A stretch of DNA of 64,000 bases from the IMG/VR virus record IMGVR_UViG_3300045988_151578, one strand, 5' to 3'. The notes beneath the pieces were generated by a model. That model was not told where the DNA came from. It worked only from the letters and a program-made list of their open reading frames with translations, and did not search any database. The DNA is from a virus. Shown one piece after another: positions 1 to 64,000 of this stretch. Every line of letters starts with the position of its first letter. Positions within the stretch are counted from its first letter, which is position 1. Made by a program: the position numbers and the translations under genes.

Positions 1-32
1 AAGTGAAACATATATTAATTATTTTATATGTG

Positions 33-64
33 CAAAATTAATACATTTATTTTATATATGCAAA
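33..64 (-). promoter_or_regulatory. Bacteroidota-type promoter, copy 1 of a conserved early-promoter cassette, firing leftwards out of the window
   Basis: On the minus strand: TTTG (64-61), 20-nt spacer, TAATTTTG (40-33). This matches the -33 TTTG / -7 TAnnTTTG consensus. The same cassette recurs at 6381-6412, 23184-23215 and 28395-28426. The conserved leader GTTTCACTT occupies 10-1, so the driven gene lies left of the window. Confidence 0.7.
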
Positions 65-99
65 TATTTTTCATATTATTTTTTAAAATAGGTAGGTTC

Positions 100-135
100 T
101 AACAGCCAAAAGTAGAGCTATTATATTAGCTCTAC
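100..135 (-). terminator. rho-independent terminator overlapping the 3' end of CDS 121-402
   Basis: Inverted repeat GTAGAGCTA (112-120) / TAGCTCTAC (127-135) with a 6-nt loop. On the minus strand the stem is followed by TTTTGG. Confidence 0.55.
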
Positions 136-402
136 CTCTGAATATGTGAATCCGGGTTCTATAACGTATTTACCAATTGATTTACCCACCGATTCCTTGT
201 TTTTAATAACCTCTAAGAGATTATCATATACTTCAGGATTTACATTATAATACCTATATATCTTGTAGCTCTTGTAAACTACATATAGATGTTTTTCTTT
301 AGGTACATATCCAAAAGCCAATAATCTACTTGACTTAAAACCATTTATGAATTCAACACTCAGGATTCTTTCCAGTGCTAAGATTACATTATTCTTCTTC
401 AT
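121..402 (-). CDS. KTSC-domain protein
   Basis: 93-aa ORF. The pattern SSRLLAFGY..LYVVYKSYKIYRYYNVNPEVYDNLL..SVGKSIGKYV fits the KTSC-domain signature (..L.V.F..G..Y.Y..VP..VY..L..A.S.G.Y..). Confidence 0.55.
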   Translation of the reverse strand: MKKNNVILALERILSVEFINGFKSSRLLAFGYVPKEKHLYVVYKSYKIYRYYNVNPEVYDNLLEVIKNKESVGKSIGKYVIEPGFTYSEVELI

Positions 403-856
403 TGTTCAATATATCTTTATTAACTTTACAGGGTTCTATGAAGCCATCCAAATAATCCCATTCCTTATGAAATGAATTCTTTATACTGAATAACAAATCC
501 CAGGTTTTAAATACTACATCTGGTCCAAATTTATATACCCAAGAATCTTCCATTTCATAAAGAATATGTATACATATATCCAACTGATCTTCACTTATGA
601 GTTTTATAATTTTCTCTGGATAATCCGACGTAATAACAAAGGAGTAATAATCTACCAACTTATCTCTTTGCTGAATAAGGGTTTCACTCAGTCTACCATC
701 GAAACTGAAAAGAGGTCTTAGATGTCTCAATATATCAATAGGTATTTCATCATTACCCTTATCTACATTTATACTGCGTAAAGCTTTAAGCTGAATATCT
801 GATATCATTACTATCAGATCACCAACACAAGCTACTCGTTTTTCCTGTTTTTCCAT
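389..856 (-). CDS. hypothetical protein
   Basis: 155-aa ORF tightly packed with its neighbours on the coding strand. No motif recognised. Confidence 0.6.
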   Translation of the reverse strand: MEKQEKRVACVGDLIVMISDIQLKALRSINVDKGNDEIPIDILRHLRPLFSFDGRLSETLIQQRDKLVDYYSFVITSDYPEKIIKLISEDQLDICIHILYEMEDSWVYKFGPDVVFKTWDLLFSIKNSFHKEWDYLDGFIEPCKVNKDILNNEEE

Positions 857-858
857 AT

Positions 859-1713
859 TTATCTCTTTACTACGTCATTGTAAATCTTATCCTTAATATT
901 GTTTGGGAATACCACATCCCTATACCATCTAAGGAAGAACTTAGAGGGTTTCTTTTCTGGGTTCATAAGTAATTGCCTTTGTTCTGTAGAGAATTTTATT
1001 CTTTCCTCCTCTAACATCCAAGCAGGCATCTTTGTAAACTCAACTGTATTAAAGTTCAATACCTTCTTACCCACATCTATTTTTAATGGGTGTTTTCTTT
1101 CCTTATATAAATATGGTACTACCTTACGTGATGGTCCATTGATTATAGAGAACCCAAATATTATCATAGGATCAAATTTATCTGATTTAGGATCTTTAGC
1201 TCTCTTTATACATCTTACCATCCATGATAAAGAATTCAGATATTGATGGTTCTGATTTGGTTCTCCAATATCCCGGGTATGAAATGGAAAATCCTTAAAG
1301 TGATACAACAGGTCCTCAGTTAGGACAAATACAAATCCCAGATCTCTCAAGTATTTAATAATACTATCCTGGTTTTCTCCATCTTTAACTTTATTCTCTA
1401 CATTTAATAGGATATCCTCCCTGGGTGATTCTATTTGAGTTGAAGCATTAGATGAGGGTCTTCCTCTACCTACTGATGGCTCCTTTAAAGGTAAATTTCC
1501 TACTAATTGATCCAAGTAATTCTTAAAAGATTCAATATCAGATTTATTAGTAAGAGTAACTTCTACTCTTATAGGACCATTATGCTGTATTTTAGGACCT
1601 GAATTTAATTCAGTATAAGCATCTACAAGTCTATCCTGAATATAACTACCATTTTCAGTTAAGGTAGTTATTCTCATCTTTGGTTTATATTTCTTTTCTT
1701 CTGTGGGTTCCAT
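859..1713 (-). CDS. hypothetical protein (start revised from 1749 to 1713)
   Basis: The ORF-track start at 1749 lies inside terminator stem 1742-1766. The next in-frame ATG at 1713 (MEPTEEKK..) follows the T-run by 21 nt and is preceded by the leader AACTTTAAAAACACAT, which is also seen upstream of the capsid gene. Confidence 0.6.
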   Translation of the reverse strand: MEPTEEKKYKPKMRITTLTENGSYIQDRLVDAYTELNSGPKIQHNGPIRVEVTLTNKSDIESFKNYLDQLVGNLPLKEPSVGRGRPSSNASTQIESPREDILLNVENKVKDGENQDSIIKYLRDLGFVFVLTEDLLYHFKDFPFHTRDIGEPNQNHQYLNSLSWMVRCIKRAKDPKSDKFDPMIIFGFSIINGPSRKVVPYLYKERKHPLKIDVGKKVLNFNTVEFTKMPAWMLEEERIKFSTEQRQLLMNPEKKPSKFFLRWYRDVVFPNNIKDKIYNDVVKR

Positions 1714-1734
1714 ACAATATGTGTTTTTAAAGTT

Positions 1735-1766
1735 AAAAAAAGGGAGCATAAGTTACTTATGCTCCC
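1735..1766 (-). terminator. rho-independent terminator after CDS 1811-2416
   Basis: Perfect 11-bp stem GGGAGCATAAG (1742-1752) / CTTATGCTCCC (1756-1766) with a 3-nt loop. On the minus strand it is followed by TTTTTTT (1741-1735). Confidence 0.85.
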
Positions 1767-1810
1767 CATCATGAGTGGTTTTAATTAAATTATCGAGGAG
1801 ACTTAGTGTA

Positions 1811-2416
1811 TTAATCCTCTTCTTTCTTTGATTTAGCCTTCTTCTTAGTCTTATCCTTTTTAGATGAGACCTCTTCTTTCTTGGCCGACTTCTCCGGTTT
1901 TAAAGTATCCTTAGATTTGTCTTTCTTGGGTTTATCCTCCTTATCCTTTGGAGCCTGATTCTTCTTCCTCATCTCCATGCGATATTTTTTCTTTTCGGCT
2001 GAGTTCATTTCCCGGCCATCGATCAGAGGATAATCATACTTGCATCGTTTAGGATCAGATTTCTTAGTTTCCTTCTCCTTACCCTTAACTTCTGATGCCT
2101 TAACTGTTTTCTTTGATTTTTCCTTCAGGCTTTTAGCTGTCTTAGCTTCTTCCAGCTTTTCTTTCTTCATTTTCTTCATAATACTTTTCTTTATTTTAAT
2201 GGTTAAATAGTTTTTTCTACTTTTACCCAGATCATTCAGGGGATATTCAAATTGTATTTTATCTCTTTCCTTATTTATCTTTAAGAGAAGCAATCTGATA
2301 GTTTTACCATGAATTGGATCTTTACTGTAATCCTTTAAAAAGCTCAGATTATGTTTTTTCATATAATCGAAAAGCTCTTTTTTGGTTTTACTTAATTCGG
2401 GAGTATAGTTTTCCAT
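1811..2416 (-). CDS. lysine-rich hypothetical protein
   Basis: 201-aa ORF. The C-terminal two-thirds is low-complexity K/E/S-rich (..KKEKLEEAKTAKSLKEKSKK.., ..KKDKTKKKAKSKKEED). Confidence 0.6.
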   Translation of the reverse strand: MENYTPELSKTKKELFDYMKKHNLSFLKDYSKDPIHGKTIRLLLLKINKERDKIQFEYPLNDLGKSRKNYLTIKIKKSIMKKMKKEKLEEAKTAKSLKEKSKKTVKASEVKGKEKETKKSDPKRCKYDYPLIDGREMNSAEKKKYRMEMRKKNQAPKDKEDKPKKDKSKDTLKPEKSAKKEEVSSKKDKTKKKAKSKKEED

Positions 2417-2432
2417 TTCCTATCTTTATTAA

Positions 2433-2813
2433 TTAATAGAATTCGTCCACTATATATGGGTTATGGTATATCTTTATTTCTAGGATTTTAATATTTATAT
2501 GTTTTATGATACCAATAGCTTTATAGATGATATTTACATCCTCGAAATCTGATACATTAGGCAATATGCCTTTTTTCAATACTCCATTAATTTCTAACTT
2601 AACTATGGCTATATTTGATGATATAAGTTTTTTGAACCTATATACCTCACTGTTTAAGGTTTTATTCTTTAATTTAAGTTGAACAAGGTAATTTCTAGCT
2701 AAAGAGGTTTTATTATTCCTGATAGCCTTATTATATAAATCCTCTATCTCCTTAACTTGAAGATATAATTGATTTATACGTTGAATTTTATCACTAATTT
2801 CACTCATCACCAA
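2433..2813 (-). CDS. hypothetical protein
   Basis: 126-aa ORF on the coding strand, overlapping the upstream ORF by 7 nt. No motif recognised. Confidence 0.55.
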   Translation of the reverse strand: MVMSEISDKIQRINQLYLQVKEIEDLYNKAIRNNKTSLARNYLVQLKLKNKTLNSEVYRFKKLISSNIAIVKLEINGVLKKGILPNVSDFEDVNIIYKAIGIIKHINIKILEIKIYHNPYIVDEFY

Positions 2814-3058
2814 TTGGGTTTTTTAATGGTTCTATTTTCATTATCCTCTCTTAAATCATCCAGGACTTCTTGTGATATCCTTTTTAAGTTTTCTAGAAAT
2901 TCCTTATCTTCTAAACTTATAGAATTATCATATTCTTTAAGAAATTCCTCTAGATCTTCATTAAAATAGGATACGGATATAGCAATAACTGATAATTTAA
3001 GAACTTGATCATCAAAACCTAAATGGCTTAATTCCTTTTTTAAATCAGATAGTTCCAT
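2807..3058 (-). CDS. hypothetical acidic protein
   Basis: 83-aa ORF on the coding strand. No motif recognised. Confidence 0.5.
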   Translation of the reverse strand: MELSDLKKELSHLGFDDQVLKLSVIAISVSYFNEDLEEFLKEYDNSISLEDKEFLENLKRISQEVLDDLREDNENRTIKKPNW

Positions 3059-3070
3059 AAGATAATATAA

Positions 3071-3113
3071 TAAAAATCCCCAATCCTTGGAAATATTTCC
3101 TTAGACTGGGGAT
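3071..3113 (-). terminator. rho-independent terminator after CDS 3181-3576
   Basis: Outer stem ATCCCCA (3076-3082) / TGGGGAT (3107-3113) encloses an inner palindrome GGAAATATTTCC. On the minus strand it is followed by TTTTATTATATT. Confidence 0.6.
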
Positions 3114-3180
3114 CGGGTATAAACCAGTTATAATATGAACAAAAATTACTTAGCAGATCTATCGGCAGATAGTAGAAGGA

Positions 3181-3576
3181 TTAATCTTCAGAATCCTCTT
3201 CTTCCTTATCCTTACCCTTTTTCTTATCCTTCTTAGGTTTCGGACTTGTTATAGTTCCGTGACCTTTTTTGGATTTAACGGTAAGTTTACCGGGAACGAA
3301 TGCTACGGAATTTGATATGGGTTTATCATCTACTACCAATACGGAAGTAATTACAACTCCCTGGTAACCGTCTTTGCCCTTGACCGGGTAACCGTAGTTA
3401 AGGATCTTTGAATTTTCAGATACTGGGATTACGTCCATTTGTTTACTGTTCGGCCTTTGTTCTGCAGGTCTATTTTTCAGAGCTTCCTGACGGGCTTTTC
3501 TTTTTGCCAGTTTCTCGGCCATTTTCTCTTCTTTAGAAACTTCTGGTTTCTTTACATCTTTCTCTTTCTTTGCCAT
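3181..3576 (-). CDS. basic (Lys-rich) hypothetical protein
   Basis: 131-aa ORF with N-terminus MAKKEKDVKK and a K-rich tail. It shares the start context TTAAAACAATGGCAAAGAAA with the next gene. Confidence 0.6.
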   Translation of the reverse strand: MAKKEKDVKKPEVSKEEKMAEKLAKRKARQEALKNRPAEQRPNSKQMDVIPVSENSKILNYGYPVKGKDGYQGVVITSVLVVDDKPISNSVAFVPGKLTVKSKKGHGTITSPKPKKDKKKGKDKEEEDSED

Positions 3577-3613
3577 TGTTTTAATTTATTAAAAGGTTAT
3601 ACGTTGATATGAC

Positions 3614-4126
3614 TTATTTCTTTGACTTCTTAGATTTAGCAGCCTTCTTTGGGAGAGTTATGCCCAATTTCTTGGCAACATCCTTACGAAGTTTTTCTAC
3701 CTCATCCTCATCATAGTCATCAGGATCTATATCGAGATCATTGTCTTCGCAAACATCTTCGAGTTCTTCGAAGTCCATCTCAGCCAAAGATTCCGGAGTT
3801 ATTTCCTCTTCATCCTCCTCATCTTCCTCTTCATCATCATCTTCATCTTCGTCCTCATCTTCTTCGGAGTCATCATCCTCATCCTCTTCTTCCTCGTCGT
3901 CATCGTCATCTTCGTCAGAATCATCGGAATCCTCATCGTCTTCCTCATCATCTTCGTCATCCTCTTCCTCTCCGAAGATAGATGTAAACTCCTCTGCTGA
4001 GATTGTGAGGGGAGCCAGGATAATCTGAATCGAGCCATCTTCAAACTTTACGATTACTGTACCATTTTCAAGAGTAGTTCTAGAAACTTCTTTTACCTCT
4101 TTCTTGTTAGCTTTTTTCTTTGCCAT
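3614..4126 (-). CDS. poly-acidic protein (about 100-residue D/E tract)
   Basis: 170-aa ORF. It has a basic N-terminus (MAKKKANKK), a short beta-like segment, an almost uninterrupted Asp/Glu tract, and a basic C-terminus (KKAAKSKKSKK). Confidence 0.65.
   Translation of the reverse strand: MAKKKANKKEVKEVSRTTLENGTVIVKFEDGSIQIILAPLTISAEEFTSIFGEEEDDEDDEEDDEDSDDSDEDDDDDEEEEDEDDDSEEDEDEDEDDDEEEDEEDEEEITPESLAEMDFEELEDVCEDNDLDIDPDDYDEDEVEKLRKDVAKKLGITLPKKAAKSKKSKK
3790..3975. repeat. low-complexity trinucleotide-biased tract (GAN codons)
   Basis: Runs of tca/tcc/tct triplets on the plus strand encode the D/E tract. They also generate three artefactual shadow ORFs. Confidence 0.8.
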
Positions 4127-4161
4127 TGTTTTAAATTTTTAAAGTTAAACTTAAGTGATTA

Positions 4162-4365
4162 CTATTTACCTAATATTTTCATGTATCCATCGGAAGCATG
4201 TTCTTTATTATATTGTTTTACTTCTTCTAGAAGAGCAGTAAATTTTACATGGTCTTCTATTTCTACAGGATCCGATTGGATTATTTTATTATCTTTATAT
4301 GTATGAATATACATCTGACCATCGTTATTAATGGTTTCTGTATGTTGTAATGTTTTCAGTTCCAT
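4162..4365 (-). CDS. hypothetical protein
   Basis: 67-aa ORF on the coding strand. Confidence 0.5.
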   Translation of the reverse strand: MELKTLQHTETINNDGQMYIHTYKDNKIIQSDPVEIEDHVKFTALLEEVKQYNKEHASDGYMKILGK

Positions 4366-4973
4366 ATTGAAATGAATTTTGAATTTGAATAGTTTATCTT
4401 AGTATATCCCGGGATACCCATAAGTTCAAAACTTGAGTGAATATCTGGGATTTTTCTTTTCAAAAGATAATAGTTATTGGTATACTTTCTAGGAAAGATG
4501 TACCAAGTACCATTAATTGGCCTATTAGAAGTTATATAGCAATACTTCTTTGAAAGCCTTTCATATTTGGGATAATTATCCTTAGTTAGGGGTATATATC
4601 CCTTATATATAAATTGCTTTTCTAGATATTTATCCTTAATATAAGGAATAGAATTACCATTAAATTTAGTAAACTCCTCTAGAAACTTACCATATAACCC
4701 ATTTTTTACATATTTAGTTGCCCTCCTTATTGACCTCTTTATTGACCATTTCTTTCTTTTTAACAGGTGTATAGTTAGATCCCCTATAATCGACGACTTT
4801 ACCATGTCTGTAGAAGACAATATCTTCTTCTCTGATTCCGAGAGATTTGCATACCTCCGGTAAGATAAGTTTATACGCCTTATATCTGTTAGACTGTAAA
4901 TATCTAGGACTGAAGCCAAGTCTATATCCGTAATATTTGCGTATGAGTTCTTGATTAAATTTCTTCTTGCCAT
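4356..4973 (-). CDS. hypothetical protein, or the 3' portion of a split gene; 5' boundary uncertain
   Basis: 205-aa ORF overlapping ORF 4714-5376 by 260 nt in the +1 register. It has no ATG downstream of the partner's stop, so the real start is unclear. Confidence 0.4.
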   Translation of the reverse strand: MARRNLIKNSYANITDIDLASVLDIYSLTDIRRINLSYRRYANLSESEKKILSSTDMVKSSIIGDLTIHLLKRKKWSIKRSIRRATKYVKNGLYGKFLEEFTKFNGNSIPYIKDKYLEKQFIYKGYIPLTKDNYPKYERLSKKYCYITSNRPINGTWYIFPRKYTNNYYLLKRKIPDIHSSFELMGIPGYTKINYSNSKFISIWN

Positions 4974-5376
4974 GTTTTATTTGCCTATACATGAAAACTC
5001 TAAAATATCTTCTCCTATGCTTAGTTAAGAGATAATCAGGTGGAGTAACCCATTTCCTTACCTTCCTGGGTTTTCCTTTAAAGAATACCCTATCTATGTA
5101 TTTCTTGGGAAAGGTTCTTAACCCATTACGATATAACCTTTTACCACTGACTACCCTTACTTCAAGTAAAGCATCTACTCCCAATAGTATGGTTAACATC
5201 TTCTTGGCATGTAATCTAGTATAATAGGGTATGCCACATATATGTTTCCTATATAGGAATTTACCTGATGGAGTTACTTTATTGTAGGATTTACTACAAT
5301 ATTCTTTTGGAATGTAACTCCATAGGTAATACCTATTACGATGGACAACATATTTACTTTCAGCTAACCTAACCAT
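4714..5376 (-). CDS. hypothetical protein, or the 5' portion of a split gene
   Basis: 220-aa ORF that looks protein-like to its end (..GIREEDIVFYRHGKVVDYRGSNYTPVKKK..). It terminates just after an A-rich run and a 12-nt tandem duplication. Confidence 0.5.
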   Translation of the reverse strand: MVRLAESKYVVHRNRYYLWSYIPKEYCSKSYNKVTPSGKFLYRKHICGIPYYTRLHAKKMLTILLGVDALLEVRVVSGKRLYRNGLRTFPKKYIDRVFFKGKPRKVRKWVTPPDYLLTKHRRRYFRVFMYRQIKHGKKKFNQELIRKYYGYRLGFSPRYLQSNRYKAYKLILPEVCKSLGIREEDIVFYRHGKVVDYRGSNYTPVKKKEMVNKEVNKEGN

Positions 5377-5938
5377 TTTTCATATCTCTTTTAGCTTTCC
5401 TATACCAAAGATTTATGGATTTGTCATTAGCATCGGGGAATTTTTTCTTAACCCTGCGTAATACCCTTTCAATACTAAATCCTTTATGAACCAATTCGAA
5501 TGTGTAGGATTTCTTAGTACCCTTAATAAGGTTAAATTCGTCTCTTTCCTTTGGAGGTTTCTTTTCTCGAGGTTTCTTTATCCCGGGAACTCTTTTAGAT
5601 CTCCTTACTCCATTTTCGTCTTCTTCTCCGAGAAACCCAAGCCTTAATCTTGAACTCCTTAATGGATCATCTTTATCATAACCCAGGGATTCCAATTGTT
5701 TATCCATCCAATCGTCATATTGATTAATTAGATCCTTATTGGGTTTTTCCGTAGAATTGTTTATATAGGATATTAAACCAAATACTCCAGATTTACAAGC
5801 ATCTGGAAAAGGCATACCCAATATAACAGCTTTACGTTTCAAATCCTTATAAGTAAGGTTTCTACCGGATGCCGTTAATAAATTGGTCTTCTCCTTTGAA
5901 GAAAGCTTTGGTTTTAATTTTTTCTTACTTATTGCCAT
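5369..5938 (-). CDS. hypothetical basic protein
   Basis: 189-aa ORF on the coding strand. No motif recognised. Confidence 0.6.
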   Translation of the reverse strand: MAISKKKLKPKLSSKEKTNLLTASGRNLTYKDLKRKAVILGMPFPDACKSGVFGLISYINNSTEKPNKDLINQYDDWMDKQLESLGYDKDDPLRSSRLRLGFLGEEDENGVRRSKRVPGIKKPREKKPPKERDEFNLIKGTKKSYTFELVHKGFSIERVLRRVKKKFPDANDKSINLWYRKAKRDMKNG

Positions 5939-5942
5939 GATA

Positions 5943-6335
5943 TTAATCCTTTTCCGTTGATTTTATTACGATACCCGTGATAAAGTTAGATTCAGCTATA
6001 TACTGATCTGTTTCTTCTATACTTACGTCCTTATGAGATAGTTTTTCGATAAGCCTATTATAAAATGACCGATAATGTTCTTCGGATAATTCTGGTCCTT
6101 GTTGATCGCATATTATAAAACCTCTAATCAATACTGGTAAAAATCTAGAGTATCTAAAGTTATCTTCTATAAGAGAAGAATCGGCAACATCTCCAGCCCA
6201 TTCTAGTAGGATATCATAATATTTCTCTGGAACGAAGTACATCCATAAATAATCTTTCTTATAAGTAGGATCCATATGTTGGAACGGGTTTATATAACCA
6301 TCTACCGATTTTGTTTTTTGATTATTATCATCCAT
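5943..6335 (-). CDS. hypothetical protein (first gene behind early promoter copy 2)
   Basis: 130-aa ORF. Its ATG lies 45 nt downstream of the -7 box at 6381-6388 and is preceded by the leader TGTTTCACTTTAAAAT. Confidence 0.65.
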   Translation of the reverse strand: MDDNNQKTKSVDGYINPFQHMDPTYKKDYLWMYFVPEKYYDILLEWAGDVADSSLIEDNFRYSRFLPVLIRGFIICDQQGPELSEEHYRSFYNRLIEKLSHKDVSIEETDQYIAESNFITGIVIKSTEKD

Positions 6336-6380
6336 AAATTATTATTTTAAAGTGAAACATATATTATTTAATTCTGTTTG

Positions 6381-6412
6381 CAAAATTAATACATTTATTT
6401 TTATTATGCAAA
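6381..6412 (-). promoter_or_regulatory. Bacteroidota-type promoter, conserved early cassette copy 2
   Basis: On the minus strand: TTTG (6412-6409), 20-nt spacer, TAATTTTG (6388-6381). The 16-mer TGTTTCACTTTAAAAT at 6359-6344 is identical to the one at 23170-23155. Confidence 0.8.
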
Positions 6413-6417
6413 TATTT

Positions 6418-7401
6418 CTACTTATTTTTTAAAAATAGCTCAGGTTTAGCACGTTCTACACCGGGTATATGAGTTCTAGAAGATTTTTTGGGTTTGTTAT
6501 ATTTATTAGTGAAGGCATTGTTTAACTGCTTCACATTGAAGTCTATATTATTTACCTCATTGTAATTTATGGCTTGAGAAGTTATTAACCGATATTCTGG
6601 CCAAAACTTCTGACCTAATTTTATACCTGAAGTTTTGAGATAATATTTAGATACCATAAACCCAAATGTATCTGCCTCATCCCGGGTATTAAATACATAT
6701 AAATAATGCCTTGACATTTCATCTACTACTTCTTTTAATGGTCTTATAGGCATCAATATATACTGAAATTTTTTATCTGACTTAAATAGAGCTACCCAAT
6801 ACTTTGGTTTAGAGGGTTTAACTTTATACCAGTATTTTTCTTTTATCTTGTCTATAACTAATTCAGGAACTTTCTTAATAAGATACTTGATATATATCTT
6901 ATCCTTCTTATTTAATCTCCTTTTGAATGCTGATGGTTGCTGTATAATAGATGGCAATATCCTAAAATTATTCCATCTATCAAATTCCATAATAAGTTTA
7001 TGGGTATCACTATCCCAGGATATACTAGATAACTTCAAATATGACATATTGCGTATTATACACCTATTAGTTACCTTAGGTAATACCATAGATGAATTAC
7101 CAGTATACTCCCGGGCTTGTACTCTTGACCATCTTTTTTCTATTAATGCCTCTATATAATCTTTAAATTGCTGTTCACATGGCCCATCGGGTCTAAATAT
7201 AGAAGGATGCCTTTCGAAAAAATTACTAAACAATTTAAAGAAATATTCAGATCTATCCCTTACTTCTAGATATTTATAGTGAGATAGTTTTAACATCTCT
7301 CCTACTTCCCAAGAGGATTTATTCTCGGATAGTCTTAAAAATAAAGATTGCCTCTCTATCAAAGTTAGGCAATCCCAAGCTTTATTCTGATATGCCTCCA
7401 T
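6418..7401 (-). CDS. putative HTH transcription regulator (sigma-70 region-4-like N-terminus)
   Basis: In this 327-aa ORF, LTLIERQSLFLRLSENKSSWEVGEMLKLSHYKYLEVRDRS resembles a region-4 / LuxR-type helix-turn-helix. The rest of the protein is unrecognised. Confidence 0.4.
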   Translation of the reverse strand: MEAYQNKAWDCLTLIERQSLFLRLSENKSSWEVGEMLKLSHYKYLEVRDRSEYFFKLFSNFFERHPSIFRPDGPCEQQFKDYIEALIEKRWSRVQAREYTGNSSMVLPKVTNRCIIRNMSYLKLSSISWDSDTHKLIMEFDRWNNFRILPSIIQQPSAFKRRLNKKDKIYIKYLIKKVPELVIDKIKEKYWYKVKPSKPKYWVALFKSDKKFQYILMPIRPLKEVVDEMSRHYLYVFNTRDEADTFGFMVSKYYLKTSGIKLGQKFWPEYRLITSQAINYNEVNNIDFNVKQLNNAFTNKYNKPKKSSRTHIPGVERAKPELFLKNK

Positions 7402-8126
7402 TATTTCTTGATTTTAGGTTTTCTCTTAAGTTCATTCATACGATCTAAATAATCCTGAGTAAATACATTTGGGTTAAATTCTGTATCATTAGCTATTAAC
7501 TTATCAGGATTATAATTCTCATAAACACTATAGAATATGGTATCGAAAGGTAATTTAGTAGTCATTTTACCATATTGAGGATACATAACTACTTGTACCA
7601 TTTGATTATTGTAATCTATTTCCTCTATAGTAGCATCTACACCTTCAAATGGATATTGCCTTAGTATCACATAATCACCGATTTTTAAATTCATTAGCTC
7701 TTCTACAGAATAAATCTTGTTTTTCTTAGCTAATCTCTTAAATCTAAAAACTTCAGATCTTGGTACAGTAGCTACCTTAGAAAAATCATCCCAATCTTCG
7801 GCATTATCAATACGTTTCTTTATCTTTTTATCGAATATTGTTTCTGGTGACTTTACCCAACCCCTTACTCCTGATATATTTCTCTTTAACTTGTTCAAAA
7901 AGGTTCTAGAATAAGCCTTACAAGTTGGCATTCTCATAAATCCATATTCGAAAAGAATGGGTACCTCTTCGAAATACATTTTACTTTTACGAGTTTTCTT
8001 TAATATCTGTAAAGTAGGGATTATAGCTTTTACATGCCTATATCCCTTATTAGCTAATTCATCGTTTATCCTCTTATAATATTTATTTTCTATATAAAAG
8101 AGGCAATAAGAATAAGGAGTTTTCAT
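7401..8126 (-). CDS. NusG/RfaH/UpxY-like transcription elongation (antitermination) factor
   Basis: NGN-like N-terminus: YCLFYI..INDELANKGY..VKAIIPT..EEVPILFEYGFMRM. KOW-like C-terminus: LKIGDYVILRQYPFEGVDATIEEIDYNNQMVQVVMYPQYGKMTTKLPFD. An insertion of about 70 aa lies between the two domains. Confidence 0.65.
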   Translation of the reverse strand: MKTPYSYCLFYIENKYYKRINDELANKGYRHVKAIIPTLQILKKTRKSKMYFEEVPILFEYGFMRMPTCKAYSRTFLNKLKRNISGVRGWVKSPETIFDKKIKKRIDNAEDWDDFSKVATVPRSEVFRFKRLAKKNKIYSVEELMNLKIGDYVILRQYPFEGVDATIEEIDYNNQMVQVVMYPQYGKMTTKLPFDTIFYSVYENYNPDKLIANDTEFNPNVFTQDYLDRMNELKRKPKIKK

Positions 8127-8131
8127 AATAT

Positions 8132-8650
8132 CTAAGAGTTTCTAAGTATAATTTTAGCTTGTTTATGTAAATACTTATAAGAAGTATTTAACATTTCACT
8201 AGCTTTAAATACATATAGTATAAAATCACCAGTTGATAAAACCATATAATGGGATAAATTATACTTTTTGTTTATTATCTCACCAAATGTATTATCAACC
8301 ACAAAAAAGAATTCCTCTCTTGGCATAGAATTATATCTCATACACAAGATAGGAACTTTATTAGATCTCTGAGAATCCCTATACGCTTGATCCCAGAATT
8401 TTATTATATCACAAGTTTTATTACCAAGTATTACATGTTCAAATTTGATATCCCTATAGGATTTACACTCTACAGAAATTTTACATCTATGAGCATGTTT
8501 ATCATCTACACAAGTAATATCAGAAGTAGCATCCTTATTAGAATGCCAAGCTCCACTCATTGGTACTCTTTCAAACTTATACCCAGTCCACGTAGTGAAC
8601 CATTTTGATACGTTTCTTTCAAATCTATTGCCTTTCCTTTTGCTATTCAT
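8132..8650 (-). CDS. PD-(D/E)xK nuclease, Hjc-like Holliday junction resolvase
   Basis: KRKGNRFERNVSKWF..SG.., then SDITC, then VECKS, which fits the resolvase-type D...E.K catalytic pattern. It sits next to the recombination genes. Confidence 0.55.
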   Translation of the reverse strand: MNSKRKGNRFERNVSKWFTTWTGYKFERVPMSGAWHSNKDATSDITCVDDKHAHRCKISVECKSYRDIKFEHVILGNKTCDIIKFWDQAYRDSQRSNKVPILCMRYNSMPREEFFFVVDNTFGEIINKKYNLSHYMVLSTGDFILYVFKASEMLNTSYKYLHKQAKIILRNS

Positions 8651-8673
8651 TGTATCGCCTTTTATAAATTACG

Positions 8674-10389
8674 TTATAGTAATTTATAGTTACTTAACCC
8701 ATTTACCTTTTCGGCTTGCAAAACTTTTACTTTAGACAATGGTAATGATTCTTGATGGGTTATTAAGAATAACGTCTTATCGGCAAATACTCTATCTAAT
8801 AGTTGAACTACTAATTCGATATTATCACTACTCAAAGATTCAAATACCTCATCTAAGAAAGCTATATTAAATCCCTGAGATACAGTTAACACTTCATTCA
8901 TAGCCAAAGCCATAGCAACATTAACTAATTGCTTTTCACCTCCAGATAGTTCACTATAATCAATTATTTTGTCTTCTTTATAAATATTGGTTACAAAATC
9001 TTTTCTAGCTGATTCTAAATCTATCATGAATTCTATCTTAAAACCTAAGATAGGTACATAACTATTAAGAGTATCATTAAGTAAACCTAAGCAACTATCA
9101 AATAAATAAGCTTTTATACCCTTATTACTAAGTGGATCATCCAATAACCACTGATAATCTTTGTAAGTAGCCAAAGATTTATCATATTTTAACTTTAGGG
9201 GTTTTATCTTATGCCTAATATTCTTAATATCAGCTTTAAAATTATCTAAAGAGGGTTTTTTATTATATCTCTCCTTAATACTGTTTATGTTATCATCTAT
9301 ACGTATTAATTCATCGTTAGCCTCTTGTATAAGGGATTTTAAGTGATATTCTCTTGTCTTCAATTCCTTTAATACTGTACGCTGTTCTAATAGTTTATTG
9401 TATTTATCTGTATAAAGTCTAACCTTTATAAAAGCATCTTTAAGCTTGGACAACAGTTTTAAAGACTTATTGTAATCTTTACATTTTATGTAATTATAAA
9501 TCTTATCTATAACTTCTTCCAATGGCTTATTTGATAGATTATTATATTTCGCTAATGTACGTTCAGTTTCTATTATATCATTAGTTAAAGATTTAAATTT
9601 ACTATCTAAGTCTTTAAGATTTGGATCACTTAAATCTTGATTTAGCTTATGAATTTTCTTTACTACTTCTAATCTAGAAACTTCCTGACGTTTAATATCT
9701 TTGAGATACTGATTTTTATTCTTTAAGTTTTCAGATTTAGCCAATCTCTTAAACCTTTTCAAATTATCTAGACGATCACTTAGAATATTTAGATCATTCT
9801 CCATATCTAAAATATTTTCTCTAAGTGTATCTTTTCTACCTTTAGCAATATCTTTTGCGGTATTTATAAAATTAAGGTTAAATATTTCCTCGAATATGGC
9901 TTTCTTATCTGAATTAGTTTCCTGGATTAGTCTTTTTAATCCCTGACCAAACATTATGGAGTTTATAAATAAATCAAAGTTAACTCCTATGGTTTGATTT
10001 ATCTGATTCTGTATACCAAACTTACCTTTTAGTTCTGTTGGATACCCATCTTTTAAAAATATAAGCCTATCTCTACCCTCAGAACCATCACTGAGAATAC
10101 CCTTATACTTTTGACACCTTATTACTTGATATGTATAGCCATCTTTTTGAAAATATATTTCTACTTTTACTCCCTGGTAATCCTTAGTACGATATTTTTC
10201 CCAAGTTAATACGTCAGACTTACCTTTTAGGTTTTTTCCAAATAATACCCAAGCTATTGCTCCAAATATGGAGGATTTACCCATACCATTATTACCTCGT
10301 ATTACTACAGTATTTGGTACGTTAAGATTTAGGTACAGTTCATTAATAGAACAAAATCCATTTACATTTAGGTTAAGAAATTTTATCAT
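8674..10389 (-). CDS. Rad50/SbcC-like ATPase (T4 gp46 analogue)
   Basis: Walker A GNNGMGKSSIF, a long central coiled coil, ABC signature LSGGEKQL and Walker B AFLDEVFESL. It is paired with an Mre11-like gene. Confidence 0.85.
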   Translation of the reverse strand: MIKFLNLNVNGFCSINELYLNLNVPNTVVIRGNNGMGKSSIFGAIAWVLFGKNLKGKSDVLTWEKYRTKDYQGVKVEIYFQKDGYTYQVIRCQKYKGILSDGSEGRDRLIFLKDGYPTELKGKFGIQNQINQTIGVNFDLFINSIMFGQGLKRLIQETNSDKKAIFEEIFNLNFINTAKDIAKGRKDTLRENILDMENDLNILSDRLDNLKRFKRLAKSENLKNKNQYLKDIKRQEVSRLEVVKKIHKLNQDLSDPNLKDLDSKFKSLTNDIIETERTLAKYNNLSNKPLEEVIDKIYNYIKCKDYNKSLKLLSKLKDAFIKVRLYTDKYNKLLEQRTVLKELKTREYHLKSLIQEANDELIRIDDNINSIKERYNKKPSLDNFKADIKNIRHKIKPLKLKYDKSLATYKDYQWLLDDPLSNKGIKAYLFDSCLGLLNDTLNSYVPILGFKIEFMIDLESARKDFVTNIYKEDKIIDYSELSGGEKQLVNVAMALAMNEVLTVSQGFNIAFLDEVFESLSSDNIELVVQLLDRVFADKTLFLITHQESLPLSKVKVLQAEKVNGLSNYKLL

Positions 10390-10400
10390 AATACACCTCC

Positions 10401-11357
10401 CTAAGATTCACTCTCCTTTAAAACATTAATTAATAAATTCTGCTTATCAATATCTTTTATGCCTTTAGCTTTCATATAACGTTTTGCTAGTAATCTTTTA
10501 CTTAGTCTTTTAGTAATCTTATGTTTTACTTCTAAATTATTACTAGATTTAGGAGGTAAAACCGTATAATAATTACCATCATCTAATACTTCATCTTCAG
10601 ATTCTACATCGATAAATTTAGGATATCCTTTTAGGTGAACAAATTTCATACTAAGGTCTTGGTATAATTCCCAATATCCCATTTTACAATCTCTATCAGT
10701 ACGTCTTTGTTGTAAAGGAGCACCAATCATATAAACCTTCTTAGATAGCCTTTGTGGTTTATGAATATGACCACATAATACTAGATCAAATCTATTAAGG
10801 GTATTTAAATTAAGATTTTCAACAGAACCAACTTCCCTGCCATCAGTATCTTTAGCTCCTGGGTAATCTGTATGAAGTAAGAGTATGTTTTTGTAATACT
10901 TATCTAGCTTTACTTTATTAAGATAATCACTTAACCCAATATTATGGTCTATATATGGTACACCATATACCCTTATTTTACCATTTATTACAATATAATC
11001 ATAATCTATTTGAGTAAACCCATAATGAGTTAAAAGAGTAATCCAACTAAAGGGTTTTACTCCAATATTACTTACGTGTTTTATATCGTGGTTACCAGAT
11101 ATACAATAGAAATTCTGTCCCAGGAATTCATCTGATAGTTTATCATGAATTAATTCCATAAGATCCTGATCTATGTTTTCTGGTTTATGCAACATATCTC
11201 CACAAAATAAAGCTGGGCATTTATACTTATTACATAAAGATTTAATATGAAAGAGAACCCTAATCTGATTTAGGGTTCTCTCATTATCTTGGTTGAACTT
11301 AGACCATATATTTAGATGTAAGTCCGAAAATATTATAGCTATGGGTTTATTTTTCAT
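10401..11357 (-). CDS. Mre11/SbcD-like nuclease (T4 gp47 analogue)
   Basis: Calcineurin-like phosphoesterase motifs: IFSDLHL, CGDMLH, GNHD, LLLHT, CGHIH. Confidence 0.85.
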   Translation of the reverse strand: MKNKPIAIIFSDLHLNIWSKFNQDNERTLNQIRVLFHIKSLCNKYKCPALFCGDMLHKPENIDQDLMELIHDKLSDEFLGQNFYCISGNHDIKHVSNIGVKPFSWITLLTHYGFTQIDYDYIVINGKIRVYGVPYIDHNIGLSDYLNKVKLDKYYKNILLLHTDYPGAKDTDGREVGSVENLNLNTLNRFDLVLCGHIHKPQRLSKKVYMIGAPLQQRRTDRDCKMGYWELYQDLSMKFVHLKGYPKFIDVESEDEVLDDGNYYTVLPPKSSNNLEVKHKITKRLSKRLLAKRYMKAKGIKDIDKQNLLINVLKESES

Positions 11358-11361
11358 AATA

Positions 11362-12123
11362 TTATCCTATAATATCCCATTTATTACCAAATGAATCATC
11401 AAATAAATCCTCTACGGGTATTTCTACATAATTTGGTAAAGAAGTGATATTATCTTTACCAGGAGATTTTATAAAATCTCCGCAAAGTCTTAACCTCTTA
11501 TCATGATATAATTCGTCTATTATCAAAACTCTTAGAGATTCTTTATTAGAATTAAACAAGTAACCATATACTATATTACGATCTTGTTTGATAACTTTAA
11601 ATCCCCATAAATTCAATAGAAACTCCATAGTATGGTATACTTGCATTTGAAAATACCTACTGGTGATCCTTTTACTATTATTCTCTATTGACCAATCTAT
11701 ATCTTTAGGAGTATAACCTAGTATGATAAGACGATTACAGTGTTTAAACAACAAGTTTAGGCATAGACCAAGAAAATGTTCCATTTCACAATCTGGTAGA
11801 TATTTAGATTGCTTAAGGAAAAAATAAGTAGCTAAATCCAAATAACCTCTATCAGTAATGTAATCATTACCTTCATCTATATAAGAACGGTATAGTTTAG
11901 ATCTAAGGTTTAATAGTTTAGCATCCTGCATATACAATTCTCTTGAATCCTTAGACAACATATCTAAATGACTTACATTTTTTGTATCTGGTACTAAATC
12001 AGACATAGAGCTTGATACAAAATTAAGTTCATTTTCCATGTTTAAATACTTTGGTAAAGCTTTAGCTAAAGTGGTTTTACCAATACCACTTGGACCGGAT
12101 ATTTGTACGTATTTTTTACACAT
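11362..12123 (-). CDS. P-loop deoxynucleoside / dNMP kinase-like protein
   Basis: Walker A ISGPSGIGKTTLAKAL, a DRG..D..TYF segment (ITDRGYLDLATYF) and a basic lid-like KRITSRY. Confidence 0.5.
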   Translation of the reverse strand: MCKKYVQISGPSGIGKTTLAKALPKYLNMENELNFVSSSMSDLVPDTKNVSHLDMLSKDSRELYMQDAKLLNLRSKLYRSYIDEGNDYITDRGYLDLATYFFLKQSKYLPDCEMEHFLGLCLNLLFKHCNRLIILGYTPKDIDWSIENNSKRITSRYFQMQVYHTMEFLLNLWGFKVIKQDRNIVYGYLFNSNKESLRVLIIDELYHDKRLRLCGDFIKSPGKDNITSLPNYVEIPVEDLFDDSFGNKWDIIG

Positions 12124-12125
12124 AA

Positions 12126-13019
12126 TTATTTATTATATAAAGTTGTAAATGGTTTTATAAAGTCTATAGTAAGAAACGACATAAGTGAGTATGAGATACA
12201 TATCTTCTTCAACTTATCTCTATTTATAGGTTTATTTACATATACTATAGGCATTTCAGATAGTGGATAAGTATCTATAAAATATCTAAGATCTATAAGT
12301 TTCTTATTTATTTCAGATATCTCTTCTATATTTTCTTTACAACCCTGTTTTATAGCTTCTTTAATACTACCATACTTATCTAAGAATTTACGGGTTTTTA
12401 CTGGACCCATACCTTTTACACCGGGTATATCATCAGAATTATCTCCAACTAATGATAGATAATCTACAGTCTCTTCAGGAGAATAACCAAATTCTTTAAT
12501 ACAGGTTTTATCATAGATAATCTTCTCTTTCCTGGGATTGAATATCTTTACGTTCTTACTCAATAGTTGATTAAAGTCCTTATCAGATGATATAATGGTT
12601 ATCTTAGTATTACCATCATTATATACCTTTAATAATAGAAAAGCCAATAGATCATCTCCCTCATAGTTAGTAGATTTATTTTCATCATATACATAGGGTA
12701 CTCTCAATAACTTAAGTATTTTAAGTATCACCTTCTTTTGAGATTGTAATGACTCATAATCTATAGAAATATTCTTACGATGTCCTTTATAATTAGGTAA
12801 TAAGCAAGTCCTATAAGGTGAATGTCCATTATCAAAGGTTATATTTACTGCGTCAGGATCAAATCTTCTGAGATACATATTCAGGGATTTAAAAAATCCA
12901 AAAATAGCTCCTGAAGGTTTACCATCACCAGACTTTAAATTAGTAAACTTGTGAAAAGATTGATGGAGTATATTTTCTCCATCAATCAGTAATACTTTCT
13001 TATGTTTATTATCTTTCAT
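12126..13019 (-). CDS. 5'-3' exonuclease / flap endonuclease (FEN, RNase H-like)
   Basis: VLLIDGENILHQSFH, SSDKDFNQL, and an H3TH motif GDNSDDIPGVKGMGPVKTRKFL. Confidence 0.9.
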   Translation of the reverse strand: MKDNKHKKVLLIDGENILHQSFHKFTNLKSGDGKPSGAIFGFFKSLNMYLRRFDPDAVNITFDNGHSPYRTCLLPNYKGHRKNISIDYESLQSQKKVILKILKLLRVPYVYDENKSTNYEGDDLLAFLLLKVYNDGNTKITIISSDKDFNQLLSKNVKIFNPRKEKIIYDKTCIKEFGYSPEETVDYLSLVGDNSDDIPGVKGMGPVKTRKFLDKYGSIKEAIKQGCKENIEEISEINKKLIDLRYFIDTYPLSEMPIVYVNKPINRDKLKKICISYSLMSFLTIDFIKPFTTLYNK

Positions 13020-13035
13020 AATATATAATATTTAT

Positions 13036-14175
13036 TTATTCATCATAGTCTTCCTCTTCTTCAGGAGAATAGGATTCATATTCTACTCCATCCACTGGGA
13101 AATAATTAGTAGTTAATTTAGATAAAGCTTTCTTAGTAGTACCTATAGTATTAATATGAGCTTTTCTAAGTAACTTTCTTCTAAGTTCATCATCTTCTTC
13201 CAATAATTTTTGGAATTTCTCTTCTCCTCTAGCTAGAGTTTCTCCTTTATATTTATAAACTCCTCCGGATGATTTTTCTATAATGGCATTTTCTATTAAT
13301 ACATCATCTAAACCAAAACACCTATCAAAGCCTACTTCATGAAATTTAGGATTGAAATATACAGGACATTTGCTTAGAGTTGGTCTTGGAGGAGCAACCT
13401 TATTTTTAATAAGTCTAATAGTTACTAATTTACCTGCTCTACGTTCCTTACCATGTTGTTTTACAGTTATGGATCTACCTGCATAAAAAGCAGCTCTTAT
13501 AGAAGACCAGAATTTTAATGCAGCTCCTCCAGTTGTTGTTGTATTATCTTTACCAAATCCAACATTCAAAGCTGTTCTTAACTGGTTTATATAAATCTGA
13601 GTTACTCCTAATCTATAAAATAATTCACTGCGTATTCTGAAATATTTATATAGGGCTTTAGCTCTACCTCCCATCTCAGCTTTACTTCCTACCATTTTAG
13701 AATCTATATTATCAGAACAATCCATAGCAGCTATAGAATCTATAACCAATAATATGGGTTCATTATGAACTAATTGTGATCTTAGATATAAAGCAATATC
13801 TGCTACAGCATCTGATATGTATTCTATTCGTGTATCATTTATAACTGTAACCTTAGCAGGATCAACCCCATTAGTTTCAGCCCATGAATTCATCCAAGAT
13901 TGTTCTGCATCTACCCATATTACATGACCACCTAACTGTTGACAAGAATATGCAAAGTTATAAGCTATTAAAGATTTACCAGAACTTTCTTCTCCAGCTA
14001 CTTCTAAAATTTTACCAAATGGTATGCCTCCTCCAAAGGTATAATTTAATGCAAAAAATGTAGAAGGTAACCATAATCCTGATTCCTTAGTATCAGAAGC
14101 TAATTTAACTATATCCCCATATTTCTTAAAGAGATCATTCTTAGTAGGGATTTTTAAAGAACCATTTTTAGCCAT
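13036..14175 (-). CDS. RecA/UvsX-family recombinase
   Basis: Walker A GEESSGKSLIA, VIWVDAEQS, Walker B LLVIDSIAAM, followed by an acidic C-terminal tail. Confidence 0.85.
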   Translation of the reverse strand: MAKNGSLKIPTKNDLFKKYGDIVKLASDTKESGLWLPSTFFALNYTFGGGIPFGKILEVAGEESSGKSLIAYNFAYSCQQLGGHVIWVDAEQSWMNSWAETNGVDPAKVTVINDTRIEYISDAVADIALYLRSQLVHNEPILLVIDSIAAMDCSDNIDSKMVGSKAEMGGRAKALYKYFRIRSELFYRLGVTQIYINQLRTALNVGFGKDNTTTTGGAALKFWSSIRAAFYAGRSITVKQHGKERRAGKLVTIRLIKNKVAPPRPTLSKCPVYFNPKFHEVGFDRCFGLDDVLIENAIIEKSSGGVYKYKGETLARGEEKFQKLLEEDDELRRKLLRKAHINTIGTTKKALSKLTTNYFPVDGVEYESYSPEEEEDYDE

Positions 14176-14201
14176 ATAATGTAATTAAATTTGAGTTAAA
14201 C

Positions 14202-14236
14202 AAAAAGGGAGGAACAATTACTAGAACCATTCCCCC
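14202..14236 (-). terminator. putative rho-independent terminator after CDS 14270-15085
   Basis: In the minus-strand RNA, GGGGGAA (14236-14230) pairs with UUCCUCC (14214-14208) including one G:U pair, with a 15-nt loop. It is followed by CUUUUUG. Confidence 0.45.
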
Positions 14237-14269
14237 ACAACTAAATTTTATGAACTCGTATTATTAAAA

Positions 14270-15085
14270 CTAAATATCCGATTTGTATCTCTTACCCGAA
14301 GATTTTACCTTCTTTTTATCTTTTTTATGTATACTCTTAGATTTTTTGGGTTTCTCATCTCCATCCTCATCTTCAGGACTTTCATTTAAGAACTTAGAAA
14401 GCATTTCCTCCAACTCATCATAAGATTTAATTTGGTTTCTTACAATACCTTCTAGATCTATTGTACCTCTATATTTTTTATCCAATTTTGAAGCTTTACA
14501 AGCTCTTACAGAATAAGTAGTATCCAATTTACCAGAACCAGATCTACTAATCTTTATGTCATACCCATTTATTGGATCAGTCATATCACCATAATCATCC
14601 TCATCAAGGTATAGATCTATGATATCCTGATATACGGATGAAGATATAAGTACTCCCTTATCATTTCCATCATAATCGGGTTTAGTACCTTTCTCATCTT
14701 CATAAATGATACCACCGATAACGTATTTTCTCCTTGGTATAAGCTTTTTAGCTAAAGCCTTATCATCGTCATCTTTAGAATTTTTCAATTCCTGGTATTT
14801 ATCCATAAATGGACATGGATCACCAAATGTAGCCGGAGAAATTATACCACCAATTTCGGGGTTCGGATAAAATTGAATAATTTCTATACCTAACTCTTTA
14901 TCATCTCCTGGAGATTTCATCCTTATTCGAGTAATACCCTCTTTAGGAAATACCAATCCACCACCTCCATTTGATCTAGAAGCCAATTGTTTTTTTCTGG
15001 CTAACATCTTCTCTTTAGTAGAAGACCCCTTTTCTGAAAGTTTCTTTTTAAAGTCTACCATAATTATTTTATTTATTGTTTTCAA
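14270..15085 (-). CDS. single-stranded DNA-binding protein (T4 gp32-like)
   Basis: The overall pattern parallels gp32: a basic N-terminus, ..RIRMKSPGDD.., KGVLISSSVYQDIIDLY, DPINGYDIKISRSGSGKLDTTYSV, and KSYDELEEMLSKFL followed by an acidic/basic tail. It sits beside the recombinase. Confidence 0.55.
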   Translation of the reverse strand: MKTINKIIMVDFKKKLSEKGSSTKEKMLARKKQLASRSNGGGGLVFPKEGITRIRMKSPGDDKELGIEIIQFYPNPEIGGIISPATFGDPCPFMDKYQELKNSKDDDDKALAKKLIPRRKYVIGGIIYEDEKGTKPDYDGNDKGVLISSSVYQDIIDLYLDEDDYGDMTDPINGYDIKISRSGSGKLDTTYSVRACKASKLDKKYRGTIDLEGIVRNQIKSYDELEEMLSKFLNESPEDEDGDEKPKKSKSIHKKDKKKVKSSGKRYKSDI

Positions 15086-15461
15086 TATAAGCTATCTCAT
15101 TCAATGATAGAATAGTTAGATTGTTATCATCTAGTATATGTCTCAAATCCTCTGGGAATATGTCTGGTGATAGTTCTAACTCTTTACCGGCATATAAACC
15201 ATAAGTTACTATACTTCCGATGTGTAAAACTTTTTTCATAAAGTTTTCATCATCAGTTATGTGACTTATCTGAACTACTACTCCTTTTTTAGGTTTACTG
15301 TTATCAGCAGTACCCGGGATAATAATACTACCACTCTTGGTTTCTCCTGTTGGAGATAGTATCAATACTTTATTCTCACTGGGTACACCCTGATTAGATA
15401 ATACTTTGTTGATCTTATTAGCTTGATCAACACTGATGTAATTTAAATCGATATTCATCAT
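15069..15461 (-). CDS. GroES/Cpn10-like co-chaperonin (T4 gp31 analogue)
   Basis: NKVLILSPTGETKSGSIIIPGTADNSKPKKGVVVQISH..IGSIVTYGLYAGKELEL..LTILSLNEIAYI follows the GroES pattern, including the mobile-loop region. Confidence 0.65.
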   Translation of the reverse strand: MMNIDLNYISVDQANKINKVLSNQGVPSENKVLILSPTGETKSGSIIIPGTADNSKPKKGVVVQISHITDDENFMKKVLHIGSIVTYGLYAGKELELSPDIFPEDLRHILDDNNLTILSLNEIAYIENNK

Positions 15462-15490
15462 ATTAATAAGAATTTAGTAAATATTTATAG

Positions 15491-15946
15491 TTAAAAGTTC
15501 ATCTTCCTTAGATTGGCATTTAGAGTTCTCAATACTTCTATCCTGTTTTCATAAGCTTTACATAGAGATATAAATTTACTGGCCTTTTCACAGGATTGTA
15601 TATATCTTTCACATAATGACAAATATTTTTGATTAGTACTGGCTTTATTATCTACATAATCATTATTCCATCTTTCATTGGCTTCTTTATAAAATATCCA
15701 AGCTTTAGAATATGCTTTATCTCTCTCCATGGATAGAGTATCTCTTTTCTTTATAAGGTAATCTCTAACTATACATAAGATATATAGGTTAAATGAAGAG
15801 TCTCTTAATTGAGTTTCTATATTATTCTTATCTATATGAAACTCTTTAGATACATCTATATAATAAGTTTTACCTTCTACTCTTACTTTTATGGGTTTTA
15901 TACCTATATCTTTCAAATTATGTATACTTACGGATGATTTTTTCAT
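15491..15946 (-). CDS. hypothetical protein (start probably 15946, not 15979)
   Basis: The longest ORF overlaps the polymerase 3' end by 29 nt. The in-frame ATG at 15946 (MKKSSVS..) begins 5 nt after the polymerase stop codon. Confidence 0.55.
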   Translation of the reverse strand: MKKSSVSIHNLKDIGIKPIKVRVEGKTYYIDVSKEFHIDKNNIETQLRDSSFNLYILCIVRDYLIKKRDTLSMERDKAYSKAWIFYKEANERWNNDYVDNKASTNQKYLSLCERYIQSCEKASKFISLCKAYENRIEVLRTLNANLRKMNF

Positions 15947-15950
15947 AATT

Positions 15951-18233
15951 CTAGAGGTTTTTATTGTATATACGTTCATACTTATCCATTAAATCAGGGA
16001 ATTTCTTAGGGAATTCCTTAATACTTATGGATTTATATTTCTTATGCTCCTGAAGATATTCCTCTACAGAAAAATCAGGTTGAAGCATTTTATTGTAATC
16101 ATATCCCGGGATAAAAGGTAATTCTTCAGCCATAGTTCTACCAACAGAATAATCCATATCCATTTCAACATCATCTATCTGAAAACCAAAATAGGGTTTA
16201 GTCAAGGGATTTTTAAATATTTGCCACATTTTGTTTACAGTCCATACATTTATATCATTAGGATCAGCATTATAATATACGGCATCATGAACTGTAGCAA
16301 CTTCTTTCATATAGGGTAATTTACCTTGTCTCATATCCCAATATATAAGGATACTACCAAACAAAGTCATATCAGATGCGGGAGATTGACATGGGAAATT
16401 TAATCCCAATCTTATAGCATAAGCTTCTTCATCACTGCTTTCAGAATAAATCTGAGGTAATCTACGTCTTCTACCAAATAATGACATAAGATAACCATGT
16501 TTTCTTAGATATATTTCCTGTTTCTCCTTAAATTCTCTTAATTTTGGATGTTCATTGAAATATTCATCCATTTCTCTTTGAGCTTCCTGTTTAGAAACTA
16601 TAATACCTGCTTTAGGATCTGATAACTTAACTGCTAATAGATTTGCTCCGATACCATATATCAATCCAAAAGCTGTTTGCTTAGCATTTTTTCTACGTAT
16701 TTTCCAAAGAGTATGTTCCGGATGTTGTTCATCATCATATATTGCAAATGCTTCATCATAGGGTACTTTATATTTTTTAGCAGCAATAGCTAAGTGTGGA
16801 TCTTGACCTTCTGCAAATGCTCTTAAATAAGTTTCATCTCCAGATAAGTGAGCCATCATTCTTAATTCTGCTTGAGAAAAATCGGATTCAAAATATAATT
16901 TGCCAGGTTCTGCTACTAATTGCTTCTTTATATTGGGATCTACCGTAGTTTTAGGTATTTGCTGCATATTTGGTTCAGCAGAAGATAATCTACCAGATGT
17001 GGTTCCATGAATTAAATATCGTCCATGTAATCTATGATCATCCTGATATTTTTCACTCCATCCTAAGATATAAGTCTTATACATTTTTTCCAATCCTCTT
17101 AATTCAAGAAGATTATCCAAGAAAATGGCTTTTGGTGAATCGGGATTTTTTACTTTTAACCTAAGATTTGATAGAGTTTCCTCATCAGTACTTGGTTTAC
17201 CCTTATCCGTATATTTTAAAACAGGAAATTTAAATCCATCTTCACTATACATTAATTGAGGTAAATCATTATTACTGTTTAAGTTTACTCCCTTAGGCAG
17301 ATCTAATTCCTTTTTAGAACTATATATTCCAGCTTTAATATTGGATATTTTAGTCAATCTATTAGCTATTTTCTTTTCATTAGAACTACCTTCTGATTCT
17401 TCTAGTTCTTCTATTTCTTTTTGGATAGATTCTATATAGTTACTTATTTTAGTATCTACTAGATATTTACTGAACCTTTTAACCTTTGGCAAATTATAAA
17501 TATTCTCATAGGCTTTCTCTATTTTAGGTTGATAATCCTGTAATAGCTTTTTATTAAATTCAGTATCAATATACAAGCCATTCCTTTCAACGCCTTGTAT
17601 AACCCTTGAAGCAGGCATTATGAGATTTCTGAATAGATTGTAAAATCCCAGTTTAATAAGTTTATTCTCTAAGAAGATACATAATCTAAAAGTATAATCA
17701 CTATCCTGGCATCCATATTTGCATAGAGGTTCTAATTCCTTTTTATCCCAAGGTATCTTATCGAAATTATCTTGTTTTTCATAATCTACATGTTCAGGTA
17801 AGTATCTCCTTACCATACTCTTAAGATCGTTAGGTTTCTCTTCATTAAGAACATATTTAGCAAGCATACCATCTATAACAGTACCTCTATACCAAATCTT
17901 ATACCTATCGAATATCTGAAAGTCAAACTTTAAGTTCCAACCTAATTTAACTACTTTTGGGTTTTCTATAATATGCTTACCAAATATTAGCAAAGCTTTT
18001 TTCCAATTATATCCCTTATCGGTATACTGTTTTGTCTGAAAATGGTCTAAAGGGATAGAACAACCCATACCTGGTTGAAAACATACAGATAGTATAGTTG
18101 GTTTAAAAGTATCATTATATATGGGTTCACTATTAGTTTCAAAGTCTACAGATGAATATCCAGTAGACTTACAAGCTCGAATTAATTTGTAAAGCTCCTT
18201 ATAATTTCTTATTATGTGATATTTAGTTTCCAT
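15951..18233 (-). CDS. family A DNA polymerase with 3'-5' exonuclease domain
   Basis: Exo I VDFETN. Also TSGRLSSAEPNMQQIP, motif A DFSQAELRMMAH, motif B RRKNAKQTAFGLIYG, and motif C VATVHDAV. Confidence 0.95.
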   Translation of the reverse strand: METKYHIIRNYKELYKLIRACKSTGYSSVDFETNSEPIYNDTFKPTILSVCFQPGMGCSIPLDHFQTKQYTDKGYNWKKALLIFGKHIIENPKVVKLGWNLKFDFQIFDRYKIWYRGTVIDGMLAKYVLNEEKPNDLKSMVRRYLPEHVDYEKQDNFDKIPWDKKELEPLCKYGCQDSDYTFRLCIFLENKLIKLGFYNLFRNLIMPASRVIQGVERNGLYIDTEFNKKLLQDYQPKIEKAYENIYNLPKVKRFSKYLVDTKISNYIESIQKEIEELEESEGSSNEKKIANRLTKISNIKAGIYSSKKELDLPKGVNLNSNNDLPQLMYSEDGFKFPVLKYTDKGKPSTDEETLSNLRLKVKNPDSPKAIFLDNLLELRGLEKMYKTYILGWSEKYQDDHRLHGRYLIHGTTSGRLSSAEPNMQQIPKTTVDPNIKKQLVAEPGKLYFESDFSQAELRMMAHLSGDETYLRAFAEGQDPHLAIAAKKYKVPYDEAFAIYDDEQHPEHTLWKIRRKNAKQTAFGLIYGIGANLLAVKLSDPKAGIIVSKQEAQREMDEYFNEHPKLREFKEKQEIYLRKHGYLMSLFGRRRRLPQIYSESSDEEAYAIRLGLNFPCQSPASDMTLFGSILIYWDMRQGKLPYMKEVATVHDAVYYNADPNDINVWTVNKMWQIFKNPLTKPYFGFQIDDVEMDMDYSVGRTMAEELPFIPGYDYNKMLQPDFSVEEYLQEHKKYKSISIKEFPKKFPDLMDKYERIYNKNL

Positions 18234-18249
18234 ATATAACCGTATTTAA

Positions 18250-18269
18250 GGGTGAGGATATCCTCACCC
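18250..18269. terminator. perfect 20-bp GC-rich palindrome between the ThyA-like and polymerase genes (possible weak terminator)
   Basis: GGGTGAGGAT/ATCCTCACCC. A T-run (TATGTTTTT) follows only on the plus strand, so its role for minus-strand transcripts is uncertain. Confidence 0.4.
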
Positions 18270-18276
18270 TATGTTT

Positions 18277-19053
18277 TTAATATTTATCAACTAATTCTGA
18301 TAGATCTCTACTAAGCCCCTTCCAATCTTTTTTGTAAGCATGTAGAGAATCTATATTGTGGTATAAATAACCCGGTGCAACACCAACTTCTTTAGCAATG
18401 TAATTCTTTAATCTCCAAGCTAAGTATACATCGTTACCGAAGTGTTGTATATAATCTGAGGATCTCTGATTATATATCATATGAAGTACCTTTCTTCCGC
18501 CTATGTTCTCTCTTATTAAGAAATGATAATACATTGAACATGGTATTCTTCTAGAACCATCAAGATAATCCTTATCTATAGTTGTATTCCATACACTTAA
18601 TATTGCTTTACGAGTATCAGGATCATCTTTAAGTAACTGTATTACGTTGTCAATGTAATTATTACAATTATCTTTATAAAAGGCTAAATCATTAAATCTT
18701 TCATTATAGGTATAATCAAATACTCCATGATCATTACCTCTGTCTACCAAGAATTGTTCCCAAAGATCCCTTCTTTCTTTCCAAGCTTCTCCCGGGTTTA
18801 TAAAGCTTCTATTTATTCTCTCATTAAATTCGGCTTTAGCCCAATCATATGAATGAGAGAATGTGAACAACCAAACTGGATCACCAATATCTATCAAACA
18901 ATATGACTGAGCGATTATTTCCTTAGTTATATAATCCTCATTACCCTCGATATCTTTATTCTGATAATGTTTAGGTTTTACAGTAAAACCATAACTCCTT
19001 AATTCCCTGCCCATTTCTGACATGAGCTCAAATGAATTTCCAAATATTCTCAT
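18277..19053 (-). CDS. thymidylate-synthase-fold pyrimidine C5 transferase; candidate dCMP hydroxymethylase/methylase
   Basis: IDNVIQLLKDDPDTRKAILSVWN, catalytic IPCSMYYHF, NQRSSDYIQHFGNDVYLAW and DSLHAY align without gaps to E. coli ThyA C146..R166..D169..N177..H207/Y209. Asp occupies the N177 position. The C-terminus is short. Confidence 0.6.
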   Translation of the reverse strand: MRIFGNSFELMSEMGRELRSYGFTVKPKHYQNKDIEGNEDYITKEIIAQSYCLIDIGDPVWLFTFSHSYDWAKAEFNERINRSFINPGEAWKERRDLWEQFLVDRGNDHGVFDYTYNERFNDLAFYKDNCNNYIDNVIQLLKDDPDTRKAILSVWNTTIDKDYLDGSRRIPCSMYYHFLIRENIGGRKVLHMIYNQRSSDYIQHFGNDVYLAWRLKNYIAKEVGVAPGYLYHNIDSLHAYKKDWKGLSRDLSELVDKY

Positions 19054-19093
19054 AGTTTTAATTATTTATTGTTAATCTATAGCAAACGGTCTA

Positions 19094-20029
19094 CTATTTA
19101 CTGTTAGAGTTGTTTTTAGCTTCTCTTTTCATCTTAGCCAGGTATTTCTTTTTATAGGCTTTTCTTTGAGAAAAACTTATTATGTTCTCGGGATATTCAA
19201 TATCATCTTCCTCTATTACTAAGTCCTTAGCATATAGGGGTCTATAAGTATATATATCTGGTCTAAGTACTTTAAAACTTCGGAAATATACCTTGAATGA
19301 AGAAAAATCCTTCTCTTCTCCCTTCTTAAACTTATCAAATACTGACTTAACCTTAGTTACCCAGGGATTATCAATACCCTTTAATACCTTCTTAAGGGAT
19401 TTATGAGTATGATACATGATAAGGGTCTCAGTATTACCATACATCTGGGTAGCAAATACATTTAGCTGTACCGATTGATTAGGTCCATAAATGTATTCAG
19501 CCATCCTCTGAACCAGTAAGAAATCAAAAATGAGCCTTTTAGTAATTTCTGAAGCTCTTAATACCATAGTTATTACAGGTATATCTTCCTGAAATCTTTT
19601 AGAGAATGTAGCCGATATTAGGCATTGCTTACCATTATCATGCTTATTATTGAAGATATAACTTACATTGTAATTCTGATTATATTTCACTTTTAGGAAT
19701 CTTAACTTACTTCTAAGTAAATCTAGCTTGTTAAAATCAATATAATTATTCAGCAAGCTTGACCATTTAGAACTTGTATAGTTAAAACACCTACCATAAT
19801 CAAATTCAGGATCAACCCAGGCTTTTCTTATTCGAATAAATACGTTATATACTACGGCTAATCCACTATTGGCTATAGCTCCTTTATTAAATAATATTGG
19901 GTTCAACTGTAAGAAGTACTCATTAAGTTTTTCCCATGCCTCCTGAGAGGTAGAGAACTCCAGAGTATGAATATTCTCTGAACAATCCATGTTCTCTAAC
20001 CCCTCTAATTGTTTATTCCATCCAGACAT
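19094..20029 (-). CDS. hypothetical protein embedded in the nucleotide-metabolism cluster
   Basis: 311-aa ORF between the ThyA-like and gp56-like genes. There is a faint ThyA-like pattern (..YTSSKWSSLLNNYIDF.., GKQCLISATF, MVLRASEITKRLIFDFLLVQRMAEYI), which is not enough for a call. Confidence 0.5.
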   Translation of the reverse strand: MSGWNKQLEGLENMDCSENIHTLEFSTSQEAWEKLNEYFLQLNPILFNKGAIANSGLAVVYNVFIRIRKAWVDPEFDYGRCFNYTSSKWSSLLNNYIDFNKLDLLRSKLRFLKVKYNQNYNVSYIFNNKHDNGKQCLISATFSKRFQEDIPVITMVLRASEITKRLIFDFLLVQRMAEYIYGPNQSVQLNVFATQMYGNTETLIMYHTHKSLKKVLKGIDNPWVTKVKSVFDKFKKGEEKDFSSFKVYFRSFKVLRPDIYTYRPLYAKDLVIEEDDIEYPENIISFSQRKAYKKKYLAKMKREAKNNSNSK

Positions 20030-20030
20030 A

Positions 20031-20879
20031 TTAATAATTAGTTTTTAATCTCCAAAGGTTTAACTTATACTTCTTAAAGTATAGATTAGTTATACTGTAA
20101 CAATCAAATCCATACATCTTAATAAATCCCATAAATAAATAGAAGGCTTCTACGATATAATTTTGAACTTCATTTTCTTTAGTTAATACCTGAGTTTTCT
20201 TCCATGGTCTACACTTAAGATCATTTCTAGCCATATTAAGGCAATAGGTTATATGGAATATAGCCAATTTCTCTGTTCGGTGATAACCATAATTCATACG
20301 ACTAAATCCCGGGATGTATTCACTATCGGATGATGTTTGGTAATCCACTATATTATATGGAGCAGTAGTTATAGCAGAATCATCCATCTTACTTATAAGT
20401 AAATCACGTCCAACAGCCATTACCTGATTTAAATTGGTGCATACCTTGGTTATATACTTACCTGACCACCTTAGTAAATCACTACTATCAATGTTCAAAT
20501 AAAGAAGGATAGTCATAAGGAATCCCAAAGCATCTGCCTGTTCTTCACAAGCATTCTGCAATGTATCTTTTATATACTGGGTACTTTCATCATCTAACCT
20601 ATCCATATTCCATCCAATAGAATCATTATTCAATAACTGATATACAGTATCGGTAGATTCAAATCCCTCATTTAGTTCCTCTATAACCCTACTTATAAAA
20701 TCCTTTATGATCTCCTGATTACGAGGTATATTAATATTCATAGGATAATCAGGTAATTGTTCTATACCACTATCCTTATAAGCTTTAAGTTGATCCTTAG
20801 CTATGTCGAATATAGTATCTAAAAAATTTAGATTATAGGAATCTATAGATAACTTATCTTTAATATTACGTATATCCAT
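20031..20879 (-). CDS. all-alpha NTP pyrophosphohydrolase (dimeric dUTPase / T4 gp56 dCTPase-like)
   Basis: Acidic metal-binding helices VIEELNEGFES and ACEEQADALGFLMTIL. The C-terminal NLYFKKYKLNLWRLKTNY resembles the gp56 / dUTPase_2 C-terminal motif (..Y.K N..N..R...Y). Confidence 0.55.
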   Translation of the reverse strand: MDIRNIKDKLSIDSYNLNFLDTIFDIAKDQLKAYKDSGIEQLPDYPMNINIPRNQEIIKDFISRVIEELNEGFESTDTVYQLLNNDSIGWNMDRLDDESTQYIKDTLQNACEEQADALGFLMTILLYLNIDSSDLLRWSGKYITKVCTNLNQVMAVGRDLLISKMDDSAITTAPYNIVDYQTSSDSEYIPGFSRMNYGYHRTEKLAIFHITYCLNMARNDLKCRPWKKTQVLTKENEVQNYIVEAFYLFMGFIKMYGFDCYSITNLYFKKYKLNLWRLKTNY

Positions 20880-20881
20880 AA

Positions 20882-21658
20882 TTATAATTTTTCAGTTGAA
20901 ATACCAGATCCCATACCATTAGACCCTCTATCACTACCATTAGATAACTTATCATAAGCTTCATCGGTAGTTTCAAGTAATACGCTTTTGATATATGGTG
21001 TATGTAAGAATTGTATCAACCCCTTATTATTTGAATAAGTAGCCATATCCAAAGTTACAGATTTATCCCCTAAGTTAGCTAAGCCTATATGTATTTCACC
21101 AGTATAATCTGCATCTACTACTTCAGCAGTAAATATCAAGCCATTATTAGTAGCCATACCAGATTTATTCTTAGCCAATAGACAAGTACCTTTATCTACT
21201 ATCCATACCCTTATACCTGAAGGAATAGAAACTCTTCCGTTTGGTTTTATAACTATACTATCTATCTCTCCCAATAGATTAGTATTAAACAAACAGCGAT
21301 GATATTTAGTTATATCAGAGGGTTTTAACAGTGGCATAAAGAAATCTATACCAGCATCATTGTTACAAGCTCTTCTTGGACATTTAACTTTCCTTAATCG
21401 AGTAAAGTAAATCAAATCTGATTCTACTAAATCCTCTACATCATCATGAAGGTGAATTTTATTATTTCTCATAGTTTTCTTATCTTTATTTATTATTTCT
21501 AAACTACCATCTCCAACAAAATCAAGTCTACTCATAAATTCCTCTTTTCTTTTGGCTCTTTTAGCTTGATTTTCTTTAGAAATAGATTCGATATCTCTAT
21601 AAAAACTGTAAAGCTTAAATTTAAAATTTGGCTTTTTATTTCTTTTATGATTTACCAT
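20882..21658 (-). CDS. dut: trimeric dUTPase with an N-terminal extension of about 80 aa
   Basis: Motifs NDAGIDFF (1), NKSGMA (2), VVDADYTGEI (3), GLIQFL (4) and RGSNGMGSG (5). Confidence 0.8.
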   Translation of the reverse strand: MVNHKRNKKPNFKFKLYSFYRDIESISKENQAKRAKRKEEFMSRLDFVGDGSLEIINKDKKTMRNNKIHLHDDVEDLVESDLIYFTRLRKVKCPRRACNNDAGIDFFMPLLKPSDITKYHRCLFNTNLLGEIDSIVIKPNGRVSIPSGIRVWIVDKGTCLLAKNKSGMATNNGLIFTAEVVDADYTGEIHIGLANLGDKSVTLDMATYSNNKGLIQFLHTPYIKSVLLETTDEAYDKLSNGSDRGSNGMGSGISTEKL

Positions 21659-22052
21659 ACATCTCCCTATAGATTTTCCTTACATCCTTAGAAGGTATTT
21701 CGAATTTCTCGGAGCATTTCTTTACTATATCTCTTCGAGTATATTCACCCTTCCTCTTTAATCTACGGATATATTTCTTTAATCCTTGAACATCTATAAG
21801 AGTATCTAAGTCCTTGTAGTGATTTTTGCTTTCTAATTCTTTTCGGGTTATATTTAAGTTTTGAGACATCTTGAAAGCACATAATTCAGAATCACCACAT
21901 ATTCTACACTCAGAAGTACTTAAATCATAATTCTTACCAAAGCATGGATCTCCATTAGAACCTATAAACATAAAAGATATAGGTTCTAATGGATCCTGCT
22001 TAGTAAGATCTAACGTTTTTTTCTTTTTATTGATCTTACATATAGAGCTCAT
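21645..22052 (-). CDS. hypothetical protein
   Basis: 135-aa ORF with a Cys cluster (CFG..ECRICGDSELC) and a basic C-terminus. Confidence 0.55.
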   Translation of the reverse strand: MSSICKINKKKKTLDLTKQDPLEPISFMFIGSNGDPCFGKNYDLSTSECRICGDSELCAFKMSQNLNITRKELESKNHYKDLDTLIDVQGLKKYIRRLKRKGEYTRRDIVKKCSEKFEIPSKDVRKIYREMYGKS

Positions 22053-22062
22053 AAGTTACACT

Positions 22063-22575
22063 TTAACAATAACTATATTGATACAATACGTGAACAATTC
22101 CAGACCACATACCATTTTCTTTTGCTACTTCTGAATAGTATGATGAATCAGCCAATTCTTGAGGTATGCCGTATATAGTGTATAGCTGATTTTTCAGCTT
22201 AGCATCTATCAACTGGTTCTTAATACGAATAAGATCCTGAAGATTGGTCAAATAAAGAGTTAAACTCAATTGACTGTAGATTATACTAAAACGATAAACT
22301 GTAACCGGTCCCATCTTATTCTCCATGATGTTAGTTACAAATTTATAATCCGGATCAATAAATATATTATTGCATATATCTATCTTTGGAGCCTCTTCTC
22401 TGGGTTTAATCACTTCTTCATCTTTAATATGGTTATCATCTGTAGCCATAAGAGTTTCTCCACAATTTTTACAGATAATCTTTACTTCCTTATCTGAAGG
22501 ATTAATGTTAACCATGTTTTCAGTACCGCATTTTGGGCACTTAAAAGCTTCTTTTTTAAATCTGCTCATATTCAA
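22063..22575 (-). CDS. zinc-ribbon protein
   Basis: N-terminal CPKCGTE..(17 aa)..CKNCGE four-Cys ribbon. The rest of the protein is unrecognised. Confidence 0.55.
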   Translation of the reverse strand: MNMSRFKKEAFKCPKCGTENMVNINPSDKEVKIICKNCGETLMATDDNHIKDEEVIKPREEAPKIDICNNIFIDPDYKFVTNIMENKMGPVTVYRFSIIYSQLSLTLYLTNLQDLIRIKNQLIDAKLKNQLYTIYGIPQELADSSYYSEVAKENGMWSGIVHVLYQYSYC

Positions 22576-22638
22576 AGTATTTTTAGTTATTATTTAACAT
22601 AATATAATAGGTCGAAAGTAATATTTAACGTACTGGTA

Positions 22639-23145
22639 TTATTCTGCAGTAATATGATTAATCAGCTCTGATATAAGCTTGTAGTCTTTCTCTCGATGAT
22701 AAGCAAGTTTCTTTGAAATCATATTCTCTAGATTTGCAAAAGGATAAGCAAGGGTTCCATTTTCAAAATCCAATCTACTGTAGCTACTTCTTATGATATC
22801 AGAATTATCATGGGGATCCACTATGATAAGATTAATGATTACTCCTTTGTAATAGAAAGCAACATTATAGGTGTTCTTATAAGAGGGATCCATTTTAATA
22901 TTGCTAGCATCAACCAAAGTTTGAATGGTAGATCTTATGGATAAGAATTCAGGTTTATTAATAAGGATATCTACATCTCCCACCAAGTATCTATGCTTTT
23001 CAGCAAATTTAGGGAATTGTTGGTATAAAGCAACTCTGCCAGTAATAGCAGTTTGTTCTGCAATGCTGTTCTTTATTAAAACATCAGCATAAAAGCTTTC
23101 GATAGCTTTGATATACTGTTCCTTAGTAAAACTTTTGTTAAGCAT
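22639..23145 (-). CDS. hypothetical protein, possibly a Pol-beta-type nucleotidyltransferase fold (first gene behind early promoter copy 3)
   Basis: TGRVALYQQ..(about 15 aa)..GDVDILI, then NLIIVDPHD, resembles the hG[GS]..DxD..D nucleotidyltransferase signature. This is weak. Confidence 0.35.
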   Translation of the reverse strand: MLNKSFTKEQYIKAIESFYADVLIKNSIAEQTAITGRVALYQQFPKFAEKHRYLVGDVDILINKPEFLSIRSTIQTLVDASNIKMDPSYKNTYNVAFYYKGVIINLIIVDPHDNSDIIRSSYSRLDFENGTLAYPFANLENMISKKLAYHREKDYKLISELINHITAE

Positions 23146-23183
23146 AATTTTATAATTTTAAAGTGAAACAATTTATTTATATG

Positions 23184-23215
23184 CAAATATAATATATTTA
23201 TTTTATATATGCAAA
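23184..23215 (-). promoter_or_regulatory. Bacteroidota-type promoter, conserved early cassette copy 3
   Basis: On the minus strand: TTTG (23215-23212), 20-nt spacer, TATATTTG (23191-23184). The leader TGTTTCACTTTAAAAT lies at 23170-23155, and the ATG at 23145. Confidence 0.8.
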
Positions 23216-23310
23216 TTTCTATTTATAATAAGCTGAGTTAAGTACTTATTGTTGTGGATTAGATCTTATCTTTTAGACCTCCTTATTTTTGGGATTTATA
23301 GGTAGTGCCT

Positions 23311-23336
23311 ATCTTCAGTTCCCAGGAACTGAAGAT
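23311..23336 (-). terminator. stem-loop terminator candidate after the SF2 helicase gene
   Basis: Perfect inverted repeat ATCTTCAGTTCC / GGAACTGAAGAT with a 2-nt centre, 23 nt past the stop codon at 23359. There is no clear T-run. Confidence 0.5.
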
Positions 23337-23358
23337 ATGACATCATAGTACTTATGAT

Positions 23359-24837
23359 TTATAGAGGATACGAGTATTTATGCCTATTCTTCGAGAGATC
23401 TATTACCTTTAACCCCTGATCTATATAATAATTCTTTCTATGCTTACTATGCCTTGAAAGATATTTACCAGGGTAAGATAAATCATCTAAATAAACACGA
23501 CTCTTAGTTTTACTGGTTCTTACTAATCGTCCTAAGAACTGAATAGATTTTTCTTGAGAATCCATAGATGATGCCTGTATCATACATCTCAATAAAGGAA
23601 AGTTTTTACCACGAGCTATAATAGTAGTAGATATTAGGATATCTATATCACCATTCCTAAATTTATTCATTATATCTACTCTCTCTTTAGTTGGAGTATT
23701 TACATGTACACAGGCAATTTTATATTTCTTAAGTTTATCTTTCAAGAATGTATAAAGATTTTCTGCATGTTTAACATATTTGCATACTACGAGAGCAGGA
23801 ACTCTACCGTATGACAAATTATATTTTAATCGGAATAATACCATTTGCCAATTACGAGTATTATTCGTAATCATATCATCATATAAATCCTTATAATCGG
23901 TATACTCAGATTCATAATTACCATACCAATATTTTCCAGGAACTATTTTCACTATGGTGTTAGTAGAATATCCCTTTTTAATGGATTCCTTTAAAGTGAA
24001 TTTAGCTATCTCAGGACCAAAAAAAGATTCAAGGTTAAAATTCTTAAGCTTATCCTTAGCTAATTTACTCATATATATGGTTCCAGATAAACCTAATCTT
24101 ACCCGGGTATTATATAAATGAGTTATCACATTCTGATACATTTTATTATTAGCCAAGTCTGCCTCATCTACTAATACCATATCAATTTTAGATAACTCTC
24201 TTTGATAGGTCTTTATATTCCGGGATATAGATTGGATCATACCTATAGAGAATTGGGTCCAATTACTAACTTTACTACCCTGAACATAAGTTATGTTTTC
24301 ATTTGGTAGGTATTTACAGAATTCTTGCTTAGCTTGTCTTAACCAATCGGCATCATTAGTTATCAATAAAGTCTTTAGTTTCTTTTTAAAAGATAGATAC
24401 AAAGCCGACATTATTAAACTCTTACCAGCATTTACCGTATAATTTATTACACCAATAGGATATTGTACTCCCATAATTTGATTATGAATAACTGATTCTA
24501 CGGCTTTAATCTGTTCGGGTCTTAATTTATACTCTCCTATTGATCTTATGGATTTATCTACTTTAGGTATTGGAGATCTTTCATCTAATATCCTAAAATC
24601 TTTATACCCATAACTGTGTAATAAATTTACTATCCTGGGTAACATACCAATTTTAAATTGGCCTTTAGCGGAAATAAATTTTACTTTACCATCCCAATTA
24701 GCCATACCTCTGGCTCTAGTCCTTAAATAAAAAGCATTGGGATGTCTTATTGATAGGTCTTTATATAATTTTAAAGCCCACTTCTGAGGTATATCTACCT
24801 CTCCAACATTACAATTTTTAATTATTATCCTTCCCAT
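23359..24837 (-). CDS. SF2 DEAD/DEAH-box DNA helicase (UvsW-like)
   Basis: Motif I TVNAGKSLIMS, motif II VLVDEADL, motif III GLSGT, and helicase-C motifs ILISTTIIARGKNFP and QFLGRLVR. Confidence 0.8.
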   Translation of the reverse strand: MGRIIIKNCNVGEVDIPQKWALKLYKDLSIRHPNAFYLRTRARGMANWDGKVKFISAKGQFKIGMLPRIVNLLHSYGYKDFRILDERSPIPKVDKSIRSIGEYKLRPEQIKAVESVIHNQIMGVQYPIGVINYTVNAGKSLIMSALYLSFKKKLKTLLITNDADWLRQAKQEFCKYLPNENITYVQGSKVSNWTQFSIGMIQSISRNIKTYQRELSKIDMVLVDEADLANNKMYQNVITHLYNTRVRLGLSGTIYMSKLAKDKLKNFNLESFFGPEIAKFTLKESIKKGYSTNTIVKIVPGKYWYGNYESEYTDYKDLYDDMITNNTRNWQMVLFRLKYNLSYGRVPALVVCKYVKHAENLYTFLKDKLKKYKIACVHVNTPTKERVDIMNKFRNGDIDILISTTIIARGKNFPLLRCMIQASSMDSQEKSIQFLGRLVRTSKTKSRVYLDDLSYPGKYLSRHSKHRKNYYIDQGLKVIDLSKNRHKYSYPL

Positions 24838-24839
24838 AT

Positions 24840-25676
24840 TTATTTAATTTTATCCCATAAACTACCTTCACCCCCCTCTTCTTCATCTGATTCGGATTCT
24901 TTACCCATAAATTTATATAGGTACTTATTATATCTTGCTATAGATTTATCATTAGTTAGTGAAGAAAGTTCTGGTATCCCATTACACCAAGACAAACCTT
25001 CAAATTGAGCCGTGATATAATCTGGATAATTGGGTAACCAATCCCTATCTTTCAAGAAATGATATAACTGAATAAAGTATTGATATTTATCCATATCTTT
25101 CTCAAAAGATTCTAATATGCCCGTTTTATCTGCAATCTTCTTCACATAATAATCGTGCATATCTTTTATTATCTTCTTATCTTTTGAGGATAATTCCATA
25201 TATTCCTTTTGAGCTACATAAGTTTCGGTTATAACCTCTTGCATAGATATAAGTCTTTGAACTAAATTACGGGCATTATTCATTTTAGATATGCCTATTT
25301 TTATGTACTTTATAAACCCTTCCCGGGTTTCTAATTGGAAATCCTTACAGAAGATATTACATATCTGAGCTAACTTTTTGCAATTAGTCCATTCCCTTTG
25401 TTGTGTTTCATTTATTTTCCTTACTCCCCTATGTTTTAATTTTATACGGGTAGCATATATAATATCAGCTACCAAATAGGCATCTCCCGTATCTGCTAGT
25501 AATATGTTGTTAACTTTTTTATCAATTTGTTTACTACTAACTAAAATACTTCTAGAATTTAAAGCCGTTTTCTTAGCATAAGCCAAAAAATCATCTACGG
25601 ATACATCAACTCCAAACCTATTAAAAAGGGATTTTAGTTGAGTACGAGTAATGTGAATTGAAGGTTCTCTTTTCAT
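24840..25676 (-). CDS. hypothetical replication-module protein with an acidic C-terminal tail
   Basis: 278-aa ORF between the primase and SF2 helicase genes. It ends in ..ESESDEEEGGEGSLWDKIK. No catalytic motif recognised. Confidence 0.55.
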   Translation of the reverse strand: MKREPSIHITRTQLKSLFNRFGVDVSVDDFLAYAKKTALNSRSILVSSKQIDKKVNNILLADTGDAYLVADIIYATRIKLKHRGVRKINETQQREWTNCKKLAQICNIFCKDFQLETREGFIKYIKIGISKMNNARNLVQRLISMQEVITETYVAQKEYMELSSKDKKIIKDMHDYYVKKIADKTGILESFEKDMDKYQYFIQLYHFLKDRDWLPNYPDYITAQFEGLSWCNGIPELSSLTNDKSIARYNKYLYKFMGKESESDEEEGGEGSLWDKIK

Positions 25677-25710
25677 ATATTATAATTTAAGATAAATATG
25701 AATTCTCATA

Positions 25711-26661
25711 TCATAATGAGTTCTTCATAGATATAAGCTCTTGATAATCTTGATAATGAAATTTATATACATATGATAAAACTTTATTTCTACCTAAGTC
25801 ATTGCAATCCTTACCATCTGGTAAATATACTACCTTGACTTTTTTATAAGCTACCAATTTTAAAGCTAGATTAATCGCATAAGCTTTAGCATCTGGATCT
25901 AGTAAAATAATGAATCTTTCTACCGGAGACTTAATAAGTTCGTTTACTTGATAAGCACTTATGGACTTACCCATAGTAGCTATGGCATTATTTCCCATAG
26001 TTAAAGCATTAAAGGCTCCTTCACAAATAAACACCTTAGTATACATACTAAGTGCATCATGATTGTATATTATAAATTCTTTACCTAACCCAGTAGTATC
26101 TTTATTAGGATTAGAATATCTTGGTCCTGAACCTAAAACGTTTCTAGCATTGTAATATCTTAGTTCATTACCATAGAAAAAAGGTATTATAAGATAACCA
26201 AACAGATTACCTTCATGACAATAGCCAACTCCTTGAGAGGATAGTTGATTTATATCGAATCCTCTTTTTATCACATAATTTCTAATAGATCTAGCTAACT
26301 GGGATTTACCAAACTTTATATTTATAAATCCATCTGGAAGATATACATTCTTCTTTTCGGCTAATTCTATCTTTTCTTCCTTAAACTCTAAATCGTTAAA
26401 TTCTCCTTTATTTAGAAAATCCAGAAGTTCTCCATAAGTATCAAATCCTTCTATGTCCATTATTAATTGAGCTGGAGAAGGATGAGCATTACATCTGAAA
26501 CAATTGCATCTATATAAGGATAGATTTACTCCCAACTTCTCTACTCTATGACAATAAGGACATACAGGTATCCTCATCCATCCATGTTTATAATCCCAAG
26601 CTCCTAGCCTTTTTACAAAATAGGACTTTAATTGAGATTTAAAGTGATTGGTTATTTTCAT
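25711..26661 (-). CDS. DNA primase (zinc finger plus TOPRIM)
   Basis: Zinc finger CPYCH..(14 aa)..CFRCNAH. TOPRIM acidic motifs ICEGAFNALTMG and ILLDPDA. Confidence 0.8.
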   Translation of the reverse strand: MKITNHFKSQLKSYFVKRLGAWDYKHGWMRIPVCPYCHRVEKLGVNLSLYRCNCFRCNAHPSPAQLIMDIEGFDTYGELLDFLNKGEFNDLEFKEEKIELAEKKNVYLPDGFINIKFGKSQLARSIRNYVIKRGFDINQLSSQGVGYCHEGNLFGYLIIPFFYGNELRYYNARNVLGSGPRYSNPNKDTTGLGKEFIIYNHDALSMYTKVFICEGAFNALTMGNNAIATMGKSISAYQVNELIKSPVERFIILLDPDAKAYAINLALKLVAYKKVKVVYLPDGKDCNDLGRNKVLSYVYKFHYQDYQELISMKNSL

Positions 26662-26821
26662 GTTCCTTCAAGAAATTATTTATGGTTTTTCTTATTTTCT
26701 TAATATCTCTTATACTAAGACAACCTATTGAAGTATATTGCCAACCATTTTGGCTTATACTTAAACGGTATCCTCCAAACCTTTTAGTAATCTCTACGAC
26801 GGGTAATTTCTTTTTGTTCAT
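26639..26821 (-). CDS. small hypothetical protein (start taken at 26821)
   Basis: The ATG at 26821 (MNKKKLPVV..) begins 2 nt after the helicase stop codon. The longer track ORF (to 26866) would overlap the helicase by 44 nt. Confidence 0.4.
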   Translation of the reverse strand: MNKKKLPVVEITKRFGGYRLSISQNGWQYTSIGCLSIRDIKKIRKTINNFLKEHENNQSL

Positions 26822-26822
26822 A

Positions 26823-28265
26823 TTATATATCTCCATTAAGTTTATTACGTTTTTCTGGATCTGCATCTGGATTTACTCTTTTGGTTTTACCCTTAAGTTT
26901 TTCATCCAATTTAGAACCATATATTTGGTCATAATTCTTTCTTTGCTCTTTAGTGAATTCTACTGCACGTTGCCTATCTACATCTACTTTAAATAGAGCT
27001 CTTCCAAAAGGAACTCCATCTCTATTTACTACTATCTCCAATCTTTGAATATTATCTTTCTCTTCTTGAACTGTAGCATTTAAACCAAGTATACACTGAG
27101 CATTACGAACAATAGATATAGCTCCGGATATATCATTTTCCTCATACCTAGTTTCCCTATGTTTAGCACCTTCTCTAGTAATATGATTAGCAGTCCATAT
27201 ACAATCTAATTGCATCTCATCAGCAAGATTTTGAATATCTACATATATATTAGATATCCTATCAAAATCTTCCTTATCCCTATTTATTGAAGCCAATTTA
27301 GCAGCATAGTCTATCATAACTACCCTAATATCTATACCCTGGTTACGAAGTTTTATTATCATATTCCTTATATAATTACAATCTGTAATCATAGCAGGGA
27401 CTCTATCAACTATAAACTCAACTCCAAATCTTGAAAGCTTTCTCATATGTTTAGCTTCAAGTTTATCATAATCTCCAGAATATAATTCCTTCTTAGTTTT
27501 ATTAATAGAAGACTGGATCATACGGTCCATTATTTGGGTTTTACCATTTTCTGTATCTATATATAAAACCGACTTCTTCATTCTAAGATAACCTCTTGCA
27601 GTATTAATCAGGAAGAAAGTTTTCTTAGCTTTAGGCTTATCCAATAATACTATCACGGATCCTGAAGGAAAACCATTAGCATTGGTAAGTTGATTTAATT
27701 GCCTAAAAGGAGAAGGTATAACATCAGGTTCTGCTTGACGTTTAAACTGTCTTTCGGTTATATCCCTAATAAGATATATAGGTTCATCCTCTTGCTTAGG
27801 TTTAGACTTCTTAAGGATCTGATCTACTTTCTTAGCATATTCCTCATACTGATCAAAGTTATTTAGATCAAAAGAATCATTTAAGTTCTTCATCTCAATA
27901 TAAGTAGAGAACTTATAAATCTTCTCTTGAATAAAATCAGCATCCTTTAGAGGTTCCTCATATAAATTACGTATAATCTTAAAAATGTTAGGAATATCAT
28001 CCTTAGTAACTAAATCCACATATTCTTTAGATTCTAGTAATTCTTTTACTACTTCTTTTAGGATATTTTGAGAAGGAACATGAGAAGTTCTTTTATAATA
28101 CTTAAACAATGCCTCGGCTATTAAAGCATGTTCTATTAAAACAAGATAACTGGGTTTAATCCTTTTAATGAGTAAACCCATCTCCTTCCCCTGAATTAAA
28201 AATCTGAGTATTTCTAATTGGAAGTCCGTACTAAACTCAAACTTTACTTTATTACGATTATTCAT
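26823..28265 (-). CDS. DnaB-family replicative helicase
   Basis: RecA-like core with a degenerate Walker A (LLDKPKAKKTFFLIN), YIDTENGK, Walker B VVMIDYAAKL, and ISIVRNAQCILGL. It is adjacent to the primase gene. Confidence 0.7.
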   Translation of the reverse strand: MNNRNKVKFEFSTDFQLEILRFLIQGKEMGLLIKRIKPSYLVLIEHALIAEALFKYYKRTSHVPSQNILKEVVKELLESKEYVDLVTKDDIPNIFKIIRNLYEEPLKDADFIQEKIYKFSTYIEMKNLNDSFDLNNFDQYEEYAKKVDQILKKSKPKQEDEPIYLIRDITERQFKRQAEPDVIPSPFRQLNQLTNANGFPSGSVIVLLDKPKAKKTFFLINTARGYLRMKKSVLYIDTENGKTQIMDRMIQSSINKTKKELYSGDYDKLEAKHMRKLSRFGVEFIVDRVPAMITDCNYIRNMIIKLRNQGIDIRVVMIDYAAKLASINRDKEDFDRISNIYVDIQNLADEMQLDCIWTANHITREGAKHRETRYEENDISGAISIVRNAQCILGLNATVQEEKDNIQRLEIVVNRDGVPFGRALFKVDVDRQRAVEFTKEQRKNYDQIYGSKLDEKLKGKTKRVNPDADPEKRNKLNGDI

Positions 28266-28291
28266 GTTTATAAGATTTTTAATAACTAATA

Positions 28292-28308
28292 GTTATATAT
28301 TACTATAG
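28292..28308 (-). promoter_or_regulatory. CTAT-N5-TATATAAC box (candidate phage-specific promoter) upstream of the helicase operon
   Basis: The minus strand reads CTATAGTAATATATAAC, ending 26 nt before the ATG at 28265. The same 17-nt pattern is found at 49410-49426 and 57014-57030. Confidence 0.4.
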
Positions 28309-28394
28309 TAGGTGGAAATGAGCCTGAGACCGGGTAGATTCATCTTAGTCTACTCCTTAATCCTCAGCTATATTTATAAATATATATGTATTTA

Positions 28395-28426
28395 TTTGCA
28401 TATATAAAATAAATATTATATATTTG
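28395..28426 (+). promoter_or_regulatory. Bacteroidota-type promoter, conserved cassette copy 4 (plus strand)
   Basis: TTTG (28395-28398), 20-nt spacer, TATATTTG (28419-28426). The ATG at 28454 lies 27 nt downstream. Confidence 0.8.
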
Positions 28427-28453
28427 CAAATATTATTATAATTTTACACCGAT

Positions 28454-29104
28454 ATGAAAAGAGAAAGTTACAATGGTTCCGAGATACATCGACTAAAACC
28501 TATGAAAGATTATGATGAAAAGGTTTTTATGAAGATGTATAATCTATGTAAACCCGTGATTAAAAATTTGGTATATCATATAGACTATAGGAGATTTAAC
28601 CTTACTCCTGATATTATAGAATCTTACTTTTGGGATAAGATGCTATATGTTTTCAATAAATACTATGATTCTTCTACTGAAGAACATTTAAAAGCCAGGA
28701 TATTAGCTTCTTTAAGTACTTATAAGAATAAATTATTAAGATATGCTTATAGTGATAAGGCTTCATATAATCAGAAATTATCTAAACTAGAAGATTTATT
28801 AGATAAGGATAAAGAAAGTTTAGATGATTCGGGAGATAATGAAGCTCTATCTGAAATGTGGGAGATGCTTAAAGATTATATGTATAAAAATCTATCAGAA
28901 GATGCTAAGCTTATTTTTGAATGTTTAGTTAGTCCTCCTCCATATATAAAGGAAAGAATCAAAGAGGGTAGTAGAATAACTAACATGATATTACTAGAGT
29001 TTTTTGATATGCCTCGTACTAAGAGTTCTCTAAAATATATATCCGAAATAAGGGAGGATATTAATTACTGGTTAGATAGAGCTAAAAAGGATTTACATTA
29101 TTAA
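28454..29104 (+). CDS. putative phage-encoded sigma-70-family factor
   Basis: This is the only convincing plus-strand gene. Region-2-like segment: YDEKVFMKMYNLCKPVIKNLV..TPDIIESYFWDKMLYVFNKY. Region-4-like segment: LSEDAKLIFECLV..ITNMILLEFFDMPRTKSSLKYISEIRED. Confidence 0.45.
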   Translation: MKRESYNGSEIHRLKPMKDYDEKVFMKMYNLCKPVIKNLVYHIDYRRFNLTPDIIESYFWDKMLYVFNKYYDSSTEEHLKARILASLSTYKNKLLRYAYSDKASYNQKLSKLEDLLDKDKESLDDSGDNEALSEMWEMLKDYMYKNLSEDAKLIFECLVSPPPYIKERIKEGSRITNMILLEFFDMPRTKSSLKYISEIREDINYWLDRAKKDLHY

Positions 29105-29111
29105 ATACACT

Positions 29112-29143
29112 AAATAAGGCAGAGGAATTCCTCTGCCTTATTT
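29112..29143. terminator. bidirectional terminator between convergent genes
   Basis: Perfect palindrome AAGGCAGAGGAATTCCTCTGCCTT (29116-29139), extended by AAAT/ATTT. T-rich sequence follows on both strands. Confidence 0.75.
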
Positions 29144-29149
29144 TAACGA

Positions 29150-30556
29150 TTATTTTTTACGGATAAGTACTAGTGTTATATGTGGTGGTAATATTACTAT
29201 AGATTTTTGAGATGTTTGAGCTTTAACTTGATCTTCACTTTCTATTTGATTAGTAGTATAACCCCATTGCCTATTATCCTTATCATAATGTTTCTGTAAG
29301 TTAACATAAGGAGCAGGTGTTTTACCACTCCATACATTTACGGATGAACCACAATCTCCAGTAGTTAACATTGGATTATCCGCTGGTCCTGATTCTCCAC
29401 TCATAGCAGTATCCTGAATTCCTAACATATGTTTATGCAATGGTAACTCGGATTTATCTATGGTGAATTCATAAGTAGAATTAAATCCTCCAGTTTGGCC
29501 TGGAACATTAAAGTATATATTATCTTTAATACTTAATCCACCCTCTTTATAGCCTATTATAACTCTTCCTGCACCCTTATTGTACATCTCCCATCCATCG
29601 GGTATTTCCAGAGATTCCCATAACATAATAGCTCCTGAAGGAACTAGGGCATTCTTAAGTTCAGTCTGTACATAATCTTTTAATGAAGCTATTTGCTCAT
29701 CTATATAATCTGTAACATTTTGCCCTTCATCACTATCTTCAGTAAGATTACCAAACAGTTTATCATAATTAGATAAACAATCCATTACATATTTATGTAT
29801 AGCTGCAGTATAGGGTATATTATTTGGCCAATTATGATTATAGGGTATTAGACCATAATCTATCATTACTCCATCTACTGATCTTCTACCATATACTCCA
29901 ATCAAGGTATGGTATATATCATCACTTGGTTTTTCACTACCAAGTATATTTTCAAATACTAACCCTGATAGTCCTTCGAAAGAAAATACTGAAGTATCAT
30001 ATAAATCATGACGAGTTTTTTCGTTTTCCCATCCATCCCATTTAGTAGGATCCCGGGATATCTGATATAGATTATAGAACGAAGTTTTACTTTGTACATC
30101 ATTAGATGTAATGTTTATGTTATCATGATTGAGATAATAAGCTTCAAATGCTAAGGTATCCGGTTTGGCTTCGGTATCTGGCCTATGCTTAGCAAATATG
30201 GCAATATCATACTCTTGGTCATTGCCCGTATTATTAGAATTAGCCATAGGCACTGTAATATCCTGATCAGTAGCATGTAAATAACCATCAGAAGTTATAC
30301 ATACATTTACTGCTTGAATATTCTTGTTAATAGCCACATTATGGGATTTAGCTAGGGCTTTTATATAATTAAGGATAGCTTTATTATCCTCTTTAACTGA
30401 TGATGAATAACCTATAGTTACTACATCTCCACTCTTTCTGAAGTTATTAAATCCACATATAGGACCTATGCCTTTAGTCATACATATAGCTTGGCTTAAA
30501 TCCCAAGATTTAATATTACTTTCAAAATTAAAGTACGTCTTATAACTATTAGCCAT
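29150..30556 (-). CDS. tail fibre / receptor-binding protein with a tail-collar domain
   Basis: VPSGAIMLWESLEIPDGWEMYNKGAGRVIIG matches the phage tail-collar motif (G.I..w....iP.GW..c.G). It is the last gene of the tail module. Confidence 0.6.
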   Translation of the reverse strand: MANSYKTYFNFESNIKSWDLSQAICMTKGIGPICGFNNFRKSGDVVTIGYSSSVKEDNKAILNYIKALAKSHNVAINKNIQAVNVCITSDGYLHATDQDITVPMANSNNTGNDQEYDIAIFAKHRPDTEAKPDTLAFEAYYLNHDNINITSNDVQSKTSFYNLYQISRDPTKWDGWENEKTRHDLYDTSVFSFEGLSGLVFENILGSEKPSDDIYHTLIGVYGRRSVDGVMIDYGLIPYNHNWPNNIPYTAAIHKYVMDCLSNYDKLFGNLTEDSDEGQNVTDYIDEQIASLKDYVQTELKNALVPSGAIMLWESLEIPDGWEMYNKGAGRVIIGYKEGGLSIKDNIYFNVPGQTGGFNSTYEFTIDKSELPLHKHMLGIQDTAMSGESGPADNPMLTTGDCGSSVNVWSGKTPAPYVNLQKHYDKDNRQWGYTTNQIESEDQVKAQTSQKSIVILPPHITLVLIRKK

Positions 30557-30561
30557 AATTA

Positions 30562-31212
30562 TTATTTATTAAGGTTGTGATAAAAATCTAACTTTATATT
30601 ATCATAGATCATTTTTATATTAGTGTAGCATCTATCCTCATTATACCCACCATCATTATAGATTTCTGATTCTATAGATTCGGATACTTGTTTAACCCAA
30701 TTATCTATCTCAGTATAATGGGATAATTTATTTGATTGATACCTATACACATCAAATTTTGAATTTATATCCTCAAATAGGTTCTGTACTAATTGATGTA
30801 TCTTCCCTTCGGTTTTTGGTTTATTTACTATATTGTTTTCTACTAATACCCTTTTTACTAACCCAATAGTCTTTAAAAGAGCTAAATCAAAGATAGTATT
30901 TGAAGTAGTCTTTATCCTTAGTTGAGTTTCTGGTATTAAACCATCAGCTAAATCTTCAATGATCTCATTGCTTTTTTTAACTGTCTCATTTAACTGAATC
31001 AATTGTGTAGTATAATTACTTATAATACCATCGATTAAATTCTTAAACCAAACAAAACAGGATATCATTAAAGCTGCTGATAAGATTAAAAAGATAGCAC
31101 AGATTATGACCGTTATACCATAATCTTGAATACCCTTAGCCAATTGAACAGAAGCATTAGTGGCCTGTGATACTTTATCCAGGCCACTAGTTGTTAATAG
31201 AAGATTTACCAT
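30562..31212 (-). CDS. membrane-anchored hypothetical protein
   Basis: One strong hydrophobic helix (GITVIICAIFLILSAALMISCFVWF) near the N-terminus. The rest is predicted helical. It lies between two fibre genes. Confidence 0.5.
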   Translation of the reverse strand: MVNLLLTTSGLDKVSQATNASVQLAKGIQDYGITVIICAIFLILSAALMISCFVWFKNLIDGIISNYTTQLIQLNETVKKSNEIIEDLADGLIPETQLRIKTTSNTIFDLALLKTIGLVKRVLVENNIVNKPKTEGKIHQLVQNLFEDINSKFDVYRYQSNKLSHYTEIDNWVKQVSESIESEIYNDGGYNEDRCYTNIKMIYDNIKLDFYHNLNK

Positions 31213-31216
31213 AATA

Positions 31217-34200
31217 TTACTTATTTAAAATTAAAGTTAATTCAGAAGAATACTTGCCTGTTGTTGGTTTATATATAGACTTAAGTTGTAAGTTCTCCTT
31301 TACTATCTGTACTTTATCTCCTATTTTAAAGGTAGTATTTACTAACTCTTTAAAGTCTTCATTATTATCTTGCAATATAACTTTTAATTCTTGAGTATCA
31401 TCACCAGAATATCTTCTTAACAGTATATTATGTACAGACAATGTCCAATAACCATCTAAAGGACCTTGGTCATTATTGATGGTGTTAAAGAAATCATTAG
31501 TACTATCACCTATATCCTTTGGACCAATACTAAGAGTAAGTGGACCAAGAGTATTAGTAGATAACAACAAATCCATACTTACCAACTGATATCTGGTACC
31601 AGTTAACATATTCTTAAATTTTACGGTTATCTCATAATCTTTTAACCCTCCTACAGCTTCGCTTAAAACTAATTTAGCTGTTATGTCTGAGTTATCATCA
31701 CACTTATATACATAAGTACCAAAATCAAAAAAGCTAACCACTAATGGAGTTTTACCCGAAATAGGGGAAGGCTGACTACTTTCAGGATCTTTCATATCGG
31801 CTGATGATAAGCTTACATTTACTCCTTCTAGATAATCTCCGTTTTCATTTCTTGCTTTAAGTGTACTTACATTTTGTTTATTAATAACACTACTACTACT
31901 TGGATCCCATATTAAAGAAGAAACTTCAGAACTAATAGTACCAGATCTACATACAAAAGTACTCTTAGAGAATATATCTCCATACACTACTTTTAATGTA
32001 GTACTACCTATACCCAGTGAATAATCAAATTTGTAGGTATCCCCATATTGCTGTATATTAGTTTCTACTAAACTCCATTGTGATTCAGGTAAAGTTACCA
32101 ATCCCATATCACTATATACTTTGACTTTACTCAGATCCAAATCTTGTATGTAATTACCCTTTGAGTCTTTAACTTTAAAAGATACTTTTATAGTACCAGG
32201 AGAAGTTAAAGCTTCAGATTGAGGCTCTATCTCTACAGATTTTGGATAAGTAACATCATTAACTACAAAATCAGCAGATAACTCGGGATTATCATTAGAT
32301 TTAAATGTATAAGTACCTGGAGCAGTTGCTCTAAATGTAACAGGTGAACCATTTAATGAACCATCTGGCATTACTATCTTATAAGTATTAGATGATATTG
32401 CCTGCTCATTAGTGTCAACCAGATATACATTAGTATCAGCTGTACCAGAACTGGGCATATCCAAAGTCTTAGGATCACATACTATACCTCCAACTGTTTG
32501 AGAAGAACTTAATATTGTAAATGTTGCTGAAGCTAAAGGCTTATCTGTTTCTCCTATTTGGTCTATAACACTTGACTTTATGGTATAGGTACCTATTAAA
32601 CTGTTATCATTGGGTAACCCACTTCCTATTAGTGTTAAAGTATTGCCTGATACATTTTCAAAGCCAGGTACTAATTTATTATCCTTATATAAACTATAAT
32701 TTAAACTATTAGCTACACTAGGTTTATTCGTAGTGACGTTTACCTGTATAGTTACTTTACCGTCTTCTGGTCTGTATACCACTGTTGAAGGAGTACAAGT
32801 TATCACTACTTGCAATGATAGATCTTCTACTTTAACTTCACAGTTGGTATATAACCCAGAATATCTAGTCCATCCTATATGATTATTTTCTATTGTATCA
32901 CCGATATTATAGGTCTTACCTGTTTCTGTACCTGATACATTAGAATCTTTATTCGGGTCATAATCTTCAGGTAGAATATATTCCCTAATGGTATCTGGGT
33001 ATTCAGCTGTTTCTCCATCTATACTCCCCAATATCCTAAATTTAGCCTTATCATCTTCTGAAGCTAATTTATATATGGCTCTGGTAGTTTTGGTATTCCA
33101 ATCACTTTCAAGTGGTGATACCCAATTCTTAGTATCTATGGGAGAAATATAACTACTCTTTACATCCATTATGGCTATAGGAGTATAGTTTACATATCCT
33201 AATTTAGAAGTTAATTGTAGAGTATAACCATGGTTTATATTACCATTTAGTATATCTACTCTAAACTTTACTGGAACATTACCAAAACCATCTGGGAATA
33301 ATTCTTTGAAACCGCTTGTTGAAGGTCCTATATATGGTACGGTATAATCTATATCCCCATTTTCAAAAAGATTAACTTGACTAGCATCCATATCATACCA
33401 ATAAGGAGTTATAGTATATATGTATGGCCACTCATCTTTATCATCTTCGGTATTATTAGAAGAACTACCACTAAAAAGTAATTTACTCTTAGCTTTAACT
33501 ACTAACCTTATACCACTAACAAATCTTAAACCTTCAGTATCATGTGATTCATCTACTGTAGGCCTTACCTTAAACTTAAATGTACGTTCACTGTCTGAAG
33601 AAGATAATAATTGTATGCCCTCATTATTTACCTTGTTATTTTCAAGATAAACCGTAGAGGGTGAAAATTCATATTTATATGAACCATCAAATACTCCCCA
33701 ACCCCTTTCTAATAAGTAAGTACTTACGTTTATTTGATTTGGGTCCATAGTACAATAGAAGTAATACATTACTCCAGTAGAAGGAGGAGTAAATATATCT
33801 CCATAGGAATATTCCTCTGGTGATCCTATGCGTTTAATCTTAAGTAACTTTGGGTTATTTATAAACTTTGGGTCCTTAGTATCTACTATAAGCTTAACTT
33901 TAAAATCAGATAAAGGCTGATCCATGTTTTCTTGTGATGCCTTATATTCTGAAACGTAAGTGCTTATATCCTCATTTGGGTTACCCATCAATACTTTATA
34001 GGTATATTCTGGGTATGACATGACATTATAAACTTTAGTAGACTGAGGGTTACCTTTATTGTCTAATAAATAAAACCTATAAGTACCAGGTAACTTAGCT
34101 TTGTAAATATTACCTGATACTTCAATGTTACTTGGACTGTAGTATACCTGAAGATTATTATCTACTATGGTTTTCTCATCTTCTACACTATTAGATCCCC

Positions 34201-35467
34201 ATCGTACAAAATTACCATTATAATCTTCTATCTTTTTACGGGTTTCTTTAGAATGAGTTATTACCTTAAAATTGATTGGGTTGCCTTCATCATCCATTGT
34301 GTATAATGGTAATTCCTTACTATACCCTTCTACTTCTATGTATAGGATATAAGTATCAATACTTACTAACCTATTTATCTTAATCGGGTTAGTAGTATTA
34401 TCACTGTACACATTTTTAAACAGATACTCTCCTGGCCCATTAACTAAATAAACTCCGTAATCTCTATCTCCTGGGTTTATTGGGTTACTCCAAGTTATAC
34501 CACCGTTACTAGATACTACATAGGGTTCTTGACGTTTTTCTCCTTCTACTATACCCTCAGAAGTAATGGGTAACTCAAAAGGAGATTTAAAATAATCTAA
34601 ATCTCCAACATAGTTTACCATTATGGTATGTTCTATGTTTATATCATTACCCACCCACTTTATTTCATAACATACATTGTAAGGTATAAACTTATCTATA
34701 AAATTCGTTACTGATTGTTTGAAAGTATTTAAGCTATCAAAATTAGATAAGGATTCATCATCTGGTATGGGTATATTAAAAGTTACCTTTATACATTGAG
34801 TACAACGGTAGGTATTATCAAAATAAGTATCCTTATCTGTATAATTGTATTCTCTATCAAATATGGTAGCATGAGGTAATATCTTTTCTGGATCTAGATT
34901 GTAATCACCTTTATAGGAGTAATTCTCTTTATACCAACCGTCATAATCTAAAGCCTTAGTAGGATCTTCTATTAATTCTACACCAGAATTCTCATCCCAT
35001 ATATCATATAAAGAAAACATGGTTTTAAAGAATCTATCAGTACCTCTCCATTTTAATAAGGTTATAGAGTACTTTATTATATCCCTAAGTTTTTTATCTA
35101 TATCATCGGTTTTAGTATAGAAACCAAATGGTAAATTATCCTTTAACCATATTGATTCTTTCGATGAAAATTGTGGGTCATCAAACCCATTAAAATATTT
35201 AAACCATTTATCAGTATCTATTAAATATCTATTCGCATAAGGAATGCTGCCTAGCATATTCCACAAGTAACCTAAATAATATTTAGATGTAGTTTCTATA
35301 TTTAGATTATCTAATACACTAGATATTTCAGGTGTTATTACATCACTAAAATAGGTACCACAAATGTTTAAGAATTTCTCTAATATACCTCTACCTTCTG
35401 AATCCTTATAGGTATCATTAGATTTGAAGTAGTAAGGTAATAAATCTATTAAATTCTTAATATCCAT
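31217..35467 (-). CDS. large baseplate-distal / tail-fibre protein (gpI-like N-terminus plus repeated beta-rich domains)
   Basis: 1416-aa ORF immediately after the baseplate J-like gene. The N-terminus (LLPYYFKSNDTY..ILEKFLNICG..YLWNMLG) resembles P2 gpI-type baseplate proteins. The long C-terminal portion is rich in Ig-like beta segments. Confidence 0.5.
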   Translation of the reverse strand: MDIKNLIDLLPYYFKSNDTYKDSEGRGILEKFLNICGTYFSDVITPEISSVLDNLNIETTSKYYLGYLWNMLGSIPYANRYLIDTDKWFKYFNGFDDPQFSSKESIWLKDNLPFGFYTKTDDIDKKLRDIIKYSITLLKWRGTDRFFKTMFSLYDIWDENSGVELIEDPTKALDYDGWYKENYSYKGDYNLDPEKILPHATIFDREYNYTDKDTYFDNTYRCTQCIKVTFNIPIPDDESLSNFDSLNTFKQSVTNFIDKFIPYNVCYEIKWVGNDINIEHTIMVNYVGDLDYFKSPFELPITSEGIVEGEKRQEPYVVSSNGGITWSNPINPGDRDYGVYLVNGPGEYLFKNVYSDNTTNPIKINRLVSIDTYILYIEVEGYSKELPLYTMDDEGNPINFKVITHSKETRKKIEDYNGNFVRWGSNSVEDEKTIVDNNLQVYYSPSNIEVSGNIYKAKLPGTYRFYLLDNKGNPQSTKVYNVMSYPEYTYKVLMGNPNEDISTYVSEYKASQENMDQPLSDFKVKLIVDTKDPKFINNPKLLKIKRIGSPEEYSYGDIFTPPSTGVMYYFYCTMDPNQINVSTYLLERGWGVFDGSYKYEFSPSTVYLENNKVNNEGIQLLSSSDSERTFKFKVRPTVDESHDTEGLRFVSGIRLVVKAKSKLLFSGSSSNNTEDDKDEWPYIYTITPYWYDMDASQVNLFENGDIDYTVPYIGPSTSGFKELFPDGFGNVPVKFRVDILNGNINHGYTLQLTSKLGYVNYTPIAIMDVKSSYISPIDTKNWVSPLESDWNTKTTRAIYKLASEDDKAKFRILGSIDGETAEYPDTIREYILPEDYDPNKDSNVSGTETGKTYNIGDTIENNHIGWTRYSGLYTNCEVKVEDLSLQVVITCTPSTVVYRPEDGKVTIQVNVTTNKPSVANSLNYSLYKDNKLVPGFENVSGNTLTLIGSGLPNDNSLIGTYTIKSSVIDQIGETDKPLASATFTILSSSQTVGGIVCDPKTLDMPSSGTADTNVYLVDTNEQAISSNTYKIVMPDGSLNGSPVTFRATAPGTYTFKSNDNPELSADFVVNDVTYPKSVEIEPQSEALTSPGTIKVSFKVKDSKGNYIQDLDLSKVKVYSDMGLVTLPESQWSLVETNIQQYGDTYKFDYSLGIGSTTLKVVYGDIFSKSTFVCRSGTISSEVSSLIWDPSSSSVINKQNVSTLKARNENGDYLEGVNVSLSSADMKDPESSQPSPISGKTPLVVSFFDFGTYVYKCDDNSDITAKLVLSEAVGGLKDYEITVKFKNMLTGTRYQLVSMDLLLSTNTLGPLTLSIGPKDIGDSTNDFFNTINNDQGPLDGYWTLSVHNILLRRYSGDDTQELKVILQDNNEDFKELVNTTFKIGDKVQIVKENLQLKSIYKPTTGKYSSELTLILNK

Positions 35468-35469
35468 AG

Positions 35470-37182
35470 TTATACTGTTTCAGTTATAGTACAAGAAAGA
35501 TTATCTTCATAGAATAAAGCCACATTATAATTAGAAGCTTCATAATCAGAGTTTATAGTTCCCAAGTAAATAGAGTATTTATACCCAATCCGTTGAGAAT
35601 TACCATTAATATTGATATAGAACTCATTGTTATTCTTTAAATCTTGAATCAATACGTTATTACTCATATTTAACTTATCTGAAATGAACCCTCCACTTTC
35701 AGAATAAATATAATAAGTATTAGATGACAATATCTCTATGATGTAGTTCATTGGAGTATTAACTTTATTAAGATCAAAGTTAAGTATATCCAATGATGTA
35801 CCATAGATTACTTTTGGCCATGGTGTTACATAGAATTCATTTATGTGTAGATAATCTACTGATTCTAGGTTATCTATGAGGGCATATAAATCTGATATAC
35901 GTACACTATTACCCATCAAGGTACTTACGGGAGAATAAGCATTACCCAGGACTTCTACAATTTGATTACGTATAAAACTACTCTTATACCCCTTATTACC
36001 CGTAACAGATATATCCAGATTTATAAATACTACATTTACCGATTTTACATCTAGCCAAGTAGTTAGTGGAGATCTTAATGATATATACTCCTTCACATTT
36101 TGACATAATCCCTCGGAAGCTATTGGGTAACCCTTATCCGAAGTAACTGCACTTATGTAGATGTTAAGTTTTCTACCACATATATATTCTATATTAGCTT
36201 GATGTACTCCAGGGTACATCTCTGCTAAATCTTTGAAATCCTGCTTGGTTATAGCTACTTCTCGAGTATTTACACTTAGAGATATATGTCTCTTTAGAGT
36301 ATCAAAATCCTCATAATCTGAACCACCGCTAGCAGGCAATGGGTTGTTTATTGTAAAATCTTTAAGTAAATCTTCTCCATCACTTTGGGTATTATTACTA
36401 CTAGTAATATAACCAGAACCTATGTTACTCTTAATTCCATGAGTAAATTTATAAGTTATGGTTACATCAGAACTATGGTCAGTTGGTACTTTACCAAATA
36501 TGCCATCACCAAAAACAATAATAGGTATACTATCCTGGATAACCACTTTAAAGTGATTATCCTTTGGACCAGAGTTAGCAAAGGAATTAACTAGAGACCA
36601 TTTCTCTGAACCTATGGTCAATTCCATACTGCCTTCTACATAATAGGTATCACCGTTTAAATCTATGGAAATAATATTATTATCTGGTAATGAGCCCAAA
36701 TTATCTGTTTGATACTCAAACTGAAATACCGATATCTTAGACATGGTTATACCCTGAGATATCTTATATTCCCTATCAGTATACCACATATATCCATAAG
36801 CAGTATCTATAAACTTACTACCAACCGGAATTATTATATCACTATCTGTAATACCCGTAAGTATCAGATCAGCTGAAGCTGCAGTTGCACCTCTTGGTGA
36901 ATAATCCACTAATGCCGCATGTTTTAAAAGTGAAGTATACTTACGAGCTGTAAGCAAGAATGTTTCTCTACCAAGATTATCAATATAAAAGTGTAATACT
37001 TCAGCAATAGCTGAAAACATAGATATAATCAATACCAATATATTTCCTTCTGAAAAATCGGTTATCAGGGGTTTATCGGGATTATTGGGATCCTTTATTG
37101 TTTTTAACTTATCCAATAGCTTTTGCTTTATATCACTAAAGGATCTCTCTAATGGAGTTAGCCATTTATTACTTAGTGCCAT
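35470..37182 (-). CDS. baseplate wedge protein (P2 gpJ / T4 gp6-like)
   Basis: Baseplate_J-like N-terminus (..FSEGNILVLIISMFSAIAEVLHFYIDNLGRETFLLTA..GATAASADLILTG), in a conserved position after the gp25-like gene. Confidence 0.7.
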   Translation of the reverse strand: MALSNKWLTPLERSFSDIKQKLLDKLKTIKDPNNPDKPLITDFSEGNILVLIISMFSAIAEVLHFYIDNLGRETFLLTARKYTSLLKHAALVDYSPRGATAASADLILTGITDSDIIIPVGSKFIDTAYGYMWYTDREYKISQGITMSKISVFQFEYQTDNLGSLPDNNIISIDLNGDTYYVEGSMELTIGSEKWSLVNSFANSGPKDNHFKVVIQDSIPIIVFGDGIFGKVPTDHSSDVTITYKFTHGIKSNIGSGYITSSNNTQSDGEDLLKDFTINNPLPASGGSDYEDFDTLKRHISLSVNTREVAITKQDFKDLAEMYPGVHQANIEYICGRKLNIYISAVTSDKGYPIASEGLCQNVKEYISLRSPLTTWLDVKSVNVVFINLDISVTGNKGYKSSFIRNQIVEVLGNAYSPVSTLMGNSVRISDLYALIDNLESVDYLHINEFYVTPWPKVIYGTSLDILNFDLNKVNTPMNYIIEILSSNTYYIYSESGGFISDKLNMSNNVLIQDLKNNNEFYININGNSQRIGYKYSIYLGTINSDYEASNYNVALFYEDNLSCTITETV

Positions 37183-37194
37183 AGTATAATAAGT

Positions 37195-37617
37195 TTAATG
37201 ATTATTTATATTGTCAAAATAAATCTCTAATGATTGTTGATCTGAACTTTGATCTATAGTGTATTTAACATTTAAGAATATCTTATCCCCTTTAAGATAT
37301 CCCTCTACATCATCGAATTTTATACGTGGTTCCCATTCCTCTATGGATTCACGTATAAACTGATTTGTTATATATAATAACAGTGGTATCGAGGGTTCTT
37401 CCAATGTTTCCCATAACCTAGAACCATAATATTCTTGCCTAAATCTCTGATATAGCTGATGTTCAAATAGAGATCTTAAGTTATGTTTTATTAACTGTGG
37501 ATCCCCAGAAACTGGATACCAACCACTTATATTAGGATTCTTAGGGTTTTTAGTTATAACTATTGGAAATAGAACACCCTTACCTATTAGAGTATCATTT
37601 ATATTGTTGTCCATCAT
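37195..37617 (-). CDS. baseplate wedge protein (gp25 / GPW-like)
   Basis: GKGVLFPIVI..., LIKHNLRSLFEHQLYQRFRQEYYGSRLWETLEEP fits the GPW/gp25 family pattern. It overlaps the upstream gene by 4 nt. Confidence 0.75.
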   Translation of the reverse strand: MMDNNINDTLIGKGVLFPIVITKNPKNPNISGWYPVSGDPQLIKHNLRSLFEHQLYQRFRQEYYGSRLWETLEEPSIPLLLYITNQFIRESIEEWEPRIKFDDVEGYLKGDKIFLNVKYTIDQSSDQQSLEIYFDNINNH

Positions 37618-38282
37618 TGCTTTATTTTTGAGTTTTCATAATCAGATTTATTAAATTTGGTAATAGGCTTACTAACTATTCTATTAGTAATTCCACTAAT
37701 ACCAGGACCAGTACTTACACCTGAGTGTGTATGAGTATTAAAGGTGTTTCTTAAAGTTTCTACTTCACTTACTAGATTATTAAGTTTATCGGTTAACTCT
37801 TGAATTTTTACTAAACCCTGGTTATTACCCTGATTGAATGTGATAGTATCTTCACAATCTATAGATATTGGACCTTTGGTATATATCCTAACTTCTCCTG
37901 TATCATCATTAATAAGGAATTTATGGCCATTCTTAGTTACTATACCAAATACATTTACATCCTTGAAATCCTCTGGTACATAATGGGGATCTAACCAACC
38001 TATATAATCCCATACTGGAGCTCCAACATCTCCTTGTTGAAATTCAGCTATTACTAGATCTCCCTTTTTAGGTATAGGTTTTCTTGAACCAAATCCCTTA
38101 GAACCATAATGGGATTTAGCATAAGCCCAAAAGGCATATCCCTCATTTATCTGGTAATTTATCAACTGTAACCTACCTATGTTTTGGGGATCGTTATTAT
38201 CTAGTACTTTACAAATATAAAAAGAATAATATCTACCAAAAGTTTCTAATCCTTCCTCTGAGAGTATACTAAATCCGCCCAT
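37614..38282 (-). CDS. baseplate central spike (gpV / gp5 OB-fold-like)
   Basis: GRLQLINYQ..FWAYAK..KKGDLVIAEFQQGDVGAPVW resembles the baseplate assembly protein V OB-fold motif. Confidence 0.6.
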   Translation of the reverse strand: MGGFSILSEEGLETFGRYYSFYICKVLDNNDPQNIGRLQLINYQINEGYAFWAYAKSHYGSKGFGSRKPIPKKGDLVIAEFQQGDVGAPVWDYIGWLDPHYVPEDFKDVNVFGIVTKNGHKFLINDDTGEVRIYTKGPISIDCEDTITFNQGNNQGLVKIQELTDKLNNLVSEVETLRNTFNTHTHSGVSTGPGISGITNRIVSKPITKFNKSDYENSKIKQ

Positions 38283-38286
38283 ATTA

Positions 38287-39768
38287 TTACCTCTTTACTA
38301 AATTTAATATTGTTAAATAACCATTACTATCTATGCTATGTGTACAATCTCGGATATACCATTTACCTGACCATTTCTTTCCCACATTATAGATATTAAT
38401 ATACTTGTAATTAGTAAGACCAGGTTTTCCTACAACAGTTAATTCACAAGTTTGTTCTAGTTCTACTTGTTTCTTTAGAGCATTCTCTAAAGCTCCTAAC
38501 CTATTGCTTAACCCAGAATATAATTGTTTTAATTCGTAATTCTCTTTTAATATCTGAAGATCTGGAGATGAATCAGCCGATCTCATCATAACTTCTCCAA
38601 GACTAACCTGACCCTGATTAGTTCCTTCGGTAGTATAAGCTTCTACTCTCAATCGTTTTTCAGTATAAGATAATGGATATGATACGGGAGTTAAAGCTGA
38701 AGGACTAGTCATATTACCTGTACGAGTTCTTTTAGTAACAGATATAGGTTTAGAAGATATTAATACTTCTCCCGGGTATAAATAACTGTTAGGATCTAAA
38801 GGATCACCTCCAGATTTTACAGGTTTAGTCCTGACAACTTTAGAAGTCTTACCTCTATTAAAGGGTTTACCCTTTAACCTAGTTACATTATACTTAGAGT
38901 CGAATAACCTAGAGTATTTCTTTTTAAAAGCATCCATATCTCCACCCTCATAATATACCTTAGTATAATCTCTAAGAAATGATATAGCTTCATAGGGATG
39001 TTTTTTAGTATACTCTTCTACAATATCGTTTACTGCTCCCGGTGACAAAGCATTTACATCTAGGCTGTTGGATACATTACCTTTACTTACGTCATCTCTA
39101 ACTTTAAACTCTTTCTTTAAAGCTTTAACACGACTTTCATTATTCTTTTTACCAATATATTTTTCGGTTGGACCATTTGGAGATTTACTACCATATATAA
39201 GAGATACTCTGGTAGCATCTCTTGGAGCATAATCTTTAATCTTTAATTCATACTTACTATTCGGAGATAAATCTTTAATCTGATTATCCAAATTTTCCAT
39301 AAGACGATTGTAAGCTGAACTTACTTTATCATTATATGGATCATTGGTATTTATACGGTTTACTCTCATAACGGGACTACCTGAAGTACCTCCGGTATAC
39401 TTAGTCTGTAAACTAAAAGAAGCCCTTATAAATTCTCCATTCTCATCCTTATAAGTATAATCCGGTACTTTTGATGTATCCTCAAAATCTCTGTTATGTA
39501 CATAGATTATACCCTGGATAGAATCTATGTACCATGGACCTCCAGGTACATTCTTAAATACGTTGTTTAACTGAGAATATACGTTATTACCTGATACTCC
39601 ATTTGATGTATTTAGCATTGCTCTAAGATCATCTGGTAATTGATCTATATCTGGAGTATCATCCAATCCATTACTAAACAGTATAGTTCCTAGAGTGTTA
39701 TCAATTATAGGTTCAGAAGCTTGTACACTTTGGAATACTGGATGATTAGCTAATTCGGGATTTAACAT
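38287..39768 (-). CDS. baseplate hub protein (gpD / Mu gp44-like)
   Basis: Called from its position before the spike gene and its C-terminal ..GKKWSGKWYIRDCTHSIDSNGYLTILNLVKR, typical of late-control-D-type hub proteins. Confidence 0.5.
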   Translation of the reverse strand: MLNPELANHPVFQSVQASEPIIDNTLGTILFSNGLDDTPDIDQLPDDLRAMLNTSNGVSGNNVYSQLNNVFKNVPGGPWYIDSIQGIIYVHNRDFEDTSKVPDYTYKDENGEFIRASFSLQTKYTGGTSGSPVMRVNRINTNDPYNDKVSSAYNRLMENLDNQIKDLSPNSKYELKIKDYAPRDATRVSLIYGSKSPNGPTEKYIGKKNNESRVKALKKEFKVRDDVSKGNVSNSLDVNALSPGAVNDIVEEYTKKHPYEAISFLRDYTKVYYEGGDMDAFKKKYSRLFDSKYNVTRLKGKPFNRGKTSKVVRTKPVKSGGDPLDPNSYLYPGEVLISSKPISVTKRTRTGNMTSPSALTPVSYPLSYTEKRLRVEAYTTEGTNQGQVSLGEVMMRSADSSPDLQILKENYELKQLYSGLSNRLGALENALKKQVELEQTCELTVVGKPGLTNYKYINIYNVGKKWSGKWYIRDCTHSIDSNGYLTILNLVKR

Positions 39769-39769
39769 A

Positions 39770-40321
39770 TCAAAACTTTTTAATAATTACACCTACATTA
39801 TAACCACAACCATTCTTAAGCCACTTCAAAAAAGTATCCTTATCTGATAATGGAGAGTATGGTTTCTTATATTTCATTAAGTCAGATTTATCTTTAGTAG
39901 TAACAGTAATAGTTACTCCATTGTTATCAAATACAGCATCTATCTGACGTATTACAGTAGATATAATAGGACTAGTTAAAAATGAACCATCAGGAAATAT
40001 ATATCCATATTGAATAAGTATTTTAGCATTTTTCTGTAATCCCGATATATCTATGGTATCTGGATCATCACTCATAAATATTAATTTACCTTCATTCCCG
40101 GGATTAGTATTTTTTCTAAATCCTCCAGAACTTCTTGAGTTTGCCTCTTGAAAAGTATATCTGAAAGAATTCATGTACAGACCAAGAGGCAAATTAGTTA
40201 ATGGGTTTAATATAGGTTGTGATGATTCATCGAATAAAGCTATATAGGGTGTACCAGTTCCTACATATAATGTGGGTTTTTCTGGTTTTTTAGATTTAAC
40301 GTTAGCCATAATATCAAACAT
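39770..40321 (-). CDS. tail/baseplate-associated hypothetical protein
   Basis: 183-aa ORF inside the baseplate block. Confidence 0.5.
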   Translation of the reverse strand: MFDIMANVKSKKPEKPTLYVGTGTPYIALFDESSQPILNPLTNLPLGLYMNSFRYTFQEANSRSSGGFRKNTNPGNEGKLIFMSDDPDTIDISGLQKNAKILIQYGYIFPDGSFLTSPIISTVIRQIDAVFDNNGVTITVTTKDKSDLMKYKKPYSPLSDKDTFLKWLKNGCGYNVGVIIKKF

Positions 40322-40598
40322 TAGGTATTTTTAATATCATCCCAGGTTGTAATTCATCAAAGGGATTTAGTATCTTATTTAAATCTGCTATATAGTACCA
40401 TTTACCTGAATCACCATAGTAAAATGCAGCCAATCCTTGTAGGGTTTCTCCTTCCATAAGAGTATGTAATTTATAATTATTATCTTCATCCCAATTAATG
40501 GGAGCATACTCTTTCATAGTAATGTTACCCTCTGGAATTGATACTTGTATATAATCAGAAAATGGACTGTCTATAAAGTTATCTGAATTTAGTATCAT
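40314..40598 (-). CDS. LysM-domain tail protein (P2 gpX-like)
   Basis: HTLMEGETLQGLAAFYYGDSGKWYYIADLNKILNPFDELQPGMILKIPN matches a LysM fold pattern. Confidence 0.7.
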   Translation of the reverse strand: MILNSDNFIDSPFSDYIQVSIPEGNITMKEYAPINWDEDNNYKLHTLMEGETLQGLAAFYYGDSGKWYYIADLNKILNPFDELQPGMILKIPNV

Positions 40599-40599
40599 A

Positions 40600-41598
40600 T
40601 CATTGTATGTTTTGGTTATTTAATTTCAATCTACTTACACCATCAGAGGATATAATTTGTTCATAGGTAGTATTAACGTTATTAACTCGTTTAAATACTA
40701 AAGATTGTACGGCTGTCATAGGATATATATTATCTCCAATAAGCATATTACCCTGGTGATTACTCTTTATATTTACTGACATATCCTTTAAAGTATATGA
40801 AGCGGAATATAGGATAAACTTATATCCCTTAAATATATCCTTATCTGAGTTATTACCAAATAACAATTCCAATATTGGAGGACTAGATAAATAACCATTT
40901 GACTTACTCCAAGATTCCAATAACCTGCATTTTAATAACACTTCATCTCTATTATTTGGATCATTGCAGTACCATGATACATCAAATGATATGGTATCTT
41001 CAGAACCAGTATATTGATAGAATGGGTTATTCCTTCCCATGGATTTTACTACTGCCCAAGATGTATCTGGTTGTACCTCTAATTGGCTTGGTCTATTCTG
41101 TATTTTTAATACCTGATAAGGTGATACTGTACGATTTATAATATAAACTCCTACATCTTTTCTATTATTAAGCTTATATGATTGCCACAATGGTACTTTA
41201 CTGTGATCATAATTATCCTTGCTTACATCCACATATCTATAATCGTCCAACCTATTTAAAGGTCTATACATAGAATGATAGGCTCCAGCTATAGTCATGT
41301 GTGACCTATCAGCTCCTAATCTATTAGCCTCATTTATTAAGGTAAACTCAGTACTTATAGGAGATAGATATGACCTAGTAGAAGATCCAACAATAGCAAG
41401 GTGTGGTATTCTATTAGGATTTACTATATCATCTATTGATGGTTCGGCTTTTGGTTTTAAACCATTCCTTACAAACCTATCTCTAATAATCTTAGCTCTC
41501 CATTCAGTAAGATCTCTATTAGACTGTATAGCCGATATACCTAAAGATACTAAAGAGTTAGTTCCTCTTCTAGTTATCTGACCTATTATTGTTGCCAT
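40600..41598 (-). CDS. tail protein following the tape measure (tube-initiator or baseplate hub component?)
   Basis: 332-aa ORF between the tape-measure and LysM genes. No motif recognised with confidence. Confidence 0.45.
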   Translation of the reverse strand: MATIIGQITRRGTNSLVSLGISAIQSNRDLTEWRAKIIRDRFVRNGLKPKAEPSIDDIVNPNRIPHLAIVGSSTRSYLSPISTEFTLINEANRLGADRSHMTIAGAYHSMYRPLNRLDDYRYVDVSKDNYDHSKVPLWQSYKLNNRKDVGVYIINRTVSPYQVLKIQNRPSQLEVQPDTSWAVVKSMGRNNPFYQYTGSEDTISFDVSWYCNDPNNRDEVLLKCRLLESWSKSNGYLSSPPILELLFGNNSDKDIFKGYKFILYSASYTLKDMSVNIKSNHQGNMLIGDNIYPMTAVQSLVFKRVNNVNTTYEQIISSDGVSRLKLNNQNIQ

Positions 41599-41609
41599 AG
41601 TATTAAGTT

Positions 41610-43655
41610 TTAATATAAGATACCAATTTGATTCAAATCATAGGTAGATCCATCGGTAATAGTACCAACATCTCTACCATTTATAGTTAAAGCTACACGA
41701 GTTACTCTATCTGTCATACCCTTAGCTGCAGCTACAACAGCTTCATCGCTTAAATGATTAGGTATGAAATAAGGATTATAATTGTTTTTAAAGGGGTCTA
41801 TTACTATGTAATCTCTCATATCTCTGGTTACAGATAGATCTCTATTAACAGCGGTATTACCTGATATACTAGATAATAGATCTATGATTTCTGGCATAAA
41901 TGTAACTATGGTGGCTATTCCCCAACCCCAACCAGGTAAGAATCTACCAAGTATAGCTCCTATACCGGTAATTTTACCAAGTAATGAACCACCAAGTTTA
42001 GTTGCTGCCTTAGTAGTAGCAGCAACTGCTGCACCCTTACCTACAGCTGTAGCTGCTTTAGTTGCAGCTGTAGCTCCAGCTGTAGAAGTAGTACCAGTCA
42101 TGGCTTTACCAAGTATTAATGCCGATAGTGTGTTATCTAACCCAGACATAATGGATTTACCATTTTTACCTTTTCTCTGAACATATAGAGCACCAGTAGC
42201 AGGATTAATTCCCATTTTAGTTATTAAACCTGAATTAAGTCCAACAAGTATACCCATTAATCTAGTTATATTACTTAACTTAGCTTCTGTAGAAGTTAAA
42301 GCAGCATTTACAGAGGTTACTCCTGCTTTTAATGCAGTAGTACCACCAGCAGCAGTTTTGAACCCAAGACTTATCATCTTTACGTTCATCACTACCATCT
42401 TTATGCCATTTACTACTAATCCTAAAGCTGATACTATACCTAAAAATTCTACGGTCTTTTTACCTACTGGAGTTTGTATAAAGTCCTGTACAGTATCTAC
42501 TATTTTAGTTAACCCTTGTACTAAAGGGGTAAATACCGTAAGTACTTCTCCAAGACTAACTTTAAAGTTCTCTATACTAGACTCTAACATGGATAATCTA
42601 CCCTTAGGAGTTTCATTAAATTCACTTACGGTAGTATCTACTATACCCGAGTTTTTATCATAAGTACCCATTATTCTAGCATAAGCATTGCTATTAGCCA
42701 TATCCCTTAACATGGTAGCTACTGATCTAGAACCTCGAACTTGGAATATCTCATCCCATAATATTATCTTATCCTTATCGGTTACACCTTCAAAAGCTTT
42801 ATTAAGAGTTTGGAATATGGTTTGTAAATCTTTAAGTCTACCCTGAGCATCGAAGAAGTCTTTTTGGTCAAGTCCTAAAGCTCTTAAACCCATATAACCT
42901 TTTTTCCTAGCTTCTGAAGCAGATAGTGACAGATATCTTATCATATTACCTAAAGCAACACCAGCCATTGAACCCTGCATACCAGAGTTACCCATAACAC
43001 CAATAGCTGCAGCCATCTCTCTAAGAGATATACCAGCATTTGCAGCATCTCCAGCTGCATACTTAATGGATTCAGCCAAATCCGGCAATGACATATTAGC
43101 ATTGGTTACAGCTGTATAAATATCATCTCCAACTTGTTTTACCTGATTCATAGGTATAGAGAAGGTAGACATGATATTAGTCATCAAGTCTGCTACTCCA
43201 CCTTTACCTCCTACTGGTGTACCAAGTATAGTACCCAATTTAGCAATGGTAGGGATCATAGCTTTTATGGCTTCTGTTTTATTACCAGCCATCGCTAAGA
43301 ATCTTTCTGCGGATGCAATATCAGCTGAAGTTAAAGGTGTTATCTCATTGACATCTTTAGCTAACTGTAATAATTCTCTTTGTTGATTATTAGTGGCTCC
43401 AGCTATTTTAGAAGCCATCCATACTTCATTCTGTACTCCAGCTGAATACTTATAAGCATCAGCCATACCTCCAACAACAGATAAAGCAGCGGATGTAAGA
43501 ATTCCGCTGCTAGAGTTTATGGCTTGTTTATAAGTATTAACTTCACTCATCAATTGACGGAAGTCTCTAGATATAATACCAGCTTGAGTAGAAAATCTAT
43601 TTTGTAGAGTAATGGCTACACCAATATCTACTAAACTTGATCCAGGATTAAACAT
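41610..43655 (-). CDS. tail tape measure protein
   Basis: 681 aa, Ala/Gly/Thr-rich and helical. It has the TP901-type core (..AAGDAANAGISLREMAAAIGVMGNSGMQGSMAGVALGNMIRYL..) and hydrophobic segments. It lies downstream of the frameshifted chaperone. Confidence 0.85.
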   Translation of the reverse strand: MFNPGSSLVDIGVAITLQNRFSTQAGIISRDFRQLMSEVNTYKQAINSSSGILTSAALSVVGGMADAYKYSAGVQNEVWMASKIAGATNNQQRELLQLAKDVNEITPLTSADIASAERFLAMAGNKTEAIKAMIPTIAKLGTILGTPVGGKGGVADLMTNIMSTFSIPMNQVKQVGDDIYTAVTNANMSLPDLAESIKYAAGDAANAGISLREMAAAIGVMGNSGMQGSMAGVALGNMIRYLSLSASEARKKGYMGLRALGLDQKDFFDAQGRLKDLQTIFQTLNKAFEGVTDKDKIILWDEIFQVRGSRSVATMLRDMANSNAYARIMGTYDKNSGIVDTTVSEFNETPKGRLSMLESSIENFKVSLGEVLTVFTPLVQGLTKIVDTVQDFIQTPVGKKTVEFLGIVSALGLVVNGIKMVVMNVKMISLGFKTAAGGTTALKAGVTSVNAALTSTEAKLSNITRLMGILVGLNSGLITKMGINPATGALYVQRKGKNGKSIMSGLDNTLSALILGKAMTGTTSTAGATAATKAATAVGKGAAVAATTKAATKLGGSLLGKITGIGAILGRFLPGWGWGIATIVTFMPEIIDLLSSISGNTAVNRDLSVTRDMRDYIVIDPFKNNYNPYFIPNHLSDEAVVAAAKGMTDRVTRVALTINGRDVGTITDGSTYDLNQIGILY

Positions 43656-43842
43656 GATTATTAGAGGTATTAAATTTTTTCTTTAAATCTTTTAGAGCTC
43701 CGATATAGGCCTCTGCTTCATCCAAAAAGTACTTCCTTACTCTGTAAGGAAGTACTAAAAAGGTGAGATAATCTAATTTTATCTCACCCCTTACTAGTGT
43801 TATATATTGAGCTGAAGGATTTAATCGGATAGGCAAAAAAAA
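43648..43842 (-). CDS. -1 frame extension of the tail assembly chaperone (gpGT-like fusion part)
   Basis: This reading frame has no ATG (the track starts it at TTG 43836). It is exactly the -1 frame entered from the slippery T_TTT_TTT at 43842-43836. Confidence 0.7.
   Translation of the reverse strand, partial: FFLPIRLNPSAQYITLVRGEIKLDYLTFLVLPYRVRKYFLDEAEAYIGALKDLKKKFNTSNNHV
43757..43788 (-). terminator. intragenic terminator-like hairpin inside the chaperone extension
   Basis: 10-bp stem GGTGAGATAA (43762-43771) / TTATCTCACC (43779-43788) with a 7-nt loop. On the minus strand it is followed by TTTTT (43761-43757). Confidence 0.5.
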
Positions 43843-44603
43843 CTAGGAACACCCATGATTCCAACTATGCCCTTTTCTGATGGGTTATTGGGATTCTCTA
43901 CTTCTATATTTGAAGTAAATACCGGATCTATAGCCGATACAAAATCTCTTATCTCTTTCATATCTTTTACTGAGAAACATGAGAAATTGGTTACCCTCTC
44001 ATATTTACCATTTACGTTTAACTTAAGGTTCTTGGCTATAAGTTCGGCATTACGAGTTCTCTTAGATTCAGGCAGATTTATAATATACCTTTCACTTTCA
44101 CCATTAAGTAAGTCTATGGTTAAGAGTTTACCGGAAGAAAGGGAGAACTCTATATCCTTAGTTTTTATATGGCCTTCACTATCGTAACCTTCGGGATAAT
44201 GTGGTAAAGCAAATGGCTTACTATTTAGTTCTTCATCAGAAGGATATTTACTATAATCTTCAAATATTAACTCATTGAGATCCTGTTCAAAGGTATAACT
44301 TGTACCATCATTGAAGGTATAATCGAATTCTACGGTATCACCCATAGAAAACATCCTATTTTTAATAAGGATATAGTTTCTATCCAAAGCAGGGATAGAT
44401 CTTGATTGTTCTACGGTTAATTTACCAGATTCAGTAAAGTCTGTTGATACTACTATAGCAGCTATAAATTTAGCCAAATTAGTTAAATCCTTACTGTCTA
44501 CCGGGTTAGATAAAATGTCTTCATCGGCACCATTTTGTTCCCTTATGGTATACTTATAACCAGAAGGAGCTACTAAATCTAAAGTTCTAAGTTGAATGTC
44601 CAT
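43821..44603 (-). CDS. tail assembly chaperone (gpG-like, zero-frame product)
   Basis: 260-aa ORF between the tube and tape-measure genes. It ends 5 codons after the slippery site. Confidence 0.7.
   Translation of the reverse strand: MDIQLRTLDLVAPSGYKYTIREQNGADEDILSNPVDSKDLTNLAKFIAAIVVSTDFTESGKLTVEQSRSIPALDRNYILIKNRMFSMGDTVEFDYTFNDGTSYTFEQDLNELIFEDYSKYPSDEELNSKPFALPHYPEGYDSEGHIKTKDIEFSLSSGKLLTIDLLNGESERYIINLPESKRTRNAELIAKNLKLNVNGKYERVTNFSCFSVKDMKEIRDFVSAIDPVFTSNIEVENPNNPSEKGIVGIMGVPSFFCLSD
43836..43842 (-). other. programmed -1 ribosomal frameshift slippery heptamer
   Basis: Minus-strand zero-frame codons AG[T TTT TTT] TGC form an X_XXY_YYZ site with all positions T (a run of 8 A at 43835-43842 on the plus strand). 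Confidence 0.75.
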
Positions 44604-44665
44604 TGTTTTTAAAGTTTTAAGTGAATGAATATTTGTATTGTATAATAGTCTAAGGATTTACATAG

Positions 44666-44703
44666 AAAAGAGGTGAAACCAAAGTAAATTATGGTCCCAC
44701 CTC
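44666..44703 (-). terminator. rho-independent terminator after the tail tube gene
   Basis: In the minus-strand RNA, GAGGUGGGACC (44703-44693) pairs with GGUUUCACCUC (44680-44670), giving an 11-bp stem with two G:U pairs and a 12-nt loop. UUUU follows. On the plus strand the G:U pairs would be A:C mismatches, so the structure is strand-specific. Confidence 0.7.
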
Positions 44704-44739
44704 CCATCCACCTAAATCCTTAATAAAAACAATTAAGTA

Positions 44740-45204
44740 TTAGTATCGGTCTGCTGTTCCTACAGAAAATTCTATATTCTCTATAGTATTCTCTGAAGCA
44801 GTTCTATCGAAGTCCATACCGGTTATCTTAGTAGGCCATACCTCTTCATAGTGATGAGTATTTAATATGGTTACTCCATCTTCGGCAAGATCATTTACCT
44901 CTACTACTTCCCAATAATCTTCTGGAACTAGTCCTCCACCAAGTATCATATCTTGGCAAGAATTTAACCAATCCCATACCCAAGTATCTGAACCTGCTGT
45001 AGTAAGAAGTTTTTCTATTACTAAGTTACCTACTGTAACTCTACCAGCAGTTTTTACATCTCGATTTATATCTCCATGAGTTACCTGGTCTATCTCTATA
45101 TCAGGTAGAGTAACCTTCTGACACAGGTACGGATTTATAGGGTGTTTTGGGAAAGAAACACTAAATAGGAATTTCTTTCTCGGGTTTTTTACTTTTGCTC
45201 CCAT
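44740..45204 (-). CDS. tail tube protein (T4 gp19-like)
   Basis: 154-aa ORF directly after the sheath gene. The N-terminal ..KKFLFSVSFPK.. and its size and position are typical of contractile-tail tube proteins. Confidence 0.7.
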   Translation of the reverse strand: MGAKVKNPRKKFLFSVSFPKHPINPYLCQKVTLPDIEIDQVTHGDINRDVKTAGRVTVGNLVIEKLLTTAGSDTWVWDWLNSCQDMILGGGLVPEDYWEVVEVNDLAEDGVTILNTHHYEEVWPTKITGMDFDRTASENTIENIEFSVGTADRY

Positions 45205-45216
45205 ATATAAAACATT

Positions 45217-46971
45217 TTAAGCGTTATCAGTTGAATCTATAGATACAGTACTTGAAGCTGCATCTATAGTAATAACTATAGATATTTCTTGCATAGGCAC
45301 TACATCTTTATACTTAAGTATAGCCTTGTATTTACCCTGCCTTACATCAGCTTCATTGTTTACTTCAAGATTAGAGTAGTCAGTTGCATATTGATCACCC
45401 ATCCAGGTATACTCTGACATAGCATTCTGGTCTACCAAACTATCAAGCTTCGGTTTTACCTCTAAGTATATAGACTTCCATGTATCCCATATGTTAGGTT
45501 CCTCTATGTACTTCTCAAGTATAGGTCTAAGAGTTTTCTTAAGATACAAGTTAAGTCTAACTATAGACAAGAATCTTTCAGAATCCTGTTTAACCTGAGA
45601 AGTGAATAGATGCCAAAGCATAGTCTGCTTACCCATTGAACTGGTGTCCTTAATTACGATCATGTTGATATAATTATGGGCCAGTTCGTTTAGATCATAG
45701 TACCTAGAGGGTGATCCATAGTTAGGACATACTGGACCTTTAGCATCGGTTATAATTCCTCTATTAGCTCCAGCGAATGACTTCCATGGACCATAGTTAC
45801 TAGCCGAAGAATCACCAAGACCAAGTATAGTACCAATTACATCACAACTCTGAAGTCTTCCAGATTCATTATAGTACTTTATACCACCTCCGAAATATGC
45901 AATATACTTAGAGTTACCTATAGTATTCATAACTTCATTTTGCCAAGCTACCATGTCAGCAATTTTAGTTAAAGTCTTAGGTATCTCTATATAATAGGTG
46001 AATTCCTGCAAACTCTTTATTTCTTCGGCAATCTTAGTATGTATGTTGAGTTGATACTCCTTGTTGGTCTCTTCATCTTCATCAAATACTCGATTGTACA
46101 AGGATGAACAAGTTATCTGGTATACATCAACATAATCCTTGATAGTATCGAAAGCATTAACCCAATCATCTACTGATCCCGGGTATTCTGCATTTGGCAG
46201 TTCTTCGTAGTTAGGCTGTATAACTTGTACCTTCTCATTACCACTATTCCAATCAGTTACTGTAAGCTTATTGGTTGACTGATCATATTTCTTTATAGAA
46301 TCTATGAGCTTATCAAAGCTTACTTCATCAAGATTACCCTTACTATCTACAGGCTGGAAGTATGATGTATTGCTTATAAAGTCATACAACATCTGATAAT
46401 CTACAGTAGTAGGGTTAACTTCAGTAGAATTCTGATAAGAGAAGATATTTCCACTTTCTACTTCTGTATTTGAGCTATCCTTAATTGAGTAAGTATAGTT
46501 TACTATACCCGAGGATTCTCTCTTTTTAAATGTTACCGTATAGGTATCATCTTTCTGTCCGTTGATCTTTACTCCAAGCTTTAGAGTACCTAATTCACCA
46601 AAGGTTAGAAGAGTAAATGTTGGCTGACCTGCAGCACTTGCAAGTTCAGTCTCATATTCATCAGCCATCAATACACCAGCACCTGGATCTGAGAATTTTC
46701 CTGGCTGTATAGTTTCACTGGCACATACTCTTACTACTCGTAATTTAGAACCTAAAGCCAAAGCTTTCTTAACGTTTGAAATAGTACCATCTGGCATAAC
46801 TTCATCACCATATATCCTTTGGAACTGTGGCCATGAAGTGATTATCTCCGAGGGGTCATTAAACGGACCTTTAGTAGTTCTTGTTATAATACAAGAAACT
46901 CCATTTAATGGAGTACTCTCTTGAACATTATTGTTCTCGAAAGTAAATTTAACATAAGGTGAATTTGACAT
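45217..46971 (-). CDS. tail sheath protein
   Basis: 584 aa. Called from its position before the tube gene, its elevated G+C (high-expression codon use), and the conserved C-terminal sheath-like segment (..SFAGANRGIITDAKGPV.., ..LNELAHNYINMIV..). Confidence 0.75.
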   Translation of the reverse strand: MSNSPYVKFTFENNNVQESTPLNGVSCIITRTTKGPFNDPSEIITSWPQFQRIYGDEVMPDGTISNVKKALALGSKLRVVRVCASETIQPGKFSDPGAGVLMADEYETELASAAGQPTFTLLTFGELGTLKLGVKINGQKDDTYTVTFKKRESSGIVNYTYSIKDSSNTEVESGNIFSYQNSTEVNPTTVDYQMLYDFISNTSYFQPVDSKGNLDEVSFDKLIDSIKKYDQSTNKLTVTDWNSGNEKVQVIQPNYEELPNAEYPGSVDDWVNAFDTIKDYVDVYQITCSSLYNRVFDEDEETNKEYQLNIHTKIAEEIKSLQEFTYYIEIPKTLTKIADMVAWQNEVMNTIGNSKYIAYFGGGIKYYNESGRLQSCDVIGTILGLGDSSASNYGPWKSFAGANRGIITDAKGPVCPNYGSPSRYYDLNELAHNYINMIVIKDTSSMGKQTMLWHLFTSQVKQDSERFLSIVRLNLYLKKTLRPILEKYIEEPNIWDTWKSIYLEVKPKLDSLVDQNAMSEYTWMGDQYATDYSNLEVNNEADVRQGKYKAILKYKDVVPMQEISIVITIDAASSTVSIDSTDNA

Positions 46972-47020
46972 ATCTTTGAATATTTAGTTATCCATTTATT
47001 AAAAATCACGTAGTATTGTA

Positions 47021-47719
47021 TTATTGTTGAATATGTAATATAGTCATATCAGTTTCTTCTTTACCATAAGCTCCTATTAAGGTAATTATATCATTGATAG
47101 GTTTTATATCTTCATCGGTAATATTAGAATAATCTATGATACTGTCATTACATGTGTAACTATATACTTTCTCTAATATGCCATGTTCTTTATCATTATA
47201 ATCATAATAATTACCAATCTCTACATATATATTACCAGTAGGTTGTAATTTTTTATTTACCCAATCCTTAAAATCTCCAATATAAGGTACCAGATAACCT
47301 CTAGCAGGTAATGATAAATACATGATATTATGTAATAACCTTAATTCTGGCATATTGTTAGCTACCAGATGAACATCTATAGAAATGTCCTTAGTTTCAA
47401 AAGGATGCTCTACTCTATTAAAGTTACCATTGGCATTATCTTCTATGGCATATTTTTCCATACCAATCATACCCGGGTAGTATGCTTGCAAATCTAGGGT
47501 TATTCTTGGGCATATTTTAGCTCCTCTAGTTTGATTATTTCCAACTCCAAAGATACTTACAAAGTTTTTAATACTACTTTTATCTTGTTCATAACGAGAT
47601 TCATTCTCCTGGGATATTGGTAAATAATCGTCGGGATTTAAGGTTAACCCCATATTTATAGCAGTACTAAGTAAACTGGCATAAAAAGTTCTTTCAACTA
47701 TTTCCTCTGAGTTTACCAT
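47021..47719 (-). CDS. neck / tail-completion candidate (hypothetical)
   Basis: 232-aa ORF between the head-tail joining genes and the sheath gene. Confidence 0.45.
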   Translation of the reverse strand: MVNSEEIVERTFYASLLSTAINMGLTLNPDDYLPISQENESRYEQDKSSIKNFVSIFGVGNNQTRGAKICPRITLDLQAYYPGMIGMEKYAIEDNANGNFNRVEHPFETKDISIDVHLVANNMPELRLLHNIMYLSLPARGYLVPYIGDFKDWVNKKLQPTGNIYVEIGNYYDYNDKEHGILEKVYSYTCNDSIIDYSNITDEDIKPINDIITLIGAYGKEETDMTILHIQQ

Positions 47720-47720
47720 A

Positions 47721-48338
47721 TTATTTAATTGTTAATTTAGTTTTATCTCCCATACTCATACTATAAACTATAGATCCATAGAATTGAGTATATCGGTTAA
47801 TAGATTCTCTTAAACCCTTAACTACCTCCTTTTTGAGTTTTTCTTTACCTCCAGCTTGTTCATAGGCTGGTCTCCATAATGGTCTAGCCGGTAAATCACC
47901 ATCACCAGAACCATACTCTAACATCCTAGCTATTTGAGCCATAGTTTTTCTACTTGACCCCTTTAAACCTGATGGTCTTCTTAAACCTTGTGGTAATCCA
48001 ACATATACTATACCATTTTTACGAGTATCAACTTTAACGTATCTAGCATAAAATCCAGATAGGTAAAATATTGGATGAGGTCCTAAAGTTTTAACCGTAG
48101 ATTGAGCATGAGGTTTCCAACTTACTCCATTTGGAGGTGTTCCCTTTTTTAAACATCTTTGTACTATCCTATACAGTCTATCAGCAAATCTATTAGCACC
48201 TATACTATACCCTTGAACTAATAATTTCGGTACATTATTTAAAAGATTTACTGCTAACTTCTGTTTAGTTTGGTTAACATATATCCTTATTTCACCTAAA
48301 CCTCTTAAGTCTATATTAGGTACTTTATTACTTGCCAT
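47721..48338 (-). CDS. HK97 gp10-like head-tail joining / tail-completion protein
   Basis: ..IARMLEYGSGDGDLPARPLWRPAYE.. matches the HK97-gp10 family motif (..EfG....P.rPf..PA..). Confidence 0.55.
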   Translation of the reverse strand: MASNKVPNIDLRGLGEIRIYVNQTKQKLAVNLLNNVPKLLVQGYSIGANRFADRLYRIVQRCLKKGTPPNGVSWKPHAQSTVKTLGPHPIFYLSGFYARYVKVDTRKNGIVYVGLPQGLRRPSGLKGSSRKTMAQIARMLEYGSGDGDLPARPLWRPAYEQAGGKEKLKKEVVKGLRESINRYTQFYGSIVYSMSMGDKTKLTIK

Positions 48339-48360
48339 ATAGTGTAATTTATTTTAATTT

Positions 48361-48882
48361 CTAGAACTCTTCCCAATTTATAGATATAAATTCATCATGA
48401 TATTCTCTATCCATAAACTTAGACCAAGTTTTTAATATAAGTCCTTGATATAGGATTTTACTTTTAATCCATAGACCTATAAAATTCATACATGATAAAT
48501 CTGAATGTACAAAATCTGGGTAAAATTTTGAGTATGTCCAATTAGCTAAATATGTGATATCGCCCAAAGATAAATAATCAGGTATATCAATACTTAAACT
48601 ATGTAAGTTATCATTGATCTGATTCGGTGACCAAATATGAGAAGTACCATTTTTATTTTGTAATAGGCCACTGGCATATTCGGATAGTTCTAAATTAAAC
48701 TTACCACCTACTCTCTTAAAGTATTTATCAAAGGCACTTTCATTATCTTTAACCACTATATCCTGGTGAACTACCTTGATTGGGTGTTCATCACATTCAT
48801 AGTTCACTTTAGTTTTATCGGGTAAATCCTGATCTTCACTCCGATTAGGGGTTTTACTTTTAAAAATAATAATCTTACTCAT
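48361..48882 (-). CDS. hypothetical (head-tail connector region)
   Basis: 173-aa ORF on the coding strand. Confidence 0.5.
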   Translation of the reverse strand: MSKIIIFKSKTPNRSEDQDLPDKTKVNYECDEHPIKVVHQDIVVKDNESAFDKYFKRVGGKFNLELSEYASGLLQNKNGTSHIWSPNQINDNLHSLSIDIPDYLSLGDITYLANWTYSKFYPDFVHSDLSCMNFIGLWIKSKILYQGLILKTWSKFMDREYHDEFISINWEEF

Positions 48883-48884
48883 AG

Positions 48885-49388
48885 CTATACCTTTTTAAGT
48901 AATTGAGATATCATATCCTTTAATTCTCCCATATCACTCTTTAATTCTCCAACATTACTTTCGATTTGTTTAAACCTACTTTCGGTCTCTCTTTTCTGTT
49001 TTATAACGGGATTATGTTCTGCCAATAATTCATCGCATAAATGAACTACCTTCTTATTGTAAGGTTCTCTATCTAACTCACCCTGAGATTTATCTCTAAA
49101 GGTTTCCAATTCTTTTAGAGCAACTTCCTTACTTACACATATAACTATATTATCCATAGCATATGAGGAATCCTTTTCACTAAAGGTATATCTTAAATTT
49201 GGATTGTGATTAGGTATACTTAATCTTAAATCCACCACTCTATCTGTAATTCCAGGTATACTAGAATCATAATGTGGATCGGTACTACTTTCTACTTTTA
49301 ATGGAAAAAGTGTTAACTTATCTTGATCTATTTGGCTCTTATCTAAAATATATACAGAGCCACCTTCTTTAATATCTTTAAAAGTCAT
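48885..49388 (-). CDS. hypothetical (head-tail connector region)
   Basis: 167-aa ORF with a coiled-coil C-terminus. It is preceded by the CTAT-N5-TATATAAC box. Confidence 0.5.
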   Translation of the reverse strand: MTFKDIKEGGSVYILDKSQIDQDKLTLFPLKVESSTDPHYDSSIPGITDRVVDLRLSIPNHNPNLRYTFSEKDSSYAMDNIVICVSKEVALKELETFRDKSQGELDREPYNKKVVHLCDELLAEHNPVIKQKRETESRFKQIESNVGELKSDMGELKDMISQLLKKV

Positions 49389-49409
49389 GATTGTATTTAT
49401 TAAGTTTAG

Positions 49410-49426
49410 GTTATATAAAAATATAG
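49410..49426 (-). promoter_or_regulatory. CTAT-N5-TATATAAC box (candidate phage-specific promoter / restart)
   Basis: The minus strand reads CTATATTTTTATATAAC, abutting terminator stem 49427-49455. The ATG at 49388 lies 21 nt downstream. Confidence 0.4.
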
Positions 49427-49455
49427 AAAGCCAGTAATTAGTAATTACTGGCTTT
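49427..49455 (-). terminator. rho-independent terminator after CDS 49468-49851
   Basis: Inverted repeat AAAGCCAGTAATTA / TAATTACTGGCTTT (14-bp arms, 1-nt centre). On the minus strand it is followed by CTATATTTTT. Confidence 0.65.
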
Positions 49456-49467
49456 TATTAAGGGAAA

Positions 49468-49851
49468 CTATGCTGATACAAGAGCGATAGTCAAAGAATC
49501 ATTAATCAATAGGCATCTACCATTTACATGAATAATTCTACCAACTGAATTAATGTTAACTGAACTAGGTACGGCTGTTTGACCTTGGAAGGATACATCA
49601 AAATTCTCTGTATACTTTGGGCTATTATTACCCATATTAGAAAAGCTTATAGTAGCAGTAACTGGTACAAATACTGTACTACCAACTAATGTAGGTTGAC
49701 CGTAAGTATAATCAATGGTTATAGGTAAATTAGACCCACAACAAATACCTAAATTACGACATAATCTTTCACTAAATGAAGCCGTGATTGATATCTGATT
49801 GGCCGTTAAAGCTGTAGTGGCCAATCCTGCTGGAGATACATAAACAGACAT
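49468..49851 (-). CDS. small Ser/Thr/Val-rich beta protein (structural?)
   Basis: 127-aa ORF flanked by its own downstream terminator. No motif recognised. Confidence 0.5.
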   Translation of the reverse strand: MSVYVSPAGLATTALTANQISITASFSERLCRNLGICCGSNLPITIDYTYGQPTLVGSTVFVPVTATISFSNMGNNSPKYTENFDVSFQGQTAVPSSVNINSVGRIIHVNGRCLLINDSLTIALVSA

Positions 49852-49914
49852 GGCCTAAAATTTTAATAACCTCTCCGGAGGAAATCACTATACAGTTTAA
49901 GGAATTTATTGAGC

Positions 49915-51144
49915 TTATATAAACTTGCTCTTTAAAGTATCAATCTCTTTTCTTAATCTCTGTATCTCTAATACTAATAAAGAGGTATAATCAACTGATT
50001 TATACCCTTTATCATCTTCTACAACTAAGTTATTAAGTCCTGCCTTCTCCAAATCTTGAGCTATTACTCCATAAGACTTAACCTTATTTTTGTCTTTCTT
50101 ATAGTTAAACTCTTTAAACTCAATATTGGTAAGTTTATTCAGATCCTCAGTAATAGGATTTATATTCTCTTTTAATCTCTCATCAGAAGTTTGAGTAACT
50201 TTTGGTGTTGTAATAGAACCATCAGAATAATTTATGATAGTCCTTTGATTACCCAACTGCATATTCTTATTGGCCTGACAAACTATAAAAGCATAATCTC
50301 CAGTACCATCTGCAGTATCTACTTTTGCTTTGGTCTGTCTTACAAATCTCCAATCTCCATTATTAGTATAAACTTGGAAAGAACACTCTGCTTGACCTCC
50401 AAAATCATTTATATAGCTCTCTGCCAGCCAACTTTCATACTTAGCATAATAATCAACGGGTATAACTAAACCTTTTAGGGTTGTCTTACCATTTACTGTA
50501 AGATTATCTGTAACAGTTCCTCCACTTAATGGTAAATAAGTTTTTCCTCCATGAGATGTATATAAACTACTTAACTGCGAAGCCTGGATAGATGTCATGA
50601 ATCCATTAGTAGAAGCTGATGCTTGAGGCATACTTACCTTTATCATTTGAACATCTGGAGATGATGTATTTATAGGATCTCTGAAAGTAGTATGTTGAGC
50701 TACTAGTGGACCGTTAAAGAACAATCCAAACTTATTATCTTCAATATTTATATCATGTAAAGTAGTACCAGGAGAAGTGAGAGAATTAGAAATAGACTTG
50801 TTAAAGAATACATGCTTTACTATCTTGGCTTTATCAGTAGCAACTTCATCAAGATTGGCTTTATCATTTTTAGACATCAATCCATCCTGTGAAGTACTAG
50901 CCAAACCTAAATCAGTTATATCAGATTTACTATGAGTATGATCAGCATCAGCTTTCTCATTTAATTTACTCTGTAAACTACTTATATCCGATTTAGTGGC
51001 ATACCCAGATAAATCTGGTTGACCACCATATATTATACCCTTAAAGAGGATTACACCTGTATCCTTAGCAAAATATAAACCTCCAGAATGGGAAGGAGGG
51101 CTATAAGAGCCCTCCTTCCCCTCAAAGAATTTTAACAAAGCCAT
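49915..51144 (-). CDS. tail fibre with a C-terminal intramolecular-chaperone (peptidase S74) domain
   Basis: C-terminal TSDERLKENI..EFKEFNYKKD..SYGVIAQDLEKAG..VDYTSLLVLEIQRLRKEI is the S74 auto-cleaving chaperone signature. The start is taken at 51144 (MALLKFF..), 1 nt after the upstream stop codon. The N-terminus is homologous to that of the next fibre. Confidence 0.8.
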   Translation of the reverse strand: MALLKFFEGKEGSYSPPSHSGGLYFAKDTGVILFKGIIYGGQPDLSGYATKSDISSLQSKLNEKADADHTHSKSDITDLGLASTSQDGLMSKNDKANLDEVATDKAKIVKHVFFNKSISNSLTSPGTTLHDINIEDNKFGLFFNGPLVAQHTTFRDPINTSSPDVQMIKVSMPQASASTNGFMTSIQASQLSSLYTSHGGKTYLPLSGGTVTDNLTVNGKTTLKGLVIPVDYYAKYESWLAESYINDFGGQAECSFQVYTNNGDWRFVRQTKAKVDTADGTGDYAFIVCQANKNMQLGNQRTIINYSDGSITTPKVTQTSDERLKENINPITEDLNKLTNIEFKEFNYKKDKNKVKSYGVIAQDLEKAGLNNLVVEDDKGYKSVDYTSLLVLEIQRLRKEIDTLKSKFI

Positions 51145-51145
51145 A

Positions 51146-52669
51146 TTATACTTCAATTAAAGTTAGAGCAGTCTCCAAAGCTGCAACTCTAGTCTGAAGC
51201 GAGTTGAGATCATTCTGCTTAGCATAAGTAGTAGTGATCACATTACCACTTGCATCCTGAGTAGCTTTGGTAGCTGATGTTGCAGTATTAGCATTACCCT
51301 TAAGATTACCCTTAAAGGTAGCAGCTGTAAGAGTTTTTGTAGACGGGTTGAAAGTAATACCATTACCTTTCTGTACTCCCTTAGTTTCCTGGTCTGTATT
51401 ACCAGCAGTACCGGCCAACAATACGTTATATTCACCGTTAGTAACATTTACAGCATTCTGAAGAACATTCTGGTCAGTCCAAGGTACAGAAACGTAAGCT
51501 TTTTCACTGTCGAGTTTAACGGCATAGTTCTTACCGCTTTCACTATATCCAATTTGAATACCTCCTCGAACACCTGATGCAGCCAAAGGTAGAGAATAGT
51601 TACTCAAACTCTCAAGCTTAGTCTTATCACCCTTAGACATAAGACCTGCAGCTGCAGTAGAAGCTAATGATAGCGTTACAACTTTATTTGAACCTGAAAG
51701 TGTGTGGAAAGTCAAAGTACCATTACTTGTACCGGCAGCCCAAGTAATGTTAGTACCAAGAGCATCACTCTTCTTAGCATAAGTAGCATCAATATTGAGA
51801 CCCTCAATAGCTGATACTTTCTTCTTGAGTGAAGCTATGTCAGTAGCATTTTGTTTACCCTTAGATCCCTCATAAGCAGTACCATGGGTTTCACCAAGAG
51901 CTATACTAGCTGATATCTCTACTAAGGCCTTACCATCCCAACGGTATAGAATGTTAGTTCTTGAAGTACTGCCCGTAGCATCCGTAAGACGGAAGTTATA
52001 GATGGTATCTTCTTTAGGATCAGTACCTTCATCCCAACCACTTGATAGTCTTTCGTAGATCTTCTTGGTATCTATTACATAGTAACGATCACCTTCTGAT
52101 ACACCAGATGATGGCAAGTTAGTACTGCTAGCTACAGCTTTCTCAATACCGAATACTCTAGCCATCTGACCATCGAGCTGAGATACTGGAATTTTGCCAC
52201 GTTCATCCAATGTAGCAACACCATTAGCAACTCCCATTTCGCTACGCTTAACCTGTGCATCATTGGTTACATTACCCAGGCTAATGTCGGTCTTAGTTAT
52301 ACTCGGATTAGAACTGATCTTCTTACCATTGATGGTATACCCATCTACTGTAGTTTTTACAGCATTTATTGCCTGCTGCTGAGCAGTAGATACTGGTTTG
52401 TTAGCATCAGAAGTATTATCTACATTACCAAGTCCAACCATTGACTTGTTAAGTGTAATAGTAGTACTCTGAGTACCATCCGTATAAGCAATGGTCATAG
52501 TAGTACCACTGATATCTACACTCTTAACGGCTTTAAAAGATGTAGACATACCGTAAGATATACCCTGGAAGATAATCTCTTTGGTATCAGTAGCAAAGTA
52601 TACACCATACGGATAGGTTTCTTGTACATAAGAGGCTTTTTTACCTACAATAAAATTAATAAGTGCCAT
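51146..52669 (-). CDS. tail fibre protein
   Basis: The N-terminal MALINFIVGKKASY..GVYFATDTKEIIFQGISYG is homologous to that of the S74 fibre. Fibre-repeat motifs are present (AAAGLMSKGDKTKLESL, GNV.N). G+C is elevated. Confidence 0.7.
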   Translation of the reverse strand: MALINFIVGKKASYVQETYPYGVYFATDTKEIIFQGISYGMSTSFKAVKSVDISGTTMTIAYTDGTQSTTITLNKSMVGLGNVDNTSDANKPVSTAQQQAINAVKTTVDGYTINGKKISSNPSITKTDISLGNVTNDAQVKRSEMGVANGVATLDERGKIPVSQLDGQMARVFGIEKAVASSTNLPSSGVSEGDRYYVIDTKKIYERLSSGWDEGTDPKEDTIYNFRLTDATGSTSRTNILYRWDGKALVEISASIALGETHGTAYEGSKGKQNATDIASLKKKVSAIEGLNIDATYAKKSDALGTNITWAAGTSNGTLTFHTLSGSNKVVTLSLASTAAAGLMSKGDKTKLESLSNYSLPLAASGVRGGIQIGYSESGKNYAVKLDSEKAYVSVPWTDQNVLQNAVNVTNGEYNVLLAGTAGNTDQETKGVQKGNGITFNPSTKTLTAATFKGNLKGNANTATSATKATQDASGNVITTTYAKQNDLNSLQTRVAALETALTLIEV

Positions 52670-52694
52670 AAAATTTGTTTTTAAAGTTAATGAA

Positions 52695-54803
52695 TTAAAT
52701 TACGAATTGTATAGTTAATGAACCATATAAATCGGTTTTAACCTTCGATAAATCTTTCTGTATAGCCTCAATAGAACTTGTATTGTTATCTATTTTAGAT
52801 CCCAAATCCAATTCCATATTGGCATCTGCATCTTTACGATCTTGAATCTCTTTTGCTAAGGCAGTATCTATATCATTTAACTGACCTTCAATACCGGTTA
52901 CCTTATCATTAAATCTAGATTGTAATTCCTCTCTAGCTTCAACTTCTGTATCAAGATCTTGTCTAAGTGTAGCTGTGGTATTTTCCAAAGCTACTACTCT
53001 TTCCTCTAAATTATTAGAACTATCAACTAAACTATCCAGAGTCTCTTTAAGGGTATCTACTCTACTCTGTAATCCCTGAATAAGTTCAAGATTACGTTGA
53101 ATATTGGCAGTATTAGTATTTATCAAATCCCTCTGAGCATCTATTCTGTCGCTTAATGCTTTATCTGCATTGCTAAGAGTAGTATTAAGATTATTAATAA
53201 TACCCGTTAAAGAATCTCTAAGAGAACTTATTTCATTAGAGATTTTACTATCCAATTCTTTATCTGCCGTCTCTCTAGCAGATTTTTCGTTATCTATGTT
53301 AGTTTGTAACTGAGCATCAGCTGTATCTACCTTAGAACCCAATGATTCTCTGGCTTCAACTTCAGTATTTAATTGTTCAGTTATAGCGGCTAATCTTTTA
53401 GTAATGGTAGCAGCAAAATTAGGATCATCACCAAGTGCCCTTGATATCTCTTCGAGAGTATCTAATACTTCAGGAGCAGAACCAATGATCTTTTCTATTG
53501 CAGCATTTACTTGTTCCTCATTCTGATAATTAGCATCATTCTCTAATTGAGATACCAGAGTTAATAACTTAGCTCCCTCATCTATGCTATTTAGTTTATC
53601 TAACAATTCATCGGTAAAGTCATTTTCTGATAAGCCTTTACCAGATTCTTTATCTACCTTACCATCTAATGAACTATTGATAGTATCTACTTTAGATTGT
53701 AAATTCTCATCATACTGTTGGAATTTAGCATCAACACTGCCAGATAAATCTGATATAGTATGCTGTATGGAAGTATCTGCATTCTCCCGGGCTTTAGCTT
53801 CGGCTTCTAAATCCTTTTGTAAAAGAGCATCAGATTGAGTTCTGTCATTGATTTCCTGAGTTACTCTTTCATCTACTTTAGTGATATTAGAGTTTACTTC
53901 AGAAATTTCATCAGTAATACGGCTATCTAAAGTATTATCAGCATCCTTACGATTCTGTATTTCCTGGGTTAAAGCATTATTTATTTCTCCAGCTTTAGTA
54001 TCTGCATAAGTCTTAGCTTCCTGTATTTTAGAAGCTAATTCTGATTTATCCGATATCTGAGTTCTAGCTAAATCCTCTATCTTATCATTTAGTGATTTCT
54101 CGGCATTTGTAGCTCTACTCTCCTCTACTTCTACAAGAGAATTGGCATAATCCTTAAGTTCACTGGCTTTACTTTCTATAGAAAGTTTAACCTTACCAAG
54201 ATCTGATTCAATACCCGAAATATCATCTTGCAAAGTACCAATACTATTCATCAATTCTGATTTGATACTATCGGCTTTGTTTGATACTTCGGCTATCTTA
54301 GCTAGTAGATTAGTATTGAAACTATCAAGTTCTTGTCTAATACTGTTTTCAGCAGCAGTAGCTCTACCTATCTCTGTATTAAGAGCATTAGATAAATCGG
54401 TTATTTTATTAAGGATAGTTGTAGCAAAATTGGGATCATTGTTAAGAGCATCGGCTAACTCTTTAAGAGTATCCAACGCTTCTCCTGAACCATCTATCAA
54501 ATCATTTATTGCCTTTTCTACATCTTCCTTAGTTTGAAATTCTAAGTCATTCTCTAATTGAGATACCTTAGTTATAATATGATTAGTACACTCCTCTAGC
54601 TTAAGTTTAAGTTCATCAGTAAAGTCATTTTCTGATAAACCTTTACCTGGCTCTTTATCTACCTTATTAGATAGGGAGAGTACAAAAGTTAGAAAATCTC
54701 TGAAAGTTCCTTCAAACCCGGCTTCCACAAAATCATTGTAATAACCTTGTTTAAGTCTCTCATCTATTTCTTCTCCACTTGAATAATACTTACTTACATA
54801 CAT
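52695..54803 (-). CDS. coiled-coil fibre (fibritin/whisker-like) with an internal duplication
   Basis: A unit of about 100 aa occurs twice (GKGLSENDFTDEL..VSQLEND..LDTL[KE]E[LI]..A L..DPNF A.TI). Heptad-rich Asp/Glu/Ser coiled coil lies between and after the two copies. Confidence 0.7.
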   Translation of the reverse strand: MYVSKYYSSGEEIDERLKQGYYNDFVEAGFEGTFRDFLTFVLSLSNKVDKEPGKGLSENDFTDELKLKLEECTNHIITKVSQLENDLEFQTKEDVEKAINDLIDGSGEALDTLKELADALNNDPNFATTILNKITDLSNALNTEIGRATAAENSIRQELDSFNTNLLAKIAEVSNKADSIKSELMNSIGTLQDDISGIESDLGKVKLSIESKASELKDYANSLVEVEESRATNAEKSLNDKIEDLARTQISDKSELASKIQEAKTYADTKAGEINNALTQEIQNRKDADNTLDSRITDEISEVNSNITKVDERVTQEINDRTQSDALLQKDLEAEAKARENADTSIQHTISDLSGSVDAKFQQYDENLQSKVDTINSSLDGKVDKESGKGLSENDFTDELLDKLNSIDEGAKLLTLVSQLENDANYQNEEQVNAAIEKIIGSAPEVLDTLEEISRALGDDPNFAATITKRLAAITEQLNTEVEARESLGSKVDTADAQLQTNIDNEKSARETADKELDSKISNEISSLRDSLTGIINNLNTTLSNADKALSDRIDAQRDLINTNTANIQRNLELIQGLQSRVDTLKETLDSLVDSSNNLEERVVALENTTATLRQDLDTEVEAREELQSRFNDKVTGIEGQLNDIDTALAKEIQDRKDADANMELDLGSKIDNNTSSIEAIQKDLSKVKTDLYGSLTIQFVI

Positions 54804-54815
54804 AAAATGAGGATT

Positions 54816-55229
54816 TTAATCTTTAAAACAAAAAATTTCACTGTTACCACATCTGAAGTATATACCATCCTGGCTAGCAAAACCATTATGTACATCCTCA
54901 GGATGTTCTGGATCCGGATCACCAGCATCTATTATGTCTCCCATTATGATTCCATAATCTGGAAGAACATCTATACGAATTTTGATAATCTGACCAACTC
55001 CAATAACCTGAGTAATTACTCTATCGAATAATACTCCAAAATAATCTTGGAATATAGAAGTAAATTTTTGTCCAGATAAACTTTGATGTATAGCTAAATA
55101 ATGACTATTCGAATCACTAATCTCTAAATGTAAACCAACGTTAGATGAATTTACTTTTATAAGATTACTATCATACCAAACTTTACCATCTATGGTTACA
55201 GGAGTAAATCTTAAATAAACACCTGTCAT
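54816..55229 (-). CDS. hypothetical structural-module protein
   Basis: 137-aa ORF on the coding strand. Confidence 0.5.
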   Translation of the reverse strand: MTGVYLRFTPVTIDGKVWYDSNLIKVNSSNVGLHLEISDSNSHYLAIHQSLSGQKFTSIFQDYFGVLFDRVITQVIGVGQIIKIRIDVLPDYGIIMGDIIDAGDPDPEHPEDVHNGFASQDGIYFRCGNSEIFCFKD

Positions 55230-55241
55230 ATCTGAATACGT

Positions 55242-55718
55242 TTAAGTTATAAAGGTTATCTTTGTATCTCTATCTCTTTTAAGAATCAATAAAAATACTA
55301 AAGCTTGATCTTTTGCTTGAGATACTTGAGTATCTCCACAGGGCATATAAGTAATACCATTGATGATAAATCTATCCTCCACCCAATTAAAATCCCAATA
55401 CCCATCATCATTAAGATAATTATTATCTAAAAGATACCTATGAGATATCATGATTGATAAATTCTCATCATCTAACTGACCAGTAGTTGAAGCCTTGTTT
55501 ATAGGCCAATTTCTAAAGGCATTATAATAACATAAAGCTTCTATTGTTAGGTTATAATAATGTGGAGTATAGTCCTCTCCATGAGTAAGTATTTGGTTCA
55601 CATGTTTAGCCCATGTTATGGTTTGTCTACCAGCATCATCATCCAAAAAGTTCTGAATTATGAGCTTGTACCTATCCCAAGATTTATTAGATACATACTT
55701 TTTTGGTAACTTAGTCAT
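55242..55718 (-). CDS. hypothetical structural-module protein
   Basis: 158-aa ORF on the coding strand. Confidence 0.5.
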   Translation of the reverse strand: MTKLPKKYVSNKSWDRYKLIIQNFLDDDAGRQTITWAKHVNQILTHGEDYTPHYYNLTIEALCYYNAFRNWPINKASTTGQLDDENLSIMISHRYLLDNNYLNDDGYWDFNWVEDRFIINGITYMPCGDTQVSQAKDQALVFLLILKRDRDTKITFIT

Positions 55719-55723
55719 AGTTA

Positions 55724-56587
55724 CTACCTCCTATGTTTATTAAGTAGTATTCTTGGATTTGGTACATCTAAAGGACCAGGTCTTTTTAATCTAACGTTTC
55801 TCGGAGGTAATATTGGTTGATAGTTCTCACAAAATGGTAAGAATATATCCAACCTGTTAGCTAAAGTACACAAGTTCTTACGTAATTCATCTATGATACC
55901 TCCAGGTTTAAGAGCATCAGTAAAAGCCTTGAATAGACTACTTCCACTCTCGGTTAATTTATCATAATACTGTACTTCTGTTGGACCCGTAGTTATAGAT
56001 TTAATCCTATCTCCTCTTGCAGAATCAGCATTATCCTCTTCTGAATCAGTAGTAGAACTTATTACACTACCAATATACTCATTAGATTTTATTAGGATAT
56101 TCATAACCCTTACATTCAAAAAATCCCAGGCAGCCAATTCCATAATTAATTGATTTTCTAGTCCTTCATAAGATAATTCATCATTATAATCCTCAATGGG
56201 AGTATCATGATTTACTAGAGGACCTATATACAATTGCCATTTATTGATATACATGGCTTTATCTTCAATGGTAATTTTATCACCAATAACTGAAGGTATA
56301 TAGTTATCTATCAATTCATATATGCTACCAGTTAAATGAGTTTTTGCTTTATTGGTTACTATTACAGTCTTACATACAGTACTATTAAATCCAGAAGAAT
56401 CAGTTACAGTAAGTGTTACTTGATAAAATCCAGGTTTTTCATAGGTATAATTAGGTAATCTCTGATTATATACATAACCCTTATCATCACCAAAATCCCA
56501 CTCAAAAATGGATTTGGGTGGGGTTTTGGTAACTACTATAAAAGAAACGTTTAGACCTAGTGTATTATATACAAAATCTAGATCCAT
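55724..56587 (-). CDS. PKD-domain protein (possible capsid decoration)
   Basis: The N-terminal ..FEWDFGDDKGYVYNQRLPNYTYEKPGFYQVTLTVTDSSGFNSTVCKTVIV matches the PKD motif (W.FGDG....H.Y...G.Y.V.L.V.D..G). Confidence 0.65.
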   Translation of the reverse strand: MDLDFVYNTLGLNVSFIVVTKTPPKSIFEWDFGDDKGYVYNQRLPNYTYEKPGFYQVTLTVTDSSGFNSTVCKTVIVTNKAKTHLTGSIYELIDNYIPSVIGDKITIEDKAMYINKWQLYIGPLVNHDTPIEDYNDELSYEGLENQLIMELAAWDFLNVRVMNILIKSNEYIGSVISSTTDSEEDNADSARGDRIKSITTGPTEVQYYDKLTESGSSLFKAFTDALKPGGIIDELRKNLCTLANRLDIFLPFCENYQPILPPRNVRLKRPGPLDVPNPRILLNKHRR

Positions 56588-56609
56588 ACAATAAAAAAAA
56601 TAAGATTAT

Positions 56610-56996
56610 TTATTCATCATCCTTATCCAGTAATACCTCAAGTATAGATTCTACAGTATCATTATCATCATATGATACTCCATTGCGATTGGCTACTTGT
56701 TTTACCTGTTCAAGAGTATAACCCTTAGCTATTTTAGCAATAGTAAGACCATTCTTTAATTGGCCTTTCATCTTGTTAAATAGCTTATCGGGATCATCCT
56801 TAGAACCTACATCGGATTTATTCTCTACTAAAATCAAGTGACCAGAATTGATGGCCAACTGTATTCTACGAGTACGGAATTGAACTGGTGTAAGTTCTAC
56901 TACTTCACCACGGCATACCGTAATACCTGTGGACTGATCATGGAAACTATAGGCTTTATCTCCTGTAGTTACTTTATAAACCTTAGACTTTGTCAT
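56610..56996 (-). CDS. hypothetical protein downstream of the capsid gene
   Basis: 128-aa ORF preceded by the CTAT-N5-TATATAAC box. Confidence 0.5.
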   Translation of the reverse strand: MTKSKVYKVTTGDKAYSFHDQSTGITVCRGEVVELTPVQFRTRRIQLAINSGHLILVENKSDVGSKDDPDKLFNKMKGQLKNGLTIAKIAKGYTLEQVKQVANRNGVSYDDNDTVESILEVLLDKDDE

Positions 56997-57013
56997 ATTT
57001 ATTAAGAATTTAA

Positions 57014-57030
57014 GTTATATACTATAATAG
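57014..57030 (-). promoter_or_regulatory. CTAT-N5-TATATAAC box (candidate phage-specific promoter / restart)
   Basis: The minus strand reads CTATTATAGTATATAAC, abutting the long inverted repeat. The ATG at 56996 lies 17 nt downstream. Confidence 0.4.
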
Positions 57031-57124
57031 AGAGATTCTAGATATAGGCAAATGGCTAAAAAATGTTATGAATGTCTCAATTTATCAAATGAAAAGATTA
57101 TACCTAATATCTAGAAGTCTCTCT
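57029..57124 (-). terminator. long-range inverted repeat directly after the major capsid gene (terminator / mRNA 3' stabiliser candidate)
   Basis: Arms AGAGAGATTCTAGATAT (57029-57045) and ATATCTAGAAGTCTCTCT (57107-57124) give 17 bp with one bulged G and a 61-nt loop. The right arm ends 7 nt from the capsid stop codon (57132). Confidence 0.5.
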
Positions 57125-57131
57125 TATGATA

Positions 57132-58244
57132 TTACTCCAGATTTACCAGAAGATATGGATCTATGTTCATGAAATCTGGGAATCCATTGTCTGAGAACTT
57201 CTTACTTGAATCCAGCATAAGAACGGCATCCTGATACATCTTACTGAATCCTGTAGTAAGTGTAGCATATACAGCTTCTGTCTGATTAGATACTATTCTC
57301 TCAGATTCAAGCATAAGCTGTTTAGCTGTAAGCTTAATCAAAGCTGCAGACTTATCAATCATCATCAACTGATTATCTGGAGTTCCCGGGTGAATGTAGA
57401 AATCTGCAGACTTAGGGACTGGAGACTTAACATTGAGTGTTGCCTGAGTAGTTCCGTAACTCTTATCCTTGAATTCTGGGAGATCAAGTAATTCGATAGA
57501 CTGATCCTCACCACCGATCATGGTAGTAAAGTTACGGCCCATACGAGAAGCTCTTACCCAAATGTGGAGCAAGTCTTTATAAGCAATACCCTTATCAGTA
57601 TCATATACTCCAATTACTGGAGCAGATTCTGAACCATCGGCTTTGTTACCGTTGATTGCTACATCCATTGCAAGATTATCCATAGCATAACCAAGCTGAA
57701 TACCGAAATCACGGAGATATATACCAAGTACGTCAAGAGATACATAACTCTTAACTTCATCAGTGAGTTTAAAGCCCTTACCAATTTTGAACAGTCTTAC
57801 TGACTTCTGTCCATAACTGATATCTCCCAATGGGATAGTCTCAGCCTCATTTATCTTAGCCGGTGCAGCATCACTCATGTTGATAAACGGCATGATAGCT
57901 GATAGTCCATTGATTGGTTGATCAGCTGTGATAATCTGAGGATAGAAAGGTGCCTGTCTCATGCCCAGGGTAATGGCATCACGGATAATCTCTGGTACAA
58001 CCCATCTTACACTCTGATCTGGCATAGAGTATAAGTTCTGCATAGTAGTAACTCTAGTATTTATACCGATTTTTTCGAAGAGTTCTGATTGTGTAATTCC
58101 CCACTTTCCTTTTACAAACTCTTCAAAGGTAACTTCTACGGGTTTATGAGAACTATCTCCAGCACGTAGAGCATCCAAAGAATGTACTATATTCGGAAGT
58201 TCTTTCTTGAAATCCTTAGCTTCCATTTTTGTTATATCTACCAT
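57132..58244 (-). CDS. major capsid protein (HK97 fold)
   Basis: 370 aa. It follows the protease/scaffold and decoration-like genes and has elevated G+C. Its length and pattern are typical of HK97-type capsid proteins (..GKGFKLTDEV.., ..LIKLTAKQLMLESERIVSNQ..). Confidence 0.75.
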   Translation of the reverse strand: MVDITKMEAKDFKKELPNIVHSLDALRAGDSSHKPVEVTFEEFVKGKWGITQSELFEKIGINTRVTTMQNLYSMPDQSVRWVVPEIIRDAITLGMRQAPFYPQIITADQPINGLSAIMPFINMSDAAPAKINEAETIPLGDISYGQKSVRLFKIGKGFKLTDEVKSYVSLDVLGIYLRDFGIQLGYAMDNLAMDVAINGNKADGSESAPVIGVYDTDKGIAYKDLLHIWVRASRMGRNFTTMIGGEDQSIELLDLPEFKDKSYGTTQATLNVKSPVPKSADFYIHPGTPDNQLMMIDKSAALIKLTAKQLMLESERIVSNQTEAVYATLTTGFSKMYQDAVLMLDSSKKFSDNGFPDFMNIDPYLLVNLE

Positions 58245-58265
58245 AATTTAAATGTGTTTTTAAGT

Positions 58266-58712
58266 TTAACGTACCAATACTTGTATAATCTCGTTTGCTT
58301 CATCAGCCGGATTCAATGCCAAGAAATCTTCATTTATTCCCTGGTTAGCCTTTACGAATCTACCGTTAAGTATATCACCAGAAGGAATTACCGGACCACA
58401 TTTAACTGTACCATTTGATACCCAGTTAACAATGGCATATCCTCTCATCATTACTGTTACTTCTACTGGATAGTTTCTCTGTTCCCCATAAGCTGGAGTT
58501 TCGCTACTTGTAAGAGCAATGCCCAGATAGTTTTTCTTGCCATCCTTAAAGGGTTCTATATTACCCTCATCGGTAAGACATACTGGCATACCTGGATAAA
58601 TCTTCTCTCCGGATTTTACTGTAAATGCCTGACAAAGCTTATGTGATTCACTTTTATAAATCACCACTTTAGGAGTTCTTTGTCCTAAAAGAGTTAATGG
58701 AGTTTCTTTCAT
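58266..58712 (-). CDS. head decoration / DUF2190-like protein
   Basis: 148-aa beta-rich ORF between the protease and capsid genes. ..GMPVCLTDEGNIEP..YLGIALTS..VEVTVMMRGYAIV..G..V resembles the DUF2190-type pattern. Confidence 0.4.
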   Translation of the reverse strand: MKETPLTLLGQRTPKVVIYKSESHKLCQAFTVKSGEKIYPGMPVCLTDEGNIEPFKDGKKNYLGIALTSSETPAYGEQRNYPVEVTVMMRGYAIVNWVSNGTVKCGPVIPSGDILNGRFVKANQGINEDFLALNPADEANEIIQVLVR

Positions 58713-58741
58713 AACTTTATTTATTGATTTAGATTATTGAT

Positions 58742-60217
58742 TTATATCTTAGACTTATACAATGTCTCAGCATTGAATTCCTCCTCCTTGTTTTTGGTTT
58801 CGTCCTCATTTTTAGTTTCATCTTCTTTTACAGAAGAAGCTCGGCTAATCTTATGAGAACCACATTCTGAACAAACTAGTGGGAACTTTTCCTCAAGCCG
58901 GATCTCATAATCCTTATTCAAGGCTATAAGAGTTTCTACTCCGGTAGTTTCTGCACTGAGCATCTTAACAATAGTTTCATCAACGTCCTTCTCAGAAGTA
59001 AACAGCTTCTTATAGTTAGTAACTGTTTTATCTCTGAGTTTAGCTATATAATCTTTACCTACCTCAGAGAACTTCTCAAGAGATTTAACCTGGTCTTCCA
59101 ACTTAGTGATTTTATCACTAAGAGAAGTTTTTTCAGTATTGAGATTGGCATTATCTGATTCGAGATTATTACATTTCTCTACCAATGAAGATATAGATTT
59201 GTAAGCCTCATCCAGATTTATCTCTCCTTCGGTATCATTAAGCTTAATCAAGCCATTTTTTCCGAATATTCTTTCTAAAAAGTTCTGTAATTCTTGGTTC
59301 ATGTCTTTTGTGATTTTATTATTAGTATTATTTTCTTTATTATATCCTTGAGTATCGTCGTTATATGGACAAGTTTTATAATCCTCATATGAGTAATGTT
59401 TTGGTTCATCCATATACTCTTTATAAGAATTATATACCCGATTAGCATATGTAGGATTAACTATTTTACCATTATCACCAACTTTCTGAGCATAAGGATC
59501 AGCTCCATGTGATACTAGTGATGTTTCGGCATATCTTATTACTTCGGTAACTACTCTACATATGAGATTGCCCTTAGAATCATATGTTCCCAGTTTCTCC
59601 CAAAATTCATTGTTATCCAATTCTGGATGAGATTTATCCCACCTAAATTGAACAGTTACTGAATTTGAATGTATAGATGGTGGTTCCATTAGAATACCTC
59701 TAGCGATACGTGGATTAGATTTACCATCTATCTTAAGTACACCATTTATTCCTGCTGGTATTTTAAACCTACCATCAGTATAACCTTCTTGCCACATCAC
59801 CTGTGAAACTGATCCTATTGCATTACCAATACTAGTTTCATGATCACAGTTTACAGTTTGACCCAGCATTAATTTCATAGAAGCCTTTAGAACACCGTTT
59901 TTACTAAAATCAGTAGGCATCCAATTTTTGGATACTATAATTTCTGATATTAGCCTGAATACAGGTTCTATAAATTCTTCAGACTTAGGCTTAAGATCAT
60001 CCAGAGACAAATCAGGATAATAAGTGTTATAATCAATATCACTAAAAAATCCAAATTTAGCTATACTTTCTGGACTTACCTTAGACCACTTATAAAAGTT
60101 TTCATTGAAGGTTAATGGATCTATACTCTTTGGTATATGATTAGCCATTATAGTATGACCCTGATCTATGATCATACGATCCTCAAAACTTTGGTTCTTT
60201 AGATTTTTGTAATACAT
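58742..60217 (-). CDS. prohead protease fused to a scaffold-like coiled coil
   Basis: HK97-type protease pattern (VNCDHETSIGNAIG..GINGVLKID..SIHSNSVTVQF..ETSLVSHGADPYA), followed by a long coiled coil and an acidic tail. Confidence 0.55.
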   Translation of the reverse strand: MYYKNLKNQSFEDRMIIDQGHTIMANHIPKSIDPLTFNENFYKWSKVSPESIAKFGFFSDIDYNTYYPDLSLDDLKPKSEEFIEPVFRLISEIIVSKNWMPTDFSKNGVLKASMKLMLGQTVNCDHETSIGNAIGSVSQVMWQEGYTDGRFKIPAGINGVLKIDGKSNPRIARGILMEPPSIHSNSVTVQFRWDKSHPELDNNEFWEKLGTYDSKGNLICRVVTEVIRYAETSLVSHGADPYAQKVGDNGKIVNPTYANRVYNSYKEYMDEPKHYSYEDYKTCPYNDDTQGYNKENNTNNKITKDMNQELQNFLERIFGKNGLIKLNDTEGEINLDEAYKSISSLVEKCNNLESDNANLNTEKTSLSDKITKLEDQVKSLEKFSEVGKDYIAKLRDKTVTNYKKLFTSEKDVDETIVKMLSAETTGVETLIALNKDYEIRLEEKFPLVCSECGSHKISRASSVKEDETKNEDETKNKEEEFNAETLYKSKI

Positions 60218-60246
60218 AATTATGAGGGTTTATAATTTAATATGCT

Positions 60247-61722
60247 TTATCTTGCTTTTGAATCTTGGTCTTTCCTCTTTGGAGCTGGATTATTCTTATC
60301 TCTAGTTCTACGGTTAGACTGATTCTTGTCATCTTGACGTTGTTTTTTCTTAGTAGCTTCTTGTGGATCAGAGTTATCACTATCTTCAAGGGATACTCTT
60401 GGTTCATCCTGATCTGGAGAATCATAGCCCATTTCCCAAGCATATTGCCACTGAGATATTATTCCAGCAGCATATAACAAATTAAGATTCTGTATCTTAT
60501 ATTGTCTTCCCTGTTGAACTTTAACTTCATCTGATATAGTTGAAGTTCCCCAAGTAATAGTTATACCCTTATTATTAAATCCAGCCAACCTTAGTTCAAG
60601 TGTATATATAAACTTAAGTACATACCCAACAATAGTCTGTATATTACTCAATTGAGATATAAGCTTGCTTAATACTATACCACTACCTCCCTCAGTACTT
60701 GAATTATTAAGACCGATGATAGAACTGTTAACTCCAAGTCCATTAGCTACCGATTGTTGATTCATATTCCAGGGAGTTTGTAAATTGCCCAACTCCTTAG
60801 TTGTAGCATTAAGCTTAAATTCGGATTCATCCATAAATCCAGTAACTATACCGTCTTTAAGTGATTCCTTCATGTTTAGCTTTAGTTTTCTAAGCATACG
60901 ATCTAGCCTTAATTCATAAGCTTTAAGAGATTCACCTCCGGATTGACTAGGTTTTTCTATTTTAGCCTCTAAGAATCCAACCATACCCATCAAATCCATA
61001 ATATGCTTAAAATTAATTCTCATATCTTGCTGGCTTTTTAATGAATCTAAAGCAGCCATAAATGGAGGTATTCCATAAGGTTCATCTGTATCATTATACA
61101 TACCAGCATAAACATAAGTTTCTGGATTTAACTTTATAAAATCTTCTCCGGGTTTTCTAAGAAAATTTACATTTCTTTGGTATGGTACATATACTCCATC
61201 TTCCTGTTGATGGAAGTATATATTCTCAGGTTTAAGGAACAATATAGTTGAAAGACCATCTAATTTCATATTTGGAACGGCTTCAACTGATATAGCTCCT
61301 CCGGTTAGTAATTGTACAATCATCTTGTTAACTAACCCATCAATACCAGCAGTATACCTTGACCATTTAGAAGATACATCTATTAGATGATCTCTCATAG
61401 CATTGGCTTCTTTATCGGTATTGTTCGGAAATAATATATTATGATGAGTATTGGCTAACTTAAAAGTATCCTGTAGAGCTATGCTCATATCAGGGTTTAC
61501 CTTGTATAGATCCCTTATTAAGGGTATAACTTCTCTACGAAATGATGGGTTTACCATCTTAGTCATACCCTTAAGTATAGAATATACACTAGTATTAGAA
61601 CTATCCTCAGGTACTGATACTCGTCCTGGAGATATAGCTACTACCTCTTTGTTTGGTTTTTGAGGACTAGGTTTACTCTTATCCTTAGTTTTAAATAGGT
61701 TAAAATTAAAAAAATTTCTCAT
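60247..61722 (-). CDS. portal protein
   Basis: 491 aa, immediately after the large terminase gene (4-nt overlap) and before the protease gene. The basic, disordered C-terminus is typical of portal proteins. Confidence 0.75.
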   Translation of the reverse strand: MRNFFNFNLFKTKDKSKPSPQKPNKEVVAISPGRVSVPEDSSNTSVYSILKGMTKMVNPSFRREVIPLIRDLYKVNPDMSIALQDTFKLANTHHNILFPNNTDKEANAMRDHLIDVSSKWSRYTAGIDGLVNKMIVQLLTGGAISVEAVPNMKLDGLSTILFLKPENIYFHQQEDGVYVPYQRNVNFLRKPGEDFIKLNPETYVYAGMYNDTDEPYGIPPFMAALDSLKSQQDMRINFKHIMDLMGMVGFLEAKIEKPSQSGGESLKAYELRLDRMLRKLKLNMKESLKDGIVTGFMDESEFKLNATTKELGNLQTPWNMNQQSVANGLGVNSSIIGLNNSSTEGGSGIVLSKLISQLSNIQTIVGYVLKFIYTLELRLAGFNNKGITITWGTSTISDEVKVQQGRQYKIQNLNLLYAAGIISQWQYAWEMGYDSPDQDEPRVSLEDSDNSDPQEATKKKQRQDDKNQSNRRTRDKNNPAPKRKDQDSKAR

Positions 61723-63221
61723 TTTGGTAATATTATTACATTAGACTTACCTTTCCTTATATGATTAGTGATGGCTTTCCCCATTATATCATCATCAGCA
61801 TATACTTCTCCTTCAAGATCTACATCACCTTGAGAATTAGCTCTATGCTTACCCATAGCAACAGGTCTATTCAAACTGTCATATATAAATGTATAGGCTT
61901 CTTGTACAAAGAATGGATCTTTTACTACTATATTGTTTTCTCTTATATCAGTTTCTAGTCCGTCAATTATAACGGGTCTATTCTTATTAGTAGTTAACCA
62001 ACCAGGACACTTATCCATCTCTGGTTTGCTCTTACCTTTTTTCTTAACAAGCTTTTGATAAAAATATAAATTTGGGTAACCCTCTGCTTGTAAAAAAGCG
62101 GTTACTGCCATACCAACATCATTTGATTCAGGGGCTAAGGTAGCATAATTATAATAAGTTCCAGTATCACCAAGTAACCTACTAAATTTATCTACAGATA
62201 CTTTCCCCTTAAATACAGATTGTTCTTCACCATCCTTATCCATACAAGTAAATGATGAATAGTCTGAAGCTCTACCAGTTGAAACATCAGCTCCAATGAA
62301 ATATTTCTTATCCTTTTCTGGTTCATTAAATCTTCGATATTGACCATTCATTGCAGTATATATTGCAGGATAATCAGATAAACAGTCTTCTATAGCTTTT
62401 ATATCTGTAAGATCAAATACAGTATTTCCTGAACCAAGAAAGTCTCCATCAATCTCTTGAGCAGTTCTTCTTGGTCCAAGAGCTTTAGCCATTTCAGTAT
62501 ACCAATTATCATCTCTTTCAGGGTGCATTCTCCAATACAATCTAATTGGTACAAATGGATTAGACCCAGCTAAGGCTTCTACCCAGCTTGAGTGATAAAA
62601 TCCACCTATACCAAATGGAGTACTGTTAACTATAGCAGATCCTCCCGTAGATAGTGTTGGGAATGCAGCTGCCCATATTTGAGCAGACCATCTAACAATA
62701 GCTGCTTCATCTATGATTAGCAATGACAAAGATTCAGAACGACCAGCTTCGGAAGAAGTAGGTATAGATTCTATAAATGACCCATTATCGAATTCTATCA
62801 TTGAAGCACTACCATATTCTCCAGTTCTACCATTTATAATTGGTGTTTGTAAGTACCATGGTAGATTCTTATACATATACTTAATCTTTCTAAGTACTTT
62901 CTTAGCTGTAGTGTCCTTAATTGAGATAATGTTTATCTTTTTATTGGGGTGATACATAGCTAACCATAAACAGTACATAGATATAAGCTCGGTAATACCA
63001 GCTTGTCTAAATTTAAGTATTATGTTAAACCTATTGCATAAGAATTGGTAAAGTACTGACTTTTGATAAGGATATAGATTGAATTGAACCTTACCTTTTA
63101 CTGGATGTATAACGTATATAAAAGTACTAAAGAAGAAAGGGTCCTTAGTAACTTGATACAAGTTATGTAATTCAGTACTGGTTAAGTTCTTAGAACTAAA
63201 ATCTTCTCCTCTTTTTGCCAT
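61719..63221 (-). CDS. terLs: terminase large subunit
   Basis: ATPase motifs (FRQAGITELIS Walker-A-like, LLIIDEAAIV Walker B, VNSTPFG coupling motif) and a C-terminal RNase-H-like nuclease (..FIGADVSTGRASDYS.., ..DDIMG..). Confidence 0.9.
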   Translation of the reverse strand: MAKRGEDFSSKNLTSTELHNLYQVTKDPFFFSTFIYVIHPVKGKVQFNLYPYQKSVLYQFLCNRFNIILKFRQAGITELISMYCLWLAMYHPNKKINIISIKDTTAKKVLRKIKYMYKNLPWYLQTPIINGRTGEYGSASMIEFDNGSFIESIPTSSEAGRSESLSLLIIDEAAIVRWSAQIWAAAFPTLSTGGSAIVNSTPFGIGGFYHSSWVEALAGSNPFVPIRLYWRMHPERDDNWYTEMAKALGPRRTAQEIDGDFLGSGNTVFDLTDIKAIEDCLSDYPAIYTAMNGQYRRFNEPEKDKKYFIGADVSTGRASDYSSFTCMDKDGEEQSVFKGKVSVDKFSRLLGDTGTYYNYATLAPESNDVGMAVTAFLQAEGYPNLYFYQKLVKKKGKSKPEMDKCPGWLTTNKNRPVIIDGLETDIRENNIVVKDPFFVQEAYTFIYDSLNRPVAMGKHRANSQGDVDLEGEVYADDDIMGKAITNHIRKGKSNVIILPK

Positions 63222-63222
63222 G

Positions 63223-63915
63223 TTATTTAAACTTATATGTGATGGAAATTTCTAAATCTTTACCCAAACTTTTCTGAAGGCTTGGATAATAGAATAGATT
63301 TACTCCAAGATTATAATTAAATCTCTTAGTCTCGAGAGATATACCTGAAGATAAATCCCAAAAGTTATTAAATACTCGATATTTACCTTGAATGTAAGGT
63401 ACCAATTTAAGGTTAATTTTATTACCTACTTCCTTAACGGTTAATTTCCCATCTACCCAATTATAGGCATAATTATCTAAATCTATTGGATAATCCTCGA
63501 TTTTATAGGTACTATCGATAACATTTTTAAATGTAAGTGATAGGAAATCCTTAGATAATAAGAATTGATAGATAGAATCACCAAGAAATCCCGAAGAATA
63601 GCCACCGTAATTGGTGCCCGTCATAGGAGATAGTGTGTCATCGGCATGTGTTGCATAAGAGACGGAATCGTAGCTATTACTTTCGGGATTTTTGAAAAGT
63701 GTAACCTTAGTAGGAATCATACCGTTGTTAAACGGTTCTACTTTCTTAAATTCATCCAGATTCTTATAAACTGTATCCGGTACGGAAGATGTAGTATGGA
63801 TGTATCCCGTATCGGAATTTAGTTTGTGATTTAGATAAATTGATCGAAAGCAAAAGTAAATAGTCAATAGTGATAAAATTATGATCGCTAAATTCTTGAT
63901 CTTGTTATTATCCAT
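63223..63915 (-). CDS. membrane-anchored beta-rich hypothetical protein
   Basis: N-terminal hydrophobic helix (LAIIILSLLTIYFCF). The beta-rich body ends in ..LEISITYKFK. It occupies the slot where a small terminase is usually found. Confidence 0.5.
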   Translation of the reverse strand: MDNNKIKNLAIIILSLLTIYFCFRSIYLNHKLNSDTGYIHTTSSVPDTVYKNLDEFKKVEPFNNGMIPTKVTLFKNPESNSYDSVSYATHADDTLSPMTGTNYGGYSSGFLGDSIYQFLLSKDFLSLTFKNVIDSTYKIEDYPIDLDNYAYNWVDGKLTVKEVGNKINLKLVPYIQGKYRVFNNFWDLSSGISLETKRFNYNLGVNLFYYPSLQKSLGKDLEISITYKFK

Positions 63916-63960
63916 AAATCGAAATTTAAATTCTTATCAGTTAGTGAATATTGATACTAT

Positions 63961-63988
63961 TATTGGGCTTTACACGTAAAGCCCAATA
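63961..63988. terminator. GC-rich hairpin upstream of the packaging operon
   Basis: Inverted repeat TATTGGGCTTTAC / GTAAAGCCCAATA (13-bp arms, 2-nt centre). There is no T-run on either strand. Confidence 0.4.
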
Positions 63989-64000
63989 TTGATTGAGCGT

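Follow-up and report, generated by a model that had tools for sequence, protein, structure and literature searches.

CCCGGG is strongly over-represented in a gut myophage genome

The hexamer CCCGGG occurs 18 times in the analysed stretch of DNA (64,000 nucleotides, referred to below as the window), and comparisons with null models and with related phages support the view that positive selection acts on it as a word of double-stranded DNA. The window belongs to the circular 80.3-kb genome of a gut myophage, probably Flandersviridae-like in its family placement, which contains 22 CCCGGG sites in total. The 18 coordinates given by an earlier sequence-only reading of the window were all exact, and there are no further sites in it. 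Each line below gives one CCCGGG site (no strand is assigned), its codons, and its state in the closest relative, R2 (86% nucleotide identity), and in outgroups.

1272-1277: minus-strand codons ACC CGG GAT (Thr-Arg-Asp); common to R2, at the orthologous position
4408-4413: inside TATCCCGGGATA, probably intergenic; common to R2
5582-5587: CCC GGG (Pro-Gly); common to R2
6681-6686: ACC CGG GAT (Thr-Arg-Asp); common to R2; outgroups mostly CTAAAG (xCT AAA G)
7110-7115: GCC CGG GAG; the site of R2 is instead 12 bp off, at 7122-7127
15313-15318: ATC CCG GGT (Ile-Pro-Gly); common to R2; outgroups CCCTGA (Pro-Asp/Glu)
16105-16110: DNA polymerase A gene, inside TATCCCGGGATA, ATC CCG GGA; common to R2; TCCGGG in 47 of 83 outgroups
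18791-18796: thymidylate-synthase-like gene, AAC CCG GGA; window phage only; R2 CCCAGG, outgroups mostly TCCAGG
20308-20313: ATC CCG GGA; common to R2; outgroups TCCGGG or TCCAGG
24102-24107: helicase gene, ACC CGG GTA (Thr-Arg-Val); common to R2; outgroups CCAGAA, CCCGAG or CCCGAA
25322-25327: ACC CGG GAA; common to R2 and 29 of 61 outgroup loci
30052-30057: TCC CGG GAT (Ser-Arg-Asp); window phage only; R2 CTAAAG, four differences
38771-38776: TAC CCG GGA; window phage only; R2 TCCGGG, with an extra CCCGGG of its own in this gene, 436 bp off
40097-40102: CCC GGG; window phage only; R2 CCAGGT
46178-46183: TAC CCG GGA; common to R2
47472-47477: TAC CCG GGT; window phage only; R2 CCCAGG
53786-53791: 702-aa gene without R2 counterpart, GCC CGG GAG; kept in near-identical strains
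57385-57390: 370-aa capsid-like gene, CAC CCG GGA; common to R2 and 55 of 78 outgroup loci; TCCGGG in 17 outgroups; one strain is polymorphic for TCCGGG

The excess is not reproduced by shuffled sequences

The codon- and dinucleotide-preserving shuffles, which the sequence-only reading had named as able to refute its claim of an excess, gave counts that were not comparable to those observed. Dinucleotide-preserving shuffling of the window yielded a mean of 1.42 sites (sd 1.25) against 18 observed, and synonymous-codon shuffling within genes yielded 1.35 (sd 1.15) against the 17 sites in called genes, with a maximum of 6 both in the 100 shuffles of the former and in the 300 of the latter kind. 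Codon bias as the source of the sites is ruled out by this last expectation. When codons were sampled conditionally on the preceding one or two bases, 1.75 or 3.47 sites (max 9), respectively, were expected. Higher-order Markov models, also proposed in that reading, predicted 1.5, 1.9 and 3.9 sites in the window at orders 1, 2 and 3, and 8.7 at order 4, a model which already contains the word or its over-represented pentamers. Under the order-1 model CCCGGG ranks first of 4096 hexamers for over-representation (z = 13.5). The 80.3-kb genome has 38 all-G/C hexamers, of which 22 are CCCGGG and none is GGGCCC.

Synonymous codon choice could create the word at 158 places, where codon usage predicts 1.1 sites and 20 are realised; only about 13% of these opportunities are thus in use. 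Site density is about one per 2.7-3.7 kb, and as the spacing is not distinguishable from random, a spacing-dependent mechanism gets no support. CCCGG and CCGGG not lying within the hexamer are found at expectation and none of 102 half-sites has C at position -1, which indicates that the unit is the hexamer. Flanks carry little information (A/T at -2/-1, no C at -1), the site context being WWCCCGGGWW. The 12-bp palindrome TATCCCGGGATA, noticed earlier at 4405-4416 and 16102-16113, is indeed present at both places.

The 17 genic sites comprise 8 in the frame NNC-CCG-GGN, 7 in NCC-CGG-GNN and 2 in CCC-GGG. A previous tally of 9, 7 and 2 stands in its last two figures, but its ninth NNC-CCG-GGN site is the one at 4408, which is probably intergenic, since the ORF that contains it (4356-4973) shares 260 nt with the ORF at 4714-5376 and is missing from the output of external gene callers. 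The word harbours 7 of the 15 CGG Arg codons of the window, CGG being the rarest Arg codon, and 8 of its 52 CCG Pro codons.

A separate observation concerns the position of sites within genes, as they avoid the first ~28% (the first quarter) and the last ~7%. Avoidance of the first quarter is not predicted by a purely DNA-level function, and a cost or role connected with expression may be behind it.

Near-cognate words and other palindromes

The sequence-only reading counted the single-base variants correctly (ACCGGG/CCCGGT 8, TCCGGG 3, CCCGGC 2), but their supposed rarity was not borne out, as the respective Markov expectations in the window are 4.1, 4.9 and 1.9. In the window count the variants are therefore not depleted, and it is the hexamer itself that is in excess. 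On the coding strand of the whole genome TCCGGG is depleted, occurring once where relatives have about 10 per 80 kb; NNT -> NNC changes have removed it, which is evidence for selection. No depletion is seen for the opposite strand of TCCGGG (CCCGGA), nor for CCTGGG/CCCAGG and CTCGGG/CCCGAG. ATGCAT, CCTAGG, GCGC and CGCG have zero occurrences; the general remark that phages deplete palindromes thus holds here for these words, and against their absence the excess of CCCGGG stands out all the more.

The excess is restricted to a single young clade

An excess was also looked for in relatives, as had been suggested. R2 carries at least 29 CCCGGG sites versus 2.5 expected, and contig L265, the third clade member, has 5 versus 0.6, the excess in the enriched clade being 10-16 times expectation. 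In other family members, 139 pooled loci contain 291 sites versus 194 under a codon-aware null, which is not above the level of other NCCGGN words, and a specific CCCGGG excess is absent from the rest of the family (about 150 loci). Intermediate relatives have 3-4 sites versus 1.3-1.8 expected. These comparisons show an excess that is restricted to one young clade of ~80-kb human-gut myophages, consisting of the window genome, R2 and L265. The clade possesses its own tail-fibre/tail and host-range genes as well as accessory genes, including about 20 private small genes, and the window phage encodes a recombination module of RecA-like, gp32-like, SbcCD-like, FEN-type and PDDEXK-type proteins.

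Sites are gained by diverse substitutions, kept and replaced

Positional conservation, another check proposed earlier, was found between the window phage and R2: 15 of 21 alignable sites are common to both, which at 86% nucleotide identity exceeds the hexamer baseline of 46% (P = 0.016), and the rest turn over. Sites private to one phage number 6 in the window phage and 11 or more in R2, and they often differ from the orthologous sequence at 2-4 bases. Site-creating substitutions fall on all six word positions, and gains are often multi-nucleotide, often purely synonymous and directed into the rarest codons, including AGA/AAA -> CGG. At 6681 the site originated by Lys AAA -> Arg CGG together with ACT -> ACC, i.e., by four substitutions. 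Judging by the outgroup words, the gain at 24102 involved AGA -> CGG and a change in the next codon, that at 15313 included a non-synonymous change, and that at 16105 was a synonymous ATT -> ATC; the site at 25322, by its presence in R2 and outgroup loci, is an old one. Intergenic sites are present and conserved as well.

In one instance a site was relocated by 12 bp via synonymous swaps only: at 7110-7127 the window phage has TCA AGA ... GCC CGG G and R2 has TCC CGG G ... GCT AGA G, the protein SRVQAREY being the same in both phages. This single case is suggestive of local compensation.

The alignments thus show sites that are gained by any available substitution, preferentially a synonymous one, kept above background, and replaceable by a nearby new site. 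As the excess was gained by changes mostly leaving proteins unaltered, it is the DNA word itself that is selected. That a frame-independent excess reflects such selection had been proposed in the sequence-only reading, and confinement to a clade, retention above background and multi-nucleotide gains now speak for it.

What might read the word

The best reading, tentative but quite possibly correct, is that a symmetric DNA protein, specific to the clade or to its host, recognises CCCGGG and that the sites are selected for how densely they lie locally. Because the family has the replication, nucleotide-modification and methyltransferase genes without the excess, and the enriched clade has genes of its own, the reader would most likely be clade- or host-specific.

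It is unlikely that the phage's own C5-methyltransferase and/or dCMP-modifying pathway acts on CCCGGG and that the word accumulates because the modified site is useful. A C5-methyltransferase-like gene (PF00145, 339 aa) that retains every catalytic motif does lie ~170 bp past the window end, where it adjoins the terminase genes, and genes for a TS-like enzyme, a MazG-like protein and a dUTPase-like protein are located at 18277-21658. The TS homologue carries Asp at the Asn177 position (Asn in thymidylate synthases), matching the cytosine-specific CMP hydroxymethylase MilA in the alignment, and is therefore probably dCMP-specific; the dCMP hydroxymethylase of T4, which was not hit in the search, carries this Asp as well. 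The CCGG core is also not avoided, and other C-containing palindromes are absent. However, the methyltransferase is a core gene family-wide (63-73% identity), and its putative target-recognition region (residues ~190-290) is its most conserved part, so that specificity should be the same in relatives lacking the excess. As the nucleotide-pathway genes are likewise kept in the whole family, which has no specific excess, neither they nor the methyltransferase explain a clade-specific one, and the sequence-only reading's suggestion that the word is tied to cytosine modification by the genes at 18277-21658 is not supported. Moreover, being a methylation target offers no known reason for enrichment, and the missing ATGCAT, CCTAGG and GCGC argue against global cytosine protection.

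The excess does not look like a Chi-type recombination hotspot either, and we find it quite improbable that a host RecBCD/AddAB-type nuclease reads CCCGGG, halts degradation and switches to recombination, the phages accumulating the site for this reason. The density of one site per 2.7-3.7 kb resembles that of Chi in E. coli, and the clade-specific excess coincides with clade-specific host-range genes. As with Chi in lambdoid phages, this is a short, positively selected word dispersed in coding regions at one per few kb; point mutation can create it, and what counts is how many copies there are or how densely they lie. Phages have been seen before to be positively selected for a word that their host recognises, Chi being enriched in some lambdoid phages that encode no recombination module themselves (PMC12315714; Bobay et al. 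2013, PMC3784561). Known Chi sequences, however, are asymmetric, act in an orientation-dependent way and have a known host enzyme as their reader, whereas CCCGGG is a perfect palindrome, and Chi enrichment accompanies the absence of phage recombination genes (PMC12315714), whereas the window phage has a full module.

A role at the level of RNA or translation is very improbable, be it a rare-codon pause, a -1 frameshift-prone C_CCG_GGN heptamer or an mRNA binding or cleavage site. On one hand, nearly all sites are transcribed, every frame puts a rare codon (CGG, CCG or GGG) in the word, eight sites are in the X_XXY_YYZ frame, and the avoidance of both ends of genes looks expression-related. On the other hand, all three frames are used and there are conserved intergenic sites, rare codons alone would not require the exact flanking bases that make the word palindromic, palindromy is characteristic of the recognition of double-stranded DNA, and the mirror word GGGCCC is absent.

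Hardly credible is an origin by mutation or biased repair, in which Vsr-type very-short-patch (VSP) repair tied to a CCCGGG C5-methyltransferase would convert near-cognate T:G to C:G. Over-representation of CCWGG in E. coli was reportedly attributed to Dcm/Vsr VSP repair by Bhagwat and McClelland and by Merkl et al., both in 1992; a C5-methyltransferase target can thus be over-represented in all frames, and a methyltransferase gene is present here too. Coding-strand TCCGGG is depleted, and both strain-level polymorphisms seen are C/T transitions. Yet the E. coli effect is modest, consisting of T -> C at one position with its T-containing neighbour depleted, whereas here the excess is 10-16-fold and gains at all six positions include many A -> C and T -> G transversions (AGA/AAA -> CGG), which position-specific T:G repair cannot yield. 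A vsr gene was not found with Pfam or PHROGs, CCTGGG/CCCAGG and CTCGGG/CCCGAG are undepleted, and so is CCCGGA, as coding constraint combined with selection would give but repair would not. A VSP-repair drive is therefore largely refuted by the substitution spectrum.

Finally, chance or a compositional or codon-usage artefact has practically no probability left and is already refuted, since, despite the order-4 prediction, no shuffle exceeded six sites and the excess recurs in independent relatives with partly different sites.

Proposed role of the CCCGGG sites

A perfect 6-bp palindrome of G+C, between A/T flanks that carry no information, would suit a two-fold-symmetric, sequence-specific DNA protein, and the predicted specificity of the reader is like that of a Type II restriction-modification enzyme; it is the typical Type IIP specificity, as for the CCCGGG sites of SmaI/XmaI/Cfr9I. 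Restriction-site avoidance occurs in phages (PMC6286503), and the window genome strongly avoids other palindromes such as ATGCAT, CCTAGG and GCGC. Phages would, however, be expected to lose Type II sites, which here are gained, and no cognate enzyme was found in the phage. Among the clade-specific genes, Pfam and PHROGs gave no candidate reader in the form of a restriction enzyme, nickase, HNH, Vsr, ParB-like protein or clear DNA-binding domain.

T5-like and some other phages have sequence-specific single-strand interruptions (nicks), which likewise involve short recognition sequences dispersed over a virulent phage genome, acted on by a phage enzyme in a role that is unclear. In T5 the nicked sites are asymmetric and confined to one strand, whereas the window phage has a palindrome, and a nicking enzyme was not found in it. 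We do not think that the CCCGGG sites are regulatory operators. If the word is indeed read by a symmetric clade- or host-specific protein, a locally denser set of sites seems to bring a greater benefit, and our guess is that the sites may be where an enzyme enters, marks or processes the phage chromosome by nicking, cleaving, loading onto or modifying it, which might serve recombination-dependent replication and packaging, or mark the DNA as self.

CCCGGG is over-represented in the window beyond chance and codon bias

A recount of the window found CCCGGG 18 times, starting at 1272, 4408, 5582, 6681, 7110, 15313, 16105, 18791, 20308, 24102, 25322, 30052, 38771, 40097, 46178, 47472, 53786 and 57385, exactly where the sequence-only reading had placed it. 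The G+C content of the window is 32%, and dinucleotide-preserving shuffles gave an expectation of 1.42 copies (sd 1.25, max 6); Markov models of order 1, 2 and 3 predicted 1.5, 1.9 and 3.9, and under the order-1 model the word ranks first for over-representation among all 4096 hexamers. We then called 69 minus-strand ORFs, which make up 95% of the window, and shuffled the synonymous codons of every gene. Genic CCCGGG was seen 17 times (the site at 4408 is probably intergenic), compared to 1.35 in these shuffles (max 6, 300 shuffles), and 1.75 and 3.47 sites were obtained when codons were sampled conditionally on the one or two bases just before them. Chance and codon bias are thus excluded as the cause by both kinds of shuffles. 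The earlier suggestion that the excess does not depend on reading frame also held, as genic sites fall in all three frames (8, 7 and 2). Sites contain 7 of the window's 15 CGG (Arg) and 8 of its 52 CCG (Pro) codons. The full genome closes as an 80,299-bp circle, in which CCCGGG, with 22 copies in total, accounts for 22 of the 38 all-G/C hexamers and GGGCCC for none. In this genome 20 of 158 synonymous opportunities for the word are realised, where codon usage predicts 1.1.

The unit is the hexamer itself

Once the hexamer copies are set aside, CCCGG, CCGGG, CCGG and CYCGRG all occur at expectation. The unit is therefore the hexamer, and AvaI-type CYCGRG, ScrFI/BcnI-type CCSGG and CCGG were rejected as the true unit because outside the hexamer they are not in excess. 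Flanking positions -2 and -1 are A/T in 92%, and C at position -1 was found in 0 of 102 half-sites; no flank information was seen beyond these two features. The lack of C at -1 is consistent with a strong depletion of C and G runs: CCCC occurs 41 times in the window against 150 expected, and CCCC/GGGG runs in the full genome number 39 against 95 and 57 against 178. A longer motif was rejected, as 10-12-bp palindromes are no commoner than independent flanks predict, and so was regular spacing, as the coefficient of variation of the gaps and the largest gap match random placement.

The genome is probably Flandersviridae-like

The window corresponds, on the opposite strand, to part of a contig from a human-gut metagenome (ENA ERZ28595965 scaffold_115). 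Short-read samples that contain the phage are SAMEA2338628, SAMN29183388 and ERR414236. The phage is contractile-tailed, encoding a T4 gp19-like tube and baseplate J/gp25/V proteins, and for replication it has DNA polymerase A, a DnaB-like helicase and a Toprim primase. Its recombination set is complete (RecA-like, gp32-like, SbcC/SbcD-like, FEN-type 5'-3' exonuclease and PDDEXK-type nuclease). IMG/VR and gut metagenomes contain hundreds of colinear relatives of 78-88 kb. The proposed Flandersviridae of Bacteroidales are described as circle-closing colinear genomes of about 85 kb with DNA polymerase A, found in human gut metagenomes (PMC8008677). The 80.3-kb circle, the polymerase and the colinear gut relatives seen here agree with this description, and judged by size, polymerase, colinearity and habitat the genome is probably Flandersviridae-like. 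No cultured relative was found in the phage collection, and the nearest cultured large terminase matches are Flavobacterium myophages at 33%.

Two further observations concern gene content. In the relatives MT121964.1, MT121960.1, L261 and L263, DNA polymerase A is matched in 2-3 pieces and the large terminase, of 843-849 aa, carries an intein plus NUMOD4/HNH domains; inteins or introns thus interrupt core genes in these relatives and not in the present genome. The tail-fibre gene at 49915-51144, which has a Peptidase_S74 chaperone domain, and its neighbours share 37-50% identity with R2, the closest relative, versus 86% genome-wide, and in the strain L087, which is otherwise near-identical, the adjacent position, here occupied by the 507-aa gene (51146-52669), holds a different S74-domain gene of 630 aa. 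Turnover among host-range genes is thus fast.

A single young clade carries the excess

R2 (IMG/VR UViG_3300045988_118240), which we put together from five loci, has 86% nucleotide identity to the present phage and at least 29 CCCGGG versus 2.5 expected; it was the sole find in scans with the 681-aa and 468-aa tail-region proteins. The third member of the clade, L265, has 5 versus 0.6 expected in 11 kb. Intermediate relatives, whose C5 methyltransferase-like protein is 72% identical, have 3-4 versus 1.3-1.8 expected. In the rest of the family, 4.45 Mb of pooled loci, the CCCGGG ratio is about 2-fold, equal to that of other NCCGGN words, and for 139 of these loci CCCGGG stands at 291 versus 194 under a codon-aware null. 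The excess is thus confined to one young clade, to which about 20 small genes are also private; the clade-specific proteins are encoded at genome positions 61-7724, 50077-51159, 66887-67279 and 74022-76494.

The idea that every lineage of the family favours a palindrome of its own was rejected. Several palindromes that seemed enriched in particular lineages by order-1 statistics (TTCGAA, GGTACC, TTGCAA and others) all vanish under the synonymous-codon null. GACCCA is over-represented on the coding strand in other family members (loci L005-L084 and L182-L260; 1360 versus 535 under the codon-aware null), its reverse complement stands at 459 versus 416 in the same loci, and TTGCCC and TGCCCA behave similarly; none of the three words is enriched in the present genome. 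The first 20,462 nucleotides (1-20462) of L266 (ENA ERZ24773389 NODE_328, a 77.9-kb gut phage contig that also has an IS605-type TnpA/OrfB pair) hold TCCGGA 22 times in 20 kb, with 20 genic copies versus 6.8 under codon shuffles (max 16, 500 shuffles). As 15 of these 20 are in one frame (x-Pro-Asp/Glu), a codon-pair effect may be responsible.

Sites are gained and relocated between close relatives

Of 21 alignable sites, 15 are also CCCGGG in R2, whereas the baseline for identical hexamers is 46% (P = 0.016). This phage has six sites of its own and R2 at least 11, and at these the orthologous sequence often differs at 2-4 of the six bases (e.g. CTAAAG, TCAGAA, CAAGAG). Comparison with outgroups revealed gains through ATT to ATC, AGA to CGG and Asp/Glu to Gly changes, and also through AAA (Lys) to CGG (Arg) combined with ACT to ACC. 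In one gene of 327 aa (6418-7401) both phages encode SRVQAREY, this phage with TCA AGA ... GCC CGG G and R2 with TCC CGG G ... GCT AGA G, so the site has been relocated by 12 bp purely by synonymous changes. Coding-strand TCCGGG is down to 1 copy versus about 10 per 80 kb in relatives, which is consistent with NNT to NNC conversion. A comparison of flanks, meant to detect recombination-hotspot conservation around the sites, gave a slight difference, with identity at +/-50 bp of 0.92 for shared sites versus 0.88 for other conserved hexamers (P about 0.01).

Sites avoid the beginnings of genes

All 20 genic sites of this phage, and all 24 of R2 (11 independent gains included), fall between the first 28% and the last 7% of their genes. 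Synonymous opportunities are evenly spread along genes, and 29 of the 158 fall in the first quarter, with none realised (Fisher P = 0.008). Both phages share two intergenic sites. The placement in genes suggests either that early sites carry a cost in gene expression or that the role of the sites is linked to gene bodies.

Cytosine-modification genes and a methyltransferase do not by themselves explain the excess

The sequence-only reading had suggested that the sites might be targets of a DNA modification, possibly linked to the cytosine-modification genes at 18277-21658. At 18277-19053 lies a thymidylate-synthase homologue in which Asp replaces the uracil-specifying Asn (Asn177-equivalent; QRSSDYIQHFGNDVY), and in alignment this Asp matches the cytosine-specific CMP hydroxymethylase MilA. 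T4 dCMP hydroxymethylase carries the same Asp, the T4 enzyme not being among the alignment matches. Within 18277-21658 the homologue adjoins a highly conserved 311-aa protein, a MazG-like pyrophosphatase and a dUTPase-like protein, and a nucleotide kinase-like gene lies near the set, which spans 18277-21658 and 11362-12123. Judged by its predicted proteins, this set resembles a T4-type pathway for 5-substituted cytosine. A further candidate lies just outside the window:

about 64172-65191 equivalent (L086:8031-9050), minus strand, about 170 bp past the window end: C5 DNA methyltransferase-like gene, 339 aa

This protein is divergent yet motif-complete, with SPDCG instead of PCQ in motif IV, and scores far under the NCBIfam dcm cut-off. 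A search for its specificity through homologues or structures matched family members alone, with no sequence relative in the PDB. Every one of about 160 relatives has the methyltransferase (63-73% identity), which is most conserved, and almost invariant, in its putative recognition region; the nucleotide-modification genes are likewise core to the whole family. The excess, on the other hand, is limited to the clade, whose methyltransferases are 94% identical, and neither the presence of the methyltransferase nor, judged by that region, its probable specificity co-varies with it across relatives. Genes that are family-wide cannot by themselves explain a clade-specific excess; the methyltransferase was thus rejected as a sufficient cause, and the proposed link to 18277-21658 is not supported.

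Some palindromes are missing altogether. ATGCAT (15-20 expected), CCTAGG (7-16), GCGC (12) and CGCG (6) are absent from the window, and in 4.45 Mb of the family ATGCAT occurs 33 times versus about 1100-1700 and CCTAGG twice versus 465-905. This looks like classical restriction avoidance, which argues against global protection of cytosines.

Other mechanisms are disfavoured

A Chi-like role is unlikely. Chi enrichment goes with phages that have no recombination module of their own (PMC12315714), and the present phage shows the opposite of this published pattern, since it encodes its own module; moreover, CCCGGG reads alike on both strands and cannot encode an orientation. Very-short-patch repair of the Vsr/Dcm type is excluded as the main drive: gains occur at all six positions, transversions included; a single neighbour word is depleted, TCCGGG, on the coding strand only (CCCGGA, CCTGGG/CCCAGG and CTCGGG/CCCGAG are not); and no called gene of the phage matches the Vsr family. 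A programmed -1 frameshift heptamer (C_CCG_GGN) is disfavoured, as only 8 of the 17 genic sites are in that frame and the rest are in the other two.

A gene for a PF03013 T4-endonuclease-V-like protein (pyrimidine-dimer glycosylase) lies outside the window (L086:5724-6197, minus strand). It occurs in this clade, whose habitat is the anaerobic, dark gut, and not in other family members, and has homologues in many other phage-sized gut contigs. Among contigs with such homologues no convincing tie to the excess emerged: L265, of the same clade, has the excess, L266 a weaker one of TCCGGA and the locus L268 none.

CCCGGG is a positively selected DNA word

CCCGGG is positively selected as a double-stranded DNA word. 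Its reader, that is, a protein recognising it, is most likely a two-fold-symmetric site-specific protein peculiar to the clade or its host, and the benefit appears to depend on site density along the chromosome. We favour the idea that the sites would serve processing or marking of the DNA, be it in replication, recombination, packaging or self-recognition. No candidate reader was found among the clade-specific genes, and no restriction-enzyme-like domain, as expected of a SmaI/XmaI-type cognate, in the phage genes. A more specific scenario, tentative and rather doubtful at present, is that a recently acquired phage protein or a factor of the clade's host reads WWCCCGGGWW, and that the chromosome was rapidly remodelled to 20-30 copies. 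If so, this would be the first restriction-site-like palindrome collected, and not avoided, by a virulent phage; the word could be a self-mark, or a loading, nicking or cleavage point for the replication-recombination-packaging machinery, and it would be kept out of the first quarter of genes because it disturbs their expression.

Phage genomics sees short palindromes as a burden that genomes shed to evade restriction. The present genome purges several of them, and yet it has built up CCCGGG more than ten-fold, at the cost of using the rarest codons and even changing amino acids. The excess thus implies a sequence-specific DNA transaction in an abundant, uncultured group of human-gut phages, and the sites offer a precise means of finding its reader. 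The case also shows that positively selected DNA words can be picked out of metagenomic phage genomes when codon-aware word statistics are paired with a comparison of close relatives. A host-encoded reader would make CCCGGG a marker of host range, whereas with a phage-encoded one the sites would represent a genome-wide cis element of a new type.

Follow-up and report, generated by a model that had tools for sequence, protein, structure and literature searches.

Background

Phage T4 modifies cytosine as a mononucleotide, ahead of replication. Its gp42, a dCMP hydroxymethylase, has the thymidylate synthase (ThyA) fold, a Cys nucleophile, an 'ND' dipeptide and no C-terminal tail, and its gp56, an all-alpha pyrophosphatase, does the work of both a dCTPase and a dUTPase; gp1 is the dNMP kinase of the system. 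The Asp of the dipeptide (Asp179) stands where E. coli ThyA has Asn177; Asn177Asp turns thymidylate synthase to dCMP and T4 Asp179Asn is the reverse switch (PMC8670742). A second position, E. coli Leu143 or T4 Asp145, correlates with a methyl versus a hydroxymethyl product (PMC6400193, PMC13326640). The T4-type hydroxymethylase signature is this Asp, three residues ahead of the Cys, plus Ser94, and D145N alone abolishes the formation of 5hm-dCMP (PMC6400193). Specificity for deoxyribose is marked by Ser167 and Arg126 (PMC5175136).

Asp at the Asn177 position is also found in the CMP hydroxymethylases MilA and BcmA and in the flavin-dependent 5-hydroxy-dCMP synthases (RB69 gp48, DLP3 gp80 and AfhB of phage HY126; PDB 9iqu/9iqc). 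In the MetaGPA study (eLife 2021), Asp177 ThyA homologues were enriched on cytosine-modified contigs from sewage and coastal viromes, and they co-occurred with pyrophosphohydrolase domains (PMC8670742). We found no description of such genes in the "Flandersviridae", and Benler et al. (PMC8008677) contains neither 'thymidylate' nor 'dUTPase'. To this extent the novelty suggested by an earlier sequence-only reading of the locus holds; however, Asp177 ThyA homologues were already known markers (PMC8670742), and the Bacteroides phage isolate BF486P2 carries GenBank annotations as 'deoxycytidylate 5-hydroxymethyltransferase'.

The gene set and its conservation

The window analysed here is a stretch of 64,000 nucleotides of viral DNA (IMG/VR record IMGVR_UViG_3300045988_151578). 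The features considered are:

11362–12123, minus strand: P-loop protein, 253 aa, candidate kinase for modified dCMP (weak dNMP/dN kinase likeness)
15951–18233, minus strand: family A DNA polymerase PolA, 760 aa (ORF list, conserved position)
18277–19053, minus strand: ThyA-fold enzyme assigned to the cytosine type, 258 aa (Pfam, AlphaFold2, Foldseek, residue mapping)
18430–18432, minus strand: codon of Asp208, the base-discriminating residue (E. coli Asn177 / T4 Asp179 position; alignments)
18547–18549, minus strand: codon of Arg169 (E. coli Leu143 / T4 Asp145 position; alignments)
19094–20029, minus strand: U311, 311 aa, a further protein with the ThyA fold, strongly diverged (hhalign, family alignment)
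20031–20879, minus strand: all-alpha NTP pyrophosphatase of the dimeric-dUTPase / T4 gp56 type, 282 aa, candidate dCTPase (Pfam, phrog, hhalign)
20882–21658, minus strand: trimeric dUTPase, 258 aa, of which ca. 95 form an N-terminal extension (Pfam, phrog, PDB, NCBIfam)
21645–22052, minus strand: p135, 135 aa, Cys-rich and conserved (synteny across sets of 13 and 80 related loci)

All four ORFs of the sequence-only reading had correct coordinates, and it omitted that they lie on the minus strand. The ThyA-like, U311, pyrophosphatase and dUTPase genes form one tightly packed operon on this strand. The order p135 / dUTPase / pyrophosphatase / U311 / ThyA-like / PolA, in which p135 (without a family match in profile searches) always comes first, was constant in the IMG/VR loci that span the block (80 of 80) and persists in relatives down to ca. 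35% identity. Gut phages of the "Flandersviridae" type keep the shorter arrangement pyrophosphatase / U311 / ThyA-like / PolA, which recurs in culturable Clostridium perfringens phages. In one of these, CPD4, genes CPD4_73, _74 and _75 belong to the same three families and stand in the same order upstream of a polymerase annotated as DNA polymerase I; the set is also present in Clo-PEP-1, CP3, CPAS-15 and P21. CPD4 differs from the window phage in its Firmicutes host, its 52-kb genome and the identity of only 38%, and no trimeric dUTPase homologue was detected beside its gene set. In these Clostridium phages the annotations of the three genes go no further than 'hypothetical' or 'thymidylate synthase'. 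Within the family of the window phage, the gene set belongs to the conserved core.

This family comprises very common human-gut Bacteroides phages. The genome has 32% G+C. Just beyond the window, these genomes share a conserved gene that resembles cytosine-C5 DNA methyltransferases and has its motifs intact. The scanned ORFs, and the precomputed Pfam hits of the two stretches that flank the window, gave no dCMP deaminase and no thymidylate synthase of a canonical kind, whether Asn177 type or ThyX. Neither DNA glycosyltransferases nor other group transferases turned up in the genome parts scanned. The genomes are readily assembled from ordinary short-read metagenomes (PMC8008677), which fits unmodified or lightly modified DNA.

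The main ThyA-fold enzyme

ORF 18277–19053 matches Pfam PF00303 (Thymidylat_synt; E 9.2e-17; 61.5 bits, cut-off 24.3) and phrog_160 (2e-28). The ThyA fold claimed for it was borne out by structure prediction: the AlphaFold2 model (pLDDT 85.6, pTM 0.87) matches the CMP hydroxymethylase MilA and many thymidylate synthases in the PDB with a Foldseek probability of 1.0, MilA being the best match (E 2.5e-13, TM 0.68). The proposal of Asp at the Asn177 position could have failed by a shift of one residue, and this was checked by three independent alignments (phmmer against S. aureus thymidylate synthase 4dq1 and MilA 5b6d; MAFFT with E. coli ThyA and T4 gp42; L-INS-i with 12 reference homologues), all of which place Asp208 there and not the neighbouring Asn207. 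Asp208 and Cys172 are unchanged in 121 of 121 homologues, and Asp is also kept at this position in all distant relatives carrying the gene set. The alignment to ThyA, described as gapless, is so within the quoted segments, with a 5-residue insert (ENIGG) between the Cys and QRS segments. The C-terminus is short, as had been noticed, ending 18 residues past H238-A-Y240 compared with 55 past Y209 in E. coli ThyA.

The signature of the enzyme reads Arg169 / Cys172 / Ser173 / Asp200 / Asp208 at E. coli positions 143 / 146 / 147 / 169 / 177, and it is shared by the CPD4 enzyme (Arg143 / Ser147 / Asp169 / Asp177). Trp98, Tyr116 and Asp200 are retained; neither Leu143 nor His147 of ThyA is present, and the C-terminal tail is absent. 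Two residues are of the deoxyribose type, Ser198 (= Ser167) and Arg148 (= Arg126), whereas in MilA the corresponding residues, for ribose, are Ala176 and Lys133, and position 143 is Asp. By Asp208, Ser198, Arg148 and the Cys nucleophile, we class ORF 18277–19053 as a ThyA-fold enzyme of cytosine type.

It resembles T4 gp42 in fold, nucleophile, the register of the 'ND' dipeptide and the missing tail, but has Arg169 and Tyr114 in place of Asp145 and Ser94. Arg169 matches neither known state of this position, and because the hydroxymethylase signature is missing, a 5-hydroxymethyl product is no better founded than another. The identity between the T4 system and the set in the window is about 20% or less, and gp42 was absent from the PDB sequence matches. 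The 5-hydroxy-dCMP synthases did appear in both sequence and structure matches, and are alike in fold, in Asp at the Asn177 position and in size. Such a flavin-dependent activity was nevertheless ruled out, since Asp169 is kept (as Asp200) and these enzymes carry the diagnostic D169N (PMC13326640); at 143 they have Glu, compared with Arg here. With the MetaGPA homologues the enzyme shares Asp177, a non-His residue at 147, a pyrophosphohydrolase nearby and an origin in sewage/gut-type phages; this family is not resolved in that study, where the Arg143 state and the U311 partner are not described.

A second ThyA-fold protein

ORF 19094–20029 had been passed over in the sequence-only reading. No Pfam or NCBIfam family was found for its product, U311; however, hhalign against 10 reference ThyA homologues gave a probability of 93.4% (P 2.6e-7, 175 collinear columns), and against the family of ORF 18277–19053 P values of 1.7e-4 to 1.8e-3. 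Its HMM ranked CPD4_74 first and ThyA-fold proteins next in a small test set. The only PDB entries reached by its profile, weakly, were the 5-hydroxy-dCMP synthases 9iqu/9iqc, with a two-segment match to the dCMP hydroxylase of phage HY126. U311 has a Cys and an Arg of its own, the invariant residues of its family being Tyr84, Lys88, Tyr96, Cys136, Arg158 and Asp169, the last of which falls at the Asn177 position. Glu161 and Gly occupy positions 169 and 143, unlike the Asn and Glu of the 5-hydroxy-dCMP synthases. On these profile comparisons we identify U311 as a second ThyA-fold homologue, previously unrecognised, and the constant partner of ORF 18277–19053.

Pyrophosphatases, polymerase and kinase-like protein

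The assignment of ORF 20031–20879 to the gp56-type pyrophosphatases, as a divergent member, is sustained by Pfam PF08761 (dUTPase_2; 27.5 bits, cut-off 22.9), by phrog_12184 and phrog_173, and by its last 43 residues, which match the C-terminus of T4 gp56 (hhalign P 1e-3) and share its K..N..R...Y motif. Its motifs are RVIEELNEGFES (residue 64), ACEEQADALGF (110), ARNDLKCRPWKK (217) and FKKYKLNLWRLKTNY (268 to end); the acidic residue of motif 4 varies in the family alignment. ORF 20882–21658 is a trimeric dUTPase, as proposed, with all five motifs (AGIDF, KNKSG, VVDADYTGEI, GLIQFL and DRGSNGMGSG) and matches to PF00692, phrog_135 (2e-19) and NCBIfam dut (3.5e-14). At E ≤ 0.01 the PDB gave 36 matches, every one a dUTPase or dUTPase-like and none a dCTP deaminase. 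As the operon already has a complete dUTPase, separate here unlike in T4, a distinct job is left for the all-alpha pyrophosphatase. It is a reasonable candidate for a dCTPase, its specificity for dCTP being a guess.

Any modified dCTP would have to be accepted by PolA, whose gene directly follows the ThyA-like gene. The more distant ORF 11362–12123, taken earlier for a d(N)MP-kinase-like protein, does have a P-loop (GPSGIGKT, residue 10) and a TDRGYLD motif (residue 90), but its kinase likeness is weak (Pfam dNK 7.7e-4, below cut-off; AAA_28 27.0 bits; phrog_761 'thymidylate kinase' 7.7e-6; PDB dNK 8puu E 0.17) and none to T4 gp1 was detectable. We regard the kinase assignment as weak.

A proposed pathway and its alternatives

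The probable role of the gene set is to supply phage DNA with a cytosine building block of altered chemistry. In the scheme that we propose, to which we give an even chance, the block 22052–18277 would be an operon altering the pyrimidine deoxynucleotide pool of the phage, in steps ending in the incorporation of modified cytosine. The all-alpha pyrophosphatase would convert dCTP to dCMP, lowering the canonical dCTP and feeding the substrate, and the trimeric dUTPase would bar dUTP from DNA. The ThyA-fold enzyme, judging from Asp208, Ser198, Arg148 and the published mutagenesis, would take dCMP and neither dUMP nor CMP; Cys172 would attack C6 and the one-carbon unit of methylene-tetrahydrofolate would pass to C5. 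Water might then trap the exocyclic methylene intermediate, with 5-hydroxymethyl-dCMP as the product, or another nucleophile might do so. Trapping is favoured over a methyl product because no tail seals the site and Arg occupies the Leu143 position; we put it forward tentatively, since the water-activating Asp of T4 is absent. U311, with Cys136, Arg158, Glu161 and Asp169, could act on the same or a derived cytosine nucleotide, either performing a second step of the chemistry or serving as an obligate partner, and the product would be phosphorylated by a phage or host kinase and incorporated by PolA.

For this pathway count the invariant Asp208, the fold, Ser198 and Arg148, the retained Asp200, the published evidence on the Asn177 position, the syntenic operon with two pyrophosphatases, U311, the recurrence of the set in CPD4, and the scans that gave neither a canonical thymidylate synthase nor a dCMP deaminase. 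Against it count the absent Asp145/Ser94 pair, the C5 methyltransferase-like gene, the failure to detect a transferase in the genome parts scanned (including the carbamoyltransferase to which MetaGPA tied the novel 5-carbamoyloxymethylcytosine), the weak kinase, the guessed dCTP specificity and the easy metagenome assembly.

The alternative that survives best, unlikely in our judgement, is conversion of deoxycytidine to thymidine nucleotides for an AT-rich genome, the virion DNA being canonical except at methyltransferase sites. It would run from dCTP to dCMP, to 5-methyl-dCMP by the ThyA-fold enzyme, and to dTMP by U311 or a host dCMP deaminase. Attack of Cys at C6 promotes deamination at C4, and U311 could for this reason be the deaminase; yet we know of no ThyA-fold deaminase. 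Conversion would suit the 68% A+T, the absence of Asn-type thymidylate synthase or ThyX from the regions scanned, the easily sequenced and assembled genomes, the unsubstituted cytosine implied by the methyltransferase-like gene, and the finding, cited in PMC8670742, that thymidylate synthases become dCMP methylases when Asn is exchanged for Asp. However, methyl transfer requires that hydride be transferred within a hydrophobic site that is sealed, and this enzyme has no tail and Arg at the Leu143 position; moreover, the conversion would be redundant in CPD4, where the same gene set accompanies an annotated dCMP deaminase and a thymidine kinase.

Next in rank, and also unlikely, is a literal copy of T4, with all virion cytosine replaced by 5-hydroxymethylcytosine, possibly further decorated. 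The features shared with gp42, the gp56-like pyrophosphatase within the operon and the kinase-like P-loop protein nearby agree with it, and the "T4-style" label of the sequence-only reading is partly right, for the cytosine-type enzyme and its operon with a dUTPase and a pyrophosphatase. The label does not extend to Arg and Tyr at the hydroxymethylase-defining positions, to glucosyl or other transferases and a gp1 homologue, none of which was found, to U311, which has no T4 counterpart, or to the conserved methyltransferase-like gene; nor were homologues of the T4 functions that exclude cytosine DNA found.

Ordinary nucleotide supply of the kind found in many phages, in which a divergent thymidylate synthase that tolerates Asp would turn dUMP into dTMP, is improbable. 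The gene adjoins a true dUTPase, a producer of dUMP, and public annotations say 'thymidylate synthase', but Asn is the rule in dUMP-using enzymes (PMC8670742) where the homologues here have Asp without exception, the thymidylate synthase Leu143, His147 and tail are all missing, and scores against the NCBIfam thymidylate synthase equivalogs are far under their cut-offs (e.g., 65 against 174). Least probable is a product not meant for DNA, either a modified cytosine ribonucleotide (as with MilA and BcmA) or a signalling or inhibitory nucleotide made during infection: MilA is the best structural match and Ala159 of U311, at the Ser167 position, is the state that lets MilA accept ribose, but the main enzyme is of deoxyribose type, the operon is part of the replication module and stands just upstream of PolA, and the Ala is not conserved among U311 homologues (Ala, Ser, Thr or Val).

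If, as we think probable, cytosine is modified, complete replacement is disfavoured because the C5 methyltransferase-like gene needs unsubstituted C5 in DNA; perhaps only part of the cytosine is replaced, or other DNA is the target of the methyltransferase. The gut-phage enzymes would then represent a variant of the cytosine-type ThyA set, with the Arg143 state and an added second ThyA-fold protein.

The gene block and its setting

We consider it rather likely that the operon containing the ThyA-like gene makes a C5-modified deoxycytidine nucleotide. Every gene in the window is on the minus strand and the G+C content is about 31%. The four ORFs of the sequence-only reading turned out to belong to a tightly packed block, with gaps of -14 to 43 nucleotides between neighboring genes, that runs in transcription order as follows.

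22052-21645, minus strand: p135, a 135-aa Cys-rich protein (first)
21658-20882, minus strand: trimeric dUTPase, 258 aa (second)
20879-20031, minus strand: all-alpha NTP pyrophosphatase (PPase), 282 aa (third)
20029-19094, minus strand: U311, a 311-aa protein (fourth)
19053-18277, minus strand: ThyA-like enzyme, 258 aa (fifth)
18233-15951, minus strand: PolA, a family A DNA polymerase (last)

Elsewhere in the window there are further replication genes (a DnaB-type helicase, a primase-like Toprim-domain protein, an SF2 helicase and RecA/UvsX-, FEN- and SbcCD-like proteins) and a structural module with contractile tail, TerL, major head protein, sheath and baseplate. The first 12.4 kb are 100% identical to an 80,376-bp human gut metagenome contig, and the last 12.3 kb are 99.99% identical to another contig of 80,389 bp. 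The block region had no match among GenBank phages by Megablast. By gene content, genome size and layout the phage resembles the candidate family “Flandersviridae” (Gubaphage), phages of Bacteroides and Parabacteroides; this is a resemblance and not a phylogeny. These phages have contractile tails, a median genome of 85 kb, DnaB, DnaG, PolA and ca. 20 kb of unknown genes, and turn up in human gut viromes at about the frequency of crAss-like phages (PMC8008677). Outside the window, a set of small genes lying upstream of the terminase includes one for a pyrimidine-dimer DNA glycosylase that resembles T4 endonuclease V (Pfam Pyr_excise; 5724-6197, minus strand, of L003, a locus that extends past the window end).

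Through the ThyA-like family we recovered 80 IMG/VR loci (L101-L180), and all of them, as far as each contig reaches, show one order of p135, dUTPase, PPase, U311, ThyA-like gene and PolA, with small inserted ORFs as the sole interruptions. The block is also kept in further relatives reached through single distant U311 members. Many of the 80 loci have extra ORFs of 147–190 aa at varying points between dUTPase, PPase, U311, the ThyA-like gene and PolA, and after PolA, a pattern of mobile (homing-endonuclease-like) insertions; in some of them PolA is split. In the cultured Clostridium perfringens phage CPD4 (MK017819), successive genes (locus L181, 1539-3762) encode members of the PPase family (CPD4_73, 1e-23), the U311 family (CPD4_74, 2e-42) and the ThyA-like family (CPD4_75, 7e-60, with Arg143 and Asp177 in E. 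coli ThyA numbering), followed by DNA polymerase I. That these three genes travel together across host phyla argues for one pathway. A dCMP deaminase and a thymidine kinase are annotated in other parts of CPD4 (locus L189, 34759-34944 and 42075-42662). We found no DNA modification or restriction-digest data in the literature on CPD4-like phages.

The ThyA-like enzyme

As marks of the thymidylate synthase superfamily we took the ThyA fold together with the Cys146 nucleophile, Arg166, Ser167, Asp169, His207 and Tyr209. The enzyme matches the Pfam family (PF00303) at 9e-17 and 61.5 bits, against a cut-off of 24.3, and its predicted model (pLDDT 85.6) retrieves MilA and many thymidylate synthases with a Foldseek probability of 1.0. 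The corresponding Cys172, Arg197, Ser198, Asp200, His238 and Tyr240 vary little or not at all among the homologues. The sequence-only reading had proposed Asp at the base-discriminating Asn177 position and had named a shift of one residue as its refutation. This shift did not occur in any of three alignments, i.e., phmmer pairwise comparisons against PDB chains, MAFFT with 120 homologues plus E. coli ThyA and T4 gp42 (these two from annotated records), and L-INS-i with twelve reference homologues whose product is known or predictable. All three place Asp208 at the position of E. coli Asn177 and T4 Asp179, and this residue is invariant in 121 out of 121 homologues and in distant relatives. Asn207 was rejected for this position, given the agreement of all alignments and the identical ND pair of T4 gp42, in which Asp179 is the functional residue. 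We regard the fold and the mapping of Asp208 as near certain.

A canonical ThyA that converts dUMP to dTMP does not fit these residues. Asp208, Arg169 and Ser173 stand in place of Asn177, Leu143 and His147, the scores against the NCBIfam thymidylate synthase equivalogs are far under the cut-off, and the protein ends 18 residues past the HAY motif (ca. 20 had been estimated by eye), with no C-terminal tail sealing the folate site. Hydride transfer by thymidylate synthase needs the hydrophobic Leu and this tail. A flavin-dependent 5-hydroxy-dCMP synthase, marked by Asn at the Asp169 position (PMC13326640), does not fit either, with Asp200 in 120 of the 121 homologues. Ser167 and Arg126 mark the deoxyribonucleotide-specific ThyA homologues (PMC5175136), and the equivalents here, Ser198 and Arg148, are of this type and not of the ribonucleotide type of MilA.

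The likeness to T4 dCMP hydroxymethylase, which was the core of the earlier proposal, held in part. Asp208 and the nucleophile Cys172 are as in T4 gp42, but the water-activation signature, an acidic residue (Asp or Glu) at position -3 from the catalytic Cys combined with Ser or Thr in the place of Ser94, is missing; in T4 (Asp145 and Ser94) the change D145N abolishes the formation of 5hm-dCMP (PMC6400193). Arg169 and Tyr114 occupy these positions, and do so without variation across the family, the distant relatives and CPD4. The published residue rules were correctly reproduced on the control sequences of the L-INS-i alignment.

Residues of ThyA homologues at E. coli ThyA positions (L-INS-i alignment)
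E. coli ThyA (control): Asn177, Asp169, Leu143
hmU enzymes of M6 and CampHawk (control): Asn177, Asp143
T4 gp42 (control): Asp177, Asp169, Asp143
5-hydroxy-dCMP synthases of PhaR5 and RHph_I1_9 (control): Asp177, Asn169, Glu143
ThyA-like enzyme of the window: Asp177, Asp169, Arg143, Ser147

Arg143 is kept in every relative with the gene set, CPD4 included, and we found no description of the combination Arg143/Ser147/Asp169/Asp177 in the accessible literature. Judging from Asp177 and Asp169, the deoxyribose-type Ser167 and Arg126 equivalents and the missing tail, the enzyme should bind dCMP and use folate. As to the product, our weak preference is for hydroxymethyl, given the open and polar active site.

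U311, a putative second ThyA-fold protein

Between the PPase and the ThyA-like enzyme lies U311, which the sequence-only reading had passed over. It has no match in Pfam or NCBIfam, none in PDB by phmmer, and in PHROGs it matches phrog_34294 alone, a family of unknown function. Nevertheless, U311 is better conserved than its neighbors, with 75–80% identity among relatives vs. 62–66% for the ThyA-like enzyme. An exhaustive HMMER search gave homologues in 151 clusters at 50% identity, and six columns are invariant in 70 diverse members (Tyr84, Lys88, Tyr96, Cys136, Arg158, and Asp169).

Profile-profile comparison connects this family to the neighboring ThyA-like one (P 1.8e-3, or 1.7e-4 with greedier settings). 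With a profile of ten diverse reference ThyA homologues, none of them from the ThyA-like family of the window, hhalign gave a probability of 93.4% and a P of 2.6e-7 over 175 collinear columns. In this alignment Cys136 falls on the catalytic Cys, Arg158 on Arg166, Glu161 on Asp169, Asp169 on Asn177 and Tyr206 on Tyr209, so that on profiles both whole-fold homology and the conserved nucleophile Cys and Arg166 are present. In a small test set searched with the U311 HMM, ThyA-fold proteins rank directly below the true homologue, and the only PDB matches, weak and in two segments, are to the dCMP hydroxylase of phage HY126. The assignment is made on sequence profiles because structure prediction failed: the AF2 model from a shallow alignment had a pLDDT of 46, and its Foldseek matches were discarded as meaningless. 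On these profiles U311 is very likely a ThyA-fold protein, and probably a second one of the cytosine type and catalytic. Several relatives have U311 duplicated in tandem (L007, 6001-7768; L008, 5971-8570; L014, 5938-7774), with the invariant residues kept in both copies.

Enzymes of the nucleotide pool

The 282-aa PPase has what is expected of an all-alpha NTP pyrophosphatase, that is, a dUTPase_2 match (PF08761, above the cut-off), acidic metal-binding helices and the C-terminal motif K..N..R...Y. Glu67, Glu68, Glu71, Glu112, Glu113, Asp116, Lys269, Asn274 and Arg277 are invariant, and Tyr282 nearly so (at least 90%). It had been compared to the dCTPase/dUTPase gp56 of T4. Membership of the dimeric dUTPase family and the C-terminal motif, which gp56 shares, are in line with this, but the similarity to gp56 itself is marginal (P 1e-3). 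We know of no sequence rule for the base specificity of these pyrophosphatases. We infer that the PPase is a candidate dCTPase (dCTP/dCDP to dCMP), solely because a dedicated dUTPase coexists with it.

The identification of the latter as a trimeric dUTPase was correct. Its five conserved motifs, including (I/V)D.DY.GE and the C-terminal RG..G.GS.G, are at residues 102, 163, 180, 213 and 243, and all of its PDB matches are dUTPases or dUTPase-like. A dCTP deaminase was rejected on these matches, on motif 3 with the Tyr of dUTPases and on motif 5. The protein has an N-terminal extension of ca. 95 residues, in which Lys, Arg and Asn are abundant and no family is detectable; some relatives are shorter (180–196 aa). 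The P-loop protein at 11362-12123 (minus strand), put forward as a d(N)MP kinase-like component, is generically kinase-like, with a generic P-loop and a TMPK-like DR motif only, but BLASTP shows no similarity to the T4 dNMP kinase gp1.

Fate of the proposed modified nucleotide

That the C5-modified nucleotide ends up in virion DNA seems to us evenly balanced. About 170 bp past window position 64000, near-identical contigs encode a 339-aa DNA cytosine-5 methyltransferase-like protein (L003, 8031-9050, plus strand). It matches PF00145 (precomputed) and TIGR00675 (6.5e-9), and has the motifs AGQG, SPDCG, ENLP, Q.SRKR, MGFP and AKGsV, with the unusual “SPDCG” at motif IV instead of “PCQ.” Across the family this gene is kept at 63–70% identity on contigs that also carry the ThyA-like gene. 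DNA in which every cytosine bears a C5 group offers a C5 methyltransferase no substrate. Since such an enzyme needs a free C5, either replacement is partial, or other DNA is its target, or the pathway works on the pool and does not end in a modified base. The gene thus cuts against total cytosine replacement, and we find it quite improbable that the product is 5-hydroxymethylcytosine replacing all cytosine as in T4. It is unlikely, if somewhat less so, that the Arg143/Asp177 enzyme and U311 as its obligate partner jointly make a cytosine derivative other than the three mononucleotide products known so far (5-methyl-, 5-hydroxymethyl- and 5-hydroxy-dCMP), and that both “Flandersviridae” and culturable C. 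perfringens phages have this base in their DNA.

The scanned ORFs and the precomputed Pfam hits of the flanking regions yielded no DNA glycosyltransferase or comparable transferase. In some Flandersviridae the replication module contains inserted genes for ispD-like and licD-like nucleotidyltransferases, which the authors relate to the host cell wall or to isoprenoid synthesis (PMC8008677). These genes were not found in the loci fetched here. With a cytosine-type ThyA module close by, their products might act on DNA and decorate a hydroxymethyl group there, but this is pure speculation.

The DNA is strongly depleted in CpG. In the whole window, and also in the loci L003, L005, L007, L008, L016-L018, L103 and L104, CpG is at 0.42 of expectation with no excess of TpG/CpA (0.89). 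GCG/CGC is at 0.11, GCGC and CGCG do not occur (ca. 42 expected of each), CC/GG is enriched (1.37), and GATC, CTAG and CATG are also under-represented (Markov model, z -7 to -5). CpG depletion is absent in T4 (0.95) and in the B. fragilis phage BF486P2 (0.84), and present in C. perfringens phages with or without the gene set. We rejected it as an indirect sign of cytosine modification, given the low CpG of C. perfringens phages that lack the gene set (0.27) and the missing TpG/CpA excess.

Relation to known systems and significance

The sequence-only reading knew of no cytosine modification in myophages of Bacteroidota. The general idea is not new, because phage ThyA homologues with Asp177 are established markers of cytosine modification, in T4, by MetaGPA (PMC8670742) and in PMC13326640, and because two genes of the isolate BF486P2 (OP172667; locus L182, 874-4387) already bear the annotation dCMP hydroxymethyltransferase. 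These flank dut and both are of the ordinary Asp143 and Asp177 kind, unlike the enzyme of the window; one of them, BF486P2_27, is very divergent (9 bits against the HMM of the ThyA-like family of the window). Pairs of ThyA-fold genes may recur among Bacteroides phages. In Maribacter phage Molly_2, with a marine Bacteroidota host, a ThyA homologue with Asn177 and Asp143 (hmU) adjoins a “beta glucosyl transferase” and UDP-sugar enzymes (locus L187, 1389-3882), likely a thymidine-type hypermodification cluster.

What appears to be new is the Arg143/Asp177 subclass, its constant ThyA-fold partner U311 and the place of both families in a core module of a highly abundant family of gut phages, the description of which omits them. 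We found no literature linking Flandersviridae or Gubaphage to modified bases, nor reports on the chemistry of their DNA. The ThyA-like enzymes break the published residue rules now used to predict the products of phage ThyA homologues, and U311 reveals a hidden ThyA-fold family listed as “hypothetical” in databases. The occurrence of the PPase, U311, ThyA-like and PolA set in easily grown C. perfringens phages means that an experimental model exists. A modified cytosine would affect the escape of these phages from the restriction and CRISPR systems of Bacteroides, their recovery by sequencing and the host range inferred from spacers.
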